Below are positions 1 through 64,000 of a stretch of 64,000 bases of DNA, one piece after another. The notes under the pieces were generated by a model. It was not told the DNA's origin. It did no database searches and saw only the letters and a list, made by a program, of their open reading frames with translations. A program made the translations under genes and the position numbers. The DNA is from a virus. Numbering within the stretch: the stretch's first letter is position 1; each line of letters begins with the position of its first letter. The stretch is taken from the IMG/VR virus record IMGVR_UViG_3300045988_126112, positions 64,001 to 128,000 of that record; one strand, 5' to 3'.

Positions 1-397
1 AAGGAATAGTTCCTTCAAGAATTAAATTATTAAATAATTCTCCTTGTTTATTTGGAGTACCATGAGTATGTGCTTTTATAGTATCTCCTTCTAGCCATAA
101 TTTTGTCATACAATGTGCTATATTATTTAAATCTATACTTTGTTGTCTTACCAATTCTGTAGTCATTGGATGTCCTGCTTCACCAAAGAAGTTTTTTGAA
201 TTGATTAATTCCATAGTACGTTCGCAAGATAATTGACCTTGGAAATCTTCTGTTCCATACCAACGTCCATTTCTATTTTTTATATTTAAATCTTGCATTA
301 CTGTTTCTATAGATAATCTATTGTTTTTATCTGATACTATTCGCATTTCTTTTGGTGTTGTAGTTGCTTCATTAATCATATATCCTAATGCTTGCAT
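1..397 (-). CDS. Prohead core protease, T4 gp21-like (N-terminal 132 aa in window; rest runs off the left edge)
   Basis: My own reverse-strand translation from the ATG at 395-397, with GGAGG upstream: MQALGYMINEATTTPKEMRIV...NSKNFFGEAGHPMTT...LWLEGDTIKAHTHGTPNKQGELFNNLILEGTIP. The GE-x-GHP box (about 167-184) and the downstream W..G...G....G..L...I..G spacing resemble T4 gp21 (GELNHP). It is absent from the ORF track because it is open at the window edge. Confidence 0.65.
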   Translation of the reverse strand, partial: MQALGYMINEATTTPKEMRIVSDKNNRLSIETVMQDLNIKNRNGRWYGTEDFQGQLSCERTMELINSKNFFGEAGHPMTTELVRQQSIDLNNIAHCMTKLWLEGDTIKAHTHGTPNKQGELFNNLILEGTIP

Positions 398-422
398 TTA
401 AAATTCCTCCTTTATTAATTTA

Positions 423-436
423 TTATAATAGTGTTA
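423..436 (-). promoter_or_regulatory. Class II box TAACA-N6-TAA (candidate late promoter)
   Basis: Minus strand reads aatagaaTAACActattaTAAtaaa. 28 nt from the prohead protease ATG. Confidence 0.55.
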
Positions 437-479
437 TTCTATTCAATATCGGTATTTTGTAAAAGTCGATTCTTTCACT

Positions 480-490
480 TATATATTATA
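480..490 (+). promoter_or_regulatory. Class I box TATATATTATA-N4-TG (candidate early promoter)
   Basis: cactTATATATTATAactaTG. Intergenic, 114 nt upstream of 604. Confidence 0.5.
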
Positions 491-603
491 ACTATGACAT
501 AGATATATAATATAATAAAAATATATTGGTAGTATCTTATGAAGAGATACAAATTATATCAAGTTTTCTATGTTACTTGATATAATAATTTTGGAGGTTT
601 ATT

Positions 604-882
604 ATGAGAAAAGCAAATATAAAAGGAATAGCAAATGCAAAAGGTTTTAAATTTGAAGTAAAAGTGTCAATAGGTTCTGCTGAAATAGTTAATGACAGAC
701 ATTTCTGTGGTAATAAAGATTATGACGGAAGCAAAAAAGAAATAAAAGATTTTAATTTTGAAATAGCAATGGAAGCAGAAGAAGCTAAACTAGATATAGA
801 TATGTTTGCTAAAGACATAAAAGAAACAATAAAAGAACAAATAGAAAAAAATACAGTAAGTACAACAAAAGCTGCTAAATAA
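604..882 (+). CDS. Hypothetical protein (92 aa)
   Basis: ORF track; GGAGG 7 nt upstream; terminator follows at 900-935; class I box at 480-490. Confidence 0.7.
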   Translation: MRKANIKGIANAKGFKFEVKVSIGSAEIVNDRHFCGNKDYDGSKKEIKDFNFEIAMEAEEAKLDIDMFAKDIKETIKEQIEKNTVSTTKAAK

Positions 883-899
883 TAAGAAACAAAAACAAA

Positions 900-935
900 A
901 TAAACACATGATTAATTTCATGTGTTTATTTTTTC
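900..935 (+). terminator. Rho-independent terminator
   Basis: aaacacatga/tcatgtgttt 10-bp stem followed by a T-run. Confidence 0.75.
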
Positions 936-967
936 TATGTTACTGTGTAAAACTCAATGAAGATGAT

Positions 968-978
968 TATATATTATA
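968..978 (+). promoter_or_regulatory. Class I box
   Basis: gatTATATATTATAtaagTG. Follows the terminator at 900-935; 49 nt upstream of 1027. Confidence 0.55.
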
Positions 979-1026
979 TAAGTGTATGAATAATATAATA
1001 TATATAAATTAAAGGAGGTAAATATT

Positions 1027-1377
1027 ATGAATACAAATCTTATAACAGAATCTACTTTTGCATTACATTTATTAGACAGTCTAAATTTTACAAAGGTTAA
1101 ATATGATATCGAATTATCATATGAAACTTTAAAAGCTTTAGAGAATATACAAGAAGAATCTAAACATATAGTTTTGAATTCATTATTGGCAATAGGAGAT
1201 TGCCTAATGAATGAAAATGACTGTAATATAGAAAGTATAATCAATGCAACAAAGACTATGTTAAATTCTGTAGTAATGATACACAGTATAAATCTAGATA
1301 TAGAAGACTATAAATTTGTAAAGAAAATTTGCAATTGTGTAGATGTAATTGAAACTTTATCTAAAAAGTATTTATAG
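1027..1377 (+). CDS. Hypothetical protein (116 aa)
   Basis: ORF track; AAAGGAGG upstream; class I box at 968-978. Confidence 0.7.
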   Translation: MNTNLITESTFALHLLDSLNFTKVKYDIELSYETLKALENIQEESKHIVLNSLLAIGDCLMNENDCNIESIINATKTMLNSVVMIHSINLDIEDYKFVKKICNCVDVIETLSKKYL

Positions 1378-1390
1378 GAGGTAATATATT

Positions 1391-1762
1391 ATGAAAATAT
1401 CAATTGAAAAAATTAGTATCATTAATATTACATTATTAGATATCACCAAAGGAGGAATTGATGTTTTAAAAGATTCTACACATATTAAAGAACATCAATT
1501 AATAGATGAGATATCTTCATTATTTCAAAATATAATAAAGCATAGTATAATAGCACCTTTGTCTTTATTAGCTTTGGAAGAAGATAATGAAAGAGATCTT
1601 ATTGGTATTGTAAATGTAGCAGAAGGGCTTTTTGATATAGCAATATCAAGATGCAATTGTATCGAAGACAATACAACATTAAGACATATCAGAGGAACAT
1701 GTAAGCTAACGAAAAAAAGAATAGTTAATTATCTAAATGCAAATATTTTATCAATAGAGTAA
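1391..1762 (+). CDS. Hypothetical protein (123 aa)
   Basis: ORF track; AGGAGG upstream; terminator at 1768-1805. Confidence 0.7.
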   Translation: MKISIEKISIINITLLDITKGGIDVLKDSTHIKEHQLIDEISSLFQNIIKHSIIAPLSLLALEEDNERDLIGIVNVAEGLFDIAISRCNCIEDNTTLRHIRGTCKLTKKRIVNYLNANILSIE

Positions 1763-1767
1763 ATGAT

Positions 1768-1805
1768 AAAAAGGTAGTGGAGAAATCCCTACCTTTTTAT
1801 TTTTT
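1768..1805 (+). terminator. Rho-independent terminator
   Basis: aaaggtag...ctaccttt stem followed by tttattttt. Confidence 0.65.
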
Positions 1806-1824
1806 GCCAATTGCTTTGAAATAA

Positions 1825-1838
1825 TAACAATATATTAA
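1825..1838 (+). promoter_or_regulatory. Class II box
   Basis: aaaTAACAatatatTAAaat. The TAA begins 27 nt before the ATG at 1863. Confidence 0.55.
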
Positions 1839-1862
1839 AATAATAGTAAAGGAGGATTATAA

Positions 1863-3950
1863 ATGCTAAACCCACTAGATATAAATAAACGTAAACATGA
1901 AGTAGAACAAGCTATATCTCCACAAAATTTATCAATGACTGAACGTTCAGCAAGAAAAGGGTCTATATCTAAAATGGAAGAATGTTTTAAATATTGGAAT
2001 TCTTTTTCAGTAGATGAAACATTATCTTTACATCATACATTAGATATCGTAAAAGAATGTTTATCTCATAATAATGATGACTATGTAAAAGATAAGATAT
2101 CATTTATACTTGAGAATAATCTAATACCTAAACTACACAAAAAAGAATCTTTATTAGAAGTAAATACCTTTTCCATAGATTGTGGTTTACCTAATTTAAA
2201 ACTTCTATCTAAATGTAATGAAATGATTACATATGATAGAATACTTAGAAATCAAAATACTTTAGAAAACGGTATAGAAGTTACATCATATAGAGATTTA
2301 GAGGAATGTGTAATGGATATATGTAATGCATATAATAATTCTGGATTATCTATGAAAGAAAAATATGCTTTAAGTGTTGAGAGTTCATTATATACAAAGT
2401 ATTTATTATCTAATATAATTATGGTAAATGAATCAGATGAAGATATAATAGACTTGGTCGATTTATTTTTTGCTTTAAACTGTAATGAGCAATTTGAATA
2501 TGATAAAATTAATCCTATATCTTTAAATGAAGATATAAATTCTTTTTCATATTCAGTTGTAAATGGAATGATGAGTGGTATGTATATAAATGGTGGATGG
2601 ACTGTAGATCAAATGCTATCTAGATTACCTCATGGAGAACTTAAAAAATATGAAAAAGCTAATAAGTTACATCCTTTAGATGTTATAGACTTAGAGATGT
2701 CTAAATCTATAAGTGCTTATACTAATAATGAAAGTGGTGATTCATATAGAAGTGAATTTATTAAAAAGAAAATAGACGGCAGAAGTTATAATTGCATAGC
2801 TTTTTATGAAAATGCTTCTTTAAGCAAATTATCTATCTTATATAAAAAAGGAGAAAATCTAGTTATAGTTCCTATATATTCTAAATTTGGTGAATCTCAA
2901 CCACTTATTGTAGAAAGAGGAGTAGCTAGAAATCTATATGAAGAAACTGATAATCTAATATATCTTGATGAGAAAAAACTTATGAAGAAATTAGAAAAGA
3001 AAGTTAAATCTATAGACTTTAAGAATATAAAAACTCTAAATGAATTAAAGAAAAAGATAGATAATATGTGTACTAAATTCTTTACTAAGAAAGATACTTC
3101 TATATTAGATGAAGTTCCTGGAGTATTTACTTGTGTAAGAGCTAGTTGTATAGCTGGTGCTTTTGCTGTTCATCCTATGTTTGGTGCTGTTGCTTTTATG
3201 ACTAATAAGTTTATGAAGATGCATTTTGAGAGAAAACAAAAAGATAAAGTTCTTAAACAATATGATGCTGAAATTAAAAAAGTTGAAAGCAAAATAGAGA
3301 AATGTAAAAGCGATAAGACTAAAGAAAACTATAAGAAGTACCTTAAAGAATTAAAAGATAATCGTAGTACTCTTGAAGAATATTATGATCAATTCTTTAC
3401 TGACGATGAATTATATGATAACTTTGACGAATCAACTGAAGTATTAAATGAATTATCACTTACAAATAGTCTTAAATTAGCTAAAGAAAAATTTAAGAAA
3501 AATTTTGTAAAAATGTCAGATAAAGAAAAGAAACTATCTACTCAAATGGATAATGCATACGATAGATTTGTATATCAAGTTGAAAAGAATCTTTCTAATA
3601 AAAATAGAGAAGCAGTTATTAAAGGTTCTTTAATACCTTCATTCTCTGCTATGTTAAAACTTGCAATGGCTGCTGCTACAGTTAGTTTTATAAGTCCAGC
3701 ATTAGCTGGTATAACTGTTATGGGTGGTATAGCTGCATCTAAAAATGCTACAAGAAAAGAAAGAAAATATATATTAGATGAAATAGATATACAATTAGAA
3801 ATTGTAGAAAAGAAACTTCAATTAGCTGAAAATAATAATGACATGAAAGCATATGAACAACTTCTTAGACTAAAAAGACAATTAGAAAGCGAAAAGAACA
3901 GAATTATCTACAAAAGAAAAAGATCTATTGTTGCTACTAAATATAACTAA
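1863..3950 (+). CDS. Hypothetical late protein (695 aa) with C-terminal hydrophobic segments and coiled-coil-like K/E-rich stretches
   Basis: ORF track; AAAGGAGG upstream; class II box at 1825-1838. Hydrophobic runs: CIAGAFAVHPMFGAVAFM and LAMAAATVSFISPALAGITVMGGIAA. No family recognised. Confidence 0.75.
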   Translation: MLNPLDINKRKHEVEQAISPQNLSMTERSARKGSISKMEECFKYWNSFSVDETLSLHHTLDIVKECLSHNNDDYVKDKISFILENNLIPKLHKKESLLEVNTFSIDCGLPNLKLLSKCNEMITYDRILRNQNTLENGIEVTSYRDLEECVMDICNAYNNSGLSMKEKYALSVESSLYTKYLLSNIIMVNESDEDIIDLVDLFFALNCNEQFEYDKINPISLNEDINSFSYSVVNGMMSGMYINGGWTVDQMLSRLPHGELKKYEKANKLHPLDVIDLEMSKSISAYTNNESGDSYRSEFIKKKIDGRSYNCIAFYENASLSKLSILYKKGENLVIVPIYSKFGESQPLIVERGVARNLYEETDNLIYLDEKKLMKKLEKKVKSIDFKNIKTLNELKKKIDNMCTKFFTKKDTSILDEVPGVFTCVRASCIAGAFAVHPMFGAVAFMTNKFMKMHFERKQKDKVLKQYDAEIKKVESKIEKCKSDKTKENYKKYLKELKDNRSTLEEYYDQFFTDDELYDNFDESTEVLNELSLTNSLKLAKEKFKKNFVKMSDKEKKLSTQMDNAYDRFVYQVEKNLSNKNREAVIKGSLIPSFSAMLKLAMAAATVSFISPALAGITVMGGIAASKNATRKERKYILDEIDIQLEIVEKKLQLAENNNDMKAYEQLLRLKRQLESEKNRIIYKRKRSIVATKYN

Positions 3951-3962
3951 GGAGGTGATATA

Positions 3963-5063
3963 ATGTTATATAGTGATCTTATAGAAAAATATAGAAGAGA
4001 GTATAGAGCTTTGCATGAAGCTGACGAAGATGAAGAAAAGAAAAAGAATAAAAATCAACCTGATGATGATAACGAAGAGGAAGAAGATGACGAACCACCA
4101 GGAGGGGACACTCCTGATGAACCAGCTACAGATGATGAAGGTGCAGATGAAGAGGAAGAAGATGATGAACCACCAGGAGGAGATGATACTCCTGCAGATG
4201 ATAATCCTGATGAAGATGCAGAGGAAGAAGATGATGAACCACCAGGTGGTGCTGATGATGATACTGATAATGCAGACGAAGAAGAAGACGATGATGAACC
4301 AGATGTAGGAAATGATAATCCTGATGAAGGTGGAGATGAAGAAGAGGAAGATGATGAGCCACCAGGTGGTGCTGTTGATGATGGAGATACAGATACTGGA
4401 GGAGATACTATGGATGATGATGGTGGTGCTCCTACAGATGATGGAGATACTGGTGCTGATACTATGGATGACGATACTGGTGGTGACACCATAGATGATG
4501 GCGATACTGGTGGAGAAGAAAATGATAATACACCTGATGAAGGTGGTGGAGATGATACTGGTGGTGACACTATAGATGGTGGAGGAGATACTGGTGGAGA
4601 TGATACAGGCTCTGATACTATGGATGATGATGGAGATTCTGGAGGAGATGATAAGCCTGATTCAGATGAAGAAGATAATGATAATGCTGATAACTCTGAA
4701 GAAAATCCTATACAACAAATGGAAGATGAAATATTTAAAGATCTTAGTGATTCTCAAAAACAAATAAGAGATTATGAAATGAAAAGTAATTATATAAAAT
4801 TACATGACTCAATAAATGATATATTACAAAGATTAAACAATGTTTATAAAACAGATGAAAACATAAGAATAGTTGATTTTGTTACAAAACAACTAATTTC
4901 TTTAAAAGATATGGTTAAAGATTATTTAACTAAAACTTATATTACTAAAACTTTCCAAGAAAACATGTTATTTTATCAACATTGCTTAGTAATTATGAGT
5001 GATTTAAATAGATTAATAATTGAAATACTTCCAGATTTAGATGGAAATAAACCAGTTTGTTAA
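3963..5063 (+). CDS. Extremely acidic repeat protein (366 aa): low-complexity D/E/G/T/P region followed by a folded-looking C-terminal domain of about 120 aa
   Basis: ORF track; AGGAGGTGAT upstream. Four copies of EEE(E)DDEPPGG, then GDT-x-DD/GGDT repeats through about aa 245. Lies immediately upstream of the putative capsid gene. Confidence 0.8.
   Translation: MLYSDLIEKYRREYRALHEADEDEEKKKNKNQPDDDNEEEEDDEPPGGDTPDEPATDDEGADEEEEDDEPPGGDDTPADDNPDEDAEEEDDEPPGGADDDTDNADEEEDDDEPDVGNDNPDEGGDEEEEDDEPPGGAVDDGDTDTGGDTMDDDGGAPTDDGDTGADTMDDDTGGDTIDDGDTGGEENDNTPDEGGGDDTGGDTIDGGGDTGGDDTGSDTMDDDGDSGGDDKPDSDEEDNDNADNSEENPIQQMEDEIFKDLSDSQKQIRDYEMKSNYIKLHDSINDILQRLNNVYKTDENIRIVDFVTKQLISLKDMVKDYLTKTYITKTFQENMLFYQHCLVIMSDLNRLIIEILPDLDGNKPVC
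4060..4680 (+). repeat. In-frame degenerate tandem repeats encoding the acidic low-complexity region
   Basis: gaagaggaagaagatga(c/t)gaaccaccagg(a/t)gg recurs at about 4075, 4150, 4222 and 4340. After that come ggagatact / gatgatgatgg-type repeats. Confidence 0.8.
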
Positions 5064-5072
5064 TCAATTTAA

Positions 5073-5086
5073 TAACAATATAATAA
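5073..5086 (+). promoter_or_regulatory. Class II box
   Basis: ttaaTAACAatataaTAAaaa. Upstream of the putative capsid gene. Confidence 0.55.
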
Positions 5087-5120
5087 AAATTATGATATAT
5101 ATGAAAGGAGTGTTATAACC

Positions 5121-6872
5121 ATGCCAGTAGTTGGTGAAAAAAAGAAAAAACAATCAAATAATAAGTCATACATGTATGAACCTATTTACGGGCTTTCAAA
5201 AGCTTTCTTAGAATGTGCAAAAGATATATTAAATGAAGGTAGAGTAGATATATTCTCTAATGCTAAATTAGCATGTTTACAAAAAAATACAAATGATTCT
5301 TTAAAAAGATTCTTTATAGAAGAATCTGCTGATAGAGATTCTATGACTGCCGAACAATATGATGATCATATGCTTATGATGGAACAATTATATGAAAATG
5401 ATCGTGATTTATTGCTTGAATATACACCAATGGCTACAGTTAACCCATTAATCGGTACAACTTTACCATTACACAAAAACTTATTAATGAACAATGTGTT
5501 CACTCAAACAAATGCTATACCAAAAGCAGTAGCAGCATCTCCAAAGTGGACAGAATCAATGGAATATAGATATCTTGTAACTCCAGATGGAGAAGAAATA
5601 GATTTCTATACTCAACAACATTTAATGACTAAAGCAGTAGATGCTACAGCTCCATATAAAGAAATAGAACTTAAACTTCCTGAATATGGAGAAACAGATA
5701 TGTTAGATGCTATAGGAGCAAGTTCTATAGACAATTTATCAGTAGATACAATAGTATCTGCAGTTGCTGTACCAGTAACAGAAGTTGCTGATGGACAAGA
5801 AGAAGCAAAAATAGAAGGTGTTGACGGAACTTATATTTGGATGCCAGTTAACATCAAATTTGGTCCTACTTATGGTGAAAATGAAAGAGCTATGGTAGGA
5901 AACATAAGACCAGCATTAACAATTAAAAACTTAAAAGTTGATGGTGATATACAAGACGATATGATCCAAGGTACTATGAATAAAAATAAAATAACAGTAG
6001 TTGGATTAAAAGGAATGGTTAAAGCAGTTAAAATTAGAACTAGAAAAGATACTTCTAATGCAATGCTACCAACTTGTAGTGTAAAATGGAAAGAAATCAC
6101 AGATTTATTCGAAATGCCAAATGCAATTCCAATAAATGTGCCAATCTCTCCAGAAGAAATAAAAGACTATGCTGCATTATATAATATAAATCAATTAACA
6201 AAAATAATGTCTATGATAAAAATAGTATTAGAAAACTATAAAGATGATCATATACTAGAATTCTTAGATAATTCATATGATAGACTAGATCCTAGTCAAA
6301 CTAACTTCTTACAAATTGACTGGGCTCCAAGACATAACTATGCATTAGATCATGTTGAATGGAGACATAAAGTATCATTTGATGCAATTGATACATTTGC
6401 TACTAAATTAGTAAATATATTAAATGATCCAAATGTTACTACAACATTCTTCGGTAGACCTGATTTAATAAGAAAAATAACTCCAACTGAATATTCTTAT
6501 GAATCTCCTAAGAATATAGGACCAGTTACATTAGAGTTCCAAAAGGCTGTACATACTACAGACAACAGAACTTATCAATTCATTTCTTCTCAAAAATTTG
6601 AAAAGAAATATGATTCTAATTTAGCAAATCAATTAATATGTATATTATCACCTAAAAATACTGATAGAATAATATACAAAGAATACGATTATCAAATGTA
6701 TGTAGGTAATGAAATAAGAAATGCTGTAAACTATGCATTACCAGCTGTACATTCATTTGAAAGATGGATGATGACTGAATATCAACCAGTACAAGGTAGA
6801 ATAGAAATACTTAACCCAACTGGAATAGTAGAAAAACCAGCTGTAAACGTTAATATAATAGAAAAACCTTAA
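5121..6872 (+). CDS. Putative major capsid protein (583 aa)
   Basis: Own class II box (5073-5086) and a strong terminator (6897-6930). Visibly different codon choice (many TTC/AAC/CCA/GTA codons) suggests high expression. Follows the acidic scaffold-like gene. No diagnostic motif seen, so the call is positional. Confidence 0.4.
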   Translation: MPVVGEKKKKQSNNKSYMYEPIYGLSKAFLECAKDILNEGRVDIFSNAKLACLQKNTNDSLKRFFIEESADRDSMTAEQYDDHMLMMEQLYENDRDLLLEYTPMATVNPLIGTTLPLHKNLLMNNVFTQTNAIPKAVAASPKWTESMEYRYLVTPDGEEIDFYTQQHLMTKAVDATAPYKEIELKLPEYGETDMLDAIGASSIDNLSVDTIVSAVAVPVTEVADGQEEAKIEGVDGTYIWMPVNIKFGPTYGENERAMVGNIRPALTIKNLKVDGDIQDDMIQGTMNKNKITVVGLKGMVKAVKIRTRKDTSNAMLPTCSVKWKEITDLFEMPNAIPINVPISPEEIKDYAALYNINQLTKIMSMIKIVLENYKDDHILEFLDNSYDRLDPSQTNFLQIDWAPRHNYALDHVEWRHKVSFDAIDTFATKLVNILNDPNVTTTFFGRPDLIRKITPTEYSYESPKNIGPVTLEFQKAVHTTDNRTYQFISSQKFEKKYDSNLANQLICILSPKNTDRIIYKEYDYQMYVGNEIRNAVNYALPAVHSFERWMMTEYQPVQGRIEILNPTGIVEKPAVNVNIIEKP

Positions 6873-6896
6873 GGATAAAAAAATAAAGATTATATG

Positions 6897-6930
6897 AGTC
6901 TACACTCTAAATGAGTGTAGACTTTTTAAT
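6897..6930 (+). terminator. Rho-independent terminator after the putative capsid gene
   Basis: agtctacactc/gagtgtagact 11-bp stem followed by ttttt. Confidence 0.75.
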
Positions 6931-6948
6931 TAGAAAGGAGTAAGTTCT

Positions 6949-8136
6949 ATGCCTGTAATATTAATTAAGCCAAGAAAGGTAGTAAGACAGTATAAAAATA
7001 GTGTAAATTGTGCTCCTCTTGAAGATGCTATGAGTAAGATAAAATTAAATCCTACTAATGATAGGCTGACGAATTTAATGAAAGTTCTAAACGATCTATT
7101 TAAAGGAACTGATTGTAAAGGAGTTATATATACTAAAAATACTGATAAACCTTTATTTGGAATGTGTGTTATGCCAGTTATAAATGAAACTGATGTAAAG
7201 AAAATGATATTAGAAAATGACTTTAGTACTTTAAAACAAAACTATTTCTTAGAGTTTGATTCTAAATTATTTGAAATAGGATTAACTACTAGAGAATTAG
7301 TAGCAGTCGTATTACATGAAATAGGTCATATAATACTTGATATAGATAAAGCTGTAGATGAAGTTACTAAATCTTTTTATATGTATCTTCAAAAGAATAT
7401 GGAAACTATAGATATGCAAAGATTTATAAAATATGCAGACTTATTAGCTTTTGGATTTAGAGATGCTATTAGAAAGATAAACAATATATTCTCTGATGAA
7501 GAAACTAATGCCGATTCTTATGCTGTAGCTTTAGGATATGGGCAAGAATTAATAAGTGCATTAAAGAAAATAACTGATAGATGTACTTTATTAAATAAAG
7601 ATTTAGATAATAAACTATTAGTTCTTCAATGGACTCTTAGATTATATAAAAATATGAAACTTAGAAGAATACCAGCTATAAGAACATTAGAAAAAACTTA
7701 TCAAATGACTGGTAGTGAATTAGAAAAAAGAGAAATAAATAAATGTATGAATGCTATAAAACAATATGAATACGATGCAATAGATGAATCAGCTGTTTTA
7801 GAAGAAAAGACTAAGCTATCTATATTTAGAAGATTTAAATATAAAGGAATGCGTGGAATAGAAGACGATTTATATGGATTAACTCTAAGAGTAAAATCAG
7901 TTGATGAACAAGATGAAGCATTAATGATTCTTAGAGATATAAATAGTAGATTAGCTATTCTTGATGACTATATTTCTAGCGAAGATTTAGACCAAAATGA
8001 TTTAGAAAGATGGAACGCAGTAAGAAAGAAATACTTAATGCTTAGAGAGGAACTTTCTAAGAAAACAACATATGATGATAAATACTATGGATTATTTATC
8101 AAAACACCAGTTGTTAAATCAAGATATGAATATTAA
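6949..8136 (+). CDS. HExxH zinc-metallopeptidase-like protein (395 aa)
   Basis: ORF track; AAAGGAG upstream. VAVVLHEIGHIILD motif encoded near 7310-7340. The rest is helical/charged. Terminator at 8136-8166. Confidence 0.45.
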   Translation: MPVILIKPRKVVRQYKNSVNCAPLEDAMSKIKLNPTNDRLTNLMKVLNDLFKGTDCKGVIYTKNTDKPLFGMCVMPVINETDVKKMILENDFSTLKQNYFLEFDSKLFEIGLTTRELVAVVLHEIGHIILDIDKAVDEVTKSFYMYLQKNMETIDMQRFIKYADLLAFGFRDAIRKINNIFSDEETNADSYAVALGYGQELISALKKITDRCTLLNKDLDNKLLVLQWTLRLYKNMKLRRIPAIRTLEKTYQMTGSELEKREINKCMNAIKQYEYDAIDESAVLEEKTKLSIFRRFKYKGMRGIEDDLYGLTLRVKSVDEQDEALMILRDINSRLAILDDYISSEDLDQNDLERWNAVRKKYLMLREELSKKTTYDDKYYGLFIKTPVVKSRYEY

Positions 8137-8166
8137 GAGCTTAGGTAATTCCTAAGCTCTTTTTTA
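8136..8166 (+). terminator. Rho-independent terminator
   Basis: agagcttagg/cctaagctct stem followed by ttttt. Confidence 0.8.
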
Positions 8167-8187
8167 ATTACTAAACATCTTTTTAAT

Positions 8188-8198
8188 CATATATTATA
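8188..8198 (+). promoter_or_regulatory. Class I box
   Basis: aatCATATATTATAtaggTG. After the terminator at 8136-8166; 39 nt upstream of 8237. Confidence 0.55.
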
Positions 8199-8236
8199 TA
8201 GGTGAAATAAAATAAATATATTGGAGGTAATACAAT

Positions 8237-8821
8237 ATGAATAATTTTGAAGTACAACAAAAAGAAATAAGTGATGAAAAATATTTAGCATCAATAATGA
8301 ATAAAATGATGTCACTAGAACGTTATGTAGATGTATGTAGTAAAGCAAAAGAGATGGGCATTTCAACTAAAGAAATGATATCTTTTGTTGATGATTTTTA
8401 TGGAGAACCAAATATTTGTAATCATGAAGTATCATTTGATTGTAATGTATTTGAATATACATATTCAAATGGAGTTAAAGATGGAGTAAAATGTAGAATG
8501 TGTAATCATAAAATGAAATTAGAAACTTTTGATTTAGCAGTAAAATTAGGATTAGGTAATAAAATTATTGATATAAATAAGGAGGAAGAAACAATGAAAA
8601 AATATTTAATATTAGGGCAATTTAATGATGGAAGTACAGGTATGATGTATGCTATAATAAATGCCAATGATGATTTAGAAGCTATGAAAAAAGTAGAAAA
8701 ATCATTAGAAGATGGACATGTAAATACAGATATAATATCAGTAATGAGTCCTATTGAAATAACTGATTCAGATCAAGTTAATTTTGTTATCCCTAGTGGA
8801 ATAACAAAATTAGATTTCTAG
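8237..8821 (+). CDS. Hypothetical Cys-rich protein (194 aa)
   Basis: ORF track; GGAGG upstream; class I box at 8188-8198. An in-frame internal AAGGAGGAAG-N5-ATG at about 8595 could give a separate 75-aa product. Confidence 0.65.
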   Translation: MNNFEVQQKEISDEKYLASIMNKMMSLERYVDVCSKAKEMGISTKEMISFVDDFYGEPNICNHEVSFDCNVFEYTYSNGVKDGVKCRMCNHKMKLETFDLAVKLGLGNKIIDINKEEETMKKYLILGQFNDGSTGMMYAIINANDDLEAMKKVEKSLEDGHVNTDIISVMSPIEITDSDQVNFVIPSGITKLDF

Positions 8822-8831
8822 TCTTTAAAGA

Positions 8832-8863
8832 AATAGAGAGTTGAAAGACTCTCTATTTTTTTT
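8832..8863 (+). terminator. Rho-independent terminator
   Basis: aatagagagt/actctctatt stem followed by a T8 run. Confidence 0.8.
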
Positions 8864-8902
8864 AATTACATATATGACTTAATATAAAGGGAGGTATAAT
8901 AT

Positions 8903-9265
8903 ATGGGACAATTAACAGATATACTTAATAAGGCAAAAGAAAGAGATAAGATGGTACAATATGCAAATAAGTATAAAGCATACATAGCAACAATAACTAT
9001 GATTGTAAAAGATGAAAATGATGAAGAAGTTAAAATTGATTTAATTCATCCTATACTTGCAGAGAGTGAAAAGCAAGCTCATGATATACTACAAATGCTA
9101 ACATCTTATGATAACTTTACAAAAGATGCTAATTTAAATTGGGTATTGGATTATTCCAATAGAAAAGAAAACTTATCAAAAACAGTTTTGAAAAATATTG
9201 CAACATGTGATTTCAAACTGGAATCTAATTTAGGAGAGGAAGGTGCAGCATATGTCATTAACTGA
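8903..9265 (+). CDS. Hypothetical protein (120 aa)
   Basis: ORF track; GGGAGG upstream. Confidence 0.65.
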   Translation: MGQLTDILNKAKERDKMVQYANKYKAYIATITMIVKDENDEEVKIDLIHPILAESEKQAHDILQMLTSYDNFTKDANLNWVLDYSNRKENLSKTVLKNIATCDFKLESNLGEEGAAYVIN

Positions 9266-9467
9266 AATAGTACAAAAATATGAGATAGGAAAAAATAAAA
9301 AAGAAGTGGTTATTTTATGTGTTCCTAAACACTTAGCAAGTGATGTTGAAAGTGTTCTTGTGGATGGATATGTTACAACAATTAGAAATAATGATGTAAT
9401 ATTCCATATATATAATATTGAACAACTTTCCAGAAGAACTGGAATTAATTTTAATTATAAATATTAG
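9252..9467 (+). CDS. Hypothetical protein (71 aa)
   Basis: The ORF track frame begins at 9243 (GTG). I prefer the ATG at 9252 (MSLTEIV...), about 9 nt after GAGGAAGG. Overlaps the preceding gene end. Confidence 0.55.
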   Translation: MSLTEIVQKYEIGKNKKEVVILCVPKHLASDVESVLVDGYVTTIRNNDVIFHIYNIEQLSRRTGINFNYKY

Positions 9468-9478
9468 GAGGTAATGTT

Positions 9479-10219
9479 ATGGCATTTAATAACAATAATA
9501 ATGAAGAAAAAAGATATGAAGAAGTATATTCACCTTTAAATCTATACTCACCAGATAGATCTAAAGTATTAGGATTTGACTTTGTTTTACAAGGAATTCT
9601 AAGAATGAAAATAACTCCAAGAAATGGTAATGGAGTTGGATATGATAATAGTAAATCAGTATCTATTTATCTATCTGTAAATCAAGCTGTTGTTTTATCA
9701 CAAGCATTATCAATGCTTAGAGAAAAAATAAGAAATAATCAAGCTTGTAATATTGGTTGTACAAATAATAAAAAATTAGCTAATGTAGTATTTGAATCTA
9801 TACCAGATTCTAGTGGATTAGCTAAAATAACTTGTACAATAAATACATTTAATAATGGAGCTATAGCTAAAACAGCTACAATAGATTTTAAAAATGATGA
9901 ATATATAGTACAAGATTTTGATGCCAATACAATGAATCATACAACAGTAAATATGTCTGATGTACCAGTAGTTCTTATACAAAATCTATTAAATGAATAT
10001 GTAAAAGCAATGACAGGTGCAGCAGCTTATGGAGTACATTATTGTGTAGGTCAATATAAATATGACAAAAGAAAAATAAAAGACGCATTACTAGGTGGTG
10101 GGCAAAAACAACTTGGTAATTCACAACAACAAAACAATAATTCTATATTTAATCAAGATAAAGGTTCATCAAATGAATTTGTTTCTACAAATGATTCATT
10201 TGATGAATTCTTTGATTAA
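9479..10219 (+). CDS. Possible ssDNA-binding protein (246 aa), T7 gp2.5-style architecture
   Basis: Folded N-terminal domain, then a Q/N/G-rich flexible linker (GGGQKQLGNSQQQNNNSIFNQDKGSS) and an acidic aromatic C-terminal tip (NDSFDEFFD). This is the linker-plus-acidic-tail layout typical of phage and bacterial SSBs. No sequence homology was verified. Confidence 0.35.
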   Translation: MAFNNNNNEEKRYEEVYSPLNLYSPDRSKVLGFDFVLQGILRMKITPRNGNGVGYDNSKSVSIYLSVNQAVVLSQALSMLREKIRNNQACNIGCTNNKKLANVVFESIPDSSGLAKITCTINTFNNGAIAKTATIDFKNDEYIVQDFDANTMNHTTVNMSDVPVVLIQNLLNEYVKAMTGAAAYGVHYCVGQYKYDKRKIKDALLGGGQKQLGNSQQQNNNSIFNQDKGSSNEFVSTNDSFDEFFD

Positions 10220-10226
10220 AAGGAAT

Positions 10227-10258
10227 AAAGGGAGATTAAGTTCTCCCTTTATTTTTTG
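10227..10258 (+). terminator. Rho-independent terminator
   Basis: aaagggaga/tctcccttt stem followed by attttttg. Confidence 0.8.
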
Positions 10259-10273
10259 TTTAGGAGGGAATTT

Positions 10274-10903
10274 ATGGATAATGGTTTAAATATATTTATC
10301 GAATTTGAAATGCTATTTGATGAAGATTATGGATTAATAAGAACTCTTGTAAATAAATTTAAAAATAGTCAATATCTAAATACTGAATACTTAAAGCATG
10401 TATCATTTAAAAACTTAATAAATGATTTATTAACACAAGAAGTTAGAGATCCTTTAAAATTAGCAATAGCTGATGGAATAAATTATCAATCTATATATGA
10501 TGATATAGAAAAAGATGATAAATTTAAAGAGTTAATAGTTAAAAATAGTTATCCTTTAAAGAAAATGATATCATGTATGAAATATTCAAAAGCTCTTTCA
10601 TTAGATGATTCATATACAGTAACAGTTTGCTGTAATAATAAATATGAAGTAGAAAGACTAAAGGATATAGGATTTAAAGTTGATGTAATTATGTATGAGC
10701 CTGATTTAGATTTAAGTAAATATGATTGCTTATATTTAAAAGAAGGAATACATTTAAAAAGTAAATATAAAAATGTATCACAAAAACATATTTATATAGC
10801 GAATTACAATTACAATTGTGATTCTAATAAAGATTTGCTACCTAAGAATGAAATAATAGCTTATTCTATAGATAGCGATTTAAAAATTATAGATATATAC
10901 TAG
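10274..10903 (+). CDS. Hypothetical protein (209 aa)
   Basis: The track ORF starts at 10256. The ATG at 10274 (MDNGLNIF) sits 7 nt after AGGAGGG. Confidence 0.65.
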   Translation: MDNGLNIFIEFEMLFDEDYGLIRTLVNKFKNSQYLNTEYLKHVSFKNLINDLLTQEVRDPLKLAIADGINYQSIYDDIEKDDKFKELIVKNSYPLKKMISCMKYSKALSLDDSYTVTVCCNNKYEVERLKDIGFKVDVIMYEPDLDLSKYDCLYLKEGIHLKSKYKNVSQKHIYIANYNYNCDSNKDLLPKNEIIAYSIDSDLKIIDIY

Positions 10904-10916
10904 AGGAGGAAGTATT

Positions 10917-12629
10917 ATGGGAATTTATTCAAATATTGTAAAGAAAGATAAACTAAGAGAAATACAAGGTCAAGTGCTAGAAGAAATTAGAGATGCATTA
11001 GTGCAATCATATGGTCCATATGGCTCAAATACTTTAATTTATAATGATAGTACTCTAAATAAATATACTAAGGATGGACATGAAATTCTTAGTGGTATTC
11101 AAATATTAAATGAAATTGAAGCTTCTGTACAAAGAGATTTAGTTCAAATCACTAATAATACAGTAAGAAAAGTTGGTGATGGTACTACAGCAGCTACAAT
11201 ACTATCTTCTATAATATTCAAAACATTTACAGAATTAGAAGGAAAATATACTCCATATAAATTAATGAGATTATTTGATAAAACTGTAAAAGAAATAACT
11301 AAAAATATTATGGAAAGAAATAGAGTTTTTGATTTTAATACTGCATATAAAATAGCTATGATATCTACTAATGGTAATGAAAAGATATCTAAAGAAATAG
11401 CTAGTATATATGAAAAATATGGTAATGAAGTATATATAGATGTAACTATAACTACTCAAGATAGAAATGTAGTAAAAGTATATGATGGTCTTTCTATGTC
11501 AGAAGGATTATACAATAGTGCATATATGAATATACCTAAAGAAAATAAAGCAGATATAAGAGATTGTCATGTATATTACTTTGATGATCCAGTAGATACA
11601 CCAGAAATGATGAGTCTATTAAATGCTATAATAGATAAAAACATATTCCAACCTGTAAAAGATAAAAGTAAAAAAATTATACCTACTGTTATATTAACTC
11701 CTCATATAAGTAGAGATATGAGTACTTATATAGAACAAGTTGAAGCAGTTATGACTAATTGTAAAGGTATGGATAAACCTCCACTTATAATAATAAATAA
11801 TATATTTAAAACTGGAAACGTTGAAGATATAATTAAAATGTGTGGTTGCCCACCAATTAAAAAATATATAAACGTTGAACAACAAAAAGAAGATATAAAA
11901 CAAGGAATTGCTCCAACTGTTAAAAATGTAGAAAGATTCTGTGGTTATTGTGATGAAGTAGTTGCTACTACAAAAGAAAGTAAATTCATAAATCCTAAGA
12001 ATATGGTAGTTAGAGATAAAGATGGAAATATAACAGGATATACAGATGAATATAAGAGTCTTTTAGATTTCTTAAAAACTGAATTAGAAAGATATAAAGA
12101 AGATGGAGAAGACGCAGCTAAAATAGGTGGTATGAGAAGAAGAATAAATGCATTAAAAGCTAATATGATTGAATATGTTATAGGTGGTATATCTATGGCT
12201 GATAGAGAAGCTTTAAAATGCTTAGTAGAAGATGCAGTATTAAACTGTCGTTCTGCTGCTGAACATGGTGTAGGATGGGGTGCTAACTTTGAAGGACTAA
12301 TAGCATCTAATAAAGTTAGAAAAGAAACTGAAGATGAAGATATAAAACTTATAGCTACAACTATATATGAATCTTACGTTGAATTGATAACTACATTATA
12401 CAAAACTATGAATCTTTCTGATGAAAAGATAGATTCAATTATAAAAGCAGAAGAACCATTTAATATGGTTACTGAAGAATATGATGGTAATGTATTATCT
12501 TCTATAATGCTAGACCCAGTTATATTAGATTCTATAAATAGATTGCTTACTTTATTATTTACTTGTAATCAATTTATCGTTGACGATCCACTTAAAAATG
12601 TATATAACAATCCTTCATATACTAAATAA
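10917..12629 (+). CDS. Phage-encoded chaperonin, GroEL/Cpn60 family (570 aa)
   Basis: The N-terminus follows the GroEL pattern: ...ALVQSYGPYGSNTLI...KYTKDGHEILSGIQ...VRKVGDGTTAATILSS (compare GroEL TLGPKGRNVVL...TKDGVSVAREIE...AGDGTTTATVLA). The GDGTT nucleotide-binding loop is encoded at about 11175-11195. Length fits a chaperonin. Confidence 0.85.
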   Translation: MGIYSNIVKKDKLREIQGQVLEEIRDALVQSYGPYGSNTLIYNDSTLNKYTKDGHEILSGIQILNEIEASVQRDLVQITNNTVRKVGDGTTAATILSSIIFKTFTELEGKYTPYKLMRLFDKTVKEITKNIMERNRVFDFNTAYKIAMISTNGNEKISKEIASIYEKYGNEVYIDVTITTQDRNVVKVYDGLSMSEGLYNSAYMNIPKENKADIRDCHVYYFDDPVDTPEMMSLLNAIIDKNIFQPVKDKSKKIIPTVILTPHISRDMSTYIEQVEAVMTNCKGMDKPPLIIINNIFKTGNVEDIIKMCGCPPIKKYINVEQQKEDIKQGIAPTVKNVERFCGYCDEVVATTKESKFINPKNMVVRDKDGNITGYTDEYKSLLDFLKTELERYKEDGEDAAKIGGMRRRINALKANMIEYVIGGISMADREALKCLVEDAVLNCRSAAEHGVGWGANFEGLIASNKVRKETEDEDIKLIATTIYESYVELITTLYKTMNLSDEKIDSIIKAEEPFNMVTEEYDGNVLSSIMLDPVILDSINRLLTLLFTCNQFIVDDPLKNVYNNPSYTK

Positions 12630-12653
12630 TTAAAATACAAACAACATTTAATT

Positions 12654-12684
12654 AGTCGATAGTATTAATTTACTATCGACTTTA
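12654..12684 (+). terminator. Hairpin (weak terminator; poor T-run)
   Basis: agtcgatagta/tactatcgact 11-bp stem followed by only tt. Confidence 0.4.
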
Positions 12685-12709
12685 GATGTTACAGAAGGGG
12701 TGAAATATT

Positions 12710-13489
12710 ATGAATATGACATTCGATCAATATATTGCAAATCCAATGGGAAAAAAGAATGCAGTATTTAGTAATCGAGAAATGTTTAGAGCTATGTACA
12801 AGCAAAAACTTGATGTTTTATTAGTAAGAGAAGTGGGAAAAGTTAAATATGACTTATACACTTCAAAGAAAGGTAAATACTATATACACTTTAAAATACC
12901 ATCTGAAAAGATTAAAGGTATATATTATGATACAGTTATTGAATTCTATACTGATCAACATGCAGCTGAATTATCAAGAAGTTTAAATAATTATTATGTA
13001 AAATTCTATTCTAATGATCCTTCATTTGTGTTCACATTTGCTCATGCATTTAGAGCTAATGATATGCTTATAAAAGATTTAGAATGTAAAATGAGCAAGA
13101 AAGCTTTAAAAGAAGTTGCTAAAGAAAAGAATCCAAAGAATGAAGTAGGTTATGTAAAGTCTATATTCTTTGCATATCTATTAATGAAACAATATGGATT
13201 ATTTGAAAAAGTACAATTTAAATCATATGCTAAACAATATGATCCAAGAACTTTTAAAGACCAAATAACACATGCAGACCAAAAAATAGAAGAAAGAATA
13301 AATGCAACTGAAAAAGAAGCAAAAGAAAAAAGAGTAGAAAAACAAAAAGAGAGAGTAGCACAACAACAAAATAGACGTGAACAGAATCCCATGTTTATTA
13401 ACTCATCACCTAAAGTATCGTCAGTAAAAAAAGTAAATCGTATTGAGGCTACTAAAGGAAAGAAAGTTAAAAAAGTAAAAAAAATATAA
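12710..13489 (+). CDS. Hypothetical protein with K/E/Q-rich basic C-terminal tail (259 aa)
   Basis: ORF track; AAGGGGTG upstream. Confidence 0.65.
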   Translation: MNMTFDQYIANPMGKKNAVFSNREMFRAMYKQKLDVLLVREVGKVKYDLYTSKKGKYYIHFKIPSEKIKGIYYDTVIEFYTDQHAAELSRSLNNYYVKFYSNDPSFVFTFAHAFRANDMLIKDLECKMSKKALKEVAKEKNPKNEVGYVKSIFFAYLLMKQYGLFEKVQFKSYAKQYDPRTFKDQITHADQKIEERINATEKEAKEKRVEKQKERVAQQQNRREQNPMFINSSPKVSSVKKVNRIEATKGKKVKKVKKI

Positions 13490-13493
13490 TAAT

Positions 13494-13504
13494 CATATAT
13501 TATA
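13494..13504 (+). promoter_or_regulatory. Class I box
   Basis: aatCATATATTATAatatTG. 21 nt upstream of the ATG at 13525. Confidence 0.5.
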
Positions 13505-13524
13505 ATATTGGGAGGATGATTAGT

Positions 13525-15042
13525 ATGGAAAAAGAAATAATACATTACATTTGTGAAAGACCAGAATTTATTCATGTTGATGAATGGGTTCCAAATGAAG
13601 AAGACAAAATACTTAATTGGATGAAAGACGAATTTGTAGTTCCTGTATCAAGTTTCTTAAATCAGGAACAAAATTTACAATTGGATTGTTTCAGTTTAAA
13701 GGTTAAAAAATCTTATAAGAGCGTAAAGGCAAAAGATCATTTTTGCCAATATTTAAATTACTTTGAAAAATTTTACGACAAAGACAAAGAACTAATATCA
13801 ATTTATTCTAGAATAAAATGTATGATAGACGGGTATAAAGATAAATATACTCCAGAGCTATTAAAGCAAGACATCAATAACTATTTGTTATCATATTCTA
13901 TGAAATGGAAAGTTAGAAGAATGAATAATGATAACTATATTCCTTTAGAAAAGAAATATAAGAATAGTAAAAAACCAGGGTTAGAATATAATGATATACA
14001 TTGTAAACTAATGCTGGAATTATCATTGTTCCAAATAATGATGATACCTATATTAACACATTACGCATATGTAAATAAAGTATTAGATATAACAAACTTC
14101 TTATTAGAATTCTATGATTTAATTCTTTATATGAAAAATGTTACTATAAATTTACCAAATAAATTTTACGAAACTGTAAAATCTAGTACTGAACACAGTA
14201 CTATAAATAACCCAATATGGGATAAACAAGATATAAGAGGATTAAATCCAACAACATTTGCAATAGAACATTCAAATTCTATAATATTGCAATTAATGCC
14301 AAAATATATTTATAGTTCAGCAGCTGTTGCATTAAACTTTAATTCTATAAAACAAAATATAGACCATCAAGTTATAGGTAATGAATATGAATTCGTATTT
14401 GTTAAACTTGATAATATAAAGAAAGATGAAGATTCAAATTCAGAATTTGATAAGTTTGAATCTTATACAGCAAAACAAGACGAATCATTGTATATTGAAT
14501 TAAATCATATAGCTAGGGAATCAATGAAAATGATTGAATTTAAATATGGTCCTTTTGACCAAGCTGAAATAGAATTCTATAAAAGAGAATTATTTGATGA
14601 TACAGATTGTATAAATAATTTTCAAAAGCATATAGTATTCAATTTGTTTTATCAAATATTTGGAGATACAGAAAGTATAAAAGCTATAAATAAAGATGAT
14701 TATATCAAACTTGTTATAGCAGCTAAAAGGATATTCCATAGTTATAAAATGGTTATAATGCCATATGTTGTATCAAGCAAAATAGTCAAATCTGTAAGCA
14801 GAAAGACTATAAATAAGAAAGAAGAGAAGAAGATTGATGATAGTGAAATATTTGAGTTATTAATGAAAAAATATAATAATAACCCTAAGGTTAAAGAACA
14901 TATCTTATCAATAATAGCAACAATATATTCATCTACTTTTAGAATGATAGATTATAATGATAGAAATATAAATGGTAAAATAATGCCATTGTTTATGGAA
15001 TTTATCAGTAAAGAAGTATGTGATTATGCAATGTTAACATAG
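13525..15042 (+). CDS. Hypothetical protein (505 aa)
   Basis: The track ORF starts at 13516, but that ATG abuts the GGAGG. The ATG at 13525 (MEKEIIHY) has 9-nt spacing. Class I box at 13494-13504; terminator at 15051-15087. Confidence 0.7.
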   Translation: MEKEIIHYICERPEFIHVDEWVPNEEDKILNWMKDEFVVPVSSFLNQEQNLQLDCFSLKVKKSYKSVKAKDHFCQYLNYFEKFYDKDKELISIYSRIKCMIDGYKDKYTPELLKQDINNYLLSYSMKWKVRRMNNDNYIPLEKKYKNSKKPGLEYNDIHCKLMLELSLFQIMMIPILTHYAYVNKVLDITNFLLEFYDLILYMKNVTINLPNKFYETVKSSTEHSTINNPIWDKQDIRGLNPTTFAIEHSNSIILQLMPKYIYSSAAVALNFNSIKQNIDHQVIGNEYEFVFVKLDNIKKDEDSNSEFDKFESYTAKQDESLYIELNHIARESMKMIEFKYGPFDQAEIEFYKRELFDDTDCINNFQKHIVFNLFYQIFGDTESIKAINKDDYIKLVIAAKRIFHSYKMVIMPYVVSSKIVKSVSRKTINKKEEKKIDDSEIFELLMKKYNNNPKVKEHILSIIATIYSSTFRMIDYNDRNINGKIMPLFMEFISKEVCDYAMLT

Positions 15043-15050
15043 GTTTTATC

Positions 15051-15087
15051 ATAGCTCTTAGCGTAACAGCTAAGAGCTATTTTTTTA
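15051..15087 (+). terminator. Rho-independent terminator
   Basis: atagctcttagc/gctaagagctat 12-bp stem followed by a T7 run. Confidence 0.85.
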
Positions 15088-15098
15088 GGAGGATTGTT

Positions 15099-16154
15099 AT
15101 GGAATTTAGAGAGAGAATGAAAGGATTATTATTACAACTTCCAGATGCTAAATTGGCATCTGGTGGTAACGAAGTAACTTTACGATGTAGATATTGTGGA
15201 GATAGTGAAAGAAATCATAGTGAAAGACATATGTATGTAAAATTACCAGATTATCAAACACCTATGCTTTATAATTGTTATAGAGCTAGATGTAAAGCTA
15301 AGGGTATAGTTACATATGACAAATTAATAGATTGGGGAGTTAAACTTACAGATGAAGATGTAAGAGAAATATTAATGTATAATAAGAAAGTTTTAAATAT
15401 GGATAATAATATCATATTTAGAGATAGAGAGATATATACATTGAATAATACTTTCATTGATAGTACAAAAAATTATCAAAACAAAATTGATTATATAAAT
15501 AATAGAATAGGTAGTAATTTTAATCATATGCAATTAAAACAATTAAAGATTAGTCTAGATATATTAGATACAATAAGAGAAAATAATCTTGGATTAAATG
15601 CAGAGTTATGGAAATTACAAAAAGTATCTGAAAATTTTATAGGATTCATAACTCAAGACAATGCATACGCTGTTTGTAGAAATATCAATTTCAATGAAAA
15701 CATAAAAGCACCTATGAACTTTAGGTACTATAAGTATAAAATACATGATATTTTAAATACAAACAGAAAGAGTTTTTATATTATACCTACAAGCGTTAAT
15801 ATAAATGAGAAAGTAAATATATTTCTTTCAGAAGGAACATTTGATATATTATCAGTATGGTATAATATAATACAAAATAAAGTACCAAATTCTATATTCT
15901 GTGCAGTATTAGGAAGTGGATATGAAGCTGCTATAAAATATTTAATCAGTAATCTAAAAATAATAAATGCTGAGATACATTTATATTTAGATAATGATAT
16001 GAATATAGGAGTATTAAGTAATCTCTTTATGAAATTAGAACCTTTTCATTACAATGTATTTATACATAGAAATGCATATGAAGGTGAAAAAGATTTTGGT
16101 GTTCCTAAAAAGAGAATAATTGATTATCAAGAACAAATAATGAAAGGGTGGTAA
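15099..16154 (+). CDS. DNA primase (zinc ribbon plus TOPRIM), 351 aa
   Basis: N-terminal Cys4-type ribbon LRCRYCGDSERNH...LYNCYRARCKAKG. TOPRIM Glu in IFLSEGTFDILS and the DxD in LYLDNDMNIG. Confidence 0.7.
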   Translation: MEFRERMKGLLLQLPDAKLASGGNEVTLRCRYCGDSERNHSERHMYVKLPDYQTPMLYNCYRARCKAKGIVTYDKLIDWGVKLTDEDVREILMYNKKVLNMDNNIIFRDREIYTLNNTFIDSTKNYQNKIDYINNRIGSNFNHMQLKQLKISLDILDTIRENNLGLNAELWKLQKVSENFIGFITQDNAYAVCRNINFNENIKAPMNFRYYKYKIHDILNTNRKSFYIIPTSVNINEKVNIFLSEGTFDILSVWYNIIQNKVPNSIFCAVLGSGYEAAIKYLISNLKIINAEIHLYLDNDMNIGVLSNLFMKLEPFHYNVFIHRNAYEGEKDFGVPKKRIIDYQEQIMKGW

Positions 16155-16155
16155 T

Positions 16156-16311
16156 ATGAAAACTTATCAAGTTTATACTTGGCTAGCTGTATTATGCTGG
16201 GTTATATTTTTAATATTGTGTACATTTAGAATAGGAAGAGCTAGAAATGCATTTATGGTTTTACTTGAAGCTATATTTTGTTTTGTGCTAGCAATAATTT
16301 TAAAACTATAA
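16156..16311 (+). CDS. Small two-pass membrane protein (51 aa)
   Basis: My own translation: MKTYQVYTWLAVLCWVIFLILCTFRIGRARNAFMVLLEAIFCFVLAIILKL. The ATG is 2 nt after the primase stop, with GGGTGG upstream. Followed directly by the terminator at 16311-16336. Below the ORF-track length cut-off. Confidence 0.5.
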   Translation: MKTYQVYTWLAVLCWVIFLILCTFRIGRARNAFMVLLEAIFCFVLAIILKL

Positions 16312-16336
16312 TCAGGAGCAATCCTGATTATTTTTT
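16311..16336 (+). terminator. Rho-independent terminator
   Basis: atcagga/tcctgat stem followed by tatttttt. Confidence 0.65.
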
Positions 16337-16362
16337 GAACATTTTAGAAAGGAGGGATATAA

Positions 16363-17577
16363 ATGGCTGGTAAATTTATCAATACAACACAAAAAGTTAT
16401 AATTGATTCTTTAGTTGAATCTTATAAAGATAGACTTAAAAATCCTTATTATACTCAAACAGATAAGAAAGCTACTATAGTTACTTATTATAACATTAAT
16501 AAAGCTAAATCTACATTAGATGAAGGATTAAAAATAGAATATAGTAGACTTGGTAAAGATTCACCTTTAAGATTTAATAGAATACATAACTTTTTTATTT
16601 ATGGATTGGAAAAAATATCAACTCAATTAGAGAGTGGAGATTTTGGTATAGTAGCTTCAGATATAGAAGGAGAAGCTATAATATTACCTAATACTATTGA
16701 GCCTTTACCTAATGATTATTTTACTATCAATTATTTAAATGATACACTTTTATTTAAAGTAACTGGAGTAACATTTGATACTATAGAAAATGATGCTAAC
16801 TTCTGGAAAATAACTTATAAACTAGATAGAATGGAAGATACTGATATCTTAGACCAAATATCTGATGAGTTTGAAATGATAGTAAATAATGTAGGTACTC
16901 AATATAAATCTATAATAAGAAAAAAAGATTATGATTTTATAGATAAACTTGAAATTATAATAGATAGAATTAAAGAATATTATAATTCTTTATTCTATAA
17001 TGAAAGAGTACAAACGTATACATTCCAAAATTTAACGAAACGTTTCTATGATCCTTATATGATAGAATTCCTTATAAGGAATGATGTATTAACTAATGAT
17101 GGAAGAAAGTATATCTATATAGGACATCAAACAATATTATCAAATAAATTTGATATGGAATATGATAAAACTTTCTTTAGATTTTTAGAGATGCCTGATA
17201 TAACTGGAAGAAGACCTAGATATACATCTCAAGCAACTTATATAGATCAACTAATGTGTATATTCTCAGATAGACCTGAAGAATATTTTGAAGTACATTA
17301 TATTGATGATAAAAGTTTAGTTAATTATAGTGAATATATTATAGAAAACTTTTCACATGAATTAATTGACAATATATTTAGTAACAAAAAATTTGAAGGA
17401 AATGATTATAGAAATATAATCATCAAATATTTCTATAATGAAAAACTTAATGCTGATGATATTGACAGTCTTAATAATATTGATTTTGATGATACTATAG
17501 AATATTTTTATAATATTCCTGTATTATTATATACTTTAGACTCTAGTATAAAAGAATTACTAAAAACATATAAATAA
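16363..17577 (+). CDS. Hypothetical protein (404 aa)
   Basis: ORF track; AAAGGAGGG upstream. Confidence 0.7.
   Translation: MAGKFINTTQKVIIDSLVESYKDRLKNPYYTQTDKKATIVTYYNINKAKSTLDEGLKIEYSRLGKDSPLRFNRIHNFFIYGLEKISTQLESGDFGIVASDIEGEAIILPNTIEPLPNDYFTINYLNDTLLFKVTGVTFDTIENDANFWKITYKLDRMEDTDILDQISDEFEMIVNNVGTQYKSIIRKKDYDFIDKLEIIIDRIKEYYNSLFYNERVQTYTFQNLTKRFYDPYMIEFLIRNDVLTNDGRKYIYIGHQTILSNKFDMEYDKTFFRFLEMPDITGRRPRYTSQATYIDQLMCIFSDRPEEYFEVHYIDDKSLVNYSEYIIENFSHELIDNIFSNKKFEGNDYRNIIIKYFYNEKLNADDIDSLNNIDFDDTIEYFYNIPVLLYTLDSSIKELLKTYK
17564..17577 (+). promoter_or_regulatory. Weaker class II-like box (AAACA-N6-TAA)
   Basis: aaAAACAtataaaTAAaat. Overlaps the stop of 16363..17577; 28 nt before the ATG at 17603. 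The first base and the inner TAT pattern deviate from the other copies. Confidence 0.25.
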
Positions 17578-17602
17578 AATTATACAAAAGGAGGAATTTA
17601 AT

Positions 17603-17890
17603 ATGCTTGGATTAGAATCAAGTTATTTAGAATCTTCAATATTTGGTTTAATAGCAGATCAAGATGAAGAGGATTTAAAATTTTATGACGAATCTATAGT
17701 AACATCTGTATTAGAAACAAATGATTGTGATGACATGATTATAGATTGTGATAAAGATGACGATGATGATGGATTTGATTTCGATACAAATTGGGATGAT
17801 GTTGAAGATATAGAAGATGAATTATTAGATGATATTGAATCAACACCAATATATGATGAATTTGATTCAGATTATCGCACTTACTATTAA
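17603..17890 (+). CDS. Highly acidic small protein (95 aa)
   Basis: ORF track; AAAGGAGG upstream. D/E-rich throughout (DCDKDDDDDGFDFDTNWDDVEDIEDELLDDIE). Confidence 0.7.
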   Translation: MLGLESSYLESSIFGLIADQDEEDLKFYDESIVTSVLETNDCDDMIIDCDKDDDDDGFDFDTNWDDVEDIEDELLDDIESTPIYDEFDSDYRTYY

Positions 17891-17903
17891 GGAGGATTAA
17901 GAA

Positions 17904-18380
17904 ATGAAAAAAAGAGTAAATGTAAAAATTAATGGTCCAATATATACTGTAAGACCTATAATACAAAGAAGTCTTATGAATGTAGAAATGACTGAAGGAG
18001 ATATAAGAAATTGTATATGCTCTAATGCTATGGTTGAAGAAATATTAGAAGATGGTAGTAGAGTTCCTTTAGGATTACACAACTATAATAAAGATAACAA
18101 TAAAAAGAAAAAACCTCAACCTACACCTGTAGTTCCTAAACCTCAACCTCAACCTAAGCCTCAACCTAAACCTGAGCCTAAAAAAGAAACTCCAGCTGTA
18201 AATGTAAAAATAAAAGAGGATAATAGACCTAAAGAAGAAGTTAAAAAAGTTGAACCACAAGTTCAAAAGAAACCATATGTAAAACCTGCTATGGAAATAA
18301 AAGAACAACCAGTTCAACCTAAAAAAGAAGAAGTAAAAGCTGAAGAAGTTAAAAAAGAAACTCAAGAAGAAAAAAAATAA
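17904..18380 (+). CDS. Basic Pro/Lys-repeat protein (158 aa)
   Basis: ORF track; AAGGAGG upstream. Folded-looking 65-aa N-terminus, then PQPTPVVPKPQPQPKPQPKPEPKK and a K/E/V-rich tail. Confidence 0.7.
   Translation: MKKRVNVKINGPIYTVRPIIQRSLMNVEMTEGDIRNCICSNAMVEEILEDGSRVPLGLHNYNKDNNKKKKPQPTPVVPKPQPQPKPQPKPEPKKETPAVNVKIKEDNRPKEEVKKVEPQVQKKPYVKPAMEIKEQPVQPKKEEVKAEEVKKETQEEKK
18141..18182 (+). repeat. Seven CCT-NNN hexanucleotide repeats encoding PQPQPKPQPKPEPK
   Basis: cctcaa cctcaa cctaag cctcaa cctaaa cctgag cctaaa. Confidence 0.85.
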
Positions 18381-18450
18381 TTTTTGATTCATTCATAACA
18401 AGTGAGCTACAAGGATAGTTATCCTTGTAGCCCTCAGCTTTGTTATTTGA

Positions 18451-18476
18451 CTATTGATATTAATTAATATCAATAG
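18451..18476. repeat. Perfect 26-nt palindrome
   Basis: ctattgatattaa|ttaatatcaatag, in the convergent intergenic gap. Confidence 0.9.
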
Positions 18477-18556
18477 GGGAAATATTTAGATACAAATTGT
18501 ATCTATAATATTTAATACATATTATGCTCTTATTTAGAGCCCTCCTATTATTTTAA

Positions 18557-18695
18557 ATACATAGTTCTTATTGCTTGATGGAAGATTATATTATACATTA
18601 TTAATTATTAATCTTCCTCCCATCCCATAGTTTGGTTATCATCCATGATATCACCTCCCCTCGTTGTTAATATACATTGAAGGAACTATGTATTA
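18557..18695. repeat. 12-bp inverted repeat enclosing about 115 nt, with an internal 9-bp hairpin
   Basis: aatacatagttc (18557-18568) pairs with gaactatgtatt (18684-18695). Inner stem: ggaagatta (18581-18589) with taatcttcc (18610-18618). Confidence 0.8.
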
Positions 18696-18702
18696 CATAA
18701 TT

Positions 18703-18713
18703 ATAATATATAA
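18703..18713 (-). promoter_or_regulatory. Class I box with no annotated gene downstream (orphan)
   Basis: Minus strand reads ttcaatTATATATTATAattaTG. The flank is identical to the copy at 29450 (ttcaatTATATATTATAat). Confidence 0.5.
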
Positions 18714-18729
18714 TTGAAAGAATTAAGTT

Positions 18730-20436
18730 TTACAATTTACCTAATTTAACATCTTTAGTTATATTATTTCCAGGTATATGAATAGTTAAACTATATAAAG
18801 CTTGTATACATTCGTGACTAGGATTTCTTGCATTCTTTCCACCTAAGTTAATATAGTTTTTCTTTGAATTAGCAAATTTTTCTAATTCAGCATTTGCTTC
18901 TTTTGTAAATGCTACTTTAGCTGTAACTTGGTCACCATCATAGTCACCACCTATTGCTTCAAGATATAGATTGGATAGATTTAAAGTATCCATAAATTTA
19001 TTACTAGTATCCTTACCTATATCTTCTTCTCTTATCTTAGGATAATATTTATAAAATGTATTATTTACATACATTGGTTCTGTTTCTTTAGTTGATGATA
19101 CTCTTATTTTTGTAGTAAACTGATTAAAGTAACTATCCATAGGATATCTAGTTATTATTACATTTTTATCTTTAGAAACTTCTTCACAAGCCATAAATAT
19201 TAAATCACACCAAGTTAATCTTCTTCTAAATAATGGTGTAACATCTCCACTATCTTTATTTTTTAAAGCTTCATATTCATCTACAGAATAACCATTAAAT
19301 CTCATCCATACAGTTCTTTTTTCATCTTCTAAAGGAACTTGTATAGGTATAAATCTATTAGAGAATCCCTTCATAAATCTTTCAATTTCTTCTTTTATTC
19401 TTGTATCAGAAAATGCTATTAGAGGGTCTTTTACTTTTAAATATTCAATTTCACCTTTTTTATTTCTTACTGGATAATCTTTTGTACTAAATTCATTTTC
19501 AAAAAATCTTCTTATCCAGAATATAATAAATGGGAATAAGTTTGAGCATAAAGATGATAAAGGTATACATGTATAATCTAGAGTAGTTTTCATATCATCT
19601 AGGCTTTCTACTTTTAATTCTGGTGCAGATAATACAAGTCTAGTACCATAATCTGTAGTTTTAGATAATACTGATTGTCTAATTATACCATATTTTCCTG
19701 ATAATCCTTTACCAGCTTCTTTATCTTTAGAAGTTCCTGTGAACCATTGATATAGTTTAACTATAGTATTTTGTATTCTACCTCTAACAGCATTAGACAT
19801 ATTTAATCCATAATCTGCTGTTTCTTTTAAACTTCTTACTCCTAAGATAAGTTGATTATAAATTTTATTTATTTCACCTACTGTAACATATCCACCAGTA
19901 TTATTTACATCTCTATAATATGCTGGAATAACAAGCATTTGTTTTATAAACATTTTATCCCTAGTTTCTTCTAAGAATTTTATTTTAGTTTCCCTCTTAG
20001 ATGATTCTGTATGTTTAAATTTAATTTTATCAATATTAGCTTTAAGCCATTTAATACCATTATCTCCATTATCATCTTGAACAAATTGTCCGTCTTTATC
20101 TATTATAAATGTATCTGTACCATTTACAACTTCAGATAATTTTCTATCCATACTATTCCATATAATATAATATAATGGATGAATAAAGTATTCACTAAGA
20201 TCTATATAAGCAAATATATTAGCTCTCTGATCTTTAGTAATACCAAAAATTTCATTAGATAAAAGACCATCACTAGTTGGTATATTATCTCTAACAAAAA
20301 ATATTGGATTTGTAATCTCTCTAAGCTTATTCTTCTTTATAAGCTTATCTACATCTAATAAATCAAAATGAGCATGTCTTTCAGCAGCTTCATTTAATGA
20401 TTCTATAGCGTGTCTTTCTAATTCTTCATAATTCAT
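18730..20436 (-). CDS. Multisubunit RNA polymerase beta-prime subunit, N-terminal half (split gene product, 568 aa)
   Basis: Ordered beta-prime landmarks: LLSNEIFG; VIPAYYRDV (compare VIPPxxRP); IIRQSVLSKTTDYGTRLVLSAPEL (compare RxxGKRVDYSGRSVIV); ITRYPMDSYFNQF (compare NRAPTLHRLGIQAF); and the catalytic loop GGDYDGDQVTAKV (compare NADFDGDQM), encoded at about 18928-18951. The ORF stops about 65 aa after the Asp triad. Confidence 0.85.
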   Translation of the reverse strand: MNYEELERHAIESLNEAAERHAHFDLLDVDKLIKKNKLREITNPIFFVRDNIPTSDGLLSNEIFGITKDQRANIFAYIDLSEYFIHPLYYIIWNSMDRKLSEVVNGTDTFIIDKDGQFVQDDNGDNGIKWLKANIDKIKFKHTESSKRETKIKFLEETRDKMFIKQMLVIPAYYRDVNNTGGYVTVGEINKIYNQLILGVRSLKETADYGLNMSNAVRGRIQNTIVKLYQWFTGTSKDKEAGKGLSGKYGIIRQSVLSKTTDYGTRLVLSAPELKVESLDDMKTTLDYTCIPLSSLCSNLFPFIIFWIRRFFENEFSTKDYPVRNKKGEIEYLKVKDPLIAFSDTRIKEEIERFMKGFSNRFIPIQVPLEDEKRTVWMRFNGYSVDEYEALKNKDSGDVTPLFRRRLTWCDLIFMACEEVSKDKNVIITRYPMDSYFNQFTTKIRVSSTKETEPMYVNNTFYKYYPKIREEDIGKDTSNKFMDTLNLSNLYLEAIGGDYDGDQVTAKVAFTKEANAELEKFANSKKNYINLGGKNARNPSHECIQALYSLTIHIPGNNITKDVKLGKL

Positions 20437-20451
20437 ATTTATTAACTCCTT

Positions 20452-20490
20452 TCAAAAAAAAATTAGAGTTTCTGGTTACCCAGAAACTCT
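20452..20490 (-). terminator. Rho-independent terminator (minus strand), between the 104-aa gene and the RNAP gene
   Basis: agagtttctgg/ccagaaactct 11-bp stem. The minus strand continues aatttttttt. Confidence 0.75.
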
Positions 20491-20790
20491 TTGTTTATAT
20501 AAAATAATATTCAATTTATCCTCACTAATATTACATATTTTAGCTTTAAATCTATAGCTATATTTATCTATTACTGTAGTTTCAATTATATTCTTTATAT
20601 CATTTATAGATATATTTGGAGATGTGATTGATATATTAAATAATATTTTATTGTCGTCTATTATATCATAGCTATCTACTTTAAGCATATCGTATGGAGA
20701 TATCAAATCGTAGATAATCATGAATTCGTCAAATGAGGAATTTATATGTTCCCCACATTTTAACGAATTTGTAAACTCTAATCTATCCAC
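20476..20790 (-). CDS. Hypothetical protein (104 aa), GTG start
   Basis: ORF track. The GTG start overlaps the stop of the small upstream ORF (TAGTG). Minus-strand terminator at 20452-20490. Confidence 0.6.
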   Translation of the reverse strand: MDRLEFTNSLKCGEHINSSFDEFMIIYDLISPYDMLKVDSYDIIDDNKILFNISITSPNISINDIKNIIETTVIDKYSYRFKAKICNISEDKLNIILYKQRVSG

Positions 20791-20921
20791 TAAATATCAA
20801 TCCCTTCTTCTATTTGATCTTTTAATTCTTCAGCAGCAGCTTTTTCGACTCCTTCTTTAGTCATTAATCTATTTCGTAATTCTATATATAATGTATGAAA
20901 TATTCTGTTTCCCATATTCAT
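20790..20921 (-). CDS. Possible small protein (43 aa)
   Basis: My own translation: MNMGNRIFHTLYIELRNRLMTKEGVEKAAAEELKDQIEEGIDI. It fills the 187-bp gap between two minus-strand genes, and its TAG overlaps the next GTG start. No clear SD, and the frame stays open further upstream, so the start is uncertain. Confidence 0.3.
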   Translation of the reverse strand: MNMGNRIFHTLYIELRNRLMTKEGVEKAAAEELKDQIEEGIDI

Positions 20922-20977
20922 AGCTTCAGTATATGAAGTCTTACCTTTAGAATTATCTACGAAGTTTTGTAATTTAA

Positions 20978-22636
20978 TTACATAGTCGTGATACGTGCTA
21001 ACTGATGACGTGTAAAAACCAAATCTTGAGCAGAGATTTTTGTTTCTGGTATAGTTTTACCACATCTTGGACAAACTGTTTCTGGTAATACATAATCTAC
21101 ATTAACTTCACGTTCGTCAACTATTTCGCTTATCTTAGCTTGAACTTTACTTAATTCATCAGCTGATAAAGATTTTAATACTTTAGCATATCTTTTTATT
21201 TTATACATTAATTCTTTAGTTATATTATCATCATGTTTAGTAAGATTTATAGGAATTAATGACATAGTTTGTCTATCTATTACATATATAGCATCTATGT
21301 AACAAATATAAGTTATTAATTCAGCGTTTTCTTCAGTAAAATCATCTGGTAATAGAGCTAATTCAAAATACATATTATATATAGAAGGATCTTTGAAATC
21401 CATTACATATTCATCTGTAATTTGTTCTCTATAAGTTTTAAGTTTTTCTGGTGCTCTTAAAGCTTTTCCTACTATTTCTTCAGCTTTCTTTTCATCTTCT
21501 GGAGTTTCAAATTTAATCATTTGATATAATGGAGTTTCATCACTTACGAATACTTCTCCACATTCTTGACAGTTGTATGGTATATAATTTGCTCCACCAT
21601 AACTAGCTCTATATATAGCCATGTATATATGGTCTATATCTCTAACAGATATTTGTTTTAGCCATTCTGTAAACTCAGGTTTTCCTTCAGTTCTATCATG
21701 GTTGTATATAAGTTTATATATTTCTCTATTTCTGTTATATCTAGTTAGATTATCATTACCTAATAAAGTTGTTATTTCTTGTCCTTTAAATTCTTCCATT
21801 ATTATTGGAGTACCAGTATTAAATAATCCCCAATTAGAAGTGTAAGGTAGTTCTTCTGTATTAACTACTTTTATAGCATTTTTGACACTAACTGTTTTTT
21901 CAGCTACTGTAAATTGAGATAAATCTATTACTTTACTTTCATCTATTACTTTTATTTTTTGTTGAGCAGATTTTTTAAGTCTTTCTGTCCATTCTTCTTC
22001 TGTAAGATTAAGTTTTTCTAGTTTGTCAGAATCTTCTTTTGATTCTTCAGCAGCAACTTCTTCATCATCGTCGTCATCATCGTCATCTAAATCATTAATT
22101 ATATCCATTAATGATTTTTTAGGTAATTCAGGAGTAACTTCAGTTATTGCTTCGTCATCATCATCTTCATCGTCCTCATCTAAATTTACTTCGTCTATAG
22201 TTTTTTCTCCAGCTAATAAAGCATCAACATCTTCATCTTCTTCTTTTTCTTCTTGAATTTCTTCTTGTTTTTGTTGCATAAAATCATTTTCTCTTTTAAG
22301 TCTTCCTAAAGTACTATTTATATCAAACATTGCACTATCAAAGACTTCACTTGTACTATTAGGTGCTTCATCACCTCTATAAACAGCTTTCATATGTTCA
22401 TCATGTGCAGCTTTATCTTCAGCTTCTTGTTGAGCTTTTATTTCAGCCATTCTAGCTTTATCTTCAGCTATTTTCTTAGCTTTATAAGCTTCAGCATTTA
22501 ATCTAGCTCTAGTAGCAGCATCCATTGGATGTTCTTGAACTGTTTCTGTAGATACAGTTTCTTCTTGTACTTCTGGCTCTGGTTGTATTGTACCTTCTGA
22601 TAAATCACTTAACCCTATTGTTTTATTTTCTTCCAT
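20978..22636 (-). CDS. Hypothetical protein (552 aa): acidic/coiled N-terminal half, C-terminal half with two CxxC pairs
   Basis: ORF track; AGGAGG upstream. Poly-D/E runs (DLDDDDDDDDEE). Possible zinc ribbon from YNCQECGEVF plus CPRCGKTIPE. Confidence 0.7.
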   Translation of the reverse strand: MEENKTIGLSDLSEGTIQPEPEVQEETVSTETVQEHPMDAATRARLNAEAYKAKKIAEDKARMAEIKAQQEAEDKAAHDEHMKAVYRGDEAPNSTSEVFDSAMFDINSTLGRLKRENDFMQQKQEEIQEEKEEDEDVDALLAGEKTIDEVNLDEDDEDDDDEAITEVTPELPKKSLMDIINDLDDDDDDDDEEVAAEESKEDSDKLEKLNLTEEEWTERLKKSAQQKIKVIDESKVIDLSQFTVAEKTVSVKNAIKVVNTEELPYTSNWGLFNTGTPIIMEEFKGQEITTLLGNDNLTRYNRNREIYKLIYNHDRTEGKPEFTEWLKQISVRDIDHIYMAIYRASYGGANYIPYNCQECGEVFVSDETPLYQMIKFETPEDEKKAEEIVGKALRAPEKLKTYREQITDEYVMDFKDPSIYNMYFELALLPDDFTEENAELITYICYIDAIYVIDRQTMSLIPINLTKHDDNITKELMYKIKRYAKVLKSLSADELSKVQAKISEIVDEREVNVDYVLPETVCPRCGKTIPETKISAQDLVFTRHQLARITTM

Positions 22637-22649
22637 AATTTTATTCCTC

Positions 22650-22988
22650 CTATAATTCTGATAATTTTATATCATCATCTTTAGTTGTTTCCATTCTAAA
22701 GATAACGTTATTTACTTCTATTGTAATAGATAGTTCGTTGTTACTTTTCTTAACAACGTCGATATTATTTATACTATACTCTGGTAGATATGTTTCTATT
22801 TGATCTTGTATAGCTTGTTTAATTGGTAATACATCATCCATTTCTCTAAATCTCCAGTTTTTTACTAATCCTACTCCCATTAATGGATGATTTGGATAAG
22901 TTCCTGGATTTAATAATATTAATCTCTTAATTAATACAAATATAGCTTCACCACCTGAGAATTCTTTGGGTTCTTTAAAGTTATTCAC
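22650..22988 (-). CDS. Baseplate wedge protein, T4 gp25 / GPW family (112 aa)
   Basis: IKRLILLNPGTYPNHPLMGVGLVKNWRF matches the gp25 signature (LLGIITTRKGSRPFDPEFGCDLSDQLF). IQDQIETYLPEYSINNIDVV...LSITIEVNNV matches ESAVRNYEPRIDKLAVNV...LIVEIRFSV. The GTG start directly abuts AGGAG, so the exact start is uncertain. Confidence 0.65.
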   Translation of the reverse strand: MNNFKEPKEFSGGEAIFVLIKRLILLNPGTYPNHPLMGVGLVKNWRFREMDDVLPIKQAIQDQIETYLPEYSINNIDVVKKSNNELSITIEVNNVIFRMETTKDDDIKLSEL

Positions 22989-23119
22989 TCCTAAAGAGTA
23001 TTCAATTCTATTACTAATTATAATTACCCCCTTTTCTCTATAGATTACTAATTAGTTTAATAAAATATTATTTAACTTAACACATTTAAGTAAATTTAAA
23101 AAAATAGGAGGCTAATAAT

Positions 23120-23686
23120 ATGAAATATGTAGACTTAGATAAAGGTATAATATTAAACGAAATTGAAAGAGGTAACTTTAACGAATATCCATATGGGAGT
23201 AAATTAGTTGAATCTAAAACTGATGGTTTTAGAATAGAACCACTTAATTTAACTCCAATAGACGATCAACTTGCTGTACCTATAGCTATATTAAATCTAA
23301 AAGGATATAAAACTGACCAATGTTGTGCAGGTCATCTTGATGAAGGAGTAGCTTGGTCTTATATAAGATTTGTTGAACCAATATTTAGAGAACAACAATT
23401 TTGTTGTCCTAAAGGCAAAAATATAAAAGATAATGTATTAATGTCTATAGATGATGATTTTAAAACTATAAGAATTGCAGAGTGTAATAATAATACATCA
23501 AGACTACCTAAAATACAAAAGATGATTGATGATTTTTGTCAGACTATATTGAAATGGGCTTTAGATCTTCCATATAAACCAAAAGAAGTAAAAATTGAAG
23601 ATATGGGAGTTATAGCAACTGATGATATACCTAGAATGGGAACATTTATAGATGAAAATACTATGTTGTTAGGAGATAGGAAATAA
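23120..23686 (+). CDS. Hypothetical protein (188 aa)
   Basis: ORF track; AGGAGG upstream. Confidence 0.65.
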   Translation: MKYVDLDKGIILNEIERGNFNEYPYGSKLVESKTDGFRIEPLNLTPIDDQLAVPIAILNLKGYKTDQCCAGHLDEGVAWSYIRFVEPIFREQQFCCPKGKNIKDNVLMSIDDDFKTIRIAECNNNTSRLPKIQKMIDDFCQTILKWALDLPYKPKEVKIEDMGVIATDDIPRMGTFIDENTMLLGDRK

Positions 23687-23976
23687 TGGAACTATATGAA
23701 ATAATACAAGAAAAATTAGATAGTGCTGAAATACATCCACATAGCGTTCAATCTGTAGCAGAATTAGAAGATAAACTACTTAAGTTTAAGTCTGAATTAA
23801 TACAAGAGATTACTGTTAGAACTGGATGTGAATACAAAGATTTAAAATTAGTAATAGACCGTAAAGAAGAAGACAATCTTACTAGATATAGAATTACTTT
23901 ATATTTACTTAGTAAGAAATTACAAAAGATATATAAAGGTCAAAATGGAGCAACTATAGAATTTGCAGTCGGCTAA
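23686..23976 (+). CDS. Hypothetical protein (96 aa)
   Basis: ORF track; TAATG stop/start overlap with the preceding gene. Confidence 0.6.
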   Translation: MELYEIIQEKLDSAEIHPHSVQSVAELEDKLLKFKSELIQEITVRTGCEYKDLKLVIDRKEEDNLTRYRITLYLLSKKLQKIYKGQNGATIEFAVG

Positions 23977-23989
23977 AAAGTATTTTAGT

Positions 23990-24000
23990 TATATATTATA
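23990..24000 (+). promoter_or_regulatory. Class I box
   Basis: agtTATATATTATAgataTG. 72 nt upstream of 24072. Confidence 0.55.
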
Positions 24001-24071
24001 GATATGAATAAGAGGTGCATTCAATCCTCTACTTCATTTAATATTATATAAAATTTCAAGGAGGTAAGTTT

Positions 24072-24557
24072 ATGTTAAACTTATATTGTGTAAACGTTTT
24101 CAAAGGGGAAATATTAGAAGGACAAAAATTTATAGTAGCAGATACAGCAGTAGAAGCTAAAGAAAAAGCAAGAGATAATGTAGAAAGATGTCAAGAATTT
24201 GATTATGTTCCTGTAAGAATTATAGCTAATACTGGAAAAGTATTTCCAGTTAAAAAAGATGAAGTAATGGATGAATTCAAAAATCCAACTTACGGAGATA
24301 ATTCTATAATTATAGATGAATACAATATATCTATAATAGAATTCCAAGATGAAAATGACTGCGAAGGACTAGAATTAACTTATGATATAGTAAAATCAAA
24401 TGAATTTTCATTAGTTATGCGTGATGGACATGATTTATTCAATTCATTAGTAGAAGATGGAACTATTGATAGAAACTCTACTAAAGAATATAGCATAATA
24501 GCTACAAATAAAAGAACTGAAGAAGTTCAAAGAGTTTATATTAAAATCAATAAATAA
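24072..24557 (+). CDS. Hypothetical early protein (161 aa), distant paralogue of 25464..25943
   Basis: ORF track; AAGGAGG upstream; class I box at 23990-24000. Shares the N-terminal pattern NLY...EG-I-EGQ..IV-A....EA with 25464..25943. Confidence 0.65.
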   Translation: MLNLYCVNVFKGEILEGQKFIVADTAVEAKEKARDNVERCQEFDYVPVRIIANTGKVFPVKKDEVMDEFKNPTYGDNSIIIDEYNISIIEFQDENDCEGLELTYDIVKSNEFSLVMRDGHDLFNSLVEDGTIDRNSTKEYSIIATNKRTEEVQRVYIKINK

Positions 24558-24585
24558 AGTTGAAAGATAATATAAATTAGTTACG

Positions 24586-24620
24586 ATAGCTAGGATTCGT
24601 CCTAGCTATTTTTATTTTTA
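24586..24620 (+). terminator. Rho-independent terminator
   Basis: atagctagga/tcctagctat stem followed by tttttattttt. Confidence 0.8.
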
Positions 24621-24643
24621 TATATTTAATGAGGGTGAATAGA

Positions 24644-25183
24644 ATGGATGGAAAGATATCTATATATAGTAATGAAGAACAAATAAACAAAATTAAAGAA
24701 AAATTAGAAATTTCAACAGATGCTGATTACATTTATGTAGTCAGTCAGACTGAATATCCATTAGAAATGGATGAAAAAGGAATACAAAAAACAGTTATGA
24801 AATGTAATGAATTTCTAACTGTAGTTGAATATATCTTTAAAAGAAATTACATATATGTAATTTTATTAAAAGAAAACGAATATGATTATGAAGAAAACGA
24901 ATTACCTATTATTGAATCAAATGATAAATACTATGCAGGATATGAAATAGGTACTTATAGATATAATGCTCCTATGAGCTGTTATTATGATAAATATCAA
25001 AATGAAATAGGCTTTAAAGCTATATTAAGAGATTTAAATTTATTAAACAATAAAGGTTGGTTAGTACATTCTGTAGAAGAATATATTGATTACGACATTA
25101 TATTATTTAAAAGTATTAAGAAAAGTAATTTTTATAATAAAATGTATATATTATTTAAAACAAAGGAGGATATCAATGAATGA
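24644..25183 (+). CDS. Hypothetical protein (179 aa)
   Basis: The track ORF begins at 24629. The ATG at 24644 (MDGKISIY) is better spaced from GAGGGTG. Confidence 0.6.
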   Translation: MDGKISIYSNEEQINKIKEKLEISTDADYIYVVSQTEYPLEMDEKGIQKTVMKCNEFLTVVEYIFKRNYIYVILLKENEYDYEENELPIIESNDKYYAGYEIGTYRYNAPMSCYYDKYQNEIGFKAILRDLNLLNNKGWLVHSVEEYIDYDIILFKSIKKSNFYNKMYILFKTKEDINE

Positions 25184-25442
25184 TTTTGATGAAGCAAGTT
25201 TAAGTGTAGAAGAAATGCTTAAAGATATTGAAAAAGAAAAAAAGATAAATAAAATAGAAAGAATAGAAGCATTAATAGTTAGACATATAAGAGCACATAT
25301 CATTATAGATTTAAAAGAAAATTTCTATAATGTGCATATTAAAAGAAGTGATAGATTGTCTTATGATGATATAGCCAAAAAATGGAATGTATCAACAAAA
25401 TATGTAAAAAATATAGCCGAAGAAACAGGCTATACAATATAA
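25176..25442 (+). CDS. Small protein with C-terminal helix-turn-helix-like segment (88 aa)
   Basis: The track ORF begins at 25086, inside the previous gene. The ATG at 25176 follows AAAGGAGGA by 6 nt. LSYDDIAKKWNVSTKYVKNIAEE resembles a sigma region 4 / HTH motif. Confidence 0.45.
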   Translation: MNDFDEASLSVEEMLKDIEKEKKINKIERIEALIVRHIRAHIIIDLKENFYNVHIKRSDRLSYDDIAKKWNVSTKYVKNIAEETGYTI

Positions 25443-25463
25443 TAAATTTAAGGAGGTATAGAT

Positions 25464-25943
25464 ATGAATCTATATATATTATTAATAGAAAGAGAAGGAA
25501 TAGTAGAAGGACAATTAATAGTTTCAGCTAAAAGTATTACAGAAGCAGTTAATATAGGATATGCTGAATTAGGAGACAGTACTATATACGAAAATGTACA
25601 CCTATATGCATATAAAATATTAGTAAACGATTCTAAAATATATCCAGTAACTATGGCTGGATTAAAAACTTTAAGTAATAGAACAGAAGAGGAACAAGTT
25701 ACTAATGAATATGAAATAAAAATATTTAAATACAATAAAAACAAAACTATGAAATTAGTATTTAAAGATATTATGCTTTCAGATAATGTAAATCTTGTTT
25801 TAAAAGAAGCGAAACATAGAGCTATAAGTATGATAGGCAGCGTTTTTGAACAACACGAAACTGTAAATATATCAGTTCGTAATACAAAAACAAATGAAGA
25901 TATAAATGGAAATTATTTAATTCATAAAGGAGATGAAGAATAA
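25464..25943 (+). CDS. Hypothetical protein (159 aa), distant paralogue of 24072..24557
   Basis: ORF track; AAGGAGG upstream. Confidence 0.65.
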   Translation: MNLYILLIEREGIVEGQLIVSAKSITEAVNIGYAELGDSTIYENVHLYAYKILVNDSKIYPVTMAGLKTLSNRTEEEQVTNEYEIKIFKYNKNKTMKLVFKDIMLSDNVNLVLKEAKHRAISMIGSVFEQHETVNISVRNTKTNEDINGNYLIHKGDEE

Positions 25944-26215
25944 TGAAAAAATTTGTAGTAATAGGAAATGAAGAAGAAATAGTTAAAGCTAAAGAGGCTC
26001 TTGCCTCTTTAGATGTAGAAATTAATGATTCTTTACAACAAGAATGGTTAATGGGTGAAATAAATACAGCAGCTTTAAATAATGATATAGTTCTCGATAG
26101 AGAACAACAAAGACATTGGGCTGATAGATTTAATAATGAAGGAGATGGTTGGGATGAATTCTTTGGACACATGGAAGACTTCCTATTAATCAGACATAAT
26201 AAAGATAATGATTAA
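25943..26215 (+). CDS. Hypothetical protein (90 aa)
   Basis: ORF track; TAATG overlap with the previous gene; terminator at 26233-26268. Confidence 0.6.
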   Translation: MKKFVVIGNEEEIVKAKEALASLDVEINDSLQQEWLMGEINTAALNNDIVLDREQQRHWADRFNNEGDGWDEFFGHMEDFLLIRHNKDND

Positions 26216-26232
26216 AATTAATTTGTAATCTT

Positions 26233-26268
26233 ATAGTGGTGGTTGGTTAATTCCAACCACTATTTTTA
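26233..26268 (+). terminator. Rho-independent terminator
   Basis: atagtgg(tgg)ttgg/ccaaccactat bulged stem followed by ttttt. Confidence 0.65.
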
Positions 26269-26290
26269 TATATTTAAAGGAGGCTTAATT

Positions 26291-26944
26291 ATGAGTATAA
26301 TAATTGATAAAAATACAGAAACAATTGGTTTTAGACCTATACCAGATACACATGAATTATGTAGAATTCATAGCAAAGAATTTGAAGAATTCATAAAAGC
26401 TAATAAATATTTTATCAATGCTTTTGATGAAATATATAGTGATAGAAATTCAGATGATATTAATATAGATAATATGGCACATCCTGTAATAAATACTTAC
26501 TTTAAAAGAAAACCAAAGAAACAATCTTTAGTTTTTCCTATAAGACAATATGATTTCGATAGTTATATATTAGAAACAAATATAATATGCAAACGCACAC
26601 CATTATCTATAGTGAAAGAAATAAAAGATAAGAAAGAATATTTAATAGATATGAAAAACTTAGGTGAATTAAAACATATTGTAATAGATAATAGATATGA
26701 TATTTATTATAAAAATTATATACGTAGAAGAATAGATGATGTATATGGTTTTTGGGATATAATAGATACAATAACTAATAGATATGGCAATAGACTTGTA
26801 ATATTGAAAGATAGAAAAAGTAATAAGGAAAAACGTTTTATGTTTAATTATTTTACATTAGGAGGATATCCAAATTTAATATATCCAGATAAAATAGAAA
26901 TAGATGATTTGGAAATATGCAAAAAAGCATTTGAAAGAATATAA
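26291..26944 (+). CDS. Hypothetical protein (217 aa)
   Basis: The track ORF starts at 26243, inside the terminator. The ATG at 26291 (MSIIIDK) follows AAAGGAGG. Confidence 0.65.
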   Translation: MSIIIDKNTETIGFRPIPDTHELCRIHSKEFEEFIKANKYFINAFDEIYSDRNSDDINIDNMAHPVINTYFKRKPKKQSLVFPIRQYDFDSYILETNIICKRTPLSIVKEIKDKKEYLIDMKNLGELKHIVIDNRYDIYYKNYIRRRIDDVYGFWDIIDTITNRYGNRLVILKDRKSNKEKRFMFNYFTLGGYPNLIYPDKIEIDDLEICKKAFERI

Positions 26945-26956
26945 GGAGGTAATATT

Positions 26957-27292
26957 ATGTATTTAATTGATATGCGAACTAAAAGAGTATATGAATTATA
27001 TGATGATCCAGAAGCAGATTATATAAGAAATGACTTTGAAAACGATTGCGACGCAGGATTATTATATGGAGAAGAACCTGTAGAATGTATGATAGAAAGT
27101 TATTCTCAATACTGGTTAGATTATTTGCATGGTGTAATTAAATGGGATATTACATCTTTAAAAATGGAAGATGAATTAAAATGGTTAAGATGTGCAATGT
27201 GCAAATATTTTAAAGAACACGATGTGGATATACAAAGTGTTAAATATAATAATTGCAGTTCACATGTAAAATACACTCAAGGAATATATTAG
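26957..27292 (+). CDS. Hypothetical protein (111 aa)
   Basis: ORF track; AAGGAGG upstream. Confidence 0.65.
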   Translation: MYLIDMRTKRVYELYDDPEADYIRNDFENDCDAGLLYGEEPVECMIESYSQYWLDYLHGVIKWDITSLKMEDELKWLRCAMCKYFKEHDVDIQSVKYNNCSSHVKYTQGIY

Positions 27293-27303
27293 GAGGTAAT
27301 AGT

Positions 27304-27555
27304 ATGAATGATTTTAAAGCTGTTGAAGTTGGTAATAATGATTTATATGCTATTTTAACGAAATTGCCAGATGGAGCATTACATACAGATGATGTAATGC
27401 ATCGCATATTTGGAAAAGCAGAATCTCAAAATGATTTAGTTCAACAAAGATTGGAATTCTATACTAATGCTATATTTGGTTCTATGCTTTCACATACACT
27501 ATATATAGATAAAAAATTTATAGAAGAATCTAAAGAAAAATTAGGGGGTAAATAA
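27304..27555 (+). CDS. Hypothetical protein (83 aa)
   Basis: The track ORF starts at 27253. The ATG at 27304 (MNDFKAVEV) follows AGGAGG by 8 nt. Confidence 0.6.
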   Translation: MNDFKAVEVGNNDLYAILTKLPDGALHTDDVMHRIFGKAESQNDLVQQRLEFYTNAIFGSMLSHTLYIDKKFIEESKEKLGGK

Positions 27556-27556
27556 T

Positions 27557-27769
27557 ATGAAAGAATTTAATGAAGAAAATATAGTTAATGCTTTAAATGA
27601 AATAGATGATACATTGGATGATTTAACAGATTCAATGATATCATTTGCAGAAACATGGGCATCTATAGGAAGAAAAATTAACTTAGTTTTAAACTTAATA
27701 ATAATCGCTGCCTTACTTGGTGGTGGTTATTGTATATATAATATATTAAAATTACAGGGGGTATTATAG
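27557..27769 (+). CDS. Small C-terminally membrane-anchored protein (70 aa)
   Basis: ORF track. C-terminal hydrophobic helix LVLNLIIIAALLGGGYCIYNIL. Confidence 0.6.
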   Translation: MKEFNEENIVNALNEIDDTLDDLTDSMISFAETWASIGRKINLVLNLIIIAALLGGGYCIYNILKLQGVL

Positions 27770-27770
27770 A

Positions 27771-27956
27771 ATGTTTATAAAAGTGAATGATAGATATAAA
27801 AAAGAGTTAAGAATAAATGTAGATAGTATAATGTATTATTTACCTGCTGCTACTAGTGGTACAGAAATAAATTTAAAAGGAAAAATTTATCTCACAGTTT
27901 TAGAATCTGTAGAAGAAATAGATAAGATGATAGAATTAGCACAACATAATAAATAA
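27771..27956 (+). CDS. Hypothetical protein (61 aa)
   Basis: ORF track; terminator at 27962-27997. Confidence 0.55.
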   Translation: MFIKVNDRYKKELRINVDSIMYYLPAATSGTEINLKGKIYLTVLESVEEIDKMIELAQHNK

Positions 27957-27961
27957 TATGG

Positions 27962-27997
27962 TAGGGGTGGAGAAATTCACCCCTATTTTATTTTTTG
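27962..27997 (+). terminator. Rho-independent terminator
   Basis: taggggtg/caccccta stem followed by ttttatttttt. Confidence 0.75.
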
Positions 27998-28026
27998 CAA
28001 AACATACTATAAAGGAGGTATGTACA

Positions 28027-29433
28027 ATGAAAGATATTGTATTAACTGAAGCTACTAAAAATGCTTCAAAGAATAAACAAAGAAAATATAAATGTCCTTA
28101 CTGTGAAACAAGACTTCCAAAAGAAAAATTAATAACTCATATTGAAAAGAATCATGCTGATATGATTGGTGAAAATTACACAGCAGCAAGAATAGTATTC
28201 AATATGATTAATAAAAAAGAATGTGGTCATTGTGTACAATGTAAGAAAGAAACTCAATGGAACGAAGATACATGGAGATATGAAAGATTTTGTAGTGAAG
28301 AATGCTCTCAAGAATATTCTAAGATAATGAAACAAAGAATGATTAAAACTTATGGAAAAGAGCATTTACTTAACGATCCAGACCAACAAATTAAAATGCT
28401 TAAAAATAGACATATATCTGGAACTTATAAATTTAAAGATGGTGGAAGAAGAGATTATTGTGGTAGCTATGAGCATAAACTTTTAGAATTCTTTGATAAA
28501 GTAATGAATGTACAATCTAAAGATATAATAACTCCTGGTCCTACTATTGAATATAAATATAATGGAGAAAATCTATTCTGGATAACTGATCTTTACTATG
28601 CTCCTGCGAATTTAGTATTCGATGTTAAAGATGGTGGTGATAATCCAAATACTAGAGATATGCCTGAATATAGAGAAAAACAATTTGCTAAAGAACAGGC
28701 TATATCTGAAATGAATCAATATAATTATATTAGACTTACAAATAACAACTTTCAACAACTTCTTTTAATATTAGCTGAAATAAAAGCTAATATGCTTGAA
28801 GAAGATAATCCAGATTACATTATAAGAATAAATGAGTTTATGGTTGGAACTATGAAACCAGTAAATCAAAAATATTTCTTAGCTAAATCTATGATTGATA
28901 ATGTGTTTGTAGATACATATGCTTTTATAGGTAATGAATTATCTCAATGGTATAAAGTATCAGATAATAAACTTGTTAAATGCAATCCATTAAATGATGT
29001 ATGTGAATCATATCATATATTTGAATACAAAGGTAATCCTACTATATTTGAAAATATGATTAAAGATAATCTAAATAAAGAAGTTGAATATAATAAAGAA
29101 TTCTTCTATGAAACTTTAACTGGAAAAGAATTATATTCTAATGAGCAAATCATTTATGATAAAAGAAATTTCAAAATAGTTCCTTCTGTAATGAAAGAAT
29201 ATATGAATAGAATAGCTGTTATTGATTCAACTGTAAAGCATTTCAACGAATTATCTGTATTAGTACAAGATTATGATAAGCAAGAAATGATTAAAAATAA
29301 ATATCCTAACCTAGAATTAAGATGTAATTGGAATGGATATTTTGCTAAGAATACTTTAAATGAATGCGTAAGCCCATATGTAAAAGATATATCTGAATTA
29401 GATGATAGCGTATTAGAAATGCTTAATGGTTAG
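28027..29433 (+). CDS. Zinc-finger protein with possible PD-(D/E)xK-like nuclease core (468 aa)
   Basis: The ATG at 28027 follows AAAGGAGG; the track ORF starts earlier, at 27958, inside the terminator. Motifs: YKCPYCETRLPKEKLITHIEKNH (C2H2-like); CGHCVQCKK...ERFCSEEC (FCS-type); then ...ITDLYYAPANLVFDVKDGG, a candidate D...(D/E)xK. Weak motif-level inference only. Confidence 0.3.
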   Translation: MKDIVLTEATKNASKNKQRKYKCPYCETRLPKEKLITHIEKNHADMIGENYTAARIVFNMINKKECGHCVQCKKETQWNEDTWRYERFCSEECSQEYSKIMKQRMIKTYGKEHLLNDPDQQIKMLKNRHISGTYKFKDGGRRDYCGSYEHKLLEFFDKVMNVQSKDIITPGPTIEYKYNGENLFWITDLYYAPANLVFDVKDGGDNPNTRDMPEYREKQFAKEQAISEMNQYNYIRLTNNNFQQLLLILAEIKANMLEEDNPDYIIRINEFMVGTMKPVNQKYFLAKSMIDNVFVDTYAFIGNELSQWYKVSDNKLVKCNPLNDVCESYHIFEYKGNPTIFENMIKDNLNKEVEYNKEFFYETLTGKELYSNEQIIYDKRNFKIVPSVMKEYMNRIAVIDSTVKHFNELSVLVQDYDKQEMIKNKYPNLELRCNWNGYFAKNTLNECVSPYVKDISELDDSVLEMLNG

Positions 29434-29449
29434 ACTTTATTATTTCAAT

Positions 29450-29460
29450 TATATATTATA
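29450..29460 (+). promoter_or_regulatory. Class I box
   Basis: ttcaatTATATATTATAataaTG. 24 nt upstream of the small ORF at 29484. Confidence 0.55.
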
Positions 29461-29483
29461 ATAATGATAGGGAGGTGATGATA

Positions 29484-29588
29484 ATGAAACTAACTATAAA
29501 AGAGCTAAATATCTTAGCTCAAATTAATCCTGATATGAAAATAAAGGATTTAATTAAAGCAGTAGAAAAAGAAAATAAAAATAAATAA
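29484..29588 (+). CDS. Possible small protein (34 aa)
   Basis: My own translation: MKLTIKELNILAQINPDMKIKDLIKAVEKENKNK. GGAGGTGAT 8 nt upstream; class I box at 29450-29460. Confidence 0.4.
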   Translation: MKLTIKELNILAQINPDMKIKDLIKAVEKENKNK

Positions 29589-29607
29589 AAAGGGAGAGTG
29601 TAGAATT

Positions 29608-30213
29608 ATGGCTATAAAAATTAACAAAGATAGTATAGAATTAACAGGAAAGGAATTTGACATAGTGAGAGGATTTATTGAAATGAATCAAAATGGGGAA
29701 TTAAGTTTAAATTTAGGCAATAAAGATATTACAAATGATGAATATACTATGCCTTCACTAGATGTTGAAGTTATGATGAATACCAGATCTATTTTAAATA
29801 GAGTGGATGGAAACAACCACTATTTAAATTTTGGTGATAAAAACTGTACAGATAAAGAAAAGAAAAAATTATTAGAAAAATTTCTAAATAAAATAGATAG
29901 ACCTGATTTATTAGATACTTTATGTGATGCTTCTGATGATGATATTATAATGGATATATTAGCAGGAACATTAAATATTAGAACTGATGCAGTAAAAGTC
30001 CTATCTATTTTAGATAATATAAATAATTTTATAGGGTTTAAAAACTTTATGTTATTTATATTAGACTTTATAAATTATGAAGATAAATGTAATCATATGG
30101 GACTTGGTAATCCTATGGTTTCACATATTGATAAATACGGAAAATGTGAGATGTGTGGAAAAATTATACCACACGATTCACTAATGATTGCAAAAATGCT
30201 TGAATTAATTTAA
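29608..30213 (+). CDS. Hypothetical protein (201 aa) with C-terminal Cys/His cluster
   Basis: ORF track; GGGAGAG upstream. Cluster: CNHMGLGNPMVSHIDKYGKCEMCGKIIPHD. Confidence 0.65.
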   Translation: MAIKINKDSIELTGKEFDIVRGFIEMNQNGELSLNLGNKDITNDEYTMPSLDVEVMMNTRSILNRVDGNNHYLNFGDKNCTDKEKKKLLEKFLNKIDRPDLLDTLCDASDDDIIMDILAGTLNIRTDAVKVLSILDNINNFIGFKNFMLFILDFINYEDKCNHMGLGNPMVSHIDKYGKCEMCGKIIPHDSLMIAKMLELI

Positions 30214-30224
30214 CTAAAAAAGGG

Positions 30225-30542
30225 ATGATTGAGTTGAAACTTATTTACACAAAAAGGCAATTCAAAGTGTTCTATAGTGAAGAACACAAAAATTATCTAG
30301 TATTGAATGTAAAAAAATCTTTTAATGAAGGTCACACACATATTCAACACTATAACCAAACTTTGTATTTAATAGATTGTGTAATTAAGAATAAAATACC
30401 AAAGAAATGCAATAAATATTTTCTAGTTAGTTTAACTAGATTGGCTAAAGATAAAAAATATATAGAAAGAATTGAAAGAGTTCTTAATGGGGAAGAACCT
30501 AAGCAAAGCTATAGGAACGTCCCTAAGAACTTTAGAAAATAA
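30225..30542 (+). CDS. Hypothetical protein (105 aa)
   Basis: ORF track; terminator at 30549-30580. Confidence 0.55.
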   Translation: MIELKLIYTKRQFKVFYSEEHKNYLVLNVKKSFNEGHTHIQHYNQTLYLIDCVIKNKIPKKCNKYFLVSLTRLAKDKKYIERIERVLNGEEPKQSYRNVPKNFRK

Positions 30543-30548
30543 CAAATA

Positions 30549-30580
30549 AAAGAGGTATTAAGTTACCTCTTTTATTTTTT
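30549..30580 (+). terminator. Rho-independent terminator
   Basis: aaagaggta/tacctcttt stem followed by tatttttt. Confidence 0.8.
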
Positions 30581-30599
30581 GCCAAAACTATTAAATAAG

Positions 30600-30610
30600 T
30601 ATATATTATA
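30600..30610 (+). promoter_or_regulatory. Class I box (TA instead of TG downstream)
   Basis: aagTATATATTATAttaaTA. After the terminator at 30549-30580; 27 nt upstream of 30637. Confidence 0.5.
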
Positions 30611-30636
30611 TTAATATAATAAAGGAGGAATATATT

Positions 30637-33252
30637 ATGAACTTTGAAGGATTAGGAACAATTTATGAATCATTAGGACAATATGATCAAATACCAATGA
30701 CTGAAGAGAATATTAAGAAATACAAATCTAAAGCTAAAGGATTATCTCATATAAGAACTGGCAAAGATTATACAGGTACTATAATTTTAGATAATAAAGA
30801 CGTAGTAGGCTTTTATAATCTTAGAAAATCTGATAGATATATCCAAGCTTTAGAGGTTAGTGAGAATTATCAATCTAAAGGTATTGGAAGTCAATTACTT
30901 CAAGAATGTATTAATAAAGGAGCAACTAAATTATCTGTAAACAAGAAAAATGAAAAAGCTATTAATCTTTATAAGAAAAGAAACTTTAAAGTTGTTAAAG
31001 AAGATAATACCATGTATTATATGGAATTAAATAAAAAGGTACATGGGCTAAAAGAAAGTTATAGTAATATACCAGAACTTAATGAAGATTATAAGAAATA
31101 TATTACTCAAAATTTTGAAGATACTTTAAAAGCTGAAGAAGAAAGTATTGAAAAATTTGGTCTTTCTATTAGAGAAAGATATGAAAATATATTCGATGAT
31201 ATTTGCTCAAGACAATATCTAAATGAAAATGTAAATGAATCTACAGCTTTACAAAATGAAGATTTTGTAAGATCCGTTGGATATCAAATTCCTACAGACA
31301 ATATAACTTGCTTACCTTATTTTACACCACAAGAACTTGAAGATATTGTATTTAAAGAAGGAGTTGAACAACCTGAATGGTTTAAAGAATATAAACTTCT
31401 TCAAAATGGTATAGTTAGTGAAAGATTTATAGAATTGAATAAGCAAAGACTTAATGATTTATATGAAAATATAAATGAAGATTCTAATACTATATTAAAA
31501 CTTGGGTGGACTCCTGATATTCCATTAACTAGTGATAATTTAGAAAAGGTATCTGCAACTACAGCGTTTAGAATTAGATGCAATCTATGTACTAATGAAT
31601 TTTATGATGCTACTTCTATACACGATGATGAGTATATTAAAGAATCTATAGAAACAGGTAAATATATTTATGTAGATATCGACAAATTTATTACAGGAAA
31701 AAATAATGTTTGTTTAATTACTGGATTATCTGGAAGTGGTAAAACTACTCTAGCTAAAGAAATGGCATCTAAATATAATGCTACTATTGTTTCTTTAGAT
31801 AGTTTTACTGGAAAATATGGAGAAATTAATCATGATCCTGTATTAGATTCTTATATGAAAAAGAATAAAAAACTTGCTAAAGATTTAGAAGAAGGAAATT
31901 TAGATAATAATGCTATAGCTTATGAAATGGATAAATATCTACAATATGCTATTTCATATTGTAATAAAGATACTAATAATAAATATATTATAGAAGGAGT
32001 TCAAATATATTGGTTAATGAATGGTAAAGACCTTAAAGGTTGCTCATTAGTTTGCGTAGACGCTTCTGCTGTAAAAAGTGCATTACAAAGAGTTAAAAGA
32101 TCTAATAAATTAAATAAAGAAGCTAATACAAATTTAATAGGTAAATTATCAGATGCTTTACAATCTGCAAAAATTAATAAAGATGATGTTAGAGGTTATA
32201 AAGACTTCAAAAAGGAAGTAAGAGAAGGATTAACTGAAGCTACTAAAGATAATAAAAATCCTGTATATATAATACTTGTATATACAGCATCACCATTTGG
32301 AAAAATGATTAAAGAATATACACATGGAATATATACACATGCAGCTATGTCTTTAGATAATACTTTAAATAAACTTTATAGTTTTAATCTAAATAATCAA
32401 TTTAATAAACTTGGTGGATTTAGTATTGAATCTATAGAGGGTTATAAAAAAGATAATAAAGATGCTATAATGTGTGTATATACTACATTCATAGATGATG
32501 ATAAGAAAAGAAAACTAGACAAACAAATAAATTACTTTATAGGTAATATAGATAAAACTAAATATAGTATTATAAATGTGCTTGGCTTAATTGCAAATAA
32601 GCCTATAGAATTAGCTAATGATATGATATGTAGTCAATTTGTTGATAGAATGCTTAAGTCTGTAGATATAGACGTTACTGGTATGGCTAGTTCTTTAGTA
32701 ACTCCAAATGATATTTATAAATCAACTTCTAATAAAATATATAAAGTTTATGAAGGAAGAGTTGATGAATATAATCATAAGAAAATTCAAGCTAAAGTTA
32801 ATAAACTTAGACGTTCTAGTATAACTGAAGCTAAATCTGCTCCAGTACAATTTGATAAAGATGGTAATCTTCTTATTATAAAAAATATAAAAGATGTACA
32901 AGAAGAATATAATAAATGCCATAAGTTACTTCTATCTTATGATTCTTCAGGAAATATAGAAGGGATGAAGCATGAGTTATATAAATTATGGTATCTTAAT
33001 CTTATACTTGAAAGAAAGATATATAAGAATAAGAAACCTGAAAAAGAATATCATGATATGAGAGCAAGAATACTTAATGATTTTAATAAGTATCTTAAAA
33101 TAGTAAATAAAGCTGAACCAGACTTTGATTTCACATCTGGTTATGAAGAATCGCCATATAGTGATGCAGCTATTAAAATCCATTCTCATACTTTGAAATA
33201 TGGAGTTAAGTATTCTAAATCATTATTTAAGCTATTTGAAACTGTTTTATAA
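30637..33252 (+). CDS. Multidomain early protein (871 aa): N-terminal GNAT acetyltransferase, central P-loop NTPase/kinase-like module, C-terminal permuted papain-like (YiiX/C92-like) module
   Basis: GNAT motif A: IQALEVSENYQSKGIGSQLLQ...AINLYKKRNFKVV. Walker A: ITGLSGSGKTTLAKEM. C-terminal His-before-Cys pattern: YTHGIYTHAAMSL ... NDMICSQFVDRML. Class I box at 30600-30610. The GNAT and P-loop calls are solid; the peptidase call is tentative. Confidence 0.6.
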   Translation: MNFEGLGTIYESLGQYDQIPMTEENIKKYKSKAKGLSHIRTGKDYTGTIILDNKDVVGFYNLRKSDRYIQALEVSENYQSKGIGSQLLQECINKGATKLSVNKKNEKAINLYKKRNFKVVKEDNTMYYMELNKKVHGLKESYSNIPELNEDYKKYITQNFEDTLKAEEESIEKFGLSIRERYENIFDDICSRQYLNENVNESTALQNEDFVRSVGYQIPTDNITCLPYFTPQELEDIVFKEGVEQPEWFKEYKLLQNGIVSERFIELNKQRLNDLYENINEDSNTILKLGWTPDIPLTSDNLEKVSATTAFRIRCNLCTNEFYDATSIHDDEYIKESIETGKYIYVDIDKFITGKNNVCLITGLSGSGKTTLAKEMASKYNATIVSLDSFTGKYGEINHDPVLDSYMKKNKKLAKDLEEGNLDNNAIAYEMDKYLQYAISYCNKDTNNKYIIEGVQIYWLMNGKDLKGCSLVCVDASAVKSALQRVKRSNKLNKEANTNLIGKLSDALQSAKINKDDVRGYKDFKKEVREGLTEATKDNKNPVYIILVYTASPFGKMIKEYTHGIYTHAAMSLDNTLNKLYSFNLNNQFNKLGGFSIESIEGYKKDNKDAIMCVYTTFIDDDKKRKLDKQINYFIGNIDKTKYSIINVLGLIANKPIELANDMICSQFVDRMLKSVDIDVTGMASSLVTPNDIYKSTSNKIYKVYEGRVDEYNHKKIQAKVNKLRRSSITEAKSAPVQFDKDGNLLIIKNIKDVQEEYNKCHKLLLSYDSSGNIEGMKHELYKLWYLNLILERKIYKNKKPEKEYHDMRARILNDFNKYLKIVNKAEPDFDFTSGYEESPYSDAAIKIHSHTLKYGVKYSKSLFKLFETVL

Positions 33253-33253
33253 T

Positions 33254-33264
33254 CATATATTATA
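33254..33264 (+). promoter_or_regulatory. Class I box
   Basis: aatCATATATTATAaaagTG. 38 nt upstream of the Nudix ATG at 33302. Confidence 0.55.
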
Positions 33265-33301
33265 AAAGTGTAACAAAATAAATTATATTGGAGGTATGTA
33301 T

Positions 33302-33793
33302 ATGAACATGCATGCGATAGGACTAGTAATAATAAATGAAAAGGATGAAATATTGATATTAGATCATAATAAGTTTAATATCAAAACAGTTCCAGTAGGA
33401 AAAATAGAAGAAGGTGAATCTATATACAATGCACTTCATAGAGAAATAAAAGAAGAAATTGGTGTAGAATTCAGTAATGAAATATTATTAGCAGATAGCT
33501 ATGTAAGATATGAAAATATAGAACGTAGCTTTGAATATGTATTTGTTGTTAATACAAAAGATATAAAAGGTAAACCTAGAAATATGGAACCACAAAAACA
33601 TTCTGATATGTATTGGGTTCCAATAGATAAATTGCCTGAAATAGGTAGACTTGGAACAGCAACTCATATATTTATGGAATGCTTAAACAAGGGTTATGCG
33701 ACAAATAAAAATCATGAGTTTAAAATAATTAAGCATAATAAAGTTTGTAATCTAGAAAGAGATTATGACCCAGCACTATATATAATACAATAA
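33302..33793 (+). CDS. Nudix hydrolase (163 aa)
   Basis: Complete Nudix box GX5EX7REUXEEXGU: GKIEEGESIYNALHREIKEEIGV. I prefer the ATG at 33302 (7 nt after GGAGG) over the track start at 33296. Class I box at 33254-33264. Confidence 0.85.
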   Translation: MNMHAIGLVIINEKDEILILDHNKFNIKTVPVGKIEEGESIYNALHREIKEEIGVEFSNEILLADSYVRYENIERSFEYVFVVNTKDIKGKPRNMEPQKHSDMYWVPIDKLPEIGRLGTATHIFMECLNKGYATNKNHEFKIIKHNKVCNLERDYDPALYIIQ

Positions 33794-33813
33794 AATATAT
33801 TGGGGGAATAATT

Positions 33814-34203
33814 ATGGTGGTATTAGATGCAATAAAAAATACATTACAAGCTAGACAACTAAATGAAAAAAGAATTAATAATAGAATAGAACTGGATATT
33901 TGTCCAGTTCTATTTATTCCTAAAGATGGAATGGCTAGAGAAAGATATATGCTAAAACCAGATGAGAAAGTTATAGGAATAACTGGATGGATATTTAGTA
34001 GTAATGATTCTCAAATGATACAATTAGTATCTGTGAATAAAAAAATAATTATATTGGACGATATAATATATCCAATATACAAGAAAGATGTTGAGATTAG
34101 TATAGTAAATAAAACTAAAAAAGATTTTGAGTTATCTTCAGGTCATTGTTTAGCTAAAGCAATATTACAACCTGAAGTAACTAGAATAAATATTTTAAAA
34201 TAA
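33814..34203 (+). CDS. Hypothetical protein (129 aa), possibly a degenerate dUTPase-fold protein
   Basis: By eye it aligns with trimeric dUTPases: IELDIC (vs AGLDL), LKPDEKVIGITGWIF (vs LAPGDTTLVPTGLAI), EISIVNKTKKDFELSSGHCLAKAILQPEV (vs [30 protein letters not shown]). It lacks a clear RSG motif, the GxxDxxYxG motif and the C-terminal motif 5. Confidence 0.3.
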   Translation: MVVLDAIKNTLQARQLNEKRINNRIELDICPVLFIPKDGMARERYMLKPDEKVIGITGWIFSSNDSQMIQLVSVNKKIIILDDIIYPIYKKDVEISIVNKTKKDFELSSGHCLAKAILQPEVTRINILK

Positions 34204-34221
34204 TTAAAGGGGGATTTTAGT

Positions 34222-34707
34222 ATGAATAATAAATTAATGATAGCAGGTGGATTAGTAGTAGCAGGTATAACAGTAGGAGGTTTAAACTCAGAAACTAATG
34301 CAATGGAATTACCTAACTACTATGTAACTTTAAGAGGATGCACAATAATGAGTCATCCTTCTAAATATAGCGAGATAATAACCAATGTTGACAAAAATGA
34401 ACTATTAGAAATAATCACTTATAGCAAATCAGGAAACTGGGCTAAAGTAAAATATAATGGTCATATAGGATGGTCAATGACTAAATACTTACATGTATAT
34501 GAAGATGATTTAGAAAGTGATGCAACAGTAAAAGCATATGCTTTAAATCTAAGAAGTAAACCATCTACTACAAATGGTAGAGTATTAAAAACTTTAAAGA
34601 AAGGAACTCCATTAGTAATACTTAAAAAATCTGGTGGATGGTATTATGTAAAACCTATAGATGGTGTAGGTATAAGAGGTTGGGTATCAGCTAAATATGT
34701 TGGATAG
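34222..34707 (+). CDS. Membrane-anchored or secreted protein with two SH3b domains (161 aa)
   Basis: N-terminal hydrophobic segment LMIAGGLVVAGITVGGL. Two SH3_3-like repeats: SGNWAKVKYNGHIGWSMTKYL and SGGWYYVKPIDGVGIRGWVSAKYV. Confidence 0.65.
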   Translation: MNNKLMIAGGLVVAGITVGGLNSETNAMELPNYYVTLRGCTIMSHPSKYSEIITNVDKNELLEIITYSKSGNWAKVKYNGHIGWSMTKYLHVYEDDLESDATVKAYALNLRSKPSTTNGRVLKTLKKGTPLVILKKSGGWYYVKPIDGVGIRGWVSAKYVG

Positions 34708-34709
34708 AG

Positions 34710-35630
34710 GTGACAATATTGAAAAATGTATTAATTGGAACAATTTACTACAATAAAAAGAAACAATTGTTTAAAGTAGTAAGTATTAAAAAGAATGACA
34801 AATATATTCTTCAAGATGAGAATAAAGAATTAAAAACAGTAACTAAAAAGCAGTTGATGCAAGGTTATACTAGATTAAAACCAGCAGGATATATTGTATT
34901 CTCTGTTGTAGAGTTTAATGATGATAAAGATGTAATCGTAGCTCTATATAGAGAAAAGCAATCTCAAAAGGAAGCTCAATATGAGCTTCCTTATTGTGTT
35001 TGTAGGCAAAATGTTATAAATATTTTTAGTAAGCAATTAGATAATATAGATAGAGTCGGAATGTCTGTATCATTAGACACTTCTGATATTGATACTGTAT
35101 TAGCTATGACAAATTGCAGTAAAATTGATACAGCAATAGCTGTATCTGTATATCTTAATAATACTTTACAAGATATATTAGCATTATTTGATAATCATTA
35201 CTTTGATGCAGCATTACAAAGTATGAGATTTAATAAACTTGGATTTATTCCAGGTTATTGTGATTTACTTGAAGAATTACTAATTCAAGAAGATTTCATG
35301 TATGATTTTTGTACAGGATTTGGAATTGAAAAAGTTGATTTTCCAATCAATATCATAAATGAAGAAACTGGATATGTAGATCCAATTCAAACAGTATTAT
35401 TAGAAAAGACTTTTTCAGTAGAAGTCTTCGATGCTTTTGCATTTGAGTTTGATTATACAATCAGACTTAAAGATATACAAAAACAATACAAATTAGTTTT
35501 CTCTGTTCCTGATAATAAACTATATGTCATAGCATTTACTGAAGGTAAATACTATAATGATTATGCTAGAAAAGAGATTAAGAATATGAGAAATACTATA
35601 TTTGAAAACTCTAAGTTGTTAAGTGATTAA
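34710..35630 (+). CDS. Hypothetical protein (about 303-306 aa)
   Basis: ORF track (GTG at 34710). The TTG at 34719 is better spaced from AGAGGTG, so the start is uncertain. Confidence 0.6.
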   Translation: MTILKNVLIGTIYYNKKKQLFKVVSIKKNDKYILQDENKELKTVTKKQLMQGYTRLKPAGYIVFSVVEFNDDKDVIVALYREKQSQKEAQYELPYCVCRQNVINIFSKQLDNIDRVGMSVSLDTSDIDTVLAMTNCSKIDTAIAVSVYLNNTLQDILALFDNHYFDAALQSMRFNKLGFIPGYCDLLEELLIQEDFMYDFCTGFGIEKVDFPINIINEETGYVDPIQTVLLEKTFSVEVFDAFAFEFDYTIRLKDIQKQYKLVFSVPDNKLYVIAFTEGKYYNDYARKEIKNMRNTIFENSKLLSD

Positions 35631-35642
35631 AAATAATTCAAT

Positions 35643-35656
35643 TAACAACATTATAA
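35643..35656 (+). promoter_or_regulatory. Class II box
   Basis: caatTAACAacattaTAAaaa. 84 nt upstream of 35738 and 14 nt upstream of a class I box. Confidence 0.45.
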
Positions 35657-35669
35657 AAACAATTATAAC

Positions 35670-35680
35670 CATATATTATA
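35670..35680 (+). promoter_or_regulatory. Class I box
   Basis: aacCATATATTATAgtatTG. Its 3' end starts the hairpin at 35679-35710. Confidence 0.55.
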
Positions 35681-35737
35681 GTATTGAGATATATATAAGT
35701 CTCAATACTATATTAAAAAAATTAGGAGGTAATATCT

Positions 35738-36607
35738 ATGGAAAACAATTATAATAATATGAACGGTCAACAAATGCAACAAGGAGCTGGTAATATAAAT
35801 ACTGAGTTCCAACAAAAAATACAAGCTGGTACAATATCAGCAAATGGAGGACTTGACAATTATGAAATAACAACAGAAAATAATATATCAATGAAAGTTA
35901 GTTCTTATTGTGAATTAATAACAAATGTTGATTTAGCAAAAAGAATAACTTCAACATTAAAATTACTATTCTGTGATTACAAAGGAACATTTGTAGATAT
36001 GGATGGTAATGGTCAAATACAAGTTGTATTATGGTTTGATCCTAACATGAGAAATGGAGAAGGCATTAAAGCAGTAGAAAGAAATGACTTAGCTTTAAAA
36101 GGAACTGGAAGTAAAGTTGCTGAGTTAAAAAATATGAATACAATAATGTCAGGTAATGCTAGACAATATGTAGTAACTAATCAAGGTAAATCATTATTAG
36201 CTAAATTTATAGGTGGAGATCCAAATAAAATAAATTGGAGAAACCATGTAGGCTACTATGATGCCAAACCACAACAATATGCAACAAATAATAGAGAAAC
36301 ATTGGTAAAAATAACTGGATGCAATATAAGAAACATATTAAGATTCATCCATGGTTCTAAAGTTGAAGTAGATAATGATTCAAAACAACCAGAACATGCA
36401 GTATCTTATGATGTTAAGTTTGTTTCTTTTATGAAACCAAATAGAATGCCACAATATCAAATGAATCCATATGGCGTAGTTGTACAAATGAATCAACAAC
36501 AAGAATTCTTATTACAAATACTTTGTATAGACAACGTGTTAATGGATGAATTGAAAAATACAATGGGTATAAATCCAAGCTTAATGGGTTCTATACAAAT
36601 GTATTAA
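35738..36607 (+). CDS. Hypothetical abundant-looking protein (289 aa) with Q/N-rich N-terminus
   Basis: ORF track; AGGAGG upstream. Preceded by both a class II box (35643-35656) and a class I box (35670-35680), plus an 11-bp 5' hairpin. Terminator at 36629-36666. Confidence 0.75.
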   Translation: MENNYNNMNGQQMQQGAGNINTEFQQKIQAGTISANGGLDNYEITTENNISMKVSSYCELITNVDLAKRITSTLKLLFCDYKGTFVDMDGNGQIQVVLWFDPNMRNGEGIKAVERNDLALKGTGSKVAELKNMNTIMSGNARQYVVTNQGKSLLAKFIGGDPNKINWRNHVGYYDAKPQQYATNNRETLVKITGCNIRNILRFIHGSKVEVDNDSKQPEHAVSYDVKFVSFMKPNRMPQYQMNPYGVVVQMNQQQEFLLQILCIDNVLMDELKNTMGINPSLMGSIQMY

Positions 36608-36628
36608 TAATCAATATAAATTCAAAAA

Positions 36629-36666
36629 GGAGAGATGCATTCAGTTGCATCTCTTTTATTTTTTTA
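36629..36666 (+). terminator. Rho-independent terminator
   Basis: agagatgca/tgcatctct stem followed by tttattttttt. Confidence 0.8.
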
Positions 36667-36679
36667 GGAGGTAAATAAA

Positions 36680-37030
36680 ATGGATTATCAATTAGACACA
36701 TATGATCAATATATATTTGATGAAAAAGGAAATCAAATAACTGTATTAAGAGAAGAAAGTTGGAATGGAAGACCAGCTAAACTTACATTAAGAAAATGCA
36801 TTATAGATAAAGATGGAAATGAAAAACCACATAAAGGATTCGCATTTCTAACTGAAGAAGGTCCACATAGATTGGCTGAAGAATTAGTTAGAAGAGGATA
36901 TGGTGAAACTTCTGTGTTACTAGAGAGTATTAAAGAAAGAGAAGATGTAGAAGGAGAAGATATTAAAGATATAAAAGTGGACGAAGAAGAATATTTCGAT
37001 CCAAAAGAAATATTTGCTAAAGAGGTGTAA
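36680..37030 (+). CDS. PC4/YdbC-like ssDNA-binding protein (116 aa)
   Basis: VLREESWNGRPAKLTLRKCIIDKDGNEKPHKGFAFLTEEGPHRLAEELVRRG follows the YdbC/PC4 pattern (VSWN...PKYDIR.W......KGITL.EEE...L..EL). Confidence 0.6.
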   Translation: MDYQLDTYDQYIFDEKGNQITVLREESWNGRPAKLTLRKCIIDKDGNEKPHKGFAFLTEEGPHRLAEELVRRGYGETSVLLESIKEREDVEGEDIKDIKVDEEEYFDPKEIFAKEV

Positions 37031-37033
37031 TTA

Positions 37034-38098
37034 ATGGGAGTAAATACAATAAATGTAACTAGTACTATATTTGGATTAGCAATACAATATGATAGATTGG
37101 ATGCTCTATGTAATAGAGCATTCAGAAACTTTAATGGTAAAACTATCAATATATTTATAGACTTATATACAATCTTTAAAGATTTAAGAAAACAAAACTA
37201 TCTTGAAGGAAATAATGTAGATATATGTGCAGGTATAATAAACTTAGCTGGACATTATAGACGTTTCTTTCTAAAGAATAATATATATGCTAAGATATAT
37301 TTAATAAACTCATCTAATATTCCTCAATGGAATATTGAGTTATGTGAAGATTACAATAAGAAGATGGTTCATATTGTATCTACAACATTAAAGAGAACAA
37401 ATACGTTAATTGAATATAACTATGATTTATTAGATACATTAACTCCATATTTAAAAGATGTTTATCTTATACACAGTACTTATGAATCTAGTGTTGTAAT
37501 CTATAATATAATTAAAAAGAATAAAGATATTGGAAATAATACAGCTAATCTTATAATAACTAAAGATATATATCCTTTTCAATTAGCTGGAATATGTAGT
37601 AATACTTTAATATATAAAGTAAAGAAATATAAAGGACAAGATATAAGTTATTGTGTAGGAGCTGGTAATTTGTATAATGCTTTATTATATGAAAACAAAA
37701 TCAATTATAATGATTACGATTTCTATAAAATAAGTCCAAAACTATTTAGTGTATTAATAACTTTAAATGGATTTAAGAAAAGAAATATAAAATCTATATA
37801 TAATATAAAGACAGCTAAAAATCTTATAGAAAAAGCTATATATGGAGATGCTATATTATTGAATGATTATAACTCTATCATAAATTGGAGAGATATTCAA
37901 CCTAAAGTAGAACCTATAGAGTTAAAGAATAGATTTGAATGTCTTGATATAATAACTCAACATTACACATATATAAATGATTATGAGTCTAAGTATAAAT
38001 TGAATAACTTATATGATCCTGATGGATTAAGAAGTTTAAATGAAATGTATTTTAAGACATTGAATCCTATAATATTTGATGGATTACTAATGGAATAA
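37034..38098 (+). CDS. Hypothetical protein (354 aa)
   Basis: ORF track; AGAGGTG upstream; terminator at 38102-38142. Confidence 0.7.
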   Translation: MGVNTINVTSTIFGLAIQYDRLDALCNRAFRNFNGKTINIFIDLYTIFKDLRKQNYLEGNNVDICAGIINLAGHYRRFFLKNNIYAKIYLINSSNIPQWNIELCEDYNKKMVHIVSTTLKRTNTLIEYNYDLLDTLTPYLKDVYLIHSTYESSVVIYNIIKKNKDIGNNTANLIITKDIYPFQLAGICSNTLIYKVKKYKGQDISYCVGAGNLYNALLYENKINYNDYDFYKISPKLFSVLITLNGFKKRNIKSIYNIKTAKNLIEKAIYGDAILLNDYNSIINWRDIQPKVEPIELKNRFECLDIITQHYTYINDYESKYKLNNLYDPDGLRSLNEMYFKTLNPIIFDGLLME

Positions 38099-38101
38099 AA
38101 C

Positions 38102-38142
38102 ATAGAAGTAAGGATTAACCTCCTTACTTCTATTTATTTTTT
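38102..38142 (+). terminator. Rho-independent terminator
   Basis: atagaagtaagga/tccttacttctat 13-bp stem followed by ttatttttt. Confidence 0.85.
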
Positions 38143-38157
38143 GAAAGGAGAATAGTT

Positions 38158-39342
38158 ATGAAAGGTAATAGTTATAAATATAATATACAGCTTACTTATA
38201 TGAAAGATGATATTGAAATCAATCTAGATTATAAGAATATACTTACAATGGCTATTGATTATAATTATGAAAAAAAGAATATGCCTACATTGTTGATAAG
38301 GGTTGGTATAGATAAAAGTATTATAGACCATATGATTAGCAATAAAAATAATACAATAATATTATCTATAACTAAGTTTAAAGAAAGTAATGGTATACAT
38401 ATACGTAAGCCAGTTATAAAAAGTGAATTCTTTTATTTTTTAGATAATAATATGTCGTTTACAGACGATATAGATTATGGAAATAAGGAAAACAAAGAAA
38501 ATAAAGATATATATAAAATAATTTCTTTAGGATTGATACAAAAGGATATAGTATTAAATAATAAAACTTTGATAAATACAGTATATAAAGATACTCATTT
38601 ACTAGATATAATATGTGATGTGTTTAAAGAAAAGAATCTTGTAATTGAACCTTTTGTAAATAATGATGATGTTAAATGTCTTATAGTTCCTCCTATGGAA
38701 ACTGTAAGTAAGTTTTTAACATATTTAGACGATAGATATACATTTTATAATACACCATATAGATTCTTCTATGATTTTAATAAGACTTATTTACTTAGTT
38801 CTTCTGGAAGAGGTGTACCAGTTAAAAATGAAAAATATAATGCAATATTTATATATGTAGATAATACTATAACTGACAAATCTAAATTTGATGGAATGAA
38901 AGAAGATAGTGAATTAAAAGCATATATGATAAATGTCGATGCAGCAGCAATAAATATATCTGTAGATAAAGCAACTACTATAAGTTATAATCAAATCATT
39001 GGGGTAAATAGTGAAGGTGAATATCAATCTGTAAATATAAATAGTAATTTAGACGGAGATAGATATAAAGTTACTAGACTTAATAATGAAAGATTTGATG
39101 TATTAGATAACCTTAAAAATGAACTTGAATCAAATAATATTGTAATTAATATAATAAAAGGAGAATTAGACTCTACTGTATTTACATTGAACAAAGAATA
39201 CTATATTAAAAATTATAATAAACTAGCTGATAAGAATGGTAAGTTCTTATTATCTGCTAAAAAAGAAATATATATAAAAGAAAGTGAATACTTTAATATG
39301 ACTACTATACTTACATTGAAAAAATGCCCTAGTACTAATTAA
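38158..39342 (+). CDS. Hypothetical protein (394 aa)
   Basis: ORF track; AAAGGAG upstream. Ends in the bidirectional terminator at 39320-39365. Confidence 0.7.
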   Translation: MKGNSYKYNIQLTYMKDDIEINLDYKNILTMAIDYNYEKKNMPTLLIRVGIDKSIIDHMISNKNNTIILSITKFKESNGIHIRKPVIKSEFFYFLDNNMSFTDDIDYGNKENKENKDIYKIISLGLIQKDIVLNNKTLINTVYKDTHLLDIICDVFKEKNLVIEPFVNNDDVKCLIVPPMETVSKFLTYLDDRYTFYNTPYRFFYDFNKTYLLSSSGRGVPVKNEKYNAIFIYVDNTITDKSKFDGMKEDSELKAYMINVDAAAINISVDKATTISYNQIIGVNSEGEYQSVNINSNLDGDRYKVTRLNNERFDVLDNLKNELESNNIVINIIKGELDSTVFTLNKEYYIKNYNKLADKNGKFLLSAKKEIYIKESEYFNMTTILTLKKCPSTN

Positions 39343-39365
39343 AGTACTAGGGTTTATTTTATTTT
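39320..39365. terminator. Bidirectional terminator at a convergent gene junction
   Basis: ccctagtact/agtactaggg 10-bp stem flanked by an A-run on the left and a T-run on the right. Confidence 0.75.
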
Positions 39366-40897
39366 TTCTTTTCAGCTGGTTTATTTCCTTCCTCAAATCC
39401 ATCTCCGTTGTCTTCAGGTTTGCTAAGTTTTATATACATACGTTTATAAACATCTTTATTTCCATCTTTAGTTTTAAAGTGTCTACTAATTTTCCATAGT
39501 TTTGATTTACCTTCTTGAGATACAGTTATTCCACCTGGAACGAAATCTAATCCTTCTTTTTCATTTTTAGTTTCATTTGTTTGATAAGCTGAACTAACAT
39601 CTTGGAACATTACTTTATTGTCACCTTGATCATCAACATAATTAATTCTTATTATATAATTATTAGAATTGTTACATTGATCATTACCAGATTTATAACA
39701 TATATCAATACTTTGTATACCTTTTTGGTCTTTTTGTGCTTCTTTAGCAGCAGGAGTTAAATCATTATTATAATCTGTTCCTGTTTTAACTGGAGCATCT
39801 CCTTCTTTATCATCAGAAGCTTGACCACCATAACTAGCAACATGTTTCTTGATTATTTTCCAATAGAATTCGTATATTTCTTTAGCAATAGCTAATTTAG
39901 CTGTAGTTAAATACATTGCAGTATCTGTGTATTCACTACATTTTTTACTTACATCACTATGTTGAGATGTAGTTTTTATACCTTCTTTTTCTGCATCAGT
40001 AGGTCCTTTTACATCCCCTTTTTTCATAGCATTATTTTTAACTTGTGTACCAACTTTATTTACAGATTGTTTGTTAGTCATATCACCAGTAACTTGTTTA
40101 GCTCCAGCACCATCTACCATTTCTTCATCTTCAGCTTCAGTAAAATATTTTTCAAAGAATTCTGAATAAGCTGTTGTTGGAGTAAATAATACACTTTCAT
40201 TATTTGAAGCAGGAGTATCATCTTTTAAATCTTTTATAGATAACTGTTTAGCTATTTTTGCTGCTGCATCTCCTATAACTTTTTCATCATTTTCTAAAGG
40301 CTTTAATATTTTTTCTTTATAATCTACACAATAATTATAAATATTTGTCATATTAACTTGTTCAGCTGTATATGTCTTTTCATCTCCACCTCTAAAATAA
40401 TCTTTAGCAGCATCTATAAGTTCATCTTTATCACAGTTTAATTGATTCATTTTAAAATAGTCATGTAATATTTCATTAGTATAATTATCTATATTCCATT
40501 TACTTACTCTAGAATAATCAAATGGTGGTATAGGTGAATTTGCTATTCTTTTAATACCTTCATCATATGGATACATTTCTATTTCTTCTGTATATTTAAT
40601 CTTCTTACCTACAATAAGGTCTTTATTTTTTTGAAGATAATTTTCTTTAGTAGAGAAAAAGTTTTTAAATCCATTGATAGCTTTTCTAACCATTTCTTTT
40701 ATCTTTTCCCAAGCTTTTTGTAATTTTTCTTTGGCACTATCAATAACACCTTCATTTATTTTATCTAATTTTTCTATACTCATTTCTCCTGAAGTCCATA
40801 ATATAGCTTCTTGGATAAAATTATACATACGTTCTTGTTCATAAGCTTGTTCTAATAAGAAGTTTCTATACACAATATCTTGAGTTTGATAATCCAT
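39359..40897 (-). CDS. Paralogue family member P1 (512 aa), longest and most divergent
   Basis: Shares the family core helix (KEKLQKAWEKIKEMVRKAINGFKNFF) with P2-P5. TAATG overlap with P2. Confidence 0.75.
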   Translation of the reverse strand: MDYQTQDIVYRNFLLEQAYEQERMYNFIQEAILWTSGEMSIEKLDKINEGVIDSAKEKLQKAWEKIKEMVRKAINGFKNFFSTKENYLQKNKDLIVGKKIKYTEEIEMYPYDEGIKRIANSPIPPFDYSRVSKWNIDNYTNEILHDYFKMNQLNCDKDELIDAAKDYFRGGDEKTYTAEQVNMTNIYNYCVDYKEKILKPLENDEKVIGDAAAKIAKQLSIKDLKDDTPASNNESVLFTPTTAYSEFFEKYFTEAEDEEMVDGAGAKQVTGDMTNKQSVNKVGTQVKNNAMKKGDVKGPTDAEKEGIKTTSQHSDVSKKCSEYTDTAMYLTTAKLAIAKEIYEFYWKIIKKHVASYGGQASDDKEGDAPVKTGTDYNNDLTPAAKEAQKDQKGIQSIDICYKSGNDQCNNSNNYIIRINYVDDQGDNKVMFQDVSSAYQTNETKNEKEGLDFVPGGITVSQEGKSKLWKISRHFKTKDGNKDVYKRMYIKLSKPEDNGDGFEEGNKPAEKKK

Positions 40898-41970
40898 TAT
40901 AGTTCACCTCCTATAAATTTTTTATCTTTTTCTATCTTAGATAATGCTATATATAATATACGTTTATCTTGTACGTATTTATCTTTTAAAGCATCAAGTT
41001 TTTGACTGAAAGCTATACTATGTATAGTACTCATTTCAGTTATTTGATTTGTAAGAGCTTTTACATAAAGATTTAATTGATTCATTGAATCATTATCTAA
41101 TGTTGCCTCAGTTCCACCAACAGCACCATCATTAGATTTAACTTTAAATCCACCTGCTGTTCTTTCACTACTAACCATTCTGTCTATTTGTTTTTCTATT
41201 TGTTTATATTGGTTTTCTAATTCTTTTTTAGTCTTTTTAACATTCTTTTCTGTTTCTTTATAGTCTTTCATATCTCTAAAGCATTCCATAACTTTAGCAT
41301 TATCTACAGTAAATATTGAAGTTGAATCCATATTATTTCTAAATAATTCAAATAATTCACTAGAGAAATCTGATTGATATATAGCTCTATCTGGTTGACC
41401 TATAACTTTTCCTCTAAGTTTATCATATTTTTCTCCATCTATTTCATCTTTTACATTTTTATATAATTCTTTTAATTTATCTTTATTTTTTCTATTATCT
41501 GCTCCTAATTGAGATAGATCTAATTTTACAAATTCTGAATTGAATTCAACCAAAGCATCACACACAGGTATATTAGGTTCTATAGTAAATTCATAACCAT
41601 CATAATCAAATTCATGATCTGAATTGAATTTCTTTAAAACGTCTTCTTTCTTTATAAGATATTTTTCAGAGTTTACTATTCTATGAAGTGTAGTTATAAA
41701 ACGTTCAAATAAACTCTTTATATATTTTATAAAACTTTTTATAATATCTTTAATCTTTTGGAAGAAATCAGAAAAGGCTTCATTTACTGCAACAAAATTA
41801 TCAGCTTCATAAATAGCTCTATACATTTCTTTATTGGCTTCTCTATAGGTAGTATTCATCTCTCTAAGATAACCTATAGTATATATAGTTAAAGATCTAT
41901 CTTCTATAGTTTGATTCATTATAGACGATATATCGTTTTCGATAATTAAAGAATTTAATCCTATTCCCAT
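40897..41970 (-). CDS. Paralogue family member P2 (357 aa)
   Basis: N-terminus MGIGLNS. Core: FSDFFQKIKDIIKSFIKYIKSLFERF. GAGGAGGTG upstream. Confidence 0.75.
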   Translation of the reverse strand: MGIGLNSLIIENDISSIMNQTIEDRSLTIYTIGYLREMNTTYREANKEMYRAIYEADNFVAVNEAFSDFFQKIKDIIKSFIKYIKSLFERFITTLHRIVNSEKYLIKKEDVLKKFNSDHEFDYDGYEFTIEPNIPVCDALVEFNSEFVKLDLSQLGADNRKNKDKLKELYKNVKDEIDGEKYDKLRGKVIGQPDRAIYQSDFSSELFELFRNNMDSTSIFTVDNAKVMECFRDMKDYKETEKNVKKTKKELENQYKQIEKQIDRMVSSERTAGGFKVKSNDGAVGGTEATLDNDSMNQLNLYVKALTNQITEMSTIHSIAFSQKLDALKDKYVQDKRILYIALSKIEKDKKFIGGEL

Positions 41971-41989
41971 TATCTTTGCACCTCCTCAA

Positions 41990-42031
41990 AAAGTAAATAA
42001 AATAGAGATTACCCAAAAGGCAATCTCTATT
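41990..42031 (-). terminator. Terminator/attenuator hairpin inside the paralogue operon (minus strand)
   Basis: aatagagatt/aatctctatt stem. The minus strand continues ttatttacttttt. Confidence 0.6.
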
Positions 42032-42053
42032 TGGGATTTATTTATAAACTAAA

Positions 42054-43172
42054 TTATATTAATCTAAGGTTATCTAATGATGGTATACCATCTTCATTAT
42101 ATGAACTATAATCATCATCATATTCATAAGATTCATTTTTAGCTTTTCTACCTATAAGTTTAACACAAGTAGCTTTATATTGTTTACGTTGATCATTGAA
42201 TGCTGTCATTTTAGCAGCTTCAACTTGTTCTAATATAGTTAAACAGTTAGTAACAACTGTATTACATTTAGATATAACTTGAAGTCTCTTAGAATTAGTA
42301 TTAACTTCATCTTTATCTGTAGGTTTAGGTATTTTAGATAACTCTTTAGAGCATCTTTCTAATTCTTTAATTTGATTTTCACAAGTTTTCTTAGTTGTCT
42401 TAAAGTCATCTTTTATTGTTTTTGAACCTGTTGAAGCATTCATTAAGAATTGAACTATTTCTCCTTTATTTATGTCACTATCATCTAAAGTTATAGCTGA
42501 ATCTTCATCATTTCTTAATTTAGCTCTTAATTCTTTAGCAAATTCGCCAGCATCTAAACCACCAGAAGAACCTATAGCAGCTGCTCTTAATTCTTCTATT
42601 ATATCAGTATCTTCAGATTTTACATCTTTATCTTCTATAGTACTTAATCTATCAGATCTGTAATTAAATGCAATAGCTACAGTTGTTCCACTTAATCCTT
42701 CCATTTTAATAGATACTTTTTTCATAGCATCCAATATAGATTGTGCTCCAGCTACTTTTTCTGGTGTAAATTTATAACCTTTTATTTCAAGGTCTTTTGT
42801 ACTACCAGCCATTATTTGTTTTCTGTATTTATTTACAAAAGCTTTATCATCTTTACCAAAAGATTGCATTTTAGCAAAGAATTTAGTAAATAGAGATTTT
42901 ATTTTTTCCCATATTTTTTTTATTGCAGCTTTTAATTTTTCTATTATACCGCCTGCTCTACCAGCTTCATAAACTATTTCTTGACCAGTAGATTCTAATA
43001 CTGCTAATTCTGAAACACCTATAGTTTTCATTATAGCATTTAAATTTGAGTCTATTTCATAAGTATGTCTAAGAGCTGCTTCGTCAAAGCTATCTTCAAA
43101 TATATCTTCAACTTCTACATCTTCTAAATAAGCAGTTCCTTCATAAGCTTCTTTAACTGAGTATATTCCCAT
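42054..43172 (-). CDS. Paralogue family member P3 (372 aa)
   Basis: N-terminus MGIYSVKE. Core: GGIIEKLKAAIKKIWEKIKSLFTKFF. AAAGGAGG upstream. Confidence 0.75.
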   Translation of the reverse strand: MGIYSVKEAYEGTAYLEDVEVEDIFEDSFDEAALRHTYEIDSNLNAIMKTIGVSELAVLESTGQEIVYEAGRAGGIIEKLKAAIKKIWEKIKSLFTKFFAKMQSFGKDDKAFVNKYRKQIMAGSTKDLEIKGYKFTPEKVAGAQSILDAMKKVSIKMEGLSGTTVAIAFNYRSDRLSTIEDKDVKSEDTDIIEELRAAAIGSSGGLDAGEFAKELRAKLRNDEDSAITLDDSDINKGEIVQFLMNASTGSKTIKDDFKTTKKTCENQIKELERCSKELSKIPKPTDKDEVNTNSKRLQVISKCNTVVTNCLTILEQVEAAKMTAFNDQRKQYKATCVKLIGRKAKNESYEYDDDYSSYNEDGIPSLDNLRLI

Positions 43173-43198
43173 TATAATTTCCTCCTTTTTTATATAAA

Positions 43199-44344
43199 TT
43201 AAAATTCATAGTTTTCAAACATTTCATTTATTTCATATTCAGCTGCTTCTTCTACAGCATCTAAATATGTAGCTTCATTTTTAGCTTTATCATTATATGA
43301 TACAGCTTTAGCAAATACTCTTCTTGATTGAGATATTTTGAATTTATGTTCATTTAAGAAACAAGCAACTACTCTATTATGAACATTTTCAAGTGTACTT
43401 ATACAAGTTTGTACTACTCCACTAACATTTAATGAATCAGTTACTTGTTGAGCATCAACAATTTTCTTTTTACTACCTCCACCATCAGTATCTGTTGGTA
43501 TAGTTACCATATCACCTTTTTTAGCTTTACCTAATTCTTTAGAGTATGATTCTACTCTTTTTAATACAGCACTAAAATGTTTATCAGTTTTCTTTTGTGC
43601 ATCTGTTATTTCTTTCTTTATTTTATCACCTTGTAAATCTAATATAATAGAAGTTAATCTAGATGAATCTAATCCTTCTTCTGATTCTTCTGAATCAAAA
43701 CACAATTCATGTATTTCTTTAGCAAGATCTTTCATTTCAACATTTTTTAATTTACTACTTATGCATCCTTCTATAAAATAAGATTCCAAATCTCCATCAT
43801 CTATATGTTTCTTCCATGAATCAGCAGTAGATTCGTTATCTAACATACCTAATATAGTAAGTGCTTCTGTTTGTAAAGCAGTACCAGGATCTAAAGCATC
43901 TTTTAATTCTTTAAATCCAGCTAATTCTTGGCTATATTTGTATTTTAATTTACTAAGATTTTTAGTTCTTACTTGACGTTGATATTTTTCAACAAATTTT
44001 TTATTATCTCTTATGATAACTGTATCTAACTTCTTTAAAAAAGTTGAGAAAACACCTTTAATTTTTTCCCATATTTTCTTTATCATTGATTTAAATGCTT
44101 CAAAGAATCCACCTAATGAAGCTTCTGTAAATGCTAATAATTCTTCTTCTGATGCTCCTTCATTAACCATTACAGCTTGATTAAAATCTCTAGCTATACC
44201 AGCTTCAAATATAGCATGATTATTTCTTTCCATGTCTATAAGAGCATTATAACAACCTAATGTACCAACATAAGATTCATCTGCTACTATTTCTTCTCCT
44301 GAATAATAATTTAATCCAGTTCTATTTGATGAGTATATTCCCAT
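43199..44344 (-). CDS. Paralogue family member P4 (381 aa)
   Basis: N-terminus MGIYSSNR. Core: GGFFEAFKSMIKKIWEKIKGVFSTFLKK. Contains a 233-nt tract identical to P5. Confidence 0.8.
   Translation of the reverse strand: MGIYSSNRTGLNYYSGEEIVADESYVGTLGCYNALIDMERNNHAIFEAGIARDFNQAVMVNEGASEEELLAFTEASLGGFFEAFKSMIKKIWEKIKGVFSTFLKKLDTVIIRDNKKFVEKYQRQVRTKNLSKLKYKYSQELAGFKELKDALDPGTALQTEALTILGMLDNESTADSWKKHIDDGDLESYFIEGCISSKLKNVEMKDLAKEIHELCFDSEESEEGLDSSRLTSIILDLQGDKIKKEITDAQKKTDKHFSAVLKRVESYSKELGKAKKGDMVTIPTDTDGGGSKKKIVDAQQVTDSLNVSGVVQTCISTLENVHNRVVACFLNEHKFKISQSRRVFAKAVSYNDKAKNEATYLDAVEEAAEYEINEMFENYEF
43934..44166 (-). repeat. 233-nt tract identical to 45131..45363 (inside paralogue P4)
   Basis: Base-by-base comparison by eye shows no mismatch. 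The flanks diverge immediately (t/a on one side, cc/tc on the other). Confidence 0.85.
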
Positions 44345-44386
44345 TATAGTTTCCTCCTTTATTAAGCATAATATTTTATTTTATAG

Positions 44387-45526
44387 TTATAAACAATATT
44401 GTTCAAACATTTCATTTATTTCATATTCAGCTGCTTCTTCTACAGCATCTAAATATACTGATTCATTTTTAGCTTTATCATTATAAGATACAGCTTTAGC
44501 AAATACTTTTCTAGCTTGAGAAATTCTAAATTTATTTTCATTTAAGAAACAAGCAACGGCTCTATTATGAACATTTTCAAGATTATTTATTACAGTTTGA
44601 ATTACTCCAGCATTTTGTAAATAATTAGTAATAGTTTTATTACTAGTTATAGGAATTTTTTTAGATGCATCATCTGGTCTATCTATTTCTATTTTTTTAT
44701 TATTATCATCTATTTTACTTTTAGATAGGTCTTTACTATATCTATCTAAATCTTTTAATATACTTCTAAAGTGTTTATCTACAGATTTTTGTGCTGTTTC
44801 AATATCTTTTTTAGTTTTATCACCTTGAAGTATTATTATTATTTCTGTAAGTCTTGATGAATCTAATCCTTCTTCTGATTCTTCTGAATCGAAACAAATA
44901 TCATGGACTTCTTTTGATAAATCTTTCATTTCAACATTTTTAAGTTTACCACTTATACATTTTTCTATGAAGTATTCATTTAATTCATCTTTTTCAAGCA
45001 TATCTTTATAAAAAGTTAATGAACCAAACCAGTTAGCAAAGCCTTTCATAACATTATCTGCTTCATCTTTAAATTTATCTTTTGTTGTTAAAGAATCTTT
45101 TATATCGTTAAATCCTTCTAATTGCTTACAATATTTGTATTTTAATTTACTAAGATTTTTAGTTCTTACTTGACGTTGATATTTTTCAACAAATTTTTTA
45201 TTATCTCTTATGATAACTGTATCTAACTTCTTTAAAAAAGTTGAGAAAACACCTTTAATTTTTTCCCATATTTTCTTTATCATTGATTTAAATGCTTCAA
45301 AGAATCCACCTAATGAAGCTTCTGTAAATGCTAATAATTCTTCTTCTGATGCTCCTTCATTAATCATTGTAGCTTCTTGAAAATCTCTAGCTATATTATA
45401 CTCAAATATAGCACGATTATTTCTTTCCATATCTATAAGAGCATTATAACAACCTAATGTACCAACATAAGATTCATTAGCTTGCACATCATATTCTGAT
45501 TCCATATGTCTTGAATATATTCCCAA
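44387..45526 (-). CDS. Paralogue family member P5 (379 aa), TTG start
   Basis: The track ORF starts at the GTG at 45535, which abuts AGGAGG. The TTG at 45524-45526 is 8-9 nt from the SD and gives the N-terminus MGIYSRH, matching the paralogues. Confidence 0.75.
   Translation of the reverse strand: MGIYSRHMESEYDVQANESYVGTLGCYNALIDMERNNRAIFEYNIARDFQEATMINEGASEEELLAFTEASLGGFFEAFKSMIKKIWEKIKGVFSTFLKKLDTVIIRDNKKFVEKYQRQVRTKNLSKLKYKYCKQLEGFNDIKDSLTTKDKFKDEADNVMKGFANWFGSLTFYKDMLEKDELNEYFIEKCISGKLKNVEMKDLSKEVHDICFDSEESEEGLDSSRLTEIIIILQGDKTKKDIETAQKSVDKHFRSILKDLDRYSKDLSKSKIDDNNKKIEIDRPDDASKKIPITSNKTITNYLQNAGVIQTVINNLENVHNRAVACFLNENKFRISQARKVFAKAVSYNDKAKNESVYLDAVEEAAEYEINEMFEQYCL
45131..45363 (-). repeat. 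233-nt tract identical to 43934..44166 (inside paralogue P5)
   Basis: See the partner feature. Encodes ...EGASEEELLAFTEASLGGFFEAFKSMIKKIWEKIKGVFSTFLKKLDTVIIRDNKKFVEKYQRQVRTKNLSKLKYKY. Confidence 0.85.
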
Positions 45527-45538
45527 TTTTAGCACCTC

Positions 45539-46564
45539 CTAAAAAATTGATGAAGCAACTGAATCTGGCATTGAATCTACCAAATCATCTGCTTTATATT
45601 TCTTTGTGTTATCACTTTTAACTTCTCTTGAAGCTTTTACTTCACTTTGTTTATTATCTATTGCTATTTTATTAGCAACTTTATCAAAGAAATTAGCAAT
45701 TGCATATTGCTTTTTAGATATTTCTTTTCTTTCTTTAGCTTTCATTCCAGGATTTGTTTCTACAGCTTGAGCATTTATTTTTAATAATTCAGATTGTATA
45801 TAGAAATAATCTGAAACTTGAGTTCTAGTATGGAAGAAGAAGTATACTAATTCTCTCATTATCGGAAGTATATTTGTAGCTAATAAAGTTAAAGCTACTA
45901 CAGCAGCAACACCTGCAACTGAAGTTGAAACACCTAAAAGATTTTTACTAGCTTGAGATATTACATATTCCATTGATTTATCAAAATCACCTTTCTTACA
46001 GCATTGATTGAATTTAGCTAAGTTATTTAAAACTAAATTATCTTTAGTTTTATTAACAGCTATTTTATCAACTACAGCTTCATATGAATCTCCATTAGGA
46101 ATTTTAATAAATTCAACACAAGTAGATATTAAATATGAATTAGCTTGTATAACAGCTAAAGTCATTGTAGAATACATTACCATCGGTAATTCGATACTTA
46201 ATTTAAAAGCTTTTTCAAACAATTCTCTTCTTGAACGTATATTATCTAAAGCTTCCAATACTGTATCTACTGGATTAGCTTTTTGACCATATTGTGATAA
46301 TAAAGATTTCATTACATCTAAACTATCAACCAATTGTTCATAATTACTAAGCTTAGTAATATCACCTTTAGTTTCTGGTATATCACCAAAATCTATATCA
46401 TCAATCTTATTGATGATATGGTCATAAAGTCTACTAGTTAATGATGCTAATATTTGAGATTGGTCTTCTTCATTTACATTAAGCATTATAGTTCTAGTAT
46501 CTTTATCATCTAAATCAAAATGCTCTTTTAATATTTGATCATATTCCTTAGTCATATAAGCCAT
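45539..46564 (-). CDS. Hypothetical late protein (341 aa) with one hydrophobic segment
   Basis: ORF track; GGAGGTGAT upstream; class II box at 46580-46593. Hydrophobic segment: VAGVAAVVALTLLATNILPI. Confidence 0.7.
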   Translation of the reverse strand: MAYMTKEYDQILKEHFDLDDKDTRTIMLNVNEEDQSQILASLTSRLYDHIINKIDDIDFGDIPETKGDITKLSNYEQLVDSLDVMKSLLSQYGQKANPVDTVLEALDNIRSRRELFEKAFKLSIELPMVMYSTMTLAVIQANSYLISTCVEFIKIPNGDSYEAVVDKIAVNKTKDNLVLNNLAKFNQCCKKGDFDKSMEYVISQASKNLLGVSTSVAGVAAVVALTLLATNILPIMRELVYFFFHTRTQVSDYFYIQSELLKINAQAVETNPGMKAKERKEISKKQYAIANFFDKVANKIAIDNKQSEVKASREVKSDNTKKYKADDLVDSMPDSVASSIF

Positions 46565-46579
46565 TTTATCACCTCCACC

Positions 46580-46593
46580 TTAATATTCTGTTA
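46580..46593 (-). promoter_or_regulatory. Class II box
   Basis: Minus strand reads aaaTAACAgaatatTAAggtggagg. 18 nt from the ATG at 46564. Confidence 0.5.
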
Positions 46594-46641
46594 TTATTTA
46601 TATTCCATTTCTATTTAATCAAAAAATAAACTTTCTATATA

Positions 46642-47943
46642 TTATCGCATTTTAGTCATAAGAGTTATCATTTTTCTGAAATCATTATCACTAGATTCTC
46701 TTTCTAGTGATCTAAATGAAAGTCTCTCATAAACATCATTACCAGTATCATAAATGAAGTCACATACTTCATTTAATTCATCTACTATAACAACAGACAT
46801 TAAATTGTAAGATTCCATTATAGGTCTTATTACTCTAGGATTATCTATATGAACATTGTAATTCTTTTTAAGATATTGTACTTCTTCTTGAGAAACTACT
46901 AATGTAGTTATAGCACTAGCATCATTTGGTTGACCTAAAGTTCTTCTTATTTTAGATTTCAAAGAACGTCTTTCTAATACTTTCCATAATTTAGAACTTG
47001 AACCTCTACGTGATTGAGATAAAGCATCTATTTTTGCTTTATCAATAGCAAATAAGAAATCTTTAACAAAAGATATTTCTCTTGTAGTAGCTCTTATGAA
47101 TTTTAAAAATCCATTATTATCTACATTTTTAGAGTATAATCTTTCTACTACATCCATAGAATCTATAGGATATAGTTTTGCTTTTACACCTATAACTAAT
47201 CTATTTTGTATAGGCATTCCATCAGTATTAGTAACAAAGTTTACTATCATTACAGTTGGTACTAATTCATTAGCTTTTTTAACATCTGAATCCATTAATT
47301 GATTTCTAAGAATATCAACATGATTTTTTGAACCTTTAAAATCCATATCTAAATAACGTTCTTCATCATAGTCTATAGGAGGAGCTTCATATAATATAGC
47401 ACTTTGACTACCATCATATTTTGAAGCTACTATCTTATAATTTTCTAATGAAATATTATTTACTGATTCTGGAAGTACATAACTTATATTATGTTTAAAA
47501 TCTTCTTTAAGCAAATCAAGTTTTTCTCTATATTCAATTGGATTGATATTAGCATTTTCATCTGCAGCTGACATTATTAAGTCATCCATTAAATTCATAA
47601 AACTATCAACAGACATTTTATCGTCTATTTTTAGATTAGTATGGAATTTCTTAATATAATCTAATCCATTATTAGTATTATTTACTGATATAGCAGAAAA
47701 AAGCATCTGTAACATAGATACAGCTTTACGTTCAACAGCTTTAGCTACCATTGTTGCATTTTCTACACTTATGTTTCTAACTGTCGCTACTGGAAAGACT
47801 AATGTTAATGCATCTGAAGCATGCGAAATAGATTTGAAACTGTCATTAGCAGTCATACCCTTAATGTAATCTGATTTTCTAACATCATTTATAACGTCTA
47901 TAATATCTCTTATAACTGTTTCATGTATTATATCATTTGACAT
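46642..47943 (-). CDS. Hypothetical late protein (433 aa)
   Basis: ORF track; AAAGGAGG upstream; class II box at 47969-47982. Confidence 0.7.
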   Translation of the reverse strand: MSNDIIHETVIRDIIDVINDVRKSDYIKGMTANDSFKSISHASDALTLVFPVATVRNISVENATMVAKAVERKAVSMLQMLFSAISVNNTNNGLDYIKKFHTNLKIDDKMSVDSFMNLMDDLIMSAADENANINPIEYREKLDLLKEDFKHNISYVLPESVNNISLENYKIVASKYDGSQSAILYEAPPIDYDEERYLDMDFKGSKNHVDILRNQLMDSDVKKANELVPTVMIVNFVTNTDGMPIQNRLVIGVKAKLYPIDSMDVVERLYSKNVDNNGFLKFIRATTREISFVKDFLFAIDKAKIDALSQSRRGSSSKLWKVLERRSLKSKIRRTLGQPNDASAITTLVVSQEEVQYLKKNYNVHIDNPRVIRPIMESYNLMSVVIVDELNEVCDFIYDTGNDVYERLSFRSLERESSDNDFRKMITLMTKMR

Positions 47944-47968
47944 TAATCATACCTCCTTTAATAATATT

Positions 47969-47982
47969 TTAATATAATGTTA
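47969..47982 (-). promoter_or_regulatory. Class II box
   Basis: Minus strand reads tttTAACAttatatTAAaat. The 15-mer TTAACATTATATTAA is identical to the copy at 52175-52189. Confidence 0.55.
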
Positions 47983-48031
47983 AAAAGACAAAAAATAAAA
48001 GACTTATAAGAAGACTTATTATAATATTATT

Positions 48032-48268
48032 CTAAAAGTATGTTATTACATATCTCATAGGTTTAATATCATCTTCTTCTCTTTTTGGTTCCTCAATTTT
48101 GTTACATTTATATTCTTCATGTTGTTTTACAGGTTCAACATAATTAGATGTAGTATCATAAGAATAATTACTTTCGTAACTTCTTTGTTTTCTACGTCTA
48201 TTACTTGAAACTGCACTCCTTCTTATATAAGTGTAACTACTTTCTGCACATAAGCCTCTATTATACAT
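48032..48268 (-). CDS. Hypothetical protein (78 aa)
   Basis: ORF track; GGGAGG upstream; class I box (minus strand) at 48368-48378. Confidence 0.6.
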   Translation of the reverse strand: MYNRGLCAESSYTYIRRSAVSSNRRRKQRSYESNYSYDTTSNYVEPVKQHEEYKCNKIEEPKREEDDIKPMRYVITYF

Positions 48269-48367
48269 ATTAAATTCCTCCCTTTATTCGATCGTATTTG
48301 ATATTTAAACATTAAGTTGGAGGTCGGAATTTTATTACATATAATAAGTTCTTATAAGTCTCACTAT

Positions 48368-48378
48368 TATAATATATA
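48368..48378 (-). promoter_or_regulatory. Class I box
   Basis: Minus strand reads cattTATATATTATAatagTG. 100 nt upstream of the start at 48268. Confidence 0.5.
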
Positions 48379-48400
48379 AATGAAATTTGATTTAATAGAA

Positions 48401-48414
48401 TAACACTAATATAA
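48401..48414 (+). promoter_or_regulatory. Class II box
   Basis: aatagaaTAACActaataTAAttt. Shares the aatagaaTAACACTA flank with the copy at 423-436. Confidence 0.55.
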
Positions 48415-48431
48415 TTTGAAAGGATGTGATT

Positions 48432-49529
48432 ATGATGGCTAAAACCAAGAAGAATAAAAAAGATGACGAATTAATTAAATTATCTAGAGAGTCTAAAATA
48501 CAATCCAGTATAGATAAAAATGGTAACGTCTTACATTTAGGGAAAAGTGGCTATCTTAAAGAGACTGGAGCTTTAGATAATAAGACATTAACAGAGATAC
48601 AGCAAGCTGATTTTATACAAAATTCTTCAGATATGAATTGGCTTACTAGATTTAATAGGTTAAGTTATTTGGACCCATATAATACTTTAACTCATAATAA
48701 AGAATATATATTTATAACTAAACCAGACTTACATTTATTTGAAGGTAAAAGTAGTAGTGCTTTAAATAGTGAAATAAAAGATAATACTTATTTTTTAGAC
48801 ATGTTTGAAAGATATAGACATGTAATGAAACAACTACAATATTCTGTAAATACTTCTAATCCTTATTTATGTATACTTTCTAATTCAGTAGCATCATCTA
48901 TTGAATTACCTTCTATAAATAGTTTGGAATCAGAATCTCCAGAGAATTTATATGGAGATAAAATATCATATAGACATGGCTCTGCAGCTGGAGATGTTGG
49001 ATTTGAATTCTCTTTAGAATTTTATGAAACTAAAAATTTGGAAATATATAATCTATTTAAAATGTGGGATAAATACTATGAATTAAAATCAAATGGAAGA
49101 ATCACTCCTCCAGATGATTCATATATTTTAAATATGGAATTACATGATCAAGTATCTATATATAAGATAATAGTAGGTGAAGATTATGAAACTATATTAT
49201 TCTATGCTAAATATTATGGTGTATATCCAAAAAGTTTACCTAGAGATAGCTTTGGTTCATTAGATGATGGGAATTTAAAACTAAGTGTAGATTTTAAATC
49301 TTCATTTGTTATAGATAATGACCCACTAATATTAGCTGATTTAAATAAGATATCTTATGGAGATAAAACTGGTAGTGTTGAATTAGAAAGTTTATGGGAT
49401 CATGAAAATGATAGAGTAAATTATAAATGGGTTGGAAAACCATATGTAATCAAATGTAAAGATATAGATAATGGTGAAAACTCAGAAGGAAGTATGGGAA
49501 AATATAAATTGAAATGGGGGAAAAAGTAG
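48432..49529 (+). CDS. Hypothetical late (probably virion) protein (about 365 aa)
   Basis: The track ORF starts at the GTG at 48426. The ATG at 48432 is better spaced from AAAGGA. Class II box at 48401-48414. Confidence 0.7.
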   Translation: MMAKTKKNKKDDELIKLSRESKIQSSIDKNGNVLHLGKSGYLKETGALDNKTLTEIQQADFIQNSSDMNWLTRFNRLSYLDPYNTLTHNKEYIFITKPDLHLFEGKSSSALNSEIKDNTYFLDMFERYRHVMKQLQYSVNTSNPYLCILSNSVASSIELPSINSLESESPENLYGDKISYRHGSAAGDVGFEFSLEFYETKNLEIYNLFKMWDKYYELKSNGRITPPDDSYILNMELHDQVSIYKIIVGEDYETILFYAKYYGVYPKSLPRDSFGSLDDGNLKLSVDFKSSFVIDNDPLILADLNKISYGDKTGSVELESLWDHENDRVNYKWVGKPYVIKCKDIDNGENSEGSMGKYKLKWGKK

Positions 49530-52178
49530 ATGGCAGATATGAATTACTTACCAGATATTTATAAAATAACCGATACAGTTCAAAGTATACAAAAAAATTA
49601 TATTGAGGAAGATGATGTTACTTTAACAATGGGTATCTATGGTTATTTAAATGAAGTCAATGCTAACGCATTACAAAACGCTATATTATTAGCAGCAGAA
49701 TATGGTAATGAAGCATTACCAATACGTGCTAAATATGAAAGAACCATTCTTACAAATGCTATAACTTATGATGTTAAAGATATAAATGCACAGCCAGCTG
49801 TAATGAAAGTTATGTTAGGATTCTTAAAATCTAATCTAGATAATTTTCTTGATTCAAATAAGCAATTAGTTATAGATAGATATTGCGATTTAGCTATTGA
49901 AGAATATAATTTTCATTTAGACTATGATTTAATAATAACAAGAAGAAAATTAATGAATGGAAATATTATATATTCAGCTAGATATGATTTATCTTTCGAT
50001 AATGGTATATCTGATATTACAAACCCATACTTACAATCTCCAATAATAACTTCAGTTCAAGGAGATGAATATTTATTTGTAATATGTGATATAAGACAAA
50101 CATCTTTAGATATACTTACTAATAAAATTATTACTAATAATATACTTGAATCAAAAACATTTGATTTTCAATTCGAAAATCAATTATGTAATTTTAATGT
50201 ATTTGTAAAAGAAAATGGAGTTACAACTAAATTAACGCCAATATATGAAGGTATGCCTTCAACAACAGAAAAATTCTGTTACTTTACTTATGTAAATGAA
50301 AATACAATAAGAGTAAAATTCGATAGAAAATCTTATCAACCAGCTTTAAACTGTGAAATTACAGTAGAAGTTTATACTACATTAGGTAGTGCTGGAAACT
50401 TTTCTTATTCTAAAATATTAATATTACCTTTAGAGTCTGAAAATTATGATTATAGAAATATAAAAGCTATAATAAGACCTATGGCTTCTTCCACTAATGG
50501 AAGAGATAGAAAATCTGTAAATGAATTAAAAAGAATAATACCAAAACGTATGTTAGCACGTGCTGGTATTATAAATACAAAAGATTTACAAAACTATTTT
50601 GATATGTTAGATGTTGATAATAGACTTGTAGTATTTAAGAAAAGAGATAATCAAATAGAAAGATTGTATTATGCATATTTATTAGCTAAAGATGAAAATA
50701 GTGATATAGTTCCTACAAATACTATTGAAATAAATCTTAATACTGAAAACTTTGATATTATCTATAAAGATAGATATATTTTAAAACCTGGTAGAGAGAT
50801 ATTCTATGATAAAAAAGAAATTGGATATTATGATAAAAAATTAATTGGAGAAGAAGAAAAATTAACTGAATGTGAATGCGGCTGTGGTTGTTTAATGGGT
50901 GAAAGACATCCAATATTTACTTATGCATCACCATTTATTACTGTTGTAAACAAATCACCTTTATCTATTTCTTATTATCTTGATGTAATTAATGATACTT
51001 ATATATTCGATTATGATTATATAAATCAACAGTCAGCAATACAATTTGTATCTACTAATATAAACTTATCTAAAAATTATTTAATTAGTGATGATTATGT
51101 ATTTAGAATGAGTTTCACACAAAACTCTACTACTAATGCTGATATAGTAATATATGAAAAAGATGAAGAAGGAAATAAAACTGGTGTTATCTCTGATATA
51201 CTATTAAAACCAGTTTTAGCTATAAGTATAAATGGAACAACTTATTATGTTAAAGGTGACATAGTAAACTTTGAAGAAAATACTTTCACTTATGAAACAG
51301 AATTTAGATTATCTACTAATAGCTGTTTAATAAATGAAAAAAATCAAATTCAAATAGTTAATCTAATAAGAAGTGGTGAATCTAGAGAAGAAAGTGTATT
51401 TGTTGATGAAATAATTCATATATCTGTATATGCTTTCTTAGAAAACTCATTAATTAGTGATAAAGATACTACTTATAATCCTGATATAGTAGTACCTGAA
51501 TATAATATAAATTATTCAGTTGTAAATAAATATCTAATAAATGAAGATATGCATTTATTTTATAATTATTCATCTACAATTAATTCAGTTTGTAAAGTTA
51601 ATAAACCTAATGAAGGTACTGAAACTGAAAGTTATAATTTCAGTTTAAAATCAATACCATTAATCAGACATGATTATATAAATAATAGCTATAAACTAAA
51701 TGAATTTATTAGTTATTTACAATATAGAAAATCGTATATTGATAAAGCACAAGAAATAATGGAAGATTCATTCAATATAGATTTAAAATTCTTTAACACA
51801 TATGGTCCATCTAAATTATTTAAGATTGGTAGAAAATCTGAAGAATTAGATAGAGTTAATTTAACTCTAAACTTCATTGTAAAATTAATATTGTCTTCAA
51901 ATGCTGAAGTTATATATTCTATTAAAGATAGTATAAAAGCATATATAGAAGATATAAATAAATTAACTAGTGTGCATATGAGTAATATCTGTTCTCATAT
52001 AAAACAACAATATGATTCTGATATAGATTTCATAGAATTTGTTGGAATGAATCATTATAATTCAAATTATCAATATCTTGAAAAGAATGAACCAGATATT
52101 TTAACTGATGTACCAGAGTTTATAAATGTTAACTTAAACGCTAATTTAGAGCCAGACATAAACATCACCATAATTTAA
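49530..52178 (+). CDS. Hypothetical large late (probably virion) protein (882 aa)
   Basis: ORF track. TAG-ATG abutting the previous gene suggests translational coupling. No family recognised. Confidence 0.75.
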   Translation: MADMNYLPDIYKITDTVQSIQKNYIEEDDVTLTMGIYGYLNEVNANALQNAILLAAEYGNEALPIRAKYERTILTNAITYDVKDINAQPAVMKVMLGFLKSNLDNFLDSNKQLVIDRYCDLAIEEYNFHLDYDLIITRRKLMNGNIIYSARYDLSFDNGISDITNPYLQSPIITSVQGDEYLFVICDIRQTSLDILTNKIITNNILESKTFDFQFENQLCNFNVFVKENGVTTKLTPIYEGMPSTTEKFCYFTYVNENTIRVKFDRKSYQPALNCEITVEVYTTLGSAGNFSYSKILILPLESENYDYRNIKAIIRPMASSTNGRDRKSVNELKRIIPKRMLARAGIINTKDLQNYFDMLDVDNRLVVFKKRDNQIERLYYAYLLAKDENSDIVPTNTIEINLNTENFDIIYKDRYILKPGREIFYDKKEIGYYDKKLIGEEEKLTECECGCGCLMGERHPIFTYASPFITVVNKSPLSISYYLDVINDTYIFDYDYINQQSAIQFVSTNINLSKNYLISDDYVFRMSFTQNSTTNADIVIYEKDEEGNKTGVISDILLKPVLAISINGTTYYVKGDIVNFEENTFTYETEFRLSTNSCLINEKNQIQIVNLIRSGESREESVFVDEIIHISVYAFLENSLISDKDTTYNPDIVVPEYNINYSVVNKYLINEDMHLFYNYSSTINSVCKVNKPNEGTETESYNFSLKSIPLIRHDYINNSYKLNEFISYLQYRKSYIDKAQEIMEDSFNIDLKFFNTYGPSKLFKIGRKSEELDRVNLTLNFIVKLILSSNAEVIYSIKDSIKAYIEDINKLTSVHMSNICSHIKQQYDSDIDFIEFVGMNHYNSNYQYLEKNEPDILTDVPEFINVNLNANLEPDINITII

Positions 52179-52189
52179 CATTATATTAA
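52176..52189 (+). promoter_or_regulatory. Class II box
   Basis: aattTAACAttatatTAAtat. Overlaps the stop codon of 49530..52178; 26 nt before the ATG at 52213. Confidence 0.55.
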
Positions 52190-52212
52190 TATTAGTAAAG
52201 GAGGAGAATTTA

Positions 52213-53139
52213 ATGGATACATTAAATATTATAAACAATTATAATGCAGAAGATTATATTACAGCAAGTTTAATAAGTCAACTTAATGAAGGAGAAATAA
52301 AAGATAGAAATGTAGATGAAAATGATGATATAAGAAATATATTAATGGAAATGCATCTACAAGGAAATCAAGCTAGCTTAGAATTAGATAAATTTAAAAC
52401 TAAAGTAAGAGATGATTTATTATTTGAAGCTATATATTATGTATATAAACCAACATTAAAAGATAGAATTTCACCAAGAACTGAAGCTCTATCTAAAACT
52501 TTAGTAAAAGATTTTATAGCTGAAAATGGAAGTTATGAACTTTTAAAAAGATATAAACATGAATCAGCATTTTTATCTAATCTTTATTCTATAATTGAAA
52601 ATTATGCTGGTATGATATTAGAAAAAGTAGATAAAGATAATGTAAATACTTTCTCTATAGATACAGATTTAAAAGATGATTTCTTTAATACATTAGAAGC
52701 AGAAGATTTCCAATCTATATCTACATTAGTTAATCAAAGAATTGCTGGAGCTATAGATGAATTTATAATTGATAATCAACAAACTAAAGCTCAAATAAGA
52801 GATATAGTAGCTCAAACTAAAGAAAGAATAGACACTAAACAAAATATGCCTCAAGATATAGAAGAGGCTTATAATGAACAATGTAAAACTAGAATAGCTA
52901 ATTTAAAACGTAATAAAACTAAAACTGTTCTTGAAGCATTAATATACAATATAGCTGAATCAGCTATAAGAAAACCAGAATTAAGAGAAGTATATTTCTC
53001 TGGTAATAAACCAGATATGGATTTAATAGTAGATGAAGCTACTACAGTATATTCTTTATTAGAAACTCTAAACACTTATAAATTTGCTAGAGTAAATGAA
53101 GATTATATAGTTAAAACTTTAGATAGTTTTAGAATGTAA
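52213..53139 (+). CDS. Hypothetical late protein (308 aa)
   Basis: ORF track; AAAGGAGG upstream; class II box at 52176-52189; bidirectional terminator at 53143-53182. Confidence 0.7.
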   Translation: MDTLNIINNYNAEDYITASLISQLNEGEIKDRNVDENDDIRNILMEMHLQGNQASLELDKFKTKVRDDLLFEAIYYVYKPTLKDRISPRTEALSKTLVKDFIAENGSYELLKRYKHESAFLSNLYSIIENYAGMILEKVDKDNVNTFSIDTDLKDDFFNTLEAEDFQSISTLVNQRIAGAIDEFIIDNQQTKAQIRDIVAQTKERIDTKQNMPQDIEEAYNEQCKTRIANLKRNKTKTVLEALIYNIAESAIRKPELREVYFSGNKPDMDLIVDEATTVYSLLETLNTYKFARVNEDYIVKTLDSFRM

Positions 53140-53142
53140 ATA

Positions 53143-53182
53143 AAAGCCCCATAGGTTGTTAGACCTATGGGGTATCTTTTTA
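53143..53182. terminator. Bidirectional terminator at a convergent junction
   Basis: ccccatagg/cctatgggg stem flanked by A/T runs on both sides. Confidence 0.7.
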
Positions 53183-53572
53183 TAAATATATAGTAAAATC
53201 TTTTGATGAAAAATTAGTTATATTGAATAATAAATTTAAATAAGTATTATCATTAATACAATATTTAGCCTTACACTTACATGAACTAAGTATATTTTGT
53301 ACATAAGGATTATTAAAAAATCTTTTCAATATATTTGAAGTTGTACTAAACGGATCGAAATTTATATCATTTTCAAACTCTAATGAAATAGTTTTAAATC
53401 TACCGTTCATTAAAAAATTTATATTTAAGGGATTTAATGTATTAACAATCTCTTGCTCCAATATTTTCATTGCTGTATCATCTGAATATATATTATTGTG
53501 TATAAATATTAAAAATTTTTTACATTCATCTGTAAATCTCTCATCTATAAAAGGTAATTTATTTTCTACCAT
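53180..53572 (-). CDS. Hypothetical protein (130 aa)
   Basis: ORF track; overlaps the upstream gene end by 14 nt. Confidence 0.6.
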   Translation of the reverse strand: MVENKLPFIDERFTDECKKFLIFIHNNIYSDDTAMKILEQEIVNTLNPLNINFLMNGRFKTISLEFENDINFDPFSTTSNILKRFFNNPYVQNILSSCKCKAKYCINDNTYLNLLFNITNFSSKDFTIYL

Positions 53573-54278
53573 AATAACTCAACTCACTCTCTTCTGGAAA
53601 ATTTTTTCTTTTAGATACTTGATTATATTGAAATTTATTATAAAACATATTTAAGTATCTAATATTGATTTCAATTCTAGGTAATATGGAATAATACTTA
53701 TGTACTGACCCATCTATTATTAAATCATCATCAAGCCATACATTAGCATTAAACATATCTGTATATTTTTTACCAGCATTATCCCAGTCTGGTTTCTTTA
53801 TGGGTCTTATCATTCCCATTTCTGCTAAAAATGTATCAGCAGCGTTAAATCCTTTTGGTGTTTCTATATACATTGTAATATCTACAATGCATGGAGTACA
53901 TATTAAACTTTCTAACTCATCAAACTCTTCTTTTTCCATTAATCTTTTTATATACATATTATCTTCTTTTGCACATGGCATATAAACATGTATAAAATTA
54001 CTATTATTTTTTGCCATATCTGCTAAATTATATCTATTAACTAATCTAGCTCTTGGTCTTTCTGACCCTTCTGGTTCTTCATACAATACTACATTATAAT
54101 CTTTATAGTATAGATTATTAAGCATTCCATTTCTTTTTTCCAATATTTCATTTTGTTTCTTTTCATTTATATTTAATTTATCATACAAATAGCTTAATCT
54201 CTCATTATAATCTTGTGGAATATCACCATATTTATTATAATAATTGACAGCTTTTTCTATTCTACTTTTTTTACTCAC
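53559..54278 (-). CDS. rusA: RusA-like Holliday junction resolvase (239 aa), GTG start
   Basis: ERPRARLV... then KKPDWDNAGKKYTDMFNANVWLDDDLIIDGSVHKYYS, which matches the RusA signature (PDxDN..K...D.L......DD..V......K). AAGGAGG 9 nt upstream of the GTG. Class II box at 54305-54318. Confidence 0.6.
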   Translation of the reverse strand: MSKKSRIEKAVNYYNKYGDIPQDYNERLSYLYDKLNINEKKQNEILEKRNGMLNNLYYKDYNVVLYEEPEGSERPRARLVNRYNLADMAKNNSNFIHVYMPCAKEDNMYIKRLMEKEEFDELESLICTPCIVDITMYIETPKGFNAADTFLAEMGMIRPIKKPDWDNAGKKYTDMFNANVWLDDDLIIDGSVHKYYSILPRIEINIRYLNMFYNKFQYNQVSKRKNFPEESELSYYGRK

Positions 54279-54304
54279 ATGGATATACCTCCTTTTATAT
54301 AATT

Positions 54305-54318
54305 TTAATAAATTGTTA
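54305..54318 (-). promoter_or_regulatory. Class II box
   Basis: Minus strand reads tggTAACAatttatTAAaat. 29 nt before the GTG at 54278. Confidence 0.5.
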
Positions 54319-54338
54319 CCAATTTAATTATTTTTGAC

Positions 54339-56480
54339 TTATTGAGAAGGTAATAATTTATGATATAAATTTTCACCAAGAGAATCTACTTTAACTTGTA
54401 ATCCAACTAATCCATTTCCGAATAATGTTTTCTTACCAGCAGACCATAATCTATTTAAATCTAGTTCTATAGCTCTCATTATATCTGGTTTATTTACATT
54501 TATACCACATAAATTGGCTATATAATCTAATTGATCTACGTTTTTACTTAATCCAACATAATCATTTTTAGGTGACATAGATAATGATTGATATAAATCT
54601 TTTATACTAATACTTATATCAACATCTAATGGTAATGCTGATAAAGTCCATTTAGATTTTTCACCTCTTGTTATACTCAAACTTGATATAATTCCCATAT
54701 TTACATTAAATTGCCCTTTATAAAAAGCTCTAACTAAAAATGGTGATTGAATACCATTATATCCTAATTGTCTTGGTAATGTAAAAGCTAATAGATGTAT
54801 TAATGGTACACCTATATTTAAATACCAACTATATGGATCTCCATCTGGAGTTCTAAGTTTAATATTTATATCATAACTTCTACTGAAATCAGAATCATTC
54901 CATATTTCTGGGAATACTAATTGCCCACCAACTTTTATAGTATCTAATGTATTTCTTAATCTACTAGTTAATAGAGCTGGTAAAACTTGTATATATTTAT
55001 CTGTAAAAGATGTTATTTGGTCAAAAGCATCTGAAAAGTTATTAGTTAATAATTGATTATATGCTGTACCAGTTGCTCCACCCATTAAGAATCCTATTTC
55101 TCTTGATAAATTATTAACTTGATTTATTGAATTTGCAAATTCAGATTCTGCAGTACTATTACTAAAACTTTCAGACATTTGTGATTCAGCATCTACATAA
55201 AAACCTACAGCTTGAACTAATCCAGATATATTCTTTAAATATCTAGATTGATAATTTTCCCATGACATTTGACCAAGAGAAGATTTATCAAACAATGCTC
55301 TTGTTGTATAGATATATTTATTAGCTATACCTAAATATATAGCCATTTCTTGTAACATTGCATCTACATAGTTAAAATACTCAGAATAAGCATGCTGGAA
55401 AGTATAGAATTTTCCATCTCCTTCTTCACCACTTACATCAGCTAATAATGTTTCTGCAGCACTTATACCACCAGCAACTAATGCTGATAATAAATCATCT
55501 TTAGAATCGTTTGAATAGTTAGGCATATAAGTAGGTATTCCTGGTGATAATACTAATAATGGCATTTTACTTAATATTCTTTCAGCATATAGTCTACCAT
55601 AAGAGCTATCACTTGATAATTTAGGATCCACTAAACTAGAAAATTGATATGGCATACCATGTATACCTCTAACTATATCACTTGGTATACTATCTTGGTC
55701 ATAATCATTTAATTTACCTTGAAATGCAGCATAATCTATATCATCTCTAGTTAAACTATCATCTTCAGGAATAAATTTATCTGTGCTTACTGAAGAGTCT
55801 TCACCATCTCCACCTTCACCACTATCACCTGAACCGCCACTTCCTCCATTACCACTACTATTTTTATGCTTTACAATACTATTATTATTTATTTCACTTA
55901 CTTTTGCTTCACCAGATTTTACATCAGTAGCTTTTATATACGTATTACTAGTTGTCTTATAACAAACATATCCATGTTTATCTTTTTTAGGAGTTGGGTT
56001 TTGCATTGTTGGTTTCTTTGAACTATATTCAACATAACACCATCCATCAGTTATACCAACTTTACTCATACTTACTATAGTATTAACTGGTATAGTTCCT
56101 AAAGAAGTTTTACTTTCTCTAGTTTTCCATACTGTAACTTTTTTAACTACAGTTCCAGTAGCTTTTATACTACTAGCATTAAAAGTTCTTAATTGGAATC
56201 CTGTTGTTGGATCCCCTTTAACTCCACCTTGTGCTTTATATGCTTCAGTAACACCTTTACCACTAACATGAATGCTACCATTAATCATATATAAGCACCA
56301 TCCAGTACCTAATTTTGAATGTTTTACTTTACAATACCAGTTTGTTTTATTATATCTTAATACTGTAACTTTATCTCCTGCACTCATTACTCCTATTTTT
56401 TTAGAACTCTGAGATGTACCTTCTCTTAAAGTTGTAGCTATTTCTATTACAGCACTTCCACCTTTAACATAATTAGCCAT
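54339..56480 (-). CDS. Tail/baseplate-associated protein (713 aa): N-terminal SH3-like repeats, G/S-rich linker, large C-terminal domain
   Basis: Repeats: GDKVTVLRYNKTNWYCKVKH..GTGWCLY and VGITDGWCYVEY. Linker: SSGNGGSGGSGDSGEGGDGEDS. Lies immediately downstream of the tape-measure-like gene. Confidence 0.55.
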   Translation of the reverse strand: MANYVKGGSAVIEIATTLREGTSQSSKKIGVMSAGDKVTVLRYNKTNWYCKVKHSKLGTGWCLYMINGSIHVSGKGVTEAYKAQGGVKGDPTTGFQLRTFNASSIKATGTVVKKVTVWKTRESKTSLGTIPVNTIVSMSKVGITDGWCYVEYSSKKPTMQNPTPKKDKHGYVCYKTTSNTYIKATDVKSGEAKVSEINNNSIVKHKNSSGNGGSGGSGDSGEGGDGEDSSVSTDKFIPEDDSLTRDDIDYAAFQGKLNDYDQDSIPSDIVRGIHGMPYQFSSLVDPKLSSDSSYGRLYAERILSKMPLLVLSPGIPTYMPNYSNDSKDDLLSALVAGGISAAETLLADVSGEEGDGKFYTFQHAYSEYFNYVDAMLQEMAIYLGIANKYIYTTRALFDKSSLGQMSWENYQSRYLKNISGLVQAVGFYVDAESQMSESFSNSTAESEFANSINQVNNLSREIGFLMGGATGTAYNQLLTNNFSDAFDQITSFTDKYIQVLPALLTSRLRNTLDTIKVGGQLVFPEIWNDSDFSRSYDINIKLRTPDGDPYSWYLNIGVPLIHLLAFTLPRQLGYNGIQSPFLVRAFYKGQFNVNMGIISSLSITRGEKSKWTLSALPLDVDISISIKDLYQSLSMSPKNDYVGLSKNVDQLDYIANLCGINVNKPDIMRAIELDLNRLWSAGKKTLFGNGLVGLQVKVDSLGENLYHKLLPSQ

Positions 56481-56494
56481 AATATCACTCTCCT

Positions 56495-56538
56495 TTTTTT
56501 ATAATAAAGTTCGGAAAGGATTATTCTCCTTTCCGAAC
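56495..56538 (-). terminator. Hairpin between the giant gene and the 713-aa gene (minus strand)
   Basis: gttcggaaagga/tcctttccgaac 12-bp stem. The minus strand continues tttattataaaaaaa. Confidence 0.6.
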
Positions 56539-56544
56539 CTAGTT

Positions 56545-59500
56545 TTATTCAGTAGCTAATATTTCAAGTATATCTAAAATAGCTTGAGTATTACTTGTAT
56601 CACTATCAGTACTATTCATTCCTTTTTGTAATAATGAGAATATTTTTTGTGTCTTAGTTTTGTCAGTATCTGAAGATGTTTTAGTTGTTGGTTTTGTAGT
56701 TTTTGTCTTAGTTGCTGGTTTACCTGTTATTGATTTTTGTATTTCTGTTAATAAATCAACTACTTCTTTAATATTTTCAGTATTATTAGCGACTTTATTT
56801 AATACTGATACTATTATAGTAATAAGTTGTTTTAATACTTTTTCGTCAATTCCTTTATTTAAATTACTTATATTAGCATCAACTTTTTGGTCACTATCAG
56901 GGAATGATAAAGTAACTTTATCTAATGAATTCTTAGTACCACCATGAGCTGTTTTATCATAATATTTACTTGGATTTAAACTCTTACCATTATCTGTCAC
57001 TTCATAATGTAAATGTGAACCAGTACTTCTACCAGTTGAACCTACATTACCAATTATATCATTTTGTCTAACTTTTGTTCCTAATCCATAAGAAGATTGA
57101 TCTTTCATATGTGCAAATCTATGATCGATACCTTTCTTATCTCTTACAACAAGAGTATTACCAAATCCATATTTTTTATCTTTAAGATTTTCTACAACTT
57201 TTCCTGATACTGGTGATTTTATTGGTGTATTTTCTTTTGCAGCATAGTCAACACCAGTATGGAATTCATTATCTCTTATACCAAAATCAGATGATTTGAC
57301 TCCATCTAATGTATCTTGGAAATATCTATCAATATCTTTAGTAAGATCTGTATCTTCTCCTTTACCTTCAGATGTAATCTTGCTCTTAATGTCTGCTAAC
57401 CATTTTGTATAGAATTCTTTTGATATAGGATGTATATGGTCACTTCCTCTATAAGATGGTTTATCTATACTTCTTGAGTCAACTATGTTAACTGAGTTCT
57501 TAGATGCTATTCCTGGTAATGCTTTTTGTACTACTGGAACCCATTTTTTAGTTTTACCACCAGAAGGAGTAAATGTTTGTGTTAACACTATTTTACTCTT
57601 TGGAGATTCTTTCTTGATTTTGTTTATAAGTTTAGTATATTGCTTACTATACCAATCAGCATTGAAACTTCCACCGCCACTAATCCAGTCCGCATCATTT
57701 GTTCCATAATGTGTTATGATTACTGGAGGTTTTTTAGCAGCTGCTTTGGCAACATTTCCATCGCTAATACCTTTAGCAACTGTATCACCTATTGTAGCTA
57801 CTACTCTACTAGATGGTAATACTTTCATATCTTTAAAACCTTTAGCTATTGAGTCACCTAATATAACTGATTTATCAAAATCACTAGATGAAACTTTTGT
57901 TTTTACTGAACTGTAATCTGTACCACTACTTAAATCACTACCATCACTTGAACTTGAACTATCTGTTGTAGCATCACTTGCAGCTGGTGTATCAATATCA
58001 AATCCAAATAATTTCTTACTAAAGTTTATAGCAGCTGTAGCCATATCACTAAAGAATTCACCTGCTGTACTTCCAGTAGAAGTATCATCTCCACTTGAAG
58101 CTCCACCATGTGAAGCTGAGTAATTTCCAACACTAGCTTCAGGTAATGTATAGCTTCCTGTAGCTTTTTCAAATTTAGTTAACTTATTAGGATTTTTTAT
58201 AGTTGGTGATACTTTCTTATCTCCATCTATAAATCTCTTACCAGTTAACCAATGGTTTTGAGACCAACTACTTCCAAGATTAGCAACTCTTATACCACTA
58301 AATCCACTTGAATCACTTGTAGTAGATTCTATATATTTATTATCTCCTAAATATAATGATGAATGTGAAACATTATCTTTATATTTAGTAGTACCATTTC
58401 TACTAGATCTAGTATTTTTAAATAATATAATATCACCAGGTTTAAGATCACCTTTCTTAACTTTAGTACCTCTACTACTTAAATATTGTTCTTCTGTATA
58501 GCCACCTATTTCAGTACCTGCAGCTCTGTCAAATACATGGTGAGTAAAGCTTGAACAGTCAGAAGCATTTCTATTTTTATTTATATAATCTCTATTTGGT
58601 TGAGAATAATAGAATCCTTTGTTTAAGAAAGATAAAGCATATTCTATAATCTTAGAACTTAATTTAACTTTATCATCACCTTTACCATATCTTTCATCGT
58701 CACCTTTACCAGTACTAACAAAGTTTTCAAAGTTAACTAACTTACCATCTTTAAGATATTTCTTATAGATAGTTTGTGCAGTTTTAGCTCTAGTTCCTCC
58801 ACCAACTCCTCTTTCGAAGAATTTATTAAACTTAGAACCAGCTTGATATGCATCAGTTTCATTTAAGAATCCATTAAGTCCTTTCTTTGGATATTCTTGG
58901 TTAAGCCATACCTTATGAGTACTATCTTGTAATTGATCCCATAAGAATGCCATTTGAGCATCTGTATCTGACCATTCCAAATTCATAGATTTTGCTATTT
59001 TTTTCAATTTATCAAAGTTATTATATTTGCGTATCCATTGGAATAATCCAAAATAAGTACCAGTTTTATCTTTACCATCAGCTTTTGGATTAAAACTACT
59101 TTCACACCAAGCATTACCTAAAACACCTGCAGATGCAGCATCTGATGCACCTTTAGCTTTAGTAAATTTTAGTATTTTTTCTGCAACATTTTTAGCTGAT
59201 ATATTAGATTCATCACTAGATGAACTACCATATTCTGAAGAACTTGAATCATCTGTTGTAGCATCACTTGCAGCTGGTTCATCAATATTAAATCCAAATA
59301 ATTTCTTAGTAAAGTTTATAGCAGCTGTAGCCATATCTCCAAAGAAATCACCTGCTGTAGTTGTAGCAGTAGTATCTTCTGTAGCAGTTCCATCACTTGT
59401 ACCATCTGAAGTTCCATCAGAACCATCATTTACTTCAGTAATTTCTCCTCCTACTTTATCCATATATTCTTTAAATGATAATGAACTTCCTTTAAGTTTA

Positions 59501-62500
59501 TAATGTTTACCTTTAGTTTCAGTATAATAATTTAAAGGATCGACTCCATTACGACTCTTACTTGTACCACCTTTTAGAACTTCTAAATGAACATGAGGAC
59601 CACTAACATGACCAGTAGCACCAGAAATACCTAAAAGTTGACCTTGTTTAACTGAATCACCTTTCTTAACTTTTTTACTCTTCATATGAGCAACTCTATA
59701 GAATGTATTACCACTATTAGTTTTTATAGTCAATGAATTACCATAAGAACTATGTTCATTTTCACTATATACAGTTCCTGATTTAGGAGCATATAATGGT
59801 TGGAAATGAACGTTATAGTCTAATGCACCATGGTCACCTCTAGCTGTAGCATATTGAGATCTTTTTTCACTAAAGTAAGAAGTTATACTTCCTTTACTTG
59901 GATCACAGAAATAACCCCAATCTACACCTTCACCCATACCATAATAAGGATTAGTTAAATCTACTATATCTGGACCTTTACCTGCACTTCCATCTTTACC
60001 CATAAATGTAATATTACCTTTACAGTTTTGGAAGTTTTTATAATCTGATGCACTAACTAGAATATCTATTCTATATACACCATTTACAATTTTTATAGCT
60101 CCACCTCTATCTGTAACTGTATATATTTTACCATCTAATGATGTACCAGTATTTGATATCTTTATTTTAGTACCAACAGGAACATCTGCAGGAGCAGCAC
60201 AAGTTTGTTCAGCAGGGTTTAGAGGATTACCTTTACAATCATAGAATCCACCTTCCATAGAATCGTTATGAGGATAGTATGCTGTAAAAGATGCTTTAAC
60301 AGATTTACCAACTTTATAGTTAGTACCTGTATATCTAGTACATTCACTTCCAGGTGAACCAGAAGAACTACTAGATGTAGTATCTGTACTTGCTTCACTA
60401 ATATCAAATCCAAATAATTTCTTACCAAAGTTTATAGCAGCTGTAGCCATATCTCCGAAGAAATCATCACCATTGCTACCAGTAGCTTCAGCACCAGTAT
60501 CTTCACTAACACCTTCACTTGAAGATCCACTACTTTCTTGACCGTCTGTACTTCCTACTTTCTTAACTTTACTTTCATCTACTTTATAAGTTTTATCACC
60601 TATTTTGAAAGCAAATCTAAATCCAGTACTAAGTTGTGATTCAGATCTAGCACCTGAGAATCTAGAACCTCTAGGGTCATTTATTACATAACCATCTTTA
60701 GTTTTACCAAACAATGCTAAATAATGTCCATTAGGTCCATATGGAGTTAATAAACAGTTTTTAGACCAGTTTGAACTCTTAGAGCATCTACCATCTATAA
60801 TTAAAGGATAACCTTTAGCAGCTAATTCTTTAGTTTTTGATAATGAACTAATATAAGTTACACTTGTATTATATTTTTTACCATAGTAATTAAATAATCT
60901 TGAAGAATCTGTTACACCAGCAGTAGGACTCCATCCATGACTCTTTCCTTGTGCACACATATCTTTAGGATTTAAAGTTTTACCAGTTACTTGCCCAAAT
61001 GCCATTGCAGCTGAAGTTGGACCACAACCAGCTTTTAATATATTTCCTCCAAATGCTACTTGAGACCAATAAGGGAATCCATTTACATATGTTAATGTAG
61101 TAGGGTCTGAACCTTTACCAGCAAAATTTGGATCTTCTAAAGCTAAAGCTTTACTATCTTTGCTAGATAACATAACTTGTTCAGCATCTTTAATATCTTC
61201 TTTATAACCTGTATCACCAAACACCCATGCATGTTTAAATCCTTTCTTTAATTGACTTTCATCATAAGATTTAGAACCATTAATACTTGATGGGTCATTT
61301 ACTATATAACCATTTTTATTACGACCAAACATTGCAACTATATGTCCATCTGAATCAGTTCCATATAAATTACCACCTTCACCAGATATAACCATTGGAA
61401 CTCCACGACTAGCATATTGTTTTATTTGTTCGAAATTATCAATTGATTTAACTTTTATTCCATATTTGTTTCCTAAATATGGGAACATTGAATCTGTTGA
61501 ACCATTATCATCATAAACTCCTGCATTGTAAGTTTCATCTGCTACTTCATTAGGAGTTATCATTTTACCAGTAACTTTACTTAAAACCATTGCAGCTGAA
61601 GTTGGACCACAGCCAGTTTCACTAAGTTCTGGTTTCTTTTTATCTGTATTATAATCTTTATATTGGCTAAAATAAGGGAAGTTATTTACTCCTAAATAAG
61701 AATCGTCAGTTTGAGAAACCTCAGCTGGATCTTTACCTTTACCAACGTATTCTCCTTTACCAAATAATCCACCAAACCAGTTAAGACCACTAGCTACAGC
61801 ATTTTTAACAGTATTGTAAACATTACCAACAGCGTTACCAGCTTTCTTAACTACAGATTTAACACCACTTGCTACATTATGAACAACATTACTTACACCA
61901 CCAGTTACTTTACTAAATAATGATTGTGCACCATTTTTTATTTTATTAAGTATTCCACCTGAAGCAGATGTTGAACCAGTTAGATTTTCAGCTATACTAG
62001 TTATAGTATCTGTAGTGGCATTTGTAGACATAGATTTAAGATTAAATTCTTTAACTATTTTATCAGCTTGTTTCTTTAATGTATCAATATCTTGAGGACC
62101 TTCACCAAATACTGGCATTACATAATCTTGTATTAATTTTGCCCAATCTGTATTTGGAAGTAATTTATCTATTACGAATCTTCCATTTATAGTAGCTAAT
62201 ATTGCAGCACATGCTTTCATACCAGTAGTATAAGTATCATAAATACCTATATATTTAGCTGGATTATTAAATGCATTAACAAAATTAGATATTAAGAAAG
62301 ATATATTACTTACATTAGCATTAGATACTATTGCTCTAAGATATCTATTTAGGTTAATAGATTTATTCTTTTCACAATTCATTTTTAATTTCTTGATTAC
62401 TTGTGGAACAAAGTTTCCTAAAAGTACACTTGCTGCACTATATTGACTACTACTAGCATCACCAAGTAAATTAATTATAGTATCATTATTAAATATTTTA

Positions 62501-64000
62501 GTAAATATTTCTTCTAATACTTTACTAGCACTTTCAATCATACCAGTACCACTAACAGATTTTGTAATATGATTTAATGCTAAAGTACTTTTCTTACGGA
62601 ATGAAGAACTTAAAGCAGATGGAGCTACAGATTTTATAGTATTTCTTACATTGCCTATAACTCTTTCACTTGAAGGAACTGAATTAGAGCTATCATCATC
62701 GCCTTTACCGAAAGACCAAGAATCTCTAAATCCATTCATTAATTCTTCTTTACTATAAGCTTTAGAATATTTCTTACCTCTAGGGTCATTTACTAAATAA
62801 TTACCATTTTTATCTTTACCAAATACAGTAACTATATGACCAGCTTTAGTATAAGGACTATCTTCACCTTTTCCTAAAGTACCAGATACTGCTGTTGGTA
62901 TACCAGCACTAACCATTTTATCAAATTTTTCAAAGTTTCCACCTGAAGATACAGTTTTAACACCATATTTTTTAGCTTCAGTAGCAAACATATTACCTCT
63001 AGCACCTTCAGAATCCCAAGTCTTATTCTTATAAGCATCTTTAGCTATTGATTCTGGAGATATGTCTTTACCAGTTACTTTACTTAAAGCCATTGCTGTT
63101 GAAGTTGGACCACAACCAGCATCATTTATCATTTGTCCAAATTGTCCAGAAGCTTGTTTTTGTGAGAAATATGGATTACCATTAACTACGTCACCTTCAC
63201 CTTTACCAACTTTCATACCATTTACAGTTTTTATATCTGATACTTTTGCATTAGTATCTTTGCTAGGTTTTTTAGTGAATACATTTTTTACACCATTTTT
63301 AACAGTATCCCATGCATTACCAGCAGCTGATTTAGCATCATTCCATTTATCACTAACCCAATCTTTAGATTTCATAACCCAACCAAATTTATTTTTAAAC
63401 CAATCTAATAGGCTTTGGAATCCTTCACCTATAGCTTTAATTGGATCTTGTATAAATTTAGAGCACCAGTCTTTAATATCATTAAATTTCTTTCCTATTC
63501 CATCAAGTACAGGCTTGATATTTTTATCATACCAACCACTTAATTGTTTAGTAAGACCATCTAATATACCTTTACCCCAATCACTTATACTATTGTATAA
63601 TGAACCAATCATTTTTGGTGTATCTACTATACCATTAGCAGCAGCACTTAAGCCTTTAGCCATTAAGTTAGCTCCGCCTTTGACTCCACTAAGTAACATG
63701 TTTCCAGTCCAATTCTTAGCAGTATTGAACCCGTTTTCTAACATCTTACCACCAGCACCTATACCATTTATAGCTTGATTTCCTAACCATTTAGCTCCAT
63801 TCCATAATTGACCAGCACCATTACCCATAGCTGTTAAAGCTCCAGCCATTTTATCTCCAGCCCAATTAATTCCATTATCATTAACCCATTTAAGACCTTC
63901 AAGTGCTTTACCACCTACCCATTTATTTACATCTACCCATTTACCAATACCTTTAAGTGTAGCTTGATCAAGCCATTTAAGTCCTTTAATTGCTTTACCA
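56545..64000 (-). CDS. Giant tail tape-measure-like protein with multiple peptidoglycan-hydrolase domains (over 2484 aa; N-terminus beyond the right edge)
   Basis: The track gives 2434 aa from the ATG at 63849. My translation of 63850-64000 shows the frame stays open to the window edge (GKAIKGLKWLDQATLKGIGKWVDVNKWVGGKALEGLKWVNDNGINWAGDK-MAGAL...) with the same Trp-periodic repeats. The domains are listed as separate features. Confidence 0.85.
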   Translation of the reverse strand, partial: GKAIKGLKWLDQATLKGIGKWVDVNKWVGGKALEGLKWVNDNGINWAGDKMAGALTAMGNGAGQLWNGAKWLGNQAINGIGAGGKMLENGFNTAKNWTGNMLLSGVKGGANLMAKGLSAAANGIVDTPKMIGSLYNSISDWGKGILDGLTKQLSGWYDKNIKPVLDGIGKKFNDIKDWCSKFIQDPIKAIGEGFQSLLDWFKNKFGWVMKSKDWVSDKWNDAKSAAGNAWDTVKNGVKNVFTKKPSKDTNAKVSDIKTVNGMKVGKGEGDVVNGNPYFSQKQASGQFGQMINDAGCGPTSTAMALSKVTGKDISPESIAKDAYKNKTWDSEGARGNMFATEAKKYGVKTVSSGGNFEKFDKMVSAGIPTAVSGTLGKGEDSPYTKAGHIVTVFGKDKNGNYLVNDPRGKKYSKAYSKEELMNGFRDSWSFGKGDDDSSNSVPSSERVIGNVRNTIKSVAPSALSSSFRKKSTLALNHITKSVSGTGMIESASKVLEEIFTKIFNNDTIINLLGDASSSQYSAASVLLGNFVPQVIKKLKMNCEKNKSINLNRYLRAIVSNANVSNISFLISNFVNAFNNPAKYIGIYDTYTTGMKACAAILATINGRFVIDKLLPNTDWAKLIQDYVMPVFGEGPQDIDTLKKQADKIVKEFNLKSMSTNATTDTITSIAENLTGSTSASGGILNKIKNGAQSLFSKVTGGVSNVVHNVASGVKSVVKKAGNAVGNVYNTVKNAVASGLNWFGGLFGKGEYVGKGKDPAEVSQTDDSYLGVNNFPYFSQYKDYNTDKKKPELSETGCGPTSAAMVLSKVTGKMITPNEVADETYNAGVYDDNGSTDSMFPYLGNKYGIKVKSIDNFEQIKQYASRGVPMVISGEGGNLYGTDSDGHIVAMFGRNKNGYIVNDPSSINGSKSYDESQLKKGFKHAWVFGDTGYKEDIKDAEQVMLSSKDSKALALEDPNFAGKGSDPTTLTYVNGFPYWSQVAFGGNILKAGCGPTSAAMAFGQVTGKTLNPKDMCAQGKSHGWSPTAGVTDSSRLFNYYGKKYNTSVTYISSLSKTKELAAKGYPLIIDGRCSKSSNWSKNCLLTPYGPNGHYLALFGKTKDGYVINDPRGSRFSGARSESQLSTGFRFAFKIGDKTYKVDESKVKKVGSTDGQESSGSSSEGVSEDTGAEATGSNGDDFFGDMATAAINFGKKLFGFDISEASTDTTSSSSSGSPGSECTRYTGTNYKVGKSVKASFTAYYPHNDSMEGGFYDCKGNPLNPAEQTCAAPADVPVGTKIKISNTGTSLDGKIYTVTDRGGAIKIVNGVYRIDILVSASDYKNFQNCKGNITFMGKDGSAGKGPDIVDLTNPYYGMGEGVDWGYFCDPSKGSITSYFSEKRSQYATARGDHGALDYNVHFQPLYAPKSGTVYSENEHSSYGNSLTIKTNSGNTFYRVAHMKSKKVKKGDSVKQGQLLGISGATGHVSGPHVHLEVLKGGTSKSRNGVDPLNYYTETKGKHYKLKGSSLSFKEYMDKVGGEITEVNDGSDGTSDGTSDGTATEDTTATTTAGDFFGDMATAAINFTKKLFGFNIDEPAASDATTDDSSSSEYGSSSSDESNISAKNVAEKILKFTKAKGASDAASAGVLGNAWCESSFNPKADGKDKTGTYFGLFQWIRKYNNFDKLKKIAKSMNLEWSDTDAQMAFLWDQLQDSTHKVWLNQEYPKKGLNGFLNETDAYQAGSKFNKFFERGVGGGTRAKTAQTIYKKYLKDGKLVNFENFVSTGKGDDERYGKGDDKVKLSSKIIEYALSFLNKGFYYSQPNRDYINKNRNASDCSSFTHHVFDRAAGTEIGGYTEEQYLSSRGTKVKKGDLKPGDIILFKNTRSSRNGTTKYKDNVSHSSLYLGDNKYIESTTSDSSGFSGIRVANLGSSWSQNHWLTGKRFIDGDKKVSPTIKNPNKLTKFEKATGSYTLPEASVGNYSASHGGASSGDDTSTGSTAGEFFSDMATAAINFSKKLFGFDIDTPAASDATTDSSSSSDGSDLSSGTDYSSVKTKVSSSDFDKSVILGDSIAKGFKDMKVLPSSRVVATIGDTVAKGISDGNVAKAAAKKPPVIITHYGTNDADWISGGGSFNADWYSKQYTKLINKIKKESPKSKIVLTQTFTPSGGKTKKWVPVVQKALPGIASKNSVNIVDSRSIDKPSYRGSDHIHPISKEFYTKWLADIKSKITSEGKGEDTDLTKDIDRYFQDTLDGVKSSDFGIRDNEFHTGVDYAAKENTPIKSPVSGKVVENLKDKKYGFGNTLVVRDKKGIDHRFAHMKDQSSYGLGTKVRQNDIIGNVGSTGRSTGSHLHYEVTDNGKSLNPSKYYDKTAHGGTKNSLDKVTLSFPDSDQKVDANISNLNKGIDEKVLKQLITIIVSVLNKVANNTENIKEVVDLLTEIQKSITGKPATKTKTTKPTTKTSSDTDKTKTQKIFSLLQKGMNSTDSDTSNTQAILDILEILATE
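56965..57275 (-). other. Giant protein domain: M23 metallopeptidase copy 2
   Basis: HTGVDY ... GSTGRSTGSHLHYEV. Confidence 0.75.
57375..57880 (-). other. Giant protein domain: SGNH/GDSL hydrolase
   Basis: Block I VILGDSIAKG, block III HYGTNDA, block V GSDHIHP. Confidence 0.65.
57961..58056 (-). repeat. Giant-protein linker module copy 3 (FFSDMATAAINFSKKLFGFDIDTPAASDATTD)
   Basis: About 90 of 96 nt are identical to 59251..59346. Confidence 0.8.
58315..58660 (-). other. Giant protein domain: NlpC/P60 endopeptidase
   Basis: NASDCSSFTHHVF...LKPGDIILF...VSHSSLYLGDNKYIES (Cys...His order). Confidence 0.7.
58790..59205 (-). other. Giant protein domain: phage tail lysozyme-like
   Basis: AGVLGNAWCESSFNPKA...GTYFGLFQW, the motif typical of tail-associated lysozyme domains. 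Confidence 0.5.
59251..59346 (-). repeat. Giant-protein linker module copy 2 (FFGDMATAAINFTKKLFGFNIDEPAASDATTD)
   Basis: About 90 of 96 nt are identical to 57961..58056 by eye. Confidence 0.8.
59570..59850 (-). other. Giant protein domain: M23 metallopeptidase copy 1
   Basis: HGALDY (HxxxD) ... GATGHVSGPHVHLEV (HxH). Confidence 0.75.
60050..60300 (-). other. Giant protein domain: 3D (MltA/YuiC-like) domain
   Basis: SFTAYYPHNDSMEGGFYDCKGNPL...CAAPADVPVGTKIKI...YTVTDRGGAIK..RIDIL. Confidence 0.6.
60394..60462 (-). repeat. Giant-protein linker module copy 1 (FFGDMATAAINFGKKLFGFDISE)
   Basis: Located from the sequence ...gaagaaatc.../...ttcactaatatc. Confidence 0.8.
60595..61098 (-). other. 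Giant protein domain: papain-like Cys peptidase (C39-like) copy 3
   Basis: NGFPYWSQ...KAGCGPTSAAMAFGQVTGK...GHYLALFGKTKDGYVINDP. Cys codon at 61024-61026. Confidence 0.6.
61210..61686 (-). other. Giant protein domain: papain-like Cys peptidase (C39-like) copy 2
   Basis: NNFPYFSQ...ETGCGPTSAAMVLSKVTGK...GHIVAMFGRNKNGYIVNDP. Cys codon at 61609-61611. Confidence 0.6.
62695..63180 (-). other. Giant protein domain: papain-like Cys peptidase (C39-like) copy 1
   Basis: NGNPYFSQ...DAGCGPTSTAMALSKVTGK...GHIVTVFGKDKNGNYLVNDP. Cys codon at 63112-63114. Confidence 0.6.

Follow-up and report, generated by a model that had tools for sequence, protein, structure and literature searches.

Late promoters of the Bacillus phage AR9 have been defined experimentally as A(-11)ACA-(6N)-T-A/G(+1), in which A/G is the +1 position, and in AR9/PBS1 (Takahashivirus) they are read by a five-subunit non-virion RNA polymerase (RNAP) consisting of gp270, gp154, gp105, gp089, and gp226 (Lavysh 2017, PMC5312081; Sokolova 2017, PMC5449584; Fraser 2022, PMC9209446). 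The motif is necessary for initiation by the purified AR9 non-virion RNAP in vitro, and TEX treatment gave poor enrichment for many of the 5' ends mapped in AR9. The AR9 enzyme reads the template strand (3'-UUGU-5') and does so on single-stranded DNA as well. Only two promoter classes exist in AR9: the late genes of AR9-type phages are transcribed by the phage's own polymerase, and the virion RNAP of AR9 uses the early promoter AAATATATATTAT-(6N)-G(+1). In AR9 gp226, V206 discriminates deoxyuridine (dU) from thymine and is described as "absolutely conserved" in relatives with dU genomes, and Y210 stacks on the G at -9. Phage phiKZ carries thymine in its DNA, and recognition of T-containing double-stranded DNA has been reported for its enzyme.

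Phage and analysed window

The DNA analysed here (the window, 64 kb) represents about a quarter of the genome of an uncultured jumbo phage (~245 kb) from a human-gut metagenome. The phage was binned with Romboutsia timonensis, and its host is probably a gut member of the Peptostreptococcaceae. The genome is AT-rich (25% GC), and 5.7% of the window is intergenic. Judged by its protein sequences, the phage is a distant relative of Bacillus phage AR9/PBS1, with identities of only 20-35%. Megablast of 25 kb against phage records gave no matches, and an Rfam scan of the window returned no families. A candidate RNA at 18395-18696 is not conserved itself; among other loci, only its promoter recurs. 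The clade comprises 186 relatives in IMG/VR, described as widespread human-gut jumbo phages, and 34 non-redundant relatives were used for motif footprinting. An 8-kb left flank was added from L105; it encodes DNA polymerase B and a helicase, and neither an RNAP subunit nor dU-pathway genes were found in it.

Late-type boxes and the genes they serve

A previous sequence-only reading of the window had listed nine TAACA-N6-TAA sites, and each was recovered at the coordinates and on the strand claimed.

423..436 (-), late-type box TAACACTATTATAA; predicted +1, A at 424; head maturation protease gene (..397, -)
1825..1838 (+), late-type box TAACAATATATTAA; predicted +1, 1837; serves 1863-3950 (695 aa, without a family match)
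5073..5086 (+), late-type box TAACAATATAATAA; predicted +1, 5085; major head protein gene 5121-6872
35643..35656 (+), late-type box TAACAACATTATAA; 82 nt upstream of 35738-36607
46580..46593 (-), late-type box TAACAGAATATTAA; predicted +1, 46581; virion protein gene 45539-46564 (AR9 g215-like)
47969..47982 (-), late-type box TAACATTATATTAA; predicted +1, 47970; virion protein gene 46642-47943 (AR9 g214-like)
48401..48414 (+), late-type box TAACACTAATATAA; predicted +1, 48413; virion protein gene 48426-49529 (AR9 g213-like)
52176..52189 (+), late-type box TAACATTATATTAA; serves 52213-53139 (syntenic with AR9 g211)
54305..54318 (-), late-type box TAACAATTTATTAA; predicted +1, 54306; RusA-like gene 53559-54278

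The longer flanks reported for two pairs are exact (TTAACATTATATTAA at 47969(-) and 52175(+); AATAGAATAACACTA at 423(-) and 48401(+)). The distance of 18-37 nt to the start codon given for eight of the nine sites, counted from the T, agrees with our 12-35 nt from the first A of TAA, and the site at 35643 is the ninth. The head maturation protease, the major head protein (MCP), three virion structural proteins, and RusA were confirmed as products of served genes; three of the nine genes have no family match or recognisable function, and every identifiable one is structural or late. The box at 1825 comes after a hairpin and T-run and is retained upstream of the orthologue in relatives, and the box at 52176 overlaps the stop codon of 49530-52178. 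The box at 35643 is followed by an early-type box at 35672 in a dual late and early arrangement, and the box at 48401(+) is divergent from the early box at 48362(-).

The motif lies 35-64 nt upstream of the AR9 orthologues g114, g117, g213, g214, g215, g208, and g211, and late transcription start sites and late expression have been mapped in AR9 for g114, g117, g208, g213, and g214. Here, g114 pairs with the protease box at 423, g117 with the MCP box at 5073, and g208 with the RusA-like box at 54305.

Placement, orientation, and conservation of the box

The window has no more TAACA-N6-TAA copies in total than chance predicts (10 observed vs 11.6 +/- 3.3 expected), and AACA-N6-TW likewise showed no over-representation across the window (141 vs 188 expected); the signal of the TAACA-N6-TAA box therefore lies entirely in placement and orientation. 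Nine of the ten copies sit in the intergenic 5.7%, all of them facing a downstream ribosome-binding site and start codon. On the intergenic sense strand, there are eight copies vs 0.33 expected, a number reached by none of 2000 dinucleotide shuffles; the ninth intergenic copy straddles a stop codon and hence falls outside this count. The intergenic antisense strand of the window holds no copy, and the CDS interior holds one vs about seven expected from synonymous-codon shuffles. When about 115,000 dyads were enumerated without bias, AACA-N6-TAA ranked first for strand-asymmetric intergenic occurrence in the window (11 vs 0).

The same dyad is the top strand-asymmetric intergenic one among the 34 relatives (109 vs 6, LLR 201), where the density of AACA-N6-TAA is 1.80/kb in intergenic sense, 0.13 in intergenic antisense, 0.085 in CDS sense, and 0.027 in CDS antisense. 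A comparison of intergenic with intragenic density and orientation had been proposed in the sequence-only reading, and an intergenic sense bias was found in both the window and the relatives. The 6-nt spacing is strict: from the tetramer to TA, intergenic sense/antisense densities per kb are 2.12/0.46 for N6, 0.39/0.43 for N5, and 0.47/0.41 for N7, the two control spacings having no strand bias. AACA-N6-TA antisense to genes is depleted at N6 specifically, both in the window (11 vs 24.6, z -3.7) and in the relatives (106 at N6 vs 201 at N5 and 348 at N7). The in-gene depletion on the sense strand was dropped as a sign of selection; it is not N6-specific, because AACA itself is under-represented (0.83 of expectation). 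Upstream of the MCP gene, AACA-N6-TAA is kept in 12/12 relatives (47-55% identity, GC 26-39%), in which the flanks have diverged.

A wider clade consensus and additional candidates

TAACA-N6-TAA is present at all nine sites, as had been claimed, but is too narrow as a consensus; that of the clade is AAC(A/T)-N6-TAA. The clade-wide matrix retains AAC, T(-1), and A(+1), with information content at AACW and TAA and not in the spacer. T at -12 occurs in only 48% of the matrix, and this T and the spacer TAT, although conserved in the nine sites of this genome, are not kept in relatives, whose spacers read TCATGG, TTATTG, or TTAGGG without TATAAT, with AACA and TAA fixed. At +1, nearly all sites have A, and at +2 the share of A is 86-88% in the clade vs 33% in AR9. 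AACT is found 75 times in sense vs 7 in antisense in the clade, so position -8 takes A or T. We rejected AACT as a subclade-specific variant that co-varies with the sigma-like helix, as nearly every relative mixes AACA and AACT whatever its helix sequence.

With the narrow form, at least six further candidates in the window were missed, and nine is an undercount.

8174..8186 (+), late-type candidate AACATCTTTTTAA; 3 nt upstream of the early box at 8190; serves 8237-8821
23045..23057 (-), AACT-variant candidate AACTAATTAGTAA; upstream of operon 22988->18730
30586..30598 (+), AACT-variant candidate AACTATTAAATAA; 3 nt upstream of the early box at 30602; serves 30637-33252
33240..33252 (+), AACT-variant candidate AACTGTTTTATAA; 3 nt upstream of the early box at 33256; serves 33296-33793
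44376..44388 (-), AACT-variant candidate AACTATAAAATAA; 31 nt upstream of paralogue gene 43199-44344
56499..56511 (-), AACT-variant candidate AACTTTATTATAA; 18 nt upstream of virion protein gene 54339-56480 (AR9 g205-like)
61806..61819 (+), tenth exact TAACA-N6-TAA; antisense within a 2434-aa ORF (tape-measure position)

The nine sites and the candidate at 8174 fit the AR9 consensus A(-11)ACA(-8)-N6-T(-1)-A/G(+1) exactly. The operon behind the candidate at 23045 encodes g232-like (baseplate wedge) and g231-like proteins and virion RNAP beta-prime N, and AR9 g232 and g145 carry the late motif. The candidate at 56499 overlaps the 3' end of a terminator-like hairpin. The copy at 61806 is possibly an antisense late promoter or a chance copy.

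Early-type boxes and RNA polymerase subunits

A second class of boxes, TATATTATA-N4-TG, matches the AR9 early promoters. Its consensus in the window is ttaTATATTATA-N4-TG, and ATATATTAT-N6-G occurs nine times on the intergenic sense strand of the window vs 0.12 expected.

482..496 (+), early-type box
13496..13510 (+), early-type box TATATTATAATATTG, directly 5' of the sigma-like gene, as in AR9
970 (+), 8190 (+), 18696 (-), 23992 (+), 29452 (+), 30602 (+), 33256 (+), 35672 (+), and 48362 (-), other early-type boxes
13516..15042 (+), gene for a sigma-like specificity subunit, AR9 gp226 homologue, the presumed reader of the late box
18730..20436 (-), gene for the virion RNAP beta-prime N-terminal subunit, AR9 g145 orthologue, intron-free

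The exact early box is present upstream of the sigma-like gene in 14/27 relatives. The gene at 18730-20436 had been put forward as a sign of the late polymerase, but it belongs to the wrong enzyme: it encodes beta-prime N of the virion RNAP, the reader of early promoters. Its product scores 206+50+45 bits to g145 vs 47 bits to the non-virion g270; Pfam gave no matches for the RNAP candidates, and PHROGs and tblastn provided the identification. Of the late polymerase, the 64-kb window encodes only the specificity subunit; its four catalytic subunits were not found there or in the 8-kb left flank. The relative L046 encodes a homologue of AR9 g154 (non-virion beta-prime C), a reciprocal best match.

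The sigma-like subunit and deoxyuridine

The gene at 13516-15042 lies in the syntenic arrangement GroEL-g227-[early promoter]-g226-primase. Its product matches AR9 gp226 by BLASTP (E 9e-5), and its family aligns with gp226 in hhalign (99.8%, E 6e-30). A phmmer search of PDB with the single protein gave no matches; the family profile alone succeeded, matching only 7S01_A/7UM0/7UM1 (E 1.9e-21). Foldseek with a model of the product placed AR9 gp226 (7S01_A, 7UM0_A) at the top, together with phiKZ gp68 (8QUE_B, E 3e-5).

The motif D-x-V-I/M-W-x-Y/F is kept in AR9, BpSp, LPJP1, three Staphylococcus phages, and phiR1-37. At this motif, the window protein reads N-P-(gap)-I-W-D-K, on which the independent MAFFT and hhalign alignments agree. 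Across the relatives of the window protein, gap/V/G/K/I/L are found at the position of V206, and K/M take the place of Y210 inside a QDIRG motif that is invariant, while W208 and an I207-like residue are retained. Since V206 and Y210 (the -10 and -9 pockets) are not conserved, the recognition chemistry may differ from that of AR9.

A phage with PBS1-type dU-DNA would be expected to encode Dcd (dCTP deaminase), Dtm (PF06941 dTMP phosphatase), and a UDG inhibitor and to lack thymidylate synthase. Homologues of AR9 g221, g151, and g104 are absent from the 64-kb window and most relative loci, with one Dcd-family match, in L028. A tentative reading, which we consider rather doubtful, is that AACW-N6-TAA late promoters in the gut clade are served by a sigma-like subunit that naturally lacks the dU-discriminating valine and the -9-stacking tyrosine and works on thymine DNA; the loss of both residues would therefore mean AR9-style recognition on ordinary thymine DNA. 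If so, the subunit would correspond in nature to the engineered V206G enzyme and would read -8 less strictly.

Proposed pathway and alternative explanations

Very probably, the TAACA-N6-TAA box is the core late promoter of the phage's own non-virion multisubunit RNAP. The motif match, the placement at orthologues, the footprinting, and the gp226 homologue support an AR9-like late promoter read by such an enzyme, as the sequence-only reading had proposed. As in AR9, the sigma-like subunit on a split beta/beta-prime core would recognise AAC(A/T) at -11 to -8, presumably on the template strand, and transcription would start at the first A of TAA, giving short leaders (median about 29 nt) before strong Shine-Dalgarno sites. 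The location of the sigma-like gene behind an AR9-type early box suggests the AR9 cascade: the injected virion RNAP would transcribe early genes, including that of the late-polymerase specificity subunit, and the early products would then switch on the genes behind late boxes, which encode head, virion, and baseplate proteins, RusA, and subunits of the virion RNAP. The late timing of these genes is likewise assumed from AR9.

In a genome of 25% GC, an AT-rich word might simply recur by chance, which would account for the total in the window, as this matches expectation. This explanation has next to no probability; it is refuted by the shuffles together with the concentration of copies in a small, gene-facing part of the sequence, by the densities and dyad ranking in independent relatives, and by the conservation upstream of MCP and other orthologues at 26-39% GC. 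Another possibility is that the boxes are TATAAT-like -10 elements of host sigma-A promoters, with TAACA and TAA as incidental AT-rich flanks. The spacer is often TAT-W-W, and a few boxes include TATAAT and coincide with weak sigma-70-type matches of 10/12 (for example, 5057-5084, 48387-48415, and 1816-1844). However, the window shows no excess of sigma-70-type sites (138 vs 156 expected; 135 vs 156), a consistent -35 element is absent, TATAAT is missing from the spacers of relatives that keep the informative AACW and TAA, and AR9-type phages use their own polymerase for late genes. We regard host promoters as very unlikely.

It is improbable, too, that the box is a real cis element other than a core promoter, such as a regulator site or an RNA-level signal (processing or leader) in transcripts from elsewhere. 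Its closeness to ribosome-binding sites and the weak TEX enrichment of many AR9 5' ends would fit such a role, but among the sites and relatives the box lies anywhere between 12 and about 90 nt from the start codon, unlike a translational element. Moreover, the identical motif is what the purified AR9 enzyme needs in vitro, the boxes often come after terminator-like hairpins, at points that call for a new transcript, and the antisense depletion within genes fits avoidance of spurious initiation. Several genes with the box and the early motif in tandem, and the departure of the clade consensus from AR9 at -8 and +2, could instead point to a promoter that belongs to another temporal class, such as a middle one, or is read by another form of polymerase, such as the virion enzyme together with an accessory factor. 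Such an assignment is quite improbable, as both of the only two AR9 classes occur here with the same gene assignments, the served genes are those of head and virion, and the sigma-like subunit is present behind an early-type box.

Comparison with AR9 and phiKZ

The two promoter classes allow early and late genes to be annotated from sequence alone in genomes of the clade. The clade would also provide natural variants of a unique mechanism, template-strand, sigma-like recognition, with A/T at -8, A at +2, and the deoxyuridine-enforcing residues replaced, and allows a direct test of whether AACA-type recognition is separable from dU-DNA.

The polymerase is homologous to that of phiKZ, which has a split beta/beta-prime core and the sigma-like fifth subunit gp68, but the phiKZ late promoter is TATG (G is +1), in contrast to AACA-N6-TA here. 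The likeness to AR9 includes AACA at -11 to -8, the 6-nt spacer, T at -1, and a purine at +1; the form of the AR9 promoter given in the sequence-only reading, AACA-N6-TW, was slightly off, the published form being AACA-N6-T-A/G. In both phages, the boxes lie 20-60 nt upstream of structural genes, the same orthologues are served (protease, MCP, g213/g214/g215-like virion proteins, and RusA), some genes have dual early and late promoters, and the gp226 homologue occupies the same syntenic slot behind an early-type promoter. The early box shares the ATATATTAT-N6-G core with AR9 and precedes the sigma-like gene and small genes without assigned function, whereas the window class has t-t/c-a where AR9 has its upstream A-tract. 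The late boxes differ at -8, where only AACA is biased in AR9 (AACT, 30 vs 28) and the clade accepts A or T, and in the preference of the clade for A at +2; in the sigma-like subunit, the residues enforcing deoxyuridine in AR9 (V206 and Y210) are not conserved. The clade does not represent a new kind of system: the two-polymerase promoter classes of AR9 and their gene assignments are conserved in a large uncultured group of gut phages.

Placement and orientation of the candidate late box

The candidate late-promoter box (late box), TAACA-N6-TAA, had been described in a sequence-only reading at nine sites (423(-), 1825, 5073, 35643, 46580(-), 47969(-), 48401, 52176 and 54305(-)). All nine were re-found with the same coordinates and strands, and the two pairs of longer identical flanks around late boxes proved exact. 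TAACA-N6-TAA is not over-represented across the whole window (10 copies vs 11.6 +/- 3.3 in shuffles), and the looser AACA-N6-TW is under-represented (141 vs 188 expected). In the curated gene map, coding sequence occupies 94.3% of the window and intergenic sequence 3649 nt. All but one of the ten copies lie between genes or overlap a stop codon, and each of these nine faces a AAAGGAGG-type ribosome-binding site with its start codon downstream; counting from the first A of TAA (the predicted +1), the start codon is 12-35 nt away at eight sites and 82 nt at one. The intergenic sense strand carries eight late boxes versus 0.33 expected, a number attained in 0 of 2000 dinucleotide-preserving shuffles, while the intergenic antisense strand of the window carries none. 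Within genes there is one copy versus approximately seven from synonymous-codon shuffles. In the window, the comparison of intergenic with intragenic density and orientation, which had been proposed as a check, finds the box strongly intergenic and sense-oriented.

The tenth perfect copy, 61806-61819(+), lies antisense within a 2434-aa ORF, the gene in tape-measure position, and ranks third by clade matrix score. Since antisense late promoters have been mapped in AR9 (PMC5312081), this copy may be functional rather than a chance occurrence. AACA-N6-TA antisense to genes is depleted in the window (11 vs 24.6 expected, z -3.7) specifically at the N6 spacing, and relatives have 106 such copies with N6 versus 201 with N5 and 348 with N7, a pattern consistent with selection against spurious initiation on that strand. 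The depletion on the sense strand within genes is not spacing-specific and was dropped as evidence.

The genes served had been named as the prohead protease, a putative capsid gene, a paralogue/virion block and a RusA-like gene. PHROGs families identify six of the nine downstream genes, and the other three have no family match:

..397 (-), head maturation protease
5121-6872, major head protein (MCP)
45539-46564, virion structural protein
46642-47943, virion structural protein
48426-49529, virion structural protein
53559-54278, RusA

A block of paralogous genes occupies 40897-45535(-). Identity is 67% between two members, 43199-44344 and 44387-45535, which resemble 42054-43172 and 40897-41970 more weakly; no member has a family or AR9 match.

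Conservation in relatives and alternative explanations

In 12 of 12 IMG/VR contigs whose MCP is 47-55% identical to that of the window, (T/G)AACA-N6-TAA lies upstream of the MCP gene, kept amid unrelated flanks, at a GC content of 26-39% and at variable start-codon distance. The box is also kept upstream of orthologues of the protease and the 695-aa gene, as back-to-back divergent pairs. Together with a further 80 loci, found via the sigma-like protein family described below, these gave 34 non-redundant loci (706 kb in total).

Density of the late box and spacing controls in 34 loci (copies per kb)
Motif; intergenic sense; intergenic antisense; CDS sense; CDS antisense
AACA-N6-TAA; 1.80; 0.13; 0.085; 0.027
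AACA-N5-TA (control); 0.39; 0.43; 0.57; 0.315
AACA-N7-TA (control); 0.47; 0.41; 0.43; 0.545

In an unbiased enumeration of every dyad of a 4-mer, a gap of 2-10 and a 3-mer, AACA-N6-TAA comes first for the window (11 vs 0) and again, as an independent result, for the relatives (109 vs 6, LLR 201); the dyads ranked next are mostly shifted versions of the same motif.

Chance recurrence of the box, to which the near-expected whole-window total would point, is excluded by the eight intergenic sense copies and by the top rank of the dyad in relatives. Host sigma-70-type promoters would be another source of such boxes, and matches of this type do overlap a few of them. However, the overlap is at chance density, sigma-70-type sites are not enriched in the window (138 vs 156 and 135 vs 156 expected), and in relatives AACA and TAA persist but no TATAAT-like spacer does. 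A regulator site or RNA-level element would be a less likely alternative, as it fits poorly with the variable start-codon distance, with the modules in which a terminator is followed by a box (terminator-like hairpins, 13 vs ~3 expected) and with the AR9 in vitro data.

In the relatives, a perfect late box also occurs repeatedly where convergent genes meet; the GC-rich stretch behind it has a terminator-like hairpin and no obvious ORF, and the site may give rise to a late small RNA or antisense transcript:

L005/L006, ~4126(-)
L008, 3978(-)
L004/L009, 13099(+)
L007/L012/L013, 13100(+)

Late start sites in AR9 counterparts

Lavysh et al. mapped AR9 5' ends to two promoter classes: an early one, AAATATATATTAT-(6N)-G(+1), and a late one, AACA-(6N)-T-A/G(+1), present at 94 of the 118 start sites outside the early class (PMC5312081). 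The AR9 form had been given as AACA-N6-TW; AACA-N6-T agrees with the published consensus, and W does not, as that position is A/G (PMC5312081). Sokolova et al. found that the purified non-virion RNAP requires A(-11)ACA(-8) plus the +1 base; promoter recognition is on the template strand, with dU required at -11 and -10, and relies on the subunit gp226 (PMC5449584).

The box-bearing genes correspond, by orthology or synteny, to AR9 g114, g117, g213, g214, g215, g208 and g211, and all seven AR9 genes have AACA-N6-T[AG] 35-64 nt upstream. For g114, g117, g208, g213 and g214, late start sites were experimentally mapped and expression profiles are late (Tables S3 and S4, PMC5312081). Mapped by tblastn onto the complete AR9 genome, the window is extensively syntenic with it, over g204-g233, g114-g118, g145 and g165. 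There is no DNA-level match to deposited phages; the closest protein relatives, at 22-35% identity, are the AR9/PBS1 group (LPJP1, Goe21, BpSp, Staphylococcus jumbo phages and phiR1-37). The window comes from a contig of ~244-248 kb from human-gut metagenomes, and one protein deposited in a Romboutsia timonensis MAG is identical to one of the window phage.

The earlier proposal of an AR9-like late system is right in substance, as judged from the consensus match, the AR9 orthologue start sites, the relatives and the gp226 homologue. The late boxes are very probably AR9-type late promoters of an uncultured, distant AR9 relative; start site, late timing and template-strand reading would follow by analogy with AR9.

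Early box and tandem sites

A second box, ttaTATATTATA-N4-TG, which the sequence-only reading had not reported, fits the AR9 early consensus and occurs at eleven intergenic sense sites in the window; ATATATTAT-N6-G occurs at nine versus 0.12 expected. An early-type box lies immediately upstream of the sigma-like gene 13516-15042. In relatives, the exact early box precedes this gene in 14 of 27 cases and a late box in just one.

In a fixed tandem, AACW-N6-TAA-N3-TATATTAT-N6-G, the late box ends exactly 3 nt ahead of the early core:

8174-8204 (+), 30586-30616 (+) and 33240-33270 (+), window
L007, L003 and L044, loci of relatives

This spacing is seen six times, and any other late-to-early spacing within +/-60 nt at most twice. 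The tandem could be a compact dual promoter, an extended early-promoter subclass or an occupancy switch. One pair precedes 30637-33252(+), which encodes an 871-aa protein with acetyltransferase, P-loop kinase-like and enoyl-CoA hydratase-like regions; the protein has no AR9 counterpart in the tblastn map.

An orphan early-type box, 18696-18710(-), faces a gap of 349 nt that separates two convergent genes (region 18395-18710, -). Its predicted transcript of ~300 nt has no ORF >26 aa, folds at -84.2 versus -53.4 kcal/mol in shuffles (z -7.3) and has its 3' end at a terminator-like hairpin (18433-18404). It has no Rfam match, and its body is not conserved among the relatives retrieved; the transcript is a candidate for a structured non-coding RNA of the early class. 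In 35672-35737(+), ahead of 35738-36607, the transcript predicted from an early box would start with a perfect hairpin (ATAGTATTGAGA ... TCTCAATACTAT), which may be a stabilising or regulatory stem-loop.

Polymerase genes

The gene at 18730-20436 had been cited in support of the late system. Its product is indeed a jumbo-phage RNAP subunit (phrog_2986, E 8e-84), but not of the late, non-virion enzyme: its AR9 orthologue is g145, the N-terminal part of virion RNAP beta-prime (206+50+45 bits to the three g145 exons vs 47 bits to non-virion g270). Early promoters are the ones read by that enzyme. In AR9, g145 is split by two insertions with homing endonucleases, whereas the window orthologue (-) is uninterrupted.

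The gene relevant to the late box is taken to be 13516-15042, the gp226 homologue. Its neighbourhood is that of AR9 g226 (GroEL, g227, early promoter, g226, primase), and its product aligns colinearly with gp226 (E 9e-5). The only PDB sequence matched by the family profile is AR9 gp226 (7S01_A/7UM0/7UM1; E 1.9e-21, full length), a profile-profile comparison against characterised homologues reaches 99.8% probability (E 6e-30), and the AlphaFold model (pLDDT 82.6) matches AR9 gp226 and phiKZ gp68 only. The family has at least 420 members in the metagenome protein set, all unannotated, and IMG/VR has 186 loci, on 200-285-kb contigs, with human gut among the samples; given this size, the AR9-like jumbo-phage clade appears common in metagenomes. 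No non-virion catalytic subunit was found within the 64-kb window or its 8-kb left flank; one relative, L046, encodes a homologue of AR9 g154 (non-virion beta-prime C subunit) that is a reciprocal best hit.

Comparison with AR9

The window late box is the AR9 late consensus with two extra positions. In the clade, strong orientation is seen with A at -8 (AACA, 135 sense vs 9 antisense) and likewise with T (AACT, 75 vs 7), whereas in AR9 only AACA is oriented (96 vs 14; AACT, 30 vs 28); substitutions at -11, -10 and -9 have no comparable orientation bias. In the clade, +1 is nearly always A, and +2 is A in 86-88% of sites versus 33% in AR9. T at -12 is found in 9/9 window boxes and just 48% clade-wide, and the TAT in their spacer is not conserved clade-wide. 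All nine original sites are real, but as a full set they are an undercount, as there are further well-placed candidates, five of them once AACT is admitted:

23045 (-), AACT, ahead of the baseplate/g231/virion-RNAP operon; its AR9 counterparts bear the late motif
30586 (+), 33240 (+), 44376 (-) and 56499 (-), AACT
8174 (+), additional AACA candidate

Within the baseplate/virion-RNAP operon, a 187-nt gap, 20791-20977(-), contains a 43-aa ORF (20790-20921). It also has a near match to the late box, AACAGAATATTT, with 11 nt identical to the 46581 box and T instead of A at +1.

In AR9, gp226 V206 bars thymine at -10, V206G accepts T, and Y210 stacks on the -9 G; this valine is stated to be absolutely conserved among dU-phage homologues (Fraser et al., PMC9209446). 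D-x-V-I/M-W-x-Y/F is kept in AR9, BpSp, LPJP1, three Staphylococcus phages and phiR1-37, whereas the window helix reads N-P-(gap)-I-W-D-K and then continues into an invariant QDIRG. In the window's sigma-like family the V206 column is a gap, V, G, K, I or L, so the AR9 dU requirement is not transferable to the window phage. Dcd and Dtm, the PBS1 dU-pathway genes (PMC12697855), and a UDG inhibitor gene have no match in the visible quarter or so of the genome, a coverage at which this is uninformative on dU. A box of the early type stands directly ahead of the sigma-like subunit gene in both phages. The window phage very probably has a distant relative of a known promoter system, that of AR9, in which the consensus is modified to AACW-N6-TAA and the sigma-like reading head has changed.

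Follow-up and report, generated by a model that had tools for sequence, protein, structure and literature searches.

Eleven near-identical boxes between the genes of an uncultured jumbo phage are, with a probability of roughly 0.85, early promoters of the AR9 kind, read by a multisubunit RNA polymerase (RNAP) that the virion carries and injects along with the DNA. They add one more case to a known mechanism and do not establish a new one. The window, the 64,000-nucleotide stretch of DNA that was analyzed, is part of a contig of ~244 kb from a human-gut metagenome, and contigs of this phage were binned with Romboutsia timonensis MAGs. Coding sequence amounts to 60,319 nt and the intergenic share is 5.8% (3,729 nt).

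The repeated box is real, as its counts confirm. Thirteen exact copies of YATATATTATA are present in the window, 12 of them intergenic and none wholly inside coding sequence, while dinucleotide shuffles of the whole window gave 2.8 +/- 1.6 and reached 13 in 0 of 100 cases. For intergenic DNA the 12 copies compare with 0.65 +/- 0.80 expected (maximum 4) under a second-order Markov null trained on the window's same 3,729 nt, so that the enrichment which the first-pass annotation had proposed to look for is there in the 64-kb window. Kept aside as a held-out test region, the 9.4 kb to the left of the window has six more sites, of which five are exact 11-mers and the sixth is a near-match. Each lies between genes and points toward the gene that follows; behind them are genes for a DNA polymerase B and a ResIII helicase as well as small ORFs.

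Eleven of the copies in the window form a sharply separate class, here termed early-type or class II, of the form YAAT-YATATATTATA-N4-T-G (TATATATTATA-N4-TG). All eleven have ATATATTAT preceded by T or C (position -16) and an invariant A at -6; further upstream there is T at -17 in nine, A at -18 in eight and A at -19 in ten. T(-1) is present in every box and G(+1), exactly 6 nt past TATATATTAT, in ten, a count that had been pointed out from first inspection; the only exception is site 30600 with TA in place of TG. T(-1)G(+1) was not part of the criterion that located the boxes, and the probability of TG at a fixed offset in at least 10 of 11 is ~8e-13. A position weight matrix (PWM) was trained on the window's own boxes and applied to the window, the left flank, relatives and AR9. 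Its scores in the window are bimodal, 17.7-25.8 for the eleven boxes and 13.8 for the next best match.

The eleven are all intergenic, and ten face the next annotated gene, in agreement with what had been noted of them. Downstream of each, on its own strand, a ribosome binding site (RBS) and ATG follow at 12-108 nt, giving the predicted 5′ UTRs. The genes directly behind the boxes either lack a PHROG family or have a non-structural function. Their earlier description as small is partly right, though products of 505 aa and 871 aa are among those served. The leftmost box on the plus strand, TATATATTATA-ACTA-TG at 480..496 (PWM 21.6, predicted transcription start G496), serves an ORFan at 604-882 and has TTGTAAAA 22 nt upstream. 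It is followed on the same strand by 968..984 (PWM 22.5, predicted start G984), which comes after a terminator at 897-932 and serves ORFans at 1027-1377 and 1391-1762, and by 8188..8204 (PWM 23.6, predicted start G8204), which comes after a terminator at 8135-8161 and serves an ORFan at 8237-8821. At 13494..13510 (+; PWM 24.0) the box is 15 nt before the start codon of a gene discussed below, that for a gp226-like protein, and the RBS begins at the predicted start, G13510. The box at 23990..24006 (+; PWM 21.4, predicted start G24006) heads a series of small ORFans from 24072 on, and that at 29450..29466 (+; PWM 25.2, predicted start G29466) precedes a 36-aa ORF at 29478-29588 and then a gene at 29608-30213. 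The lowest score, 17.7, belongs to 30600..30616 (+), which follows a terminator and serves a GNAT/P-loop protein (30637-33252), and the highest, 25.8, to 33254..33270 (+; predicted start G33270), which serves a Nudix protein (33302-33793, PF00293). The remaining plus-strand copy, 35670..35686 (PWM 22.3, predicted start G35686), serves an ORFan at 35738-36607. On the minus strand the box at 48362..48378 (PWM 23.7, predicted start G48362) lies at a divergent junction and serves a 78-aa ORFan at 48032-48268, past which there are a terminator, a late-type box and a virion gene (46642-47943). The other minus-strand box, 18696..18712 (PWM 24.1, predicted start G18696), is the exception to the annotated-gene rule: directly past the stop codon of the gene for the β′-N subunit of the virion RNAP (vRNAP), it leads into a 337-nt gap where it points at a conserved ORF of 12 codons that has a strong RBS, and it has a counterpart in two relatives (L018 and L019).

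The sites listed by the first-pass annotation are thus all present, save that the minus-strand coordinate 18703 was wrong and is corrected to 18702-18712. Its count of eleven stands for the separate class, though two further exact 11-mers, both on the minus strand, had been missed. That at 994..1004 is the inverted partner of box 968, is followed by TC with no gene ahead, is absent among PWM matches above 12, and is probably not a promoter, or an antisense one at most. That at 8895..8905 consists of the RBS and start codon belonging to the gene at 8903-9265, read on the opposite strand; it lacks TG and a gene ahead, and was rejected as a promoter in favor of a chance match. The boxes had also been said to come often just after a terminator, which is so for only three of the eleven (968, 8188 and 30600). 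Boxes 13494, 33254 and 29450 have a preceding gene without a terminator between, so their genes may also receive read-through.

The assignment rests chiefly on the match in sequence and spacing to the mapped early promoter of Bacillus phage AR9/PBS1 (Takahashivirus), AAATATATATTAT-(6N)-G(+1), which is read by the virion RNAP (Lavysh et al. 2017, PMC5312081). The AR9 early promoters were mapped by primer extension and dRNA-seq; they are active 5 min into infection, are independent of chloramphenicol and are attributed to the vRNAP (PMC5312081). As annotated they read AAATATATATTAT-N5-TG. The likeness to AR9-type promoters to which the first-pass annotation had pointed was well founded: the 10-nt core TATATATTAT is identical, as are the 6-nt distance to a conserved G, with T at -1 in most annotated AR9 copies, and AA at -19/-18. 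In both phages the sites are intergenic, co-oriented with genes and serve non-structural genes, that for the gp226-type subunit included. When the window-trained PWM was run on 50 kb of AR9, four of the six annotated early promoters were within the six best matches. The two phages are only distantly related (24% identity for the GroEL-like protein, 32% for vRNAP β′-N), and no nucleotide-level match to AR9 was found for this phage. They differ at -17, which is A in AR9 and mostly T here, and in the window's boxes -16 may be C and A at -6 is invariant. Because of the first two differences the recognition specificity of this phage's enzyme, as judged from the promoter sequences, is put as similar to that of AR9's and not necessarily identical.

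A candidate for part of the reading enzyme, with a homologous subunit in AR9, is encoded in the window. The gene at 18730..20436 (-) matches phrog_2986 (8e-84) and has the DYDGD catalytic motif. Its product is 32% identical to that of AR9 g145, a virion RNAP subunit by its annotation, with an E value of 1e-50 as against only 2.9e-7 for the paralogous non-virion RNAP β′-N, and on this sequence evidence it is the orthologue of the AR9 vRNAP β′-N subunit. Of the vRNAP subunits expected, the window encodes just this one, and no class II box is found upstream of its gene. The product of the gene at 13525..15042 (+), behind box 13494, is homologous to gp226, which in AR9 is the sigma-like subunit that gives the non-virion RNAP its promoter specificity (7s01_A, E 1.6e-13; profile E 6.7e-23; predicted structure pLDDT 83), with ~20% identity to the 464-aa AR9 protein in a structure-based alignment. 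More than 350 relatives of it occur in metagenomes. In AR9 the non-virion RNAP genes g226 and g154 are behind early promoters, those of g226 being described as such (PMC5312081). The gp226-like protein is proposed to be the product of an early unit and a link to late transcription.

The first-pass annotation had left two readers open, a virion-delivered phage RNAP and host sigma-A acting on an extended -10. The AR9 promoter match, the vRNAP β′-N orthologue, the gp226-like gene behind a box and late boxes of the AR9 type all favor the former. For strong host promoters used right after infection, '-10-only' or extended, TATTAT at -12 to -7 would serve as the -10; it is one mismatch from TATAAT, stands 6 nt ahead of the conserved G, a normal -10-to-start distance, and shares with extended -10 promoters of sigma-A or sigma-70 an AT-rich hexamer at this place with a purine start ~7 nt on. 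Three boxes even have TTGTAA or GTGTAA 17 nt upstream of TATATA. None has TGn, however, -15/-14 being AT in all eleven, and the best -35 match (TTGACA-like, 16-18 nt upstream of the -10, three registers) has a mean of 2.5-2.9 agreeing bases out of 6, where random positions give 2.6, so the -35 absence that was to be checked holds. This absence of both elements disfavors reading by the host enzyme. Sigma-70-type consensus sites are moreover not enriched in the window (138 against 166 in shuffles), no class II box is among the top sigma-70-type matches listed, and the conserved block is much longer than an extended -10 and nearly invariant, at least ten positions plus T-1/G+1 being fixed, unlike degenerate sigma-A promoters. 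With the same element read by the vRNAP in AR9 (PMC5312081), reading by host sigma-A is very unlikely.

A different box, class I or late-type, stands before virion genes. It is AATAACACTAWTATA, of the AR9-late type AACA-N6-TA that likewise precedes virion genes in AR9, and copies precede the genes for the protease, the major head protein and three virion structural proteins. AATAACACTATTATA at 424..438 (-) is before the prohead-protease gene (Peptidase_S77; 5′ part 1-397, -), AATAACAATATAATA at 5071..5085 (+) before the major head protein gene (5121-6872) and AATAACACTAATATA at 48399..48413 (+) before a virion structural gene (48432-49529). AATAACAATATATTA at 1823..1837 (+) lies past the terminator that closes the early unit from box 968, before a gene at 1863-3950. 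The AACA pattern alone is little informative, ~4-5 chance matches being estimated in the window's intergenic DNA. At both divergent junctions (398-603 and 48269-48431) a class I and a class II box face away from each other, just as described earlier.

The 'early' label itself could be wrong if the class II boxes were promoters of the non-virion RNAP or of a middle or continuous class. Some AR9 genes are continuously expressed through paired early and late promoters (PMC5312081), and AACA-N6-TA strings do lie directly upstream of boxes 968, 8188 and 35670. Against this, the non-virion holoenzyme depends on the gp226-like specificity subunit, whose own gene stands behind a conserved box, and so it must be possible to read the box before the holoenzyme has been made; the box of the virion genes is another one, and AR9 promoters of the same sequence are active at 5 min without protein synthesis (PMC5312081). 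A class other than early is accordingly very improbable. Early timing, start site, reading enzyme and independence from host RNAP are nevertheless inferred from AR9 homology.

The box before the gp226-like gene keeps its position, amid diverging flanks, in all five relatives compared at that gene (L016-L020; GC 24-35%; 42-67% protein identity). Each of the five has more intergenic copies, and all 14 PWM matches listed for them at a score of at least 12.5 are intergenic. A more distant relative, L007, has three copies of the variant TATATACTATA-N4-TG. This bears on whether the boxes might be no promoters at all, being instead sites bound by a phage regulator or scars of duplicated intergenic cassettes. 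A nearly verbatim copy of the region of box 480, at least 78 nt long, does lie 6.8 kb leftward (L021:3069), and some box copies thus arose by duplication. Most copies, though, have only a 21-nt element in common with unrelated flanks, the strand is always that of the downstream gene, the position is kept before orthologous genes in diverged relatives, and the element is identical to an AR9 promoter mapped experimentally (PMC5312081). A non-promoter role is hardly credible.

The early element of phiKZ itself is TATATTAC, and phages of its type form a phage nucleus. Early promoters of phiKZ-like phages (phiKZ, phiR1-37 and 201phi2-1) are an AT-rich element of ~10 nt centered near -10, with a consensus that varies from phage to phage (PMC7598289). 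They share with the class II boxes a highly conserved AT-rich element without a -35, placed before early operons, a start site 6 nt downstream (PMC5312081) and an injected multisubunit RNAP as reader, start and reader being predicted ones for the boxes. The phiKZ-type late promoter is TATG (PMC5312081), whereas the late-type box in the window belongs to the AR9 type.

As early promoters for a virion RNAP, the boxes would work as follows. The injected enzyme would recognize the near-invariant YAAT-YATATATTATA at -20 to -6 and, by analogy with AR9, initiate at the G six bases past TATATATTAT. The early transcripts would yield ORFan proteins, presumably for host takeover, the GNAT/P-loop protein, the Nudix hydrolase, a primase-like protein and the gp226-like sigma-type subunit of a second, non-virion RNAP, and this second enzyme would then read the AACA-N6-TA late promoters of protease, capsid and other virion genes.

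TTGTAAAA is at a fixed 22 nt upstream in three of the eleven boxes, and in five of 17 when the flank is included; promoters that bear it could be an immediate-early subclass or dual host/phage promoters. The specificity of the injected RNAP (TATATATTAT-N6-G) may be essentially fixed from AR9 to a clade of jumbo phages of the human gut that is large, prevalent and undescribed, has the gp226-like relatives counted above and includes contigs binned with Romboutsia; the RNAP subunits are diverged to ~30% identity between them. If the AR9 parallel covers late promoters, the gut phages might have uracil-containing DNA too. Taken jointly, the fixed specificity, the TTGTAAAA subclass and uracil DNA make a tentative picture, more doubtful than probable, of how early transcription in this clade relates to that of AR9.

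The early-type element of the window, YATATATTATA followed after four nucleotides by TG and here called the class II box, is repeated at eleven sites, starting at 480, 968, 8188, 13494, 23990, 29450, 30600, 33254 and 35670 on the plus strand and at 18712 and 48378 on the minus strand. All eleven sites listed in a first-pass annotation were found (11/11), with one minus-strand entry, 18703, corrected to 18702-18712. The 11-mer itself is present in 13 copies, against 2.8 ± 1.6 in dinucleotide shuffles, and the two exact copies beyond that list are at 994-1004(-) and 8895-8905(-). The former, with TC after it, forms an inverted pair with the 968 box; the latter, the reverse strand of the ribosome binding site (RBS) and ATG of the gene at 8903-9265, was rejected as a promoter and is taken as a chance match. 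On a map of 65 genes built here, which covers 94.2% of the window, the intergenic DNA (3,729 nt) contains 12 of the 13 copies in full, and coding DNA contains none in full. When a second-order Markov model is trained on this intergenic DNA, 0.65 ± 0.80 intergenic copies are expected and no more than 4 were seen in any of 2,000 trials; as the GC content of intergenic (24.6%) and coding DNA (26.9%) is nearly equal, base composition is no explanation for the bias. A position weight matrix (PWM) built from the eleven sites, and spanning -20 to +1, scores them at 17.7-25.8 and the next best position in the window at 13.8; random Markov-chain sequences with the dinucleotide transitions of the window would be expected to yield about 0.03 matches above 18. 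The repeated occurrence of the box is confirmed.

Ten of the boxes are oriented toward the next called gene and the eleventh, 18712(-), toward a 12-codon ORF preceded by a strong RBS. The 5′ UTRs predicted from the boxes range from 12 to 108 nt and all include an RBS. The earlier description of the boxes as often just after a terminator is apt for 968, 8188 and 30600, which follow a hairpin and T-run, and not for the rest, which are directly after a stop codon or at a divergent junction. That none serves an obvious virion gene holds for the genes directly behind the boxes, which either belong to no PHROG family or code for non-structural proteins (GNAT/P-loop, Nudix and the gp226-like protein dealt with below, in whose unit a primase-like gene is next).

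The extent of the element was taken from alignment of the eleven window sites. There is Y at -20, A at -19 (10/11), A at -18 (8/11), T at -17 (9/11), T or C at -16, the invariant ATATATTATA from -15 to -6, four free positions from -5 to -2, T at -1 (11/11) and G at +1 (10/11). The last two are outside the search pattern used to find the sites, and the TG first noticed exactly four bases downstream in 10 of 11 is indeed there, the chance of at least 10 of 11 at a fixed offset being ~8e-13. A T at -43, also present in all eleven window sites, was rejected as part of the element and attributed to chance, being found in only 11 of 22 independent sites. Starting exactly 22 nt upstream of the box, TGTAAAA (mostly TTGTAAAA) is present in 3 of the 11 window promoters (458-464, 946-952 and 18734-18740(-)), in 2 of 6 promoters in the flank left of the window (L021:3047-3053 and L021:6724-6730) and in one relative (L016:13522-13528); ahead of the 18712(-) box it overlaps the stop codon of a virion RNA polymerase (vRNAP) gene. 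It may mark a promoter subclass, as a -35-like or UP-like element, or be a terminator tail.

In the Bacillus jumbo phage AR9, 41 early promoters were mapped by dRNA-seq and primer extension by Lavysh et al. (PMC5312081); their consensus is AAATATATATTAT-(6N)-G(+1), and these promoters, which need no protein synthesis for activity, were attributed to an injected virion RNAP (PMC5312081). In the window element both the 10-nt core and the 6-nt spacing to G are those of AR9. In the AR9 record 4 of the 6 annotated early promoters examined are AAATATATATTAT-N5-TG, and T(-1) is therefore common to AR9 and the window, and the PWM, derived solely from the window, places 4 of these 6 among its six best matches in 50 kb of AR9. 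According to a review every RNAP-encoding jumbo phage has a phage-specific AT-rich early element of ~10 nt centred near -10 (PMC7598289), and because such elements are general in these phages the window boxes belong to a known kind. The initial suggestion of early promoters for a virion RNAP is backed by the identity of core and spacing with AR9, by a homologue of vRNAP β′-N and by the box ahead of the gp226-like gene; the class II boxes are supported as AR9-type virion RNAP early promoters of an undescribed and prevalent clade of gut jumbo phages, with timing, start site and reading enzyme predicted by homology. The mechanism is expected for RNAP-encoding jumbo phages, and what is notable is that the AR9 consensus is retained so completely at roughly 20-30% protein identity; the TTGTAAAA sub-element is notable too. 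A sequence, G-(A/T)AA-(T/C)AAAATAAAT, is common to three predicted early leaders (8204-8228, 33270-33296 and L021:5405-5427), and in the first two a few more bases follow it before the RBS (TATTGGAGG); AR9 early 5′ UTRs also have a common motif (PMC5312081).

Reading of the boxes by host sigma-A, as an extended -10, had been put forward as the other possibility. TATTAT at -12 to -7 does resemble a -10 hexamer, but -15/-14 is AT in every site and there is therefore no TGn, -35 matches are at random expectation, and invariance at 10 or more positions is uncharacteristic of sigma-A promoters. The window has, if anything, fewer sigma-70-type consensus sites than shuffled sequence (138 versus 166 ± 12). 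The proposed check for absence of a -35 element was run on the eleven sites, with none found beyond random matches, and with neither TGn nor -35 this host reading is not supported.

As to a virion RNAP reading the boxes as early promoters, one vRNAP subunit only is encoded within the window, a β′-N-like protein of 568 aa (18730-20436(-); phrog_2986, 8e-84). It has 32% identity (E 1e-50) to AR9 g145, annotated as the virion RNAP β′-N subunit, as against 2.9e-7 only to the non-virion paralogue in the AR9 structure, and the DYDGD catalytic motif is kept. The PWM scan of the window found no class II box upstream of its gene, which fits vRNAP genes being late.

Behind the 13494 box is the gene for a 505-aa protein (13525-15042(+)), a 'hypothetical protein' or nameless in source records, that is a homologue of AR9 gp226, the 464-residue sigma-like promoter-specificity subunit (PMC9209446) of the non-virion RNAP (nvRNAP). 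gp226 is reached only by family profile and predicted fold: phmmer of the 505-aa protein against PDB gave nothing, the family profile matches the same 464-residue chain of 7s01 at E 6.7e-23, and an AlphaFold model from 45 relatives (mean pLDDT 83) has as its top match, over the full length, chain A of the AR9 non-virion RNAP holoenzyme (7s01_A, E 1.6e-13), with chain B of the phiKZ nvRNAP, 8que, next. 'RNA polymerase' is also the description of a PHROG family that the 505-aa protein matches weakly, and the annotation of a phiR1-37 match. The more than 350 relatives in gut and other metagenomes point to an AR9-like clade that is large and uncharacterised. Early promoters are present at g226 in AR9 as well (PMC5312081). 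If late promoters are read by a holoenzyme requiring the gp226-like protein, its gene would have to be read by something existing earlier, and this dependence, together with the existence of a separate late box, makes it unlikely that the class II boxes are a middle class or one used by the non-virion RNAP.

The placement of the boxes recurs outside the window. Five relatives (L016-L020; gp226-like protein 42-67% identical, GC 24-35%) have a class II box in the same place ahead of the gp226-like gene, aatCATATATTATAatatTG in both the window and L019, aatCATATATTATAtaatTA in L016, aatTATATATTATAttatTG in L017, gatCATATATTATAttatTG in L018 and gatGATATATTATAaataTG in L020, and the surrounding intergenic sequence differs among them. 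At PWM scores of at least 12.5, 14 of the 14 matches listed in these relatives are between called genes. The 9.4 kb directly left of the window, which is outside the PWM training data, has six further sites, five of them exact 11-mers and the other a near-match. Each is between genes and points the same way as the gene that follows, and the genes behind them are DNA polymerase B, ResIII helicase and small ORFs. In the more distant relative L007 (vRNAP β′-N 50% identical, GC 31%), three copies of TATATACTATA-N4-TG, at 3461(-), 4279(-) and 15692(-), have the same layout with C rather than T at -9. This looks like a co-evolved variant, and may be a case of promoter specificity having changed in nature. 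Eight IMG/VR relatives (L005-L012; GC 29-39%), whose 21-kb loci are mostly in late regions, were also searched for upstream k-mers in common, with nothing informative.

The 480 promoter region is repeated near-verbatim over at least 78 nt (456-533 and L021:3045-3122, ~6.8 kb to the left), a stretch that takes in TTGTAAAAG upstream, the box itself and 37 nt of the leader from its start (ACATAGATATATAATATAA...), and is a duplicated promoter-leader cassette. One such cassette lends something to the notion that the boxes are duplication scars, but for the set as a whole this, or a regulator site, is unlikely as strand is consistent, flanks are unrelated and orthologous positions are conserved. Antisense exact 11-mers near the 3′ end of the primase-like gene, at L018:5343(-) and L019:12542(-), seem to correspond in position and have similar upstream contexts, with no counterpart at that gene in the window; they may be antisense promoters. 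The AR9 late class includes antisense promoters.

AR9 late promoters are AACA-(6N)-TA/G (PMC5312081), and the predicted late-type (class I) box of the window, AACA-N6-TA, fits the AACA-(6N)-TA form. Such boxes are at 424-438(-), 1823-1837(+), 5071-5085(+) and 48399-48413(+), with others within the intergenic stretches 46565-46641(-), 47944-48031(-), 54279-54338(-) and 12630-12709(+). They precede three virion structural genes and the genes for the prohead protease, the major head protein and a 695-aa protein, and in many cases come directly after the terminator that closes an early unit. Many terminators have TTTTATTTTTTG as a common tail, after which C or A is frequent (intergenic examples are at 1775-1806, 27965-28000, 30550-30585, 38110-38145 and 47975-48010), and terminator-like sites are enriched in the first 20 kb of the window (13 versus 3.0 expected). 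Recognition of the AR9 late promoter is on the template strand and depends on uracil, and the match of the class I box to the AR9 late consensus raises the question of dU-DNA in this gut phage. The position aligned to gp226 V206, which is tied to uracil specificity, is variable (P, Q, S, K or E), with P in the window.

The window, with a GC content of 26%, is within a 244-kb human-gut metagenome contig of which ~245-kb variants are present in many samples. Megablast of 20 kb against phage records gave no nucleotide match among deposited phages, tblastn with the 695-aa protein gave none, and every protein looked up is 'hypothetical' or nameless in the source records. Some contig copies are binned in Romboutsia timonensis MAGs, which is only a hint to the host. 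Recognisable genes are those for the major head protein, several virion structural proteins, the prohead protease at the left edge and the RNAP β′-N-like protein; a GroEL-like chaperonin has its best phage matches in AR9 and PBS1 at 24% identity, and Pfam is silent on most of the large proteins. After the virion-protein block there is a single ORF of 2,434 aa (56545-63849(-)), for whose product exact look-up gave no record. In the same strand block as the vRNAP gene, a 552-aa protein (20978-22636(-); phrog_18873) has C2H2-type zinc-finger-like repeats at residues 332-400 that are unusual for a phage protein (human ZNF568, E 5.7e-7); it was rejected as an RNAP, as it matches zinc-finger proteins only. 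The 18712(-) box reads into a 337-nt gap (18393-18729) with no long ORF, where the 12-codon micro-ORF (MDDNQTMGWEED; 18608-18646(-)) has its strong RBS (GAGGGGAGGTG), and where transcription may stop at a 13-bp hairpin (18404-18433). The box is retained in L018 and L019, as is a comparable micro-ORF (MWDDFDTVGEM and MDDFNTFGEYTPIKKLG). The window gave no match in Rfam or tRNA scans, so the gap is not a known RNA family.

The result is a ready predicted transcription map for an abundant uncultured gut jumbo phage, with eleven early starts, six more adjoining, late boxes and the gene for a sigma-like subunit, and it brings the human-gut virome within the range of the AR9-type two-polymerase cascade. 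How a sigma-less virion RNAP recognizes its promoters has been described as unknown (PMC5312081). Near-identical promoters combined with very divergent vRNAP subunits make a useful comparative set, in which the residues that AR9 and this clade have in common are candidate determinants, and the TATATACTATA variant of L007 offers a natural specificity switch to study.

What the first reader, a model, noticed from the sequence alone, without database searches (positions are those of the whole stretch)
39359..45535. Five tandem paralogues (about 6.2 kb) with conserved termini and variable centres: candidate internal-head or ejected protein family
Seen in sequence:
- Five consecutive minus-strand genes of 357-512 aa share an amphipathic core (xxIKKIWEKIKxxFxxF) and related C-terminal helices, while their central thirds differ.
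- P3, P4 and P5 begin MGIYS, the last only if its TTG start is used. P2 begins MGIGL.
- All are downstream of class II (late) boxes, next to other virion-like genes. A T4 gp21-like prohead protease is encoded in the window.

Established knowledge: phiKZ-type and T4-type phages package families of paralogous internal proteins that carry short N-terminal targeting or propeptide sequences removed by the prohead protease.

Inference: this family may play that role, with the variable centres as diversified effectors.
Basis: partly seen in the sequence, partly recalled or inferred. Interest (0 to 1): 0.65.

Follow-up and report, generated by a model that had tools for sequence, protein, structure and literature searches.

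The report
Jumbo-phage internal head protein paralogues
Five neighbouring genes of a giant AR9/PBS1-like phage encode very distant relatives of the phiKZ "internal head" proteins, which are packed inside the capsid and injected with the DNA.

Summary
Five consecutive minus-strand genes, P5 to P1 (45526 to 39359), form one family. It has a conserved N-terminal third, a lysine-rich amphipathic helix (IKKIWEKIK), conserved C-terminal helices and a variable centre.

P4 and P5 are a recent duplicate (67% identity). P3, P2 and P1 represent three older subfamilies kept in the same order in distant relatives, which carry four genes. AR9 carries two.

The window is syntenic with Bacillus phage AR9 gp210-gp219 and with the phiKZ gp88-gp97 inner-body operon. 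The evidence that the family is a remote branch of the phiKZ internal head proteins (Pfam PF12699) is:
- 39 of 124 members give sub-threshold PF12699 hits; the next most frequent Pfam family is hit by 6.
- A profile-profile comparison gives 94% probability (E 1.5e-7), against a reversed-profile control of 53%.
- The AR9 homologue gp215 is a mass-spectrometry-identified virion protein.
- A phiKZ gp175-type (S80) prohead protease gene lies at the window edge.

A conserved [LIV]-x-E|[A/G] motif just before the amphipathic helix is a candidate cleavage site.

Two further points emerged. The P4 and P5 cores are homogenised by gene conversion. The phage's GroEL-like chaperonin also begins MGIYS.

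Packaging, cleavage and ejection are inferred, not shown. No effector domain was found.

The parts
44387..45526 (-). P5: A-type paralogue, 379 aa from the TTG start (the ORF is open up to the GTG at 45535).
   Evidence: The ribosome-binding site spacing and the 379-aa MGIYS orthologues support the TTG start. P5 is 67% identical to P4.
43199..44344 (-). P4: A-type paralogue, 381 aa, taken as the archetype of the family.
   Evidence: The AlphaFold2 model has pLDDT 79.5 and pTM 0.77 and is an elongated all-helical bundle. The family comprises 2,194 cluster representatives at E<=0.001.
42054..43172 (-). P3: B-type paralogue, 372 aa, starts MGIYS.
   Evidence: P3-P4 are 29.5% identical over 322 aa, E 2e-19. 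B-type orthologues lie at the same position in L006, L007 and L008.
40897..41970 (-). P2: C-type paralogue, 357 aa, starts MGIGLNSLIIEN. Its stop codon overlaps the P1 start by 1 nt.
   Evidence: P2-P3 E 6e-8. The P2 N-terminus matches AR9 gp215 at 27% over 103 aa, E 2e-5. C-type orthologues are present in L006-L008.
39359..40897 (-). P1: D-type paralogue, 512 aa, with an extra C-terminal beta domain of about 100 aa.
   Evidence: The N-terminal ~130 aa are related to the family directly and transitively. The AlphaFold2 model has pLDDT 64; the beta domain at residues 390-490 gives only weak cyanovirin-N-like (CVNH) fold hits, E 0.13.
43934..44166 (-). Gene-conversion tract in P4. It is 233 nt, 100% identical to 45131-45363 in P5, and covers the candidate cleavage site and the amphipathic helix.
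   Evidence: The same pattern occurs in L014 (243 nt) and L015 (381 nt).
45131..45363 (-). Gene-conversion tract in P5, the partner of 43934-44166.
42000..42032 (-). Terminator-like hairpin (15 bp stem followed by a T run) between P3 and P2.
39326..39353 (.). Bidirectional terminator-like hairpin between P1 and the convergent gene at 38158-39342.
45539..46564 (-). U1: 341 aa, homologue of the AR9 gp214 virion structural protein. It occupies the position of phiKZ gp90 and lies in the same transcription unit as the five genes.
   Evidence: BLASTP to AR9 gp214, E 5e-23. phrog_23545 'virion structural protein', E 7e-29.
46642..47943 (-). U2: 433 aa, homologue of AR9 gp213 and of phiKZ gp89 (an inner-body protein). 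First gene of the unit.
   Evidence: BLASTP to AR9 gp213, E 2e-27. AR9 gp213 matches phiKZ gp89 at E 1.5e-5, and U2 matches gp89 at E 0.024. phrog_23804, E 1.5e-30.
47970..47981 (-). AR9-type late-promoter-like box AACATTATATTA, 38 nt upstream of U2.
   Evidence: The motif is taken from PMC5312081.
46581..46592 (-). AR9-type late-promoter-like box AACAGAATATTA, 28 nt upstream of U1.
48426..49529 (+). Divergent neighbour gene, 367 aa, homologue of phiKZ gp88 and AR9 gp212. It anchors the synteny with the phiKZ inner-body operon.
   Evidence: BLASTP to phiKZ gp88, E 1e-7, and to AR9 gp212, E 1e-17.
1..397 (-). N-terminal 132 codons of a prohead protease gene (phiKZ gp175 / T4 gp21 type), cut off by the window edge. 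It is the presumed processing enzyme.
   Evidence: Pfam Peptidase_S80 at 25.2 bits (cut-off 23.4) and Peptidase_S77 at 22.6 bits.

Best explanation
The five genes are the AR9/PBS1-lineage counterparts of the phiKZ-type internal head proteins (inner-body or ejection proteins, Pfam PF12699).

Proposed mechanism:
1. They are transcribed late, together with the gp89-like and gp90-position head genes U2 and U1.
2. The acidic N-terminal region of about 75 residues, which begins M-G-[IV]-[YF]-S and is predicted to be partly disordered, brings each protein into the prohead. This is probably by binding the inner face of the capsid lattice, as the phiKZ gp93 N-terminal arm does.
3. The S80 prohead protease, encoded at the window edge, then cuts after conserved glutamates. 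The best candidate is [LIV]-x-E74|[A/G], directly before the lysine-rich amphipathic helix. A second candidate is A-[DN]-E23 in the A-type proteins.
4. Cutting frees the helix-rich body (residues ~75 to the end). This body stays with the packaged DNA and is probably ejected into the cell with it.

What is shown: the family itself, the synteny, the remote homology, the fold class, the protease gene and the conservation of the motifs.

What is inferred: packaging, the cleavage positions and ejection.
For: Synteny:
- The window matches AR9 gp210-gp219 gene for gene, with the five genes in the place of gp215 and gp216.
- It also matches the phiKZ inner-body operon. V367 matches gp88 at E 1e-7 and AR9 gp213 matches gp89 at E 1.5e-5. 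In phiKZ, the internal head proteins gp92-97 follow directly.

Remote homology to PF12699:
- The first array gene of relative L008 hits phiKZ_IP at E 5.9e-5, 22.9 bits.
- 39 of 124 family members hit PF12699 at E<=0.1 (best 2.1e-6). The next most frequent Pfam family is hit by 6 members.
- hhalign of the family profile against a 12-sequence phiKZ_IP profile gives Prob 94%, E 1.5e-7, score 63.8. The relaxed alignment is colinear over about 320 columns. The reversed control scores 42 and column-shuffled controls score about 10.

Fold. P4 is modelled as an elongated helical bundle. Foldseek against BFVD (predicted viral structures) finds several paralogues per uncultured myovirus and a 296-aa AR9 protein, the length of gp216, at prob 1.0 and target TM 0.58. 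phiKZ gp92-97 are likewise described as alpha-helix-rich (PMC11297242).

Virion presence. AR9 g215 is one of 43 virion proteins identified by mass spectrometry (PMC5312081).

Protease. A Peptidase_S80 gene fragment lies at 1-397.

Candidate sites, counted over 146 representatives:
- E74 is present in 131.
- A, G or S follows in 129.
- The residue at -2 is L, I, V, M, F or Y in all 146.
- In hhalign this Glu falls within one residue of phiKZ gp93 SLE-156.

Charge pattern. The N-terminus is acidic (net -10 to -13) and the following helix is basic (+6 to +9), as in phiKZ gp93.

Precedents in the literature:
- SPN3US gp53 and gp54 have identical N-terminal 15 residues despite 34% overall identity, and they carry long propeptides (PMC5694885).
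- The phiKZ gp93 N-terminal arm binds the capsid, and cleavage releases the helix-rich domain (PMC11297242).
- phiKZ gp90, gp92, gp93, gp95 and gp97 are injected (bioRxiv 10.1101/2024.03.24.586471).
Against: - None of the five window proteins hits PF12699 at E<=0.1, and no family member was shown to pass the gathering score.
- Part of the profile-profile signal comes from amphipathic-helix periodicity: the reversed control still gives Prob 53%, E 1.4e-4.
- phmmer with the phiKZ internal head proteins finds nothing in the family.
- E23 is absent from about a third of members. E74 lies inside a long predicted helix rather than in an exposed loop.
- There are no proteomic data for this phage. Whether AR9-like phages have an inner body at all is unknown to me.
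- AR9 g215 is expressed continuously rather than strictly late (PMC5312081).
Confidence: 0.62

Rival explanations
1. The proteins are internal capsid cement or scaffold-like core proteins only. They help build and stabilise the large prohead. They are then either degraded and expelled or stay bound to the shell, and they are not delivered into the host.
For: [quoted passage not shown]
- The proteins here are acidic and helical, like scaffold proteins.
- The four-subfamily set is kept in a fixed order, which would fit a structural assembly of fixed composition.
Against: - The closest characterised relatives (phiKZ gp92, gp93, gp95, gp97; SPN3US gp53 and gp54) are ejected (bioRxiv 10.1101/2024.03.24.586471; PMC5694885).
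- AR9 gp215 is present in mature virions (PMC5312081), so it is not a scaffold that is fully removed.
Confidence: 0.2
2. The proteins are tail- or baseplate-associated helical proteins, for example assembly chaperones or tape-measure-like components, rather than head proteins.
For: - The region is flanked by tail-type genes. Homologues of the divergent neighbour V367 hit Pfam Phage_TTP_15.
- A 2,434-aa protein at 56545-63849 lies where AR9 annotates its tail tape measure protein (gp203); this correspondence rests on position and was not tested by alignment.
- There are weak PHROG hits to tape-measure families, E 0.006-0.007.
Against: - The PHROG hits are coiled-coil noise at E>0.005.
- The PF12699 signal and the gp89/gp90-type neighbours point to the head.
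- In phiKZ the equivalent operon encodes head proteins, as found in tailless particles (bioRxiv 10.1101/2024.03.24.586471, citing Thomas et al. 2012).
Confidence: 0.07
3. The proteins are non-virion late proteins, such as intracellular structural or host-takeover factors. They resemble the phiKZ internal head proteins only through a shared lysine-rich amphipathic helix.
For: - The window copies lack any direct PF12699 hit.
- The reversed-profile control shows that helix periodicity contributes to the score.
Against: - Synteny is conserved across AR9, phiKZ and four metagenomic lineages.
- AR9 gp215 is in the virion (PMC5312081).
- The relaxed profile alignment is colinear over the whole protein, not only over the helix.
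Confidence: 0.05

Closest known systems
phiKZ internal head / inner-body proteins gp92-gp97, gp162, gp163 (Pfam PF12699 phiKZ_IP)
   Same: - Tandem paralogues located directly downstream of gp89/gp90-type head genes and divergent from a gp88-type gene.
- An alpha-helix-rich body.
- An acidic N-terminal region followed by a lysine-rich amphipathic helix, with a conserved x-x-E just before that helix.
- A gp175-type (S80) protease encoded in the genome.
- Remote sequence similarity.
   Different: - The window proteins do not reach the PF12699 threshold.
- The N-terminal motif is MG[IV][YF]S, not the phiKZ ...L-x-S-L-E.
- The presumed propeptide is shorter: about 75 residues, against about 130-260.
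- There is no long poly-acidic member like gp97.
- Four subfamilies are kept in a fixed order.
- The host lineage is a low-GC, AR9/PBS1-like phage (AR9 has uracil-containing DNA).
SPN3US gp53/gp54, high-copy ejection proteins homologous to phiKZ gp93
   Same: They are diverged paralogues (34% identity) that keep an identical N-terminal peptide. That peptide was interpreted as analogous to a T4 capsid-targeting sequence. They are processed by the prohead protease (PMC5694885). Here P3, P4 and P5 share MGIYS at 24-67% overall identity.
   Different: - The N-terminal sequence differs (MANFVKSKLARESVE).
- The SPN3US propeptides are 124-125 residues long.
- Processing and ejection are shown experimentally for SPN3US and are not shown here.
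AR9 gp215 and gp216 (PBS1 orthologues)
   Same: - They occupy the same genomic slot.
- gp215 matches the P2 N-terminus at E 2e-5.
- gp215 and gp216 are paralogues of each other, E 5e-8.
- A 296-aa AR9 protein, the length of gp216, is a structural match to the P4 model.
- gp215 is a virion protein (PMC5312081).
   Different: - AR9 has two genes, not four or five.
- There is no MGIYS N-terminus.
- AR9 annotation gives no link to the phiKZ internal head proteins.
T4 internal proteins IPI, IPII, IPIII with a capsid-targeting sequence
   Same: The logic is shared: a conserved short N-terminal peptide, cleavage after Glu by a related prohead protease (S77 and S80), and ejection with the DNA.
   Different: - There is no sequence or fold relationship.
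- The T4 internal proteins are small and basic, with 10-20-residue propeptides.
- The proteins here are 357-512 aa, acidic and helical.

Membership tests
Pfam PF12699 phiKZ_IP (phiKZ-like internal head proteins) | The protein matches the Pfam model at or above its gathering score (27 bits). | tested here: not met
   P1-P5 give no PF12699 hit at E<=0.1. The best named relative, L008 8756-9982, scores 22.9 bits, E 5.9e-5. 39 of 124 members hit at E<=0.1, best 2.1e-6; the bit score of that best hit was not reported.
Pfam PF12699 phiKZ_IP (phiKZ-like internal head proteins) | Profile-profile similarity to bona fide members across the helix-rich domain. | tested here: met
   hhalign of A5 against 12 internal head proteins from phiKZ, SL2, Phabio and Psa21 gives Prob 94%, E 1.5e-7. 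The relaxed alignment covers query 10-360 and template 89-471. The reversed control gives Prob 53% and shuffled controls give E about 0.9, so the signal is real but moderate.
Pfam PF12699 phiKZ_IP (phiKZ-like internal head proteins) | Tandem paralogues within the inner-body operon, next to gp88/gp89/gp90-type genes. | tested here: met
   V367 matches gp88 at E 1e-7. AR9 gp213 (the U2 homologue) matches gp89 at E 1.5e-5. The arrangement is the same in AR9, L006-L008, L014 and L015.
Pfam PF12699 phiKZ_IP (phiKZ-like internal head proteins) | Alpha-helix-rich fold. | tested here: met
   The AlphaFold2 model of P4 (pTM 0.77) is an elongated helical bundle. P1 residues 1-355 are similar. A direct superposition on phiKZ models was not possible with the tools available.
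Pfam PF12699 phiKZ_IP (phiKZ-like internal head proteins) | Present inside the virion head. | not testable with these tools
   The only evidence is indirect: AR9 g215 is a virion protein identified by mass spectrometry (PMC5312081).
Pfam PF12699 phiKZ_IP (phiKZ-like internal head proteins) | Processed by the gp175-type prohead protease after Glu (S/A/G-x-E in phiKZ, A-x-E in SPN3US). | not testable with these tools
   An S80 protease gene is present. The conserved candidate sites are [LIV]-x-E74|[AG] (E in 131 of 146) and A-[DN]-E23 (E in 94 of 146). No proteomic data exist for this phage.
Pfam PF12699 phiKZ_IP (phiKZ-like internal head proteins) | Ejected into the host with the DNA. | not testable with these tools
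   Known for phiKZ gp90, gp92, gp93, gp95 and gp97 (bioRxiv 10.1101/2024.03.24.586471). Nothing is known here.
T4-type internal proteins with a capsid-targeting sequence | A short (10-20 aa) conserved N-terminal peptide ending in L/I-x-E, removed by gp21. | tested here: inconclusive
   A conserved N-terminal peptide exists: M-G-[IVLMF]-[YF]-[ST], with G in 110 of 146. The first conserved Glu motif is at residue 23, present in only about 64% of members. The best motif is at residue 74.
T4-type internal proteins with a capsid-targeting sequence | Small basic proteins related in sequence to IPI-III. | tested here: not met
   The proteins are 357-512 aa with pI 5.2-5.6. There are no PHROG or Pfam hits to T4 internal proteins.

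The most novel reading that the evidence does not exclude
The N-terminal peptide M-G-[IV]-Y-S-(N) is a portable capsid-targeting or processing signal in this phage lineage. It is carried not only by the internal head paralogues but also by the phage's GroEL-like chaperonin (window 10917-12629, MGIYSNIVKK; a 59%-identical homologue starts (M)SLYSNIVEK). It is also carried by a U1-type head protein in relative L008 (MAIYSNEE). On this reading the chaperonin would be packaged and delivered with the DNA, to refold ejected proteins that had to unfold to pass through the tail. The gene-conversion-homogenised core of P4 and P5 would reflect allele-matched co-assembly of the internal proteins.
Probability: 0.06. 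Interest if true: 0.8.

Novelty: new member of a known kind. Interest (0 to 1): 0.42.

Why it matters
Scope of the family. It links a large, entirely unannotated protein family to the experimentally studied phiKZ and SPN3US inner-body and ejection proteins. The family has about 2,200 clusters at 50% identity and is spread through low-GC AR9/PBS1-like jumbo phages in metagenomes. This extends the inner-body operon beyond the Gram-negative phiKZ group into the AR9/PBS1 lineage, where such homologues were reported as not easily detectable.

What it makes testable. The work gives concrete predictions: an N-terminal MG[IV]YS targeting peptide, and cleavage after E74 and possibly after E23. These can be checked by semi-tryptic proteomics on AR9 or PBS1.

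An unexpected signal. The P4 and P5 core segment is identical within each genome but diverges between genomes. This marks the amphipathic helix and the cleavage region as an interaction surface under unusual evolutionary pressure.

Tried and rejected
- Phage database searches. Megablast of the 6.2-kb region and tblastn of P4 against 50,697 phage records found nothing.
- Family libraries. Pfam and PHROGs on P1-P5 gave only coiled-coil noise; the tape-measure and phrog_17020 hits had E>=4e-4.
- Solved structures. A profile search of PDB sequences gave nothing below E 0.03. Foldseek of the P4 model against the PDB gave a best E of 0.2, with generic long helical bundles including ClyA-family toxins at TM<=0.2, so I rejected that lead.
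- Direct comparison with phiKZ. BLASTP and phmmer of phiKZ gp92-97 against the family found nothing significant. hhalign against a 4-sequence phiKZ profile was too weak, E 0.027 to 0.005. A signal appeared only with a 12-sequence profile.
- Large-database search with phiKZ gp92-95. It returned only 5 close Pseudomonas-phage proteins and did not help to build a profile.
- The protease gene. Looking among complete ORFs with Pfam, PHROGs, BLAST with phiKZ gp175, and the neighbourhoods of the capsid gene in relatives failed. The gene is the truncated ORF at the window edge.
- Effector idea. No enzymatic domain was found in any variable centre. The P1 C-terminal beta domain gives only weak cyanovirin-N-like matches, E 0.13.
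- N-myristoylation-type reading of MGxxS. I considered and dropped it. The Ser is one position out of register with the eukaryotic motif, and no such enzyme is known in bacteria (from my own knowledge).
- Literature. The AR9 genome paper and the phiKZ proteolysis paper were not held in the library.

Full report
**What is there.** The window has about 26% G+C. The region 39359-47943 carries seven co-oriented minus-strand genes. In order of transcription they are:
- U2 (46642-47943)
- U1 (45539-46564)
- P5 (44387-45526)
- P4 (43199-44344)
- P3 (42054-43172)
- P2 (40897-41970)
- P1 (39359-40897)

P5 starts at the TTG at 45526. AGGAGG lies 8 nt upstream of it, the alternative GTG overlaps that ribosome-binding site, and all orthologues are 379 aa and begin MGIYS. 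A 15-bp terminator-like hairpin at 42000-42032 separates P3 from P2. A bidirectional hairpin at 39326-39353 closes the unit.

**Is it a family?** Yes.
- P4 and P5 are 67% identical.
- P3-P4: 29.5% over 322 aa, E 2e-19.
- P2-P3: 25% over 200 aa, E 6e-8.
- P1-P3: 24% over 104 aa, E 7e-4.
- P1's membership is confirmed transitively through orthologues in related contigs.

Over 146 representatives at or below 50% identity, conservation is high at residues 1-140 and 320-380 and lowest at 141-200 and 281-300. The description "conserved termini, variable centre" is therefore correct.

The family is large. A profile search of 1.84 billion cluster representatives found 2,194 proteins at E<=0.001 and 587 at E<=1e-30. 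All 107 hits of the first search were uncharacterised: two carried only a "hypothetical protein" label, the rest no name, and none had a precomputed Pfam domain.

**Anatomy of the array in relatives.**
- Distant relatives L006, L007 and L008 each carry four genes in the same slot and the same order. They are orthologous to P4/P5 (type A), P3 (B), P2 (C) and P1 (D).
- Close relatives L014 and L015 carry five genes, like the window.
- AR9 carries two, gp215 and gp216, which are paralogues of each other.
- The ancestral state is therefore four ancient subfamilies. The fifth gene comes from a lineage-specific duplication of type A.

**Context.** The window matches Bacillus phage AR9 gp210-gp219 gene for gene:
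- U2 = gp213, E 2e-27
- U1 = gp214, E 5e-23
- the 882-aa gene = gp211, E 6e-53
- V367 = gp212
- the two downstream convergent genes = gp217 and gp219

The window also matches the phiKZ inner-body operon. V367 matches phiKZ gp88 at E 1e-7, AR9 gp213 matches gp89 at E 1.5e-5, and U2 matches gp89 at E 0.024. In phiKZ, gp89 to gp91 are followed directly by the tandem internal head proteins gp92-97, all of which carry Pfam PF12699 (bioRxiv 10.1101/2024.03.24.586471). The five genes are thus the positional equivalents of the phiKZ internal head proteins.

**Homology to the phiKZ internal head proteins.** Direct searches fail. Three more sensitive tests agree.
1. In L008 the first array gene hits PF12699 at E 5.9e-5 (22.9 bits, below the cut-off of 27). 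The third hits at E 0.07. Both hits lie on the amphipathic-helix region.
2. When 124 family members were scanned one by one against Pfam, 39 hit PF12699 at E<=0.1 (best 2.1e-6). The next most frequent family was hit by only 6.
3. I built a 12-sequence profile from phiKZ, SL2, Phabio and Psa21 internal head proteins. hhalign of the family profile against it gives Prob 94%, E 1.5e-7, score 63.8. With a relaxed threshold the alignment is colinear over about 320 columns. A reversed template still scores 42 (Prob 53%), so part of the signal is helix periodicity. Column-shuffled templates score about 10.

I take this as moderate to good evidence for remote homology. The synteny strengthens it.

**Structure.** AlphaFold2 models P4 as an elongated helical bundle (pLDDT 79.5, pTM 0.77). 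Residues 1-26 are disordered and the central region is a small helix and beta-hairpin elaboration.
- The PDB holds no similar fold; the best E is 0.2.
- The viral model library returns several uncharacterised paralogues per uncultured myovirus.
- It also returns a 296-aa AR9 protein, the length of gp216, at prob 1.0 and TM 0.58, and weak matches to ~430-aa proteins of phiKZ-like phages.
- phiKZ gp92-97, gp162 and gp163 are described as sharing alpha-helix-rich folds (PMC11297242).
- P1 adds a disordered linker and a C-terminal beta domain of about 100 residues, which gives only weak cyanovirin-N-like matches, E 0.13.
- No effector or enzyme domain was found anywhere.

**Protease and candidate processing sites.** An ORF starting at 397 on the minus strand runs off the window edge. 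It matches Peptidase_S80, the phiKZ gp175 family, at 25.2 bits (above the cut-off of 23.4). It also matches Peptidase_S77, the T4 gp21 family, at 22.6 bits. These proteases cut after Glu: S/A/G-x-E in phiKZ and A-x-E in SPN3US (PMC5694885), and L/I-x-E in T4 (from my own knowledge).

Across 146 representatives the family conserves two such motifs.
- [LIVMFY]-x-E74-[AGS]. E is present in 131 of 146, and A, G or S follows in 129 of 146. The motif sits immediately before the amphipathic helix, at the switch from an acidic N-terminal segment (net -10 to -13) to a basic one (+6 to +9). In the profile alignment it falls within one residue of phiKZ gp93 SLE-156.
- A-[DN]-E23-[SN]-Y. E is present in 94 of 146.
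- All five window proteins carry an [LIVF]-x-E-[AG] within about 16 residues upstream of the helix.

**The N-terminus.** M-G-[IVLMF]-[YF]-[ST] is kept across the family down to about 20-30% identity. Gly is found at position 2 in 110 of 146 representatives. The precedent is SPN3US gp53 and gp54, homologues of phiKZ gp93. Their first 15 residues are identical although the proteins are only 34% identical overall. The authors compared this with T4 capsid-targeting sequences (PMC5694885). In phiKZ, gp93 residues 14-84 bind the inner capsid surface, and gp175 cleavage separates them from the helix-rich domain (PMC11297242).

**Expression.** The AR9 late-promoter motif AACA-N6-T[AG] (PMC5312081) occurs 38 nt upstream of U2 and 28 nt upstream of U1. 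It also occurs in front of the capsid gene and other virion genes. It does not occur directly in front of any of the five genes. They are therefore "downstream of late boxes" only as members of the operon. P2 and P1 lie beyond a terminator-like hairpin. AR9 g215 is one of only two virion genes that are expressed continuously rather than strictly late (PMC5312081).

**Concerted evolution (new observation).**
- P4 and P5 share 233 nt of 100% identity (43934-44166 = 45131-45363). This stretch covers residues ~57-137, which include the candidate cleavage site and the helix. Elsewhere, even identical residues often use different codons.
- The same holds in L014 (243 nt) and L015 (381 nt).
- Between genomes the same block is only 82-87% identical at the DNA level. 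That is lower than the 93-94% identity of the whole genes between the window and L014.
- The core is therefore repeatedly homogenised within each genome while it diverges between genomes.

**Verdict.** The "diversified effector" part is not supported. Packaging, cleavage and ejection remain untested.

Noticed in passing
window 10917-12629 (+); L016, L017, L018: The GroEL-like chaperonin (phrog_5725, E 2e-51) begins MGIYSNIVKK, the same N-terminal pentapeptide as P3, P4 and P5. A 99%-identical homologue keeps it. A 59%-identical one starts (GTG)SLYSNIVEK, and a 44%-identical one starts MVITNVVKK. Codon usage differs from that of P3-P5, so this is not a recent DNA transfer. Its meaning is unknown.
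   Followed up: partly
window 43934-44166 and 45131-45363; L014 8001-10328; L015 8001-10346: A gene-conversion tract links the two A-type paralogues. They share 233-381 nt of 100% identity within each of three genomes, while the same block is only 82-87% identical between genomes.
   Followed up: yes
L008 6608-8647: In this distant relative the U1/AR9 gp214-type head protein carries a ~345-aa N-terminal extension that begins MAIYSNEE, which resembles the family's N-terminal motif.
   Followed up: no
L006 7496-8908: Three small genes are inserted between the U2 and U1 homologues of this relative. Their precomputed Pfam hits are Rv2179c-like, Acb2_Tad1_hairpin (an anti-CBASS/Thoeris sponge fold) and nucleoside 2-deoxyribosyltransferase-like. 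This may be an anti-defence islet inside the head operon.
   Followed up: no
window 39359-39700 (P1 residues ~390-490): The C-terminal beta domain of P1 gives a run of weak Foldseek hits to cyanovirin-N homology lectins (best E 0.13, prob 0.96, target TM 0.46). This is not significant.
   Followed up: partly
window 30637-33252 (+): An 871-aa protein combines an N-terminal GNAT acetyltransferase region, an ATPase-like stretch and an enoyl-CoA hydratase/crotonase-like region (PHROG hits at E 1e-11 to 1e-6). This is an unusual fusion.
   Followed up: no
window 48426-49529 (+); L006 4425-5534; L007 6069-7022; L008 3467-4699: Homologues of the phiKZ gp88 / AR9 gp212-type neighbour carry precomputed hits to Pfam PF23971 Phage_TTP_15, a tail-tube-protein family. 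A tail-type gene therefore sits back to back with the head operon.
   Followed up: no
window ~48032-48268 (-): A small ORF of about 78 aa, rich in Ser, Tyr and Arg, lies upstream of U2. It is conserved as a 77-aa gene in L005, L014 and L015 and has no annotation.
   Followed up: no
window 3963-5063 (+): The 366-aa protein encoded directly upstream of the major capsid gene has an extremely acidic, low-complexity N-terminus (DEDEEKKKNKNQPDDDNEEEEDDEPP...). It has no database match. It may be a scaffold-like protein.
   Followed up: partly
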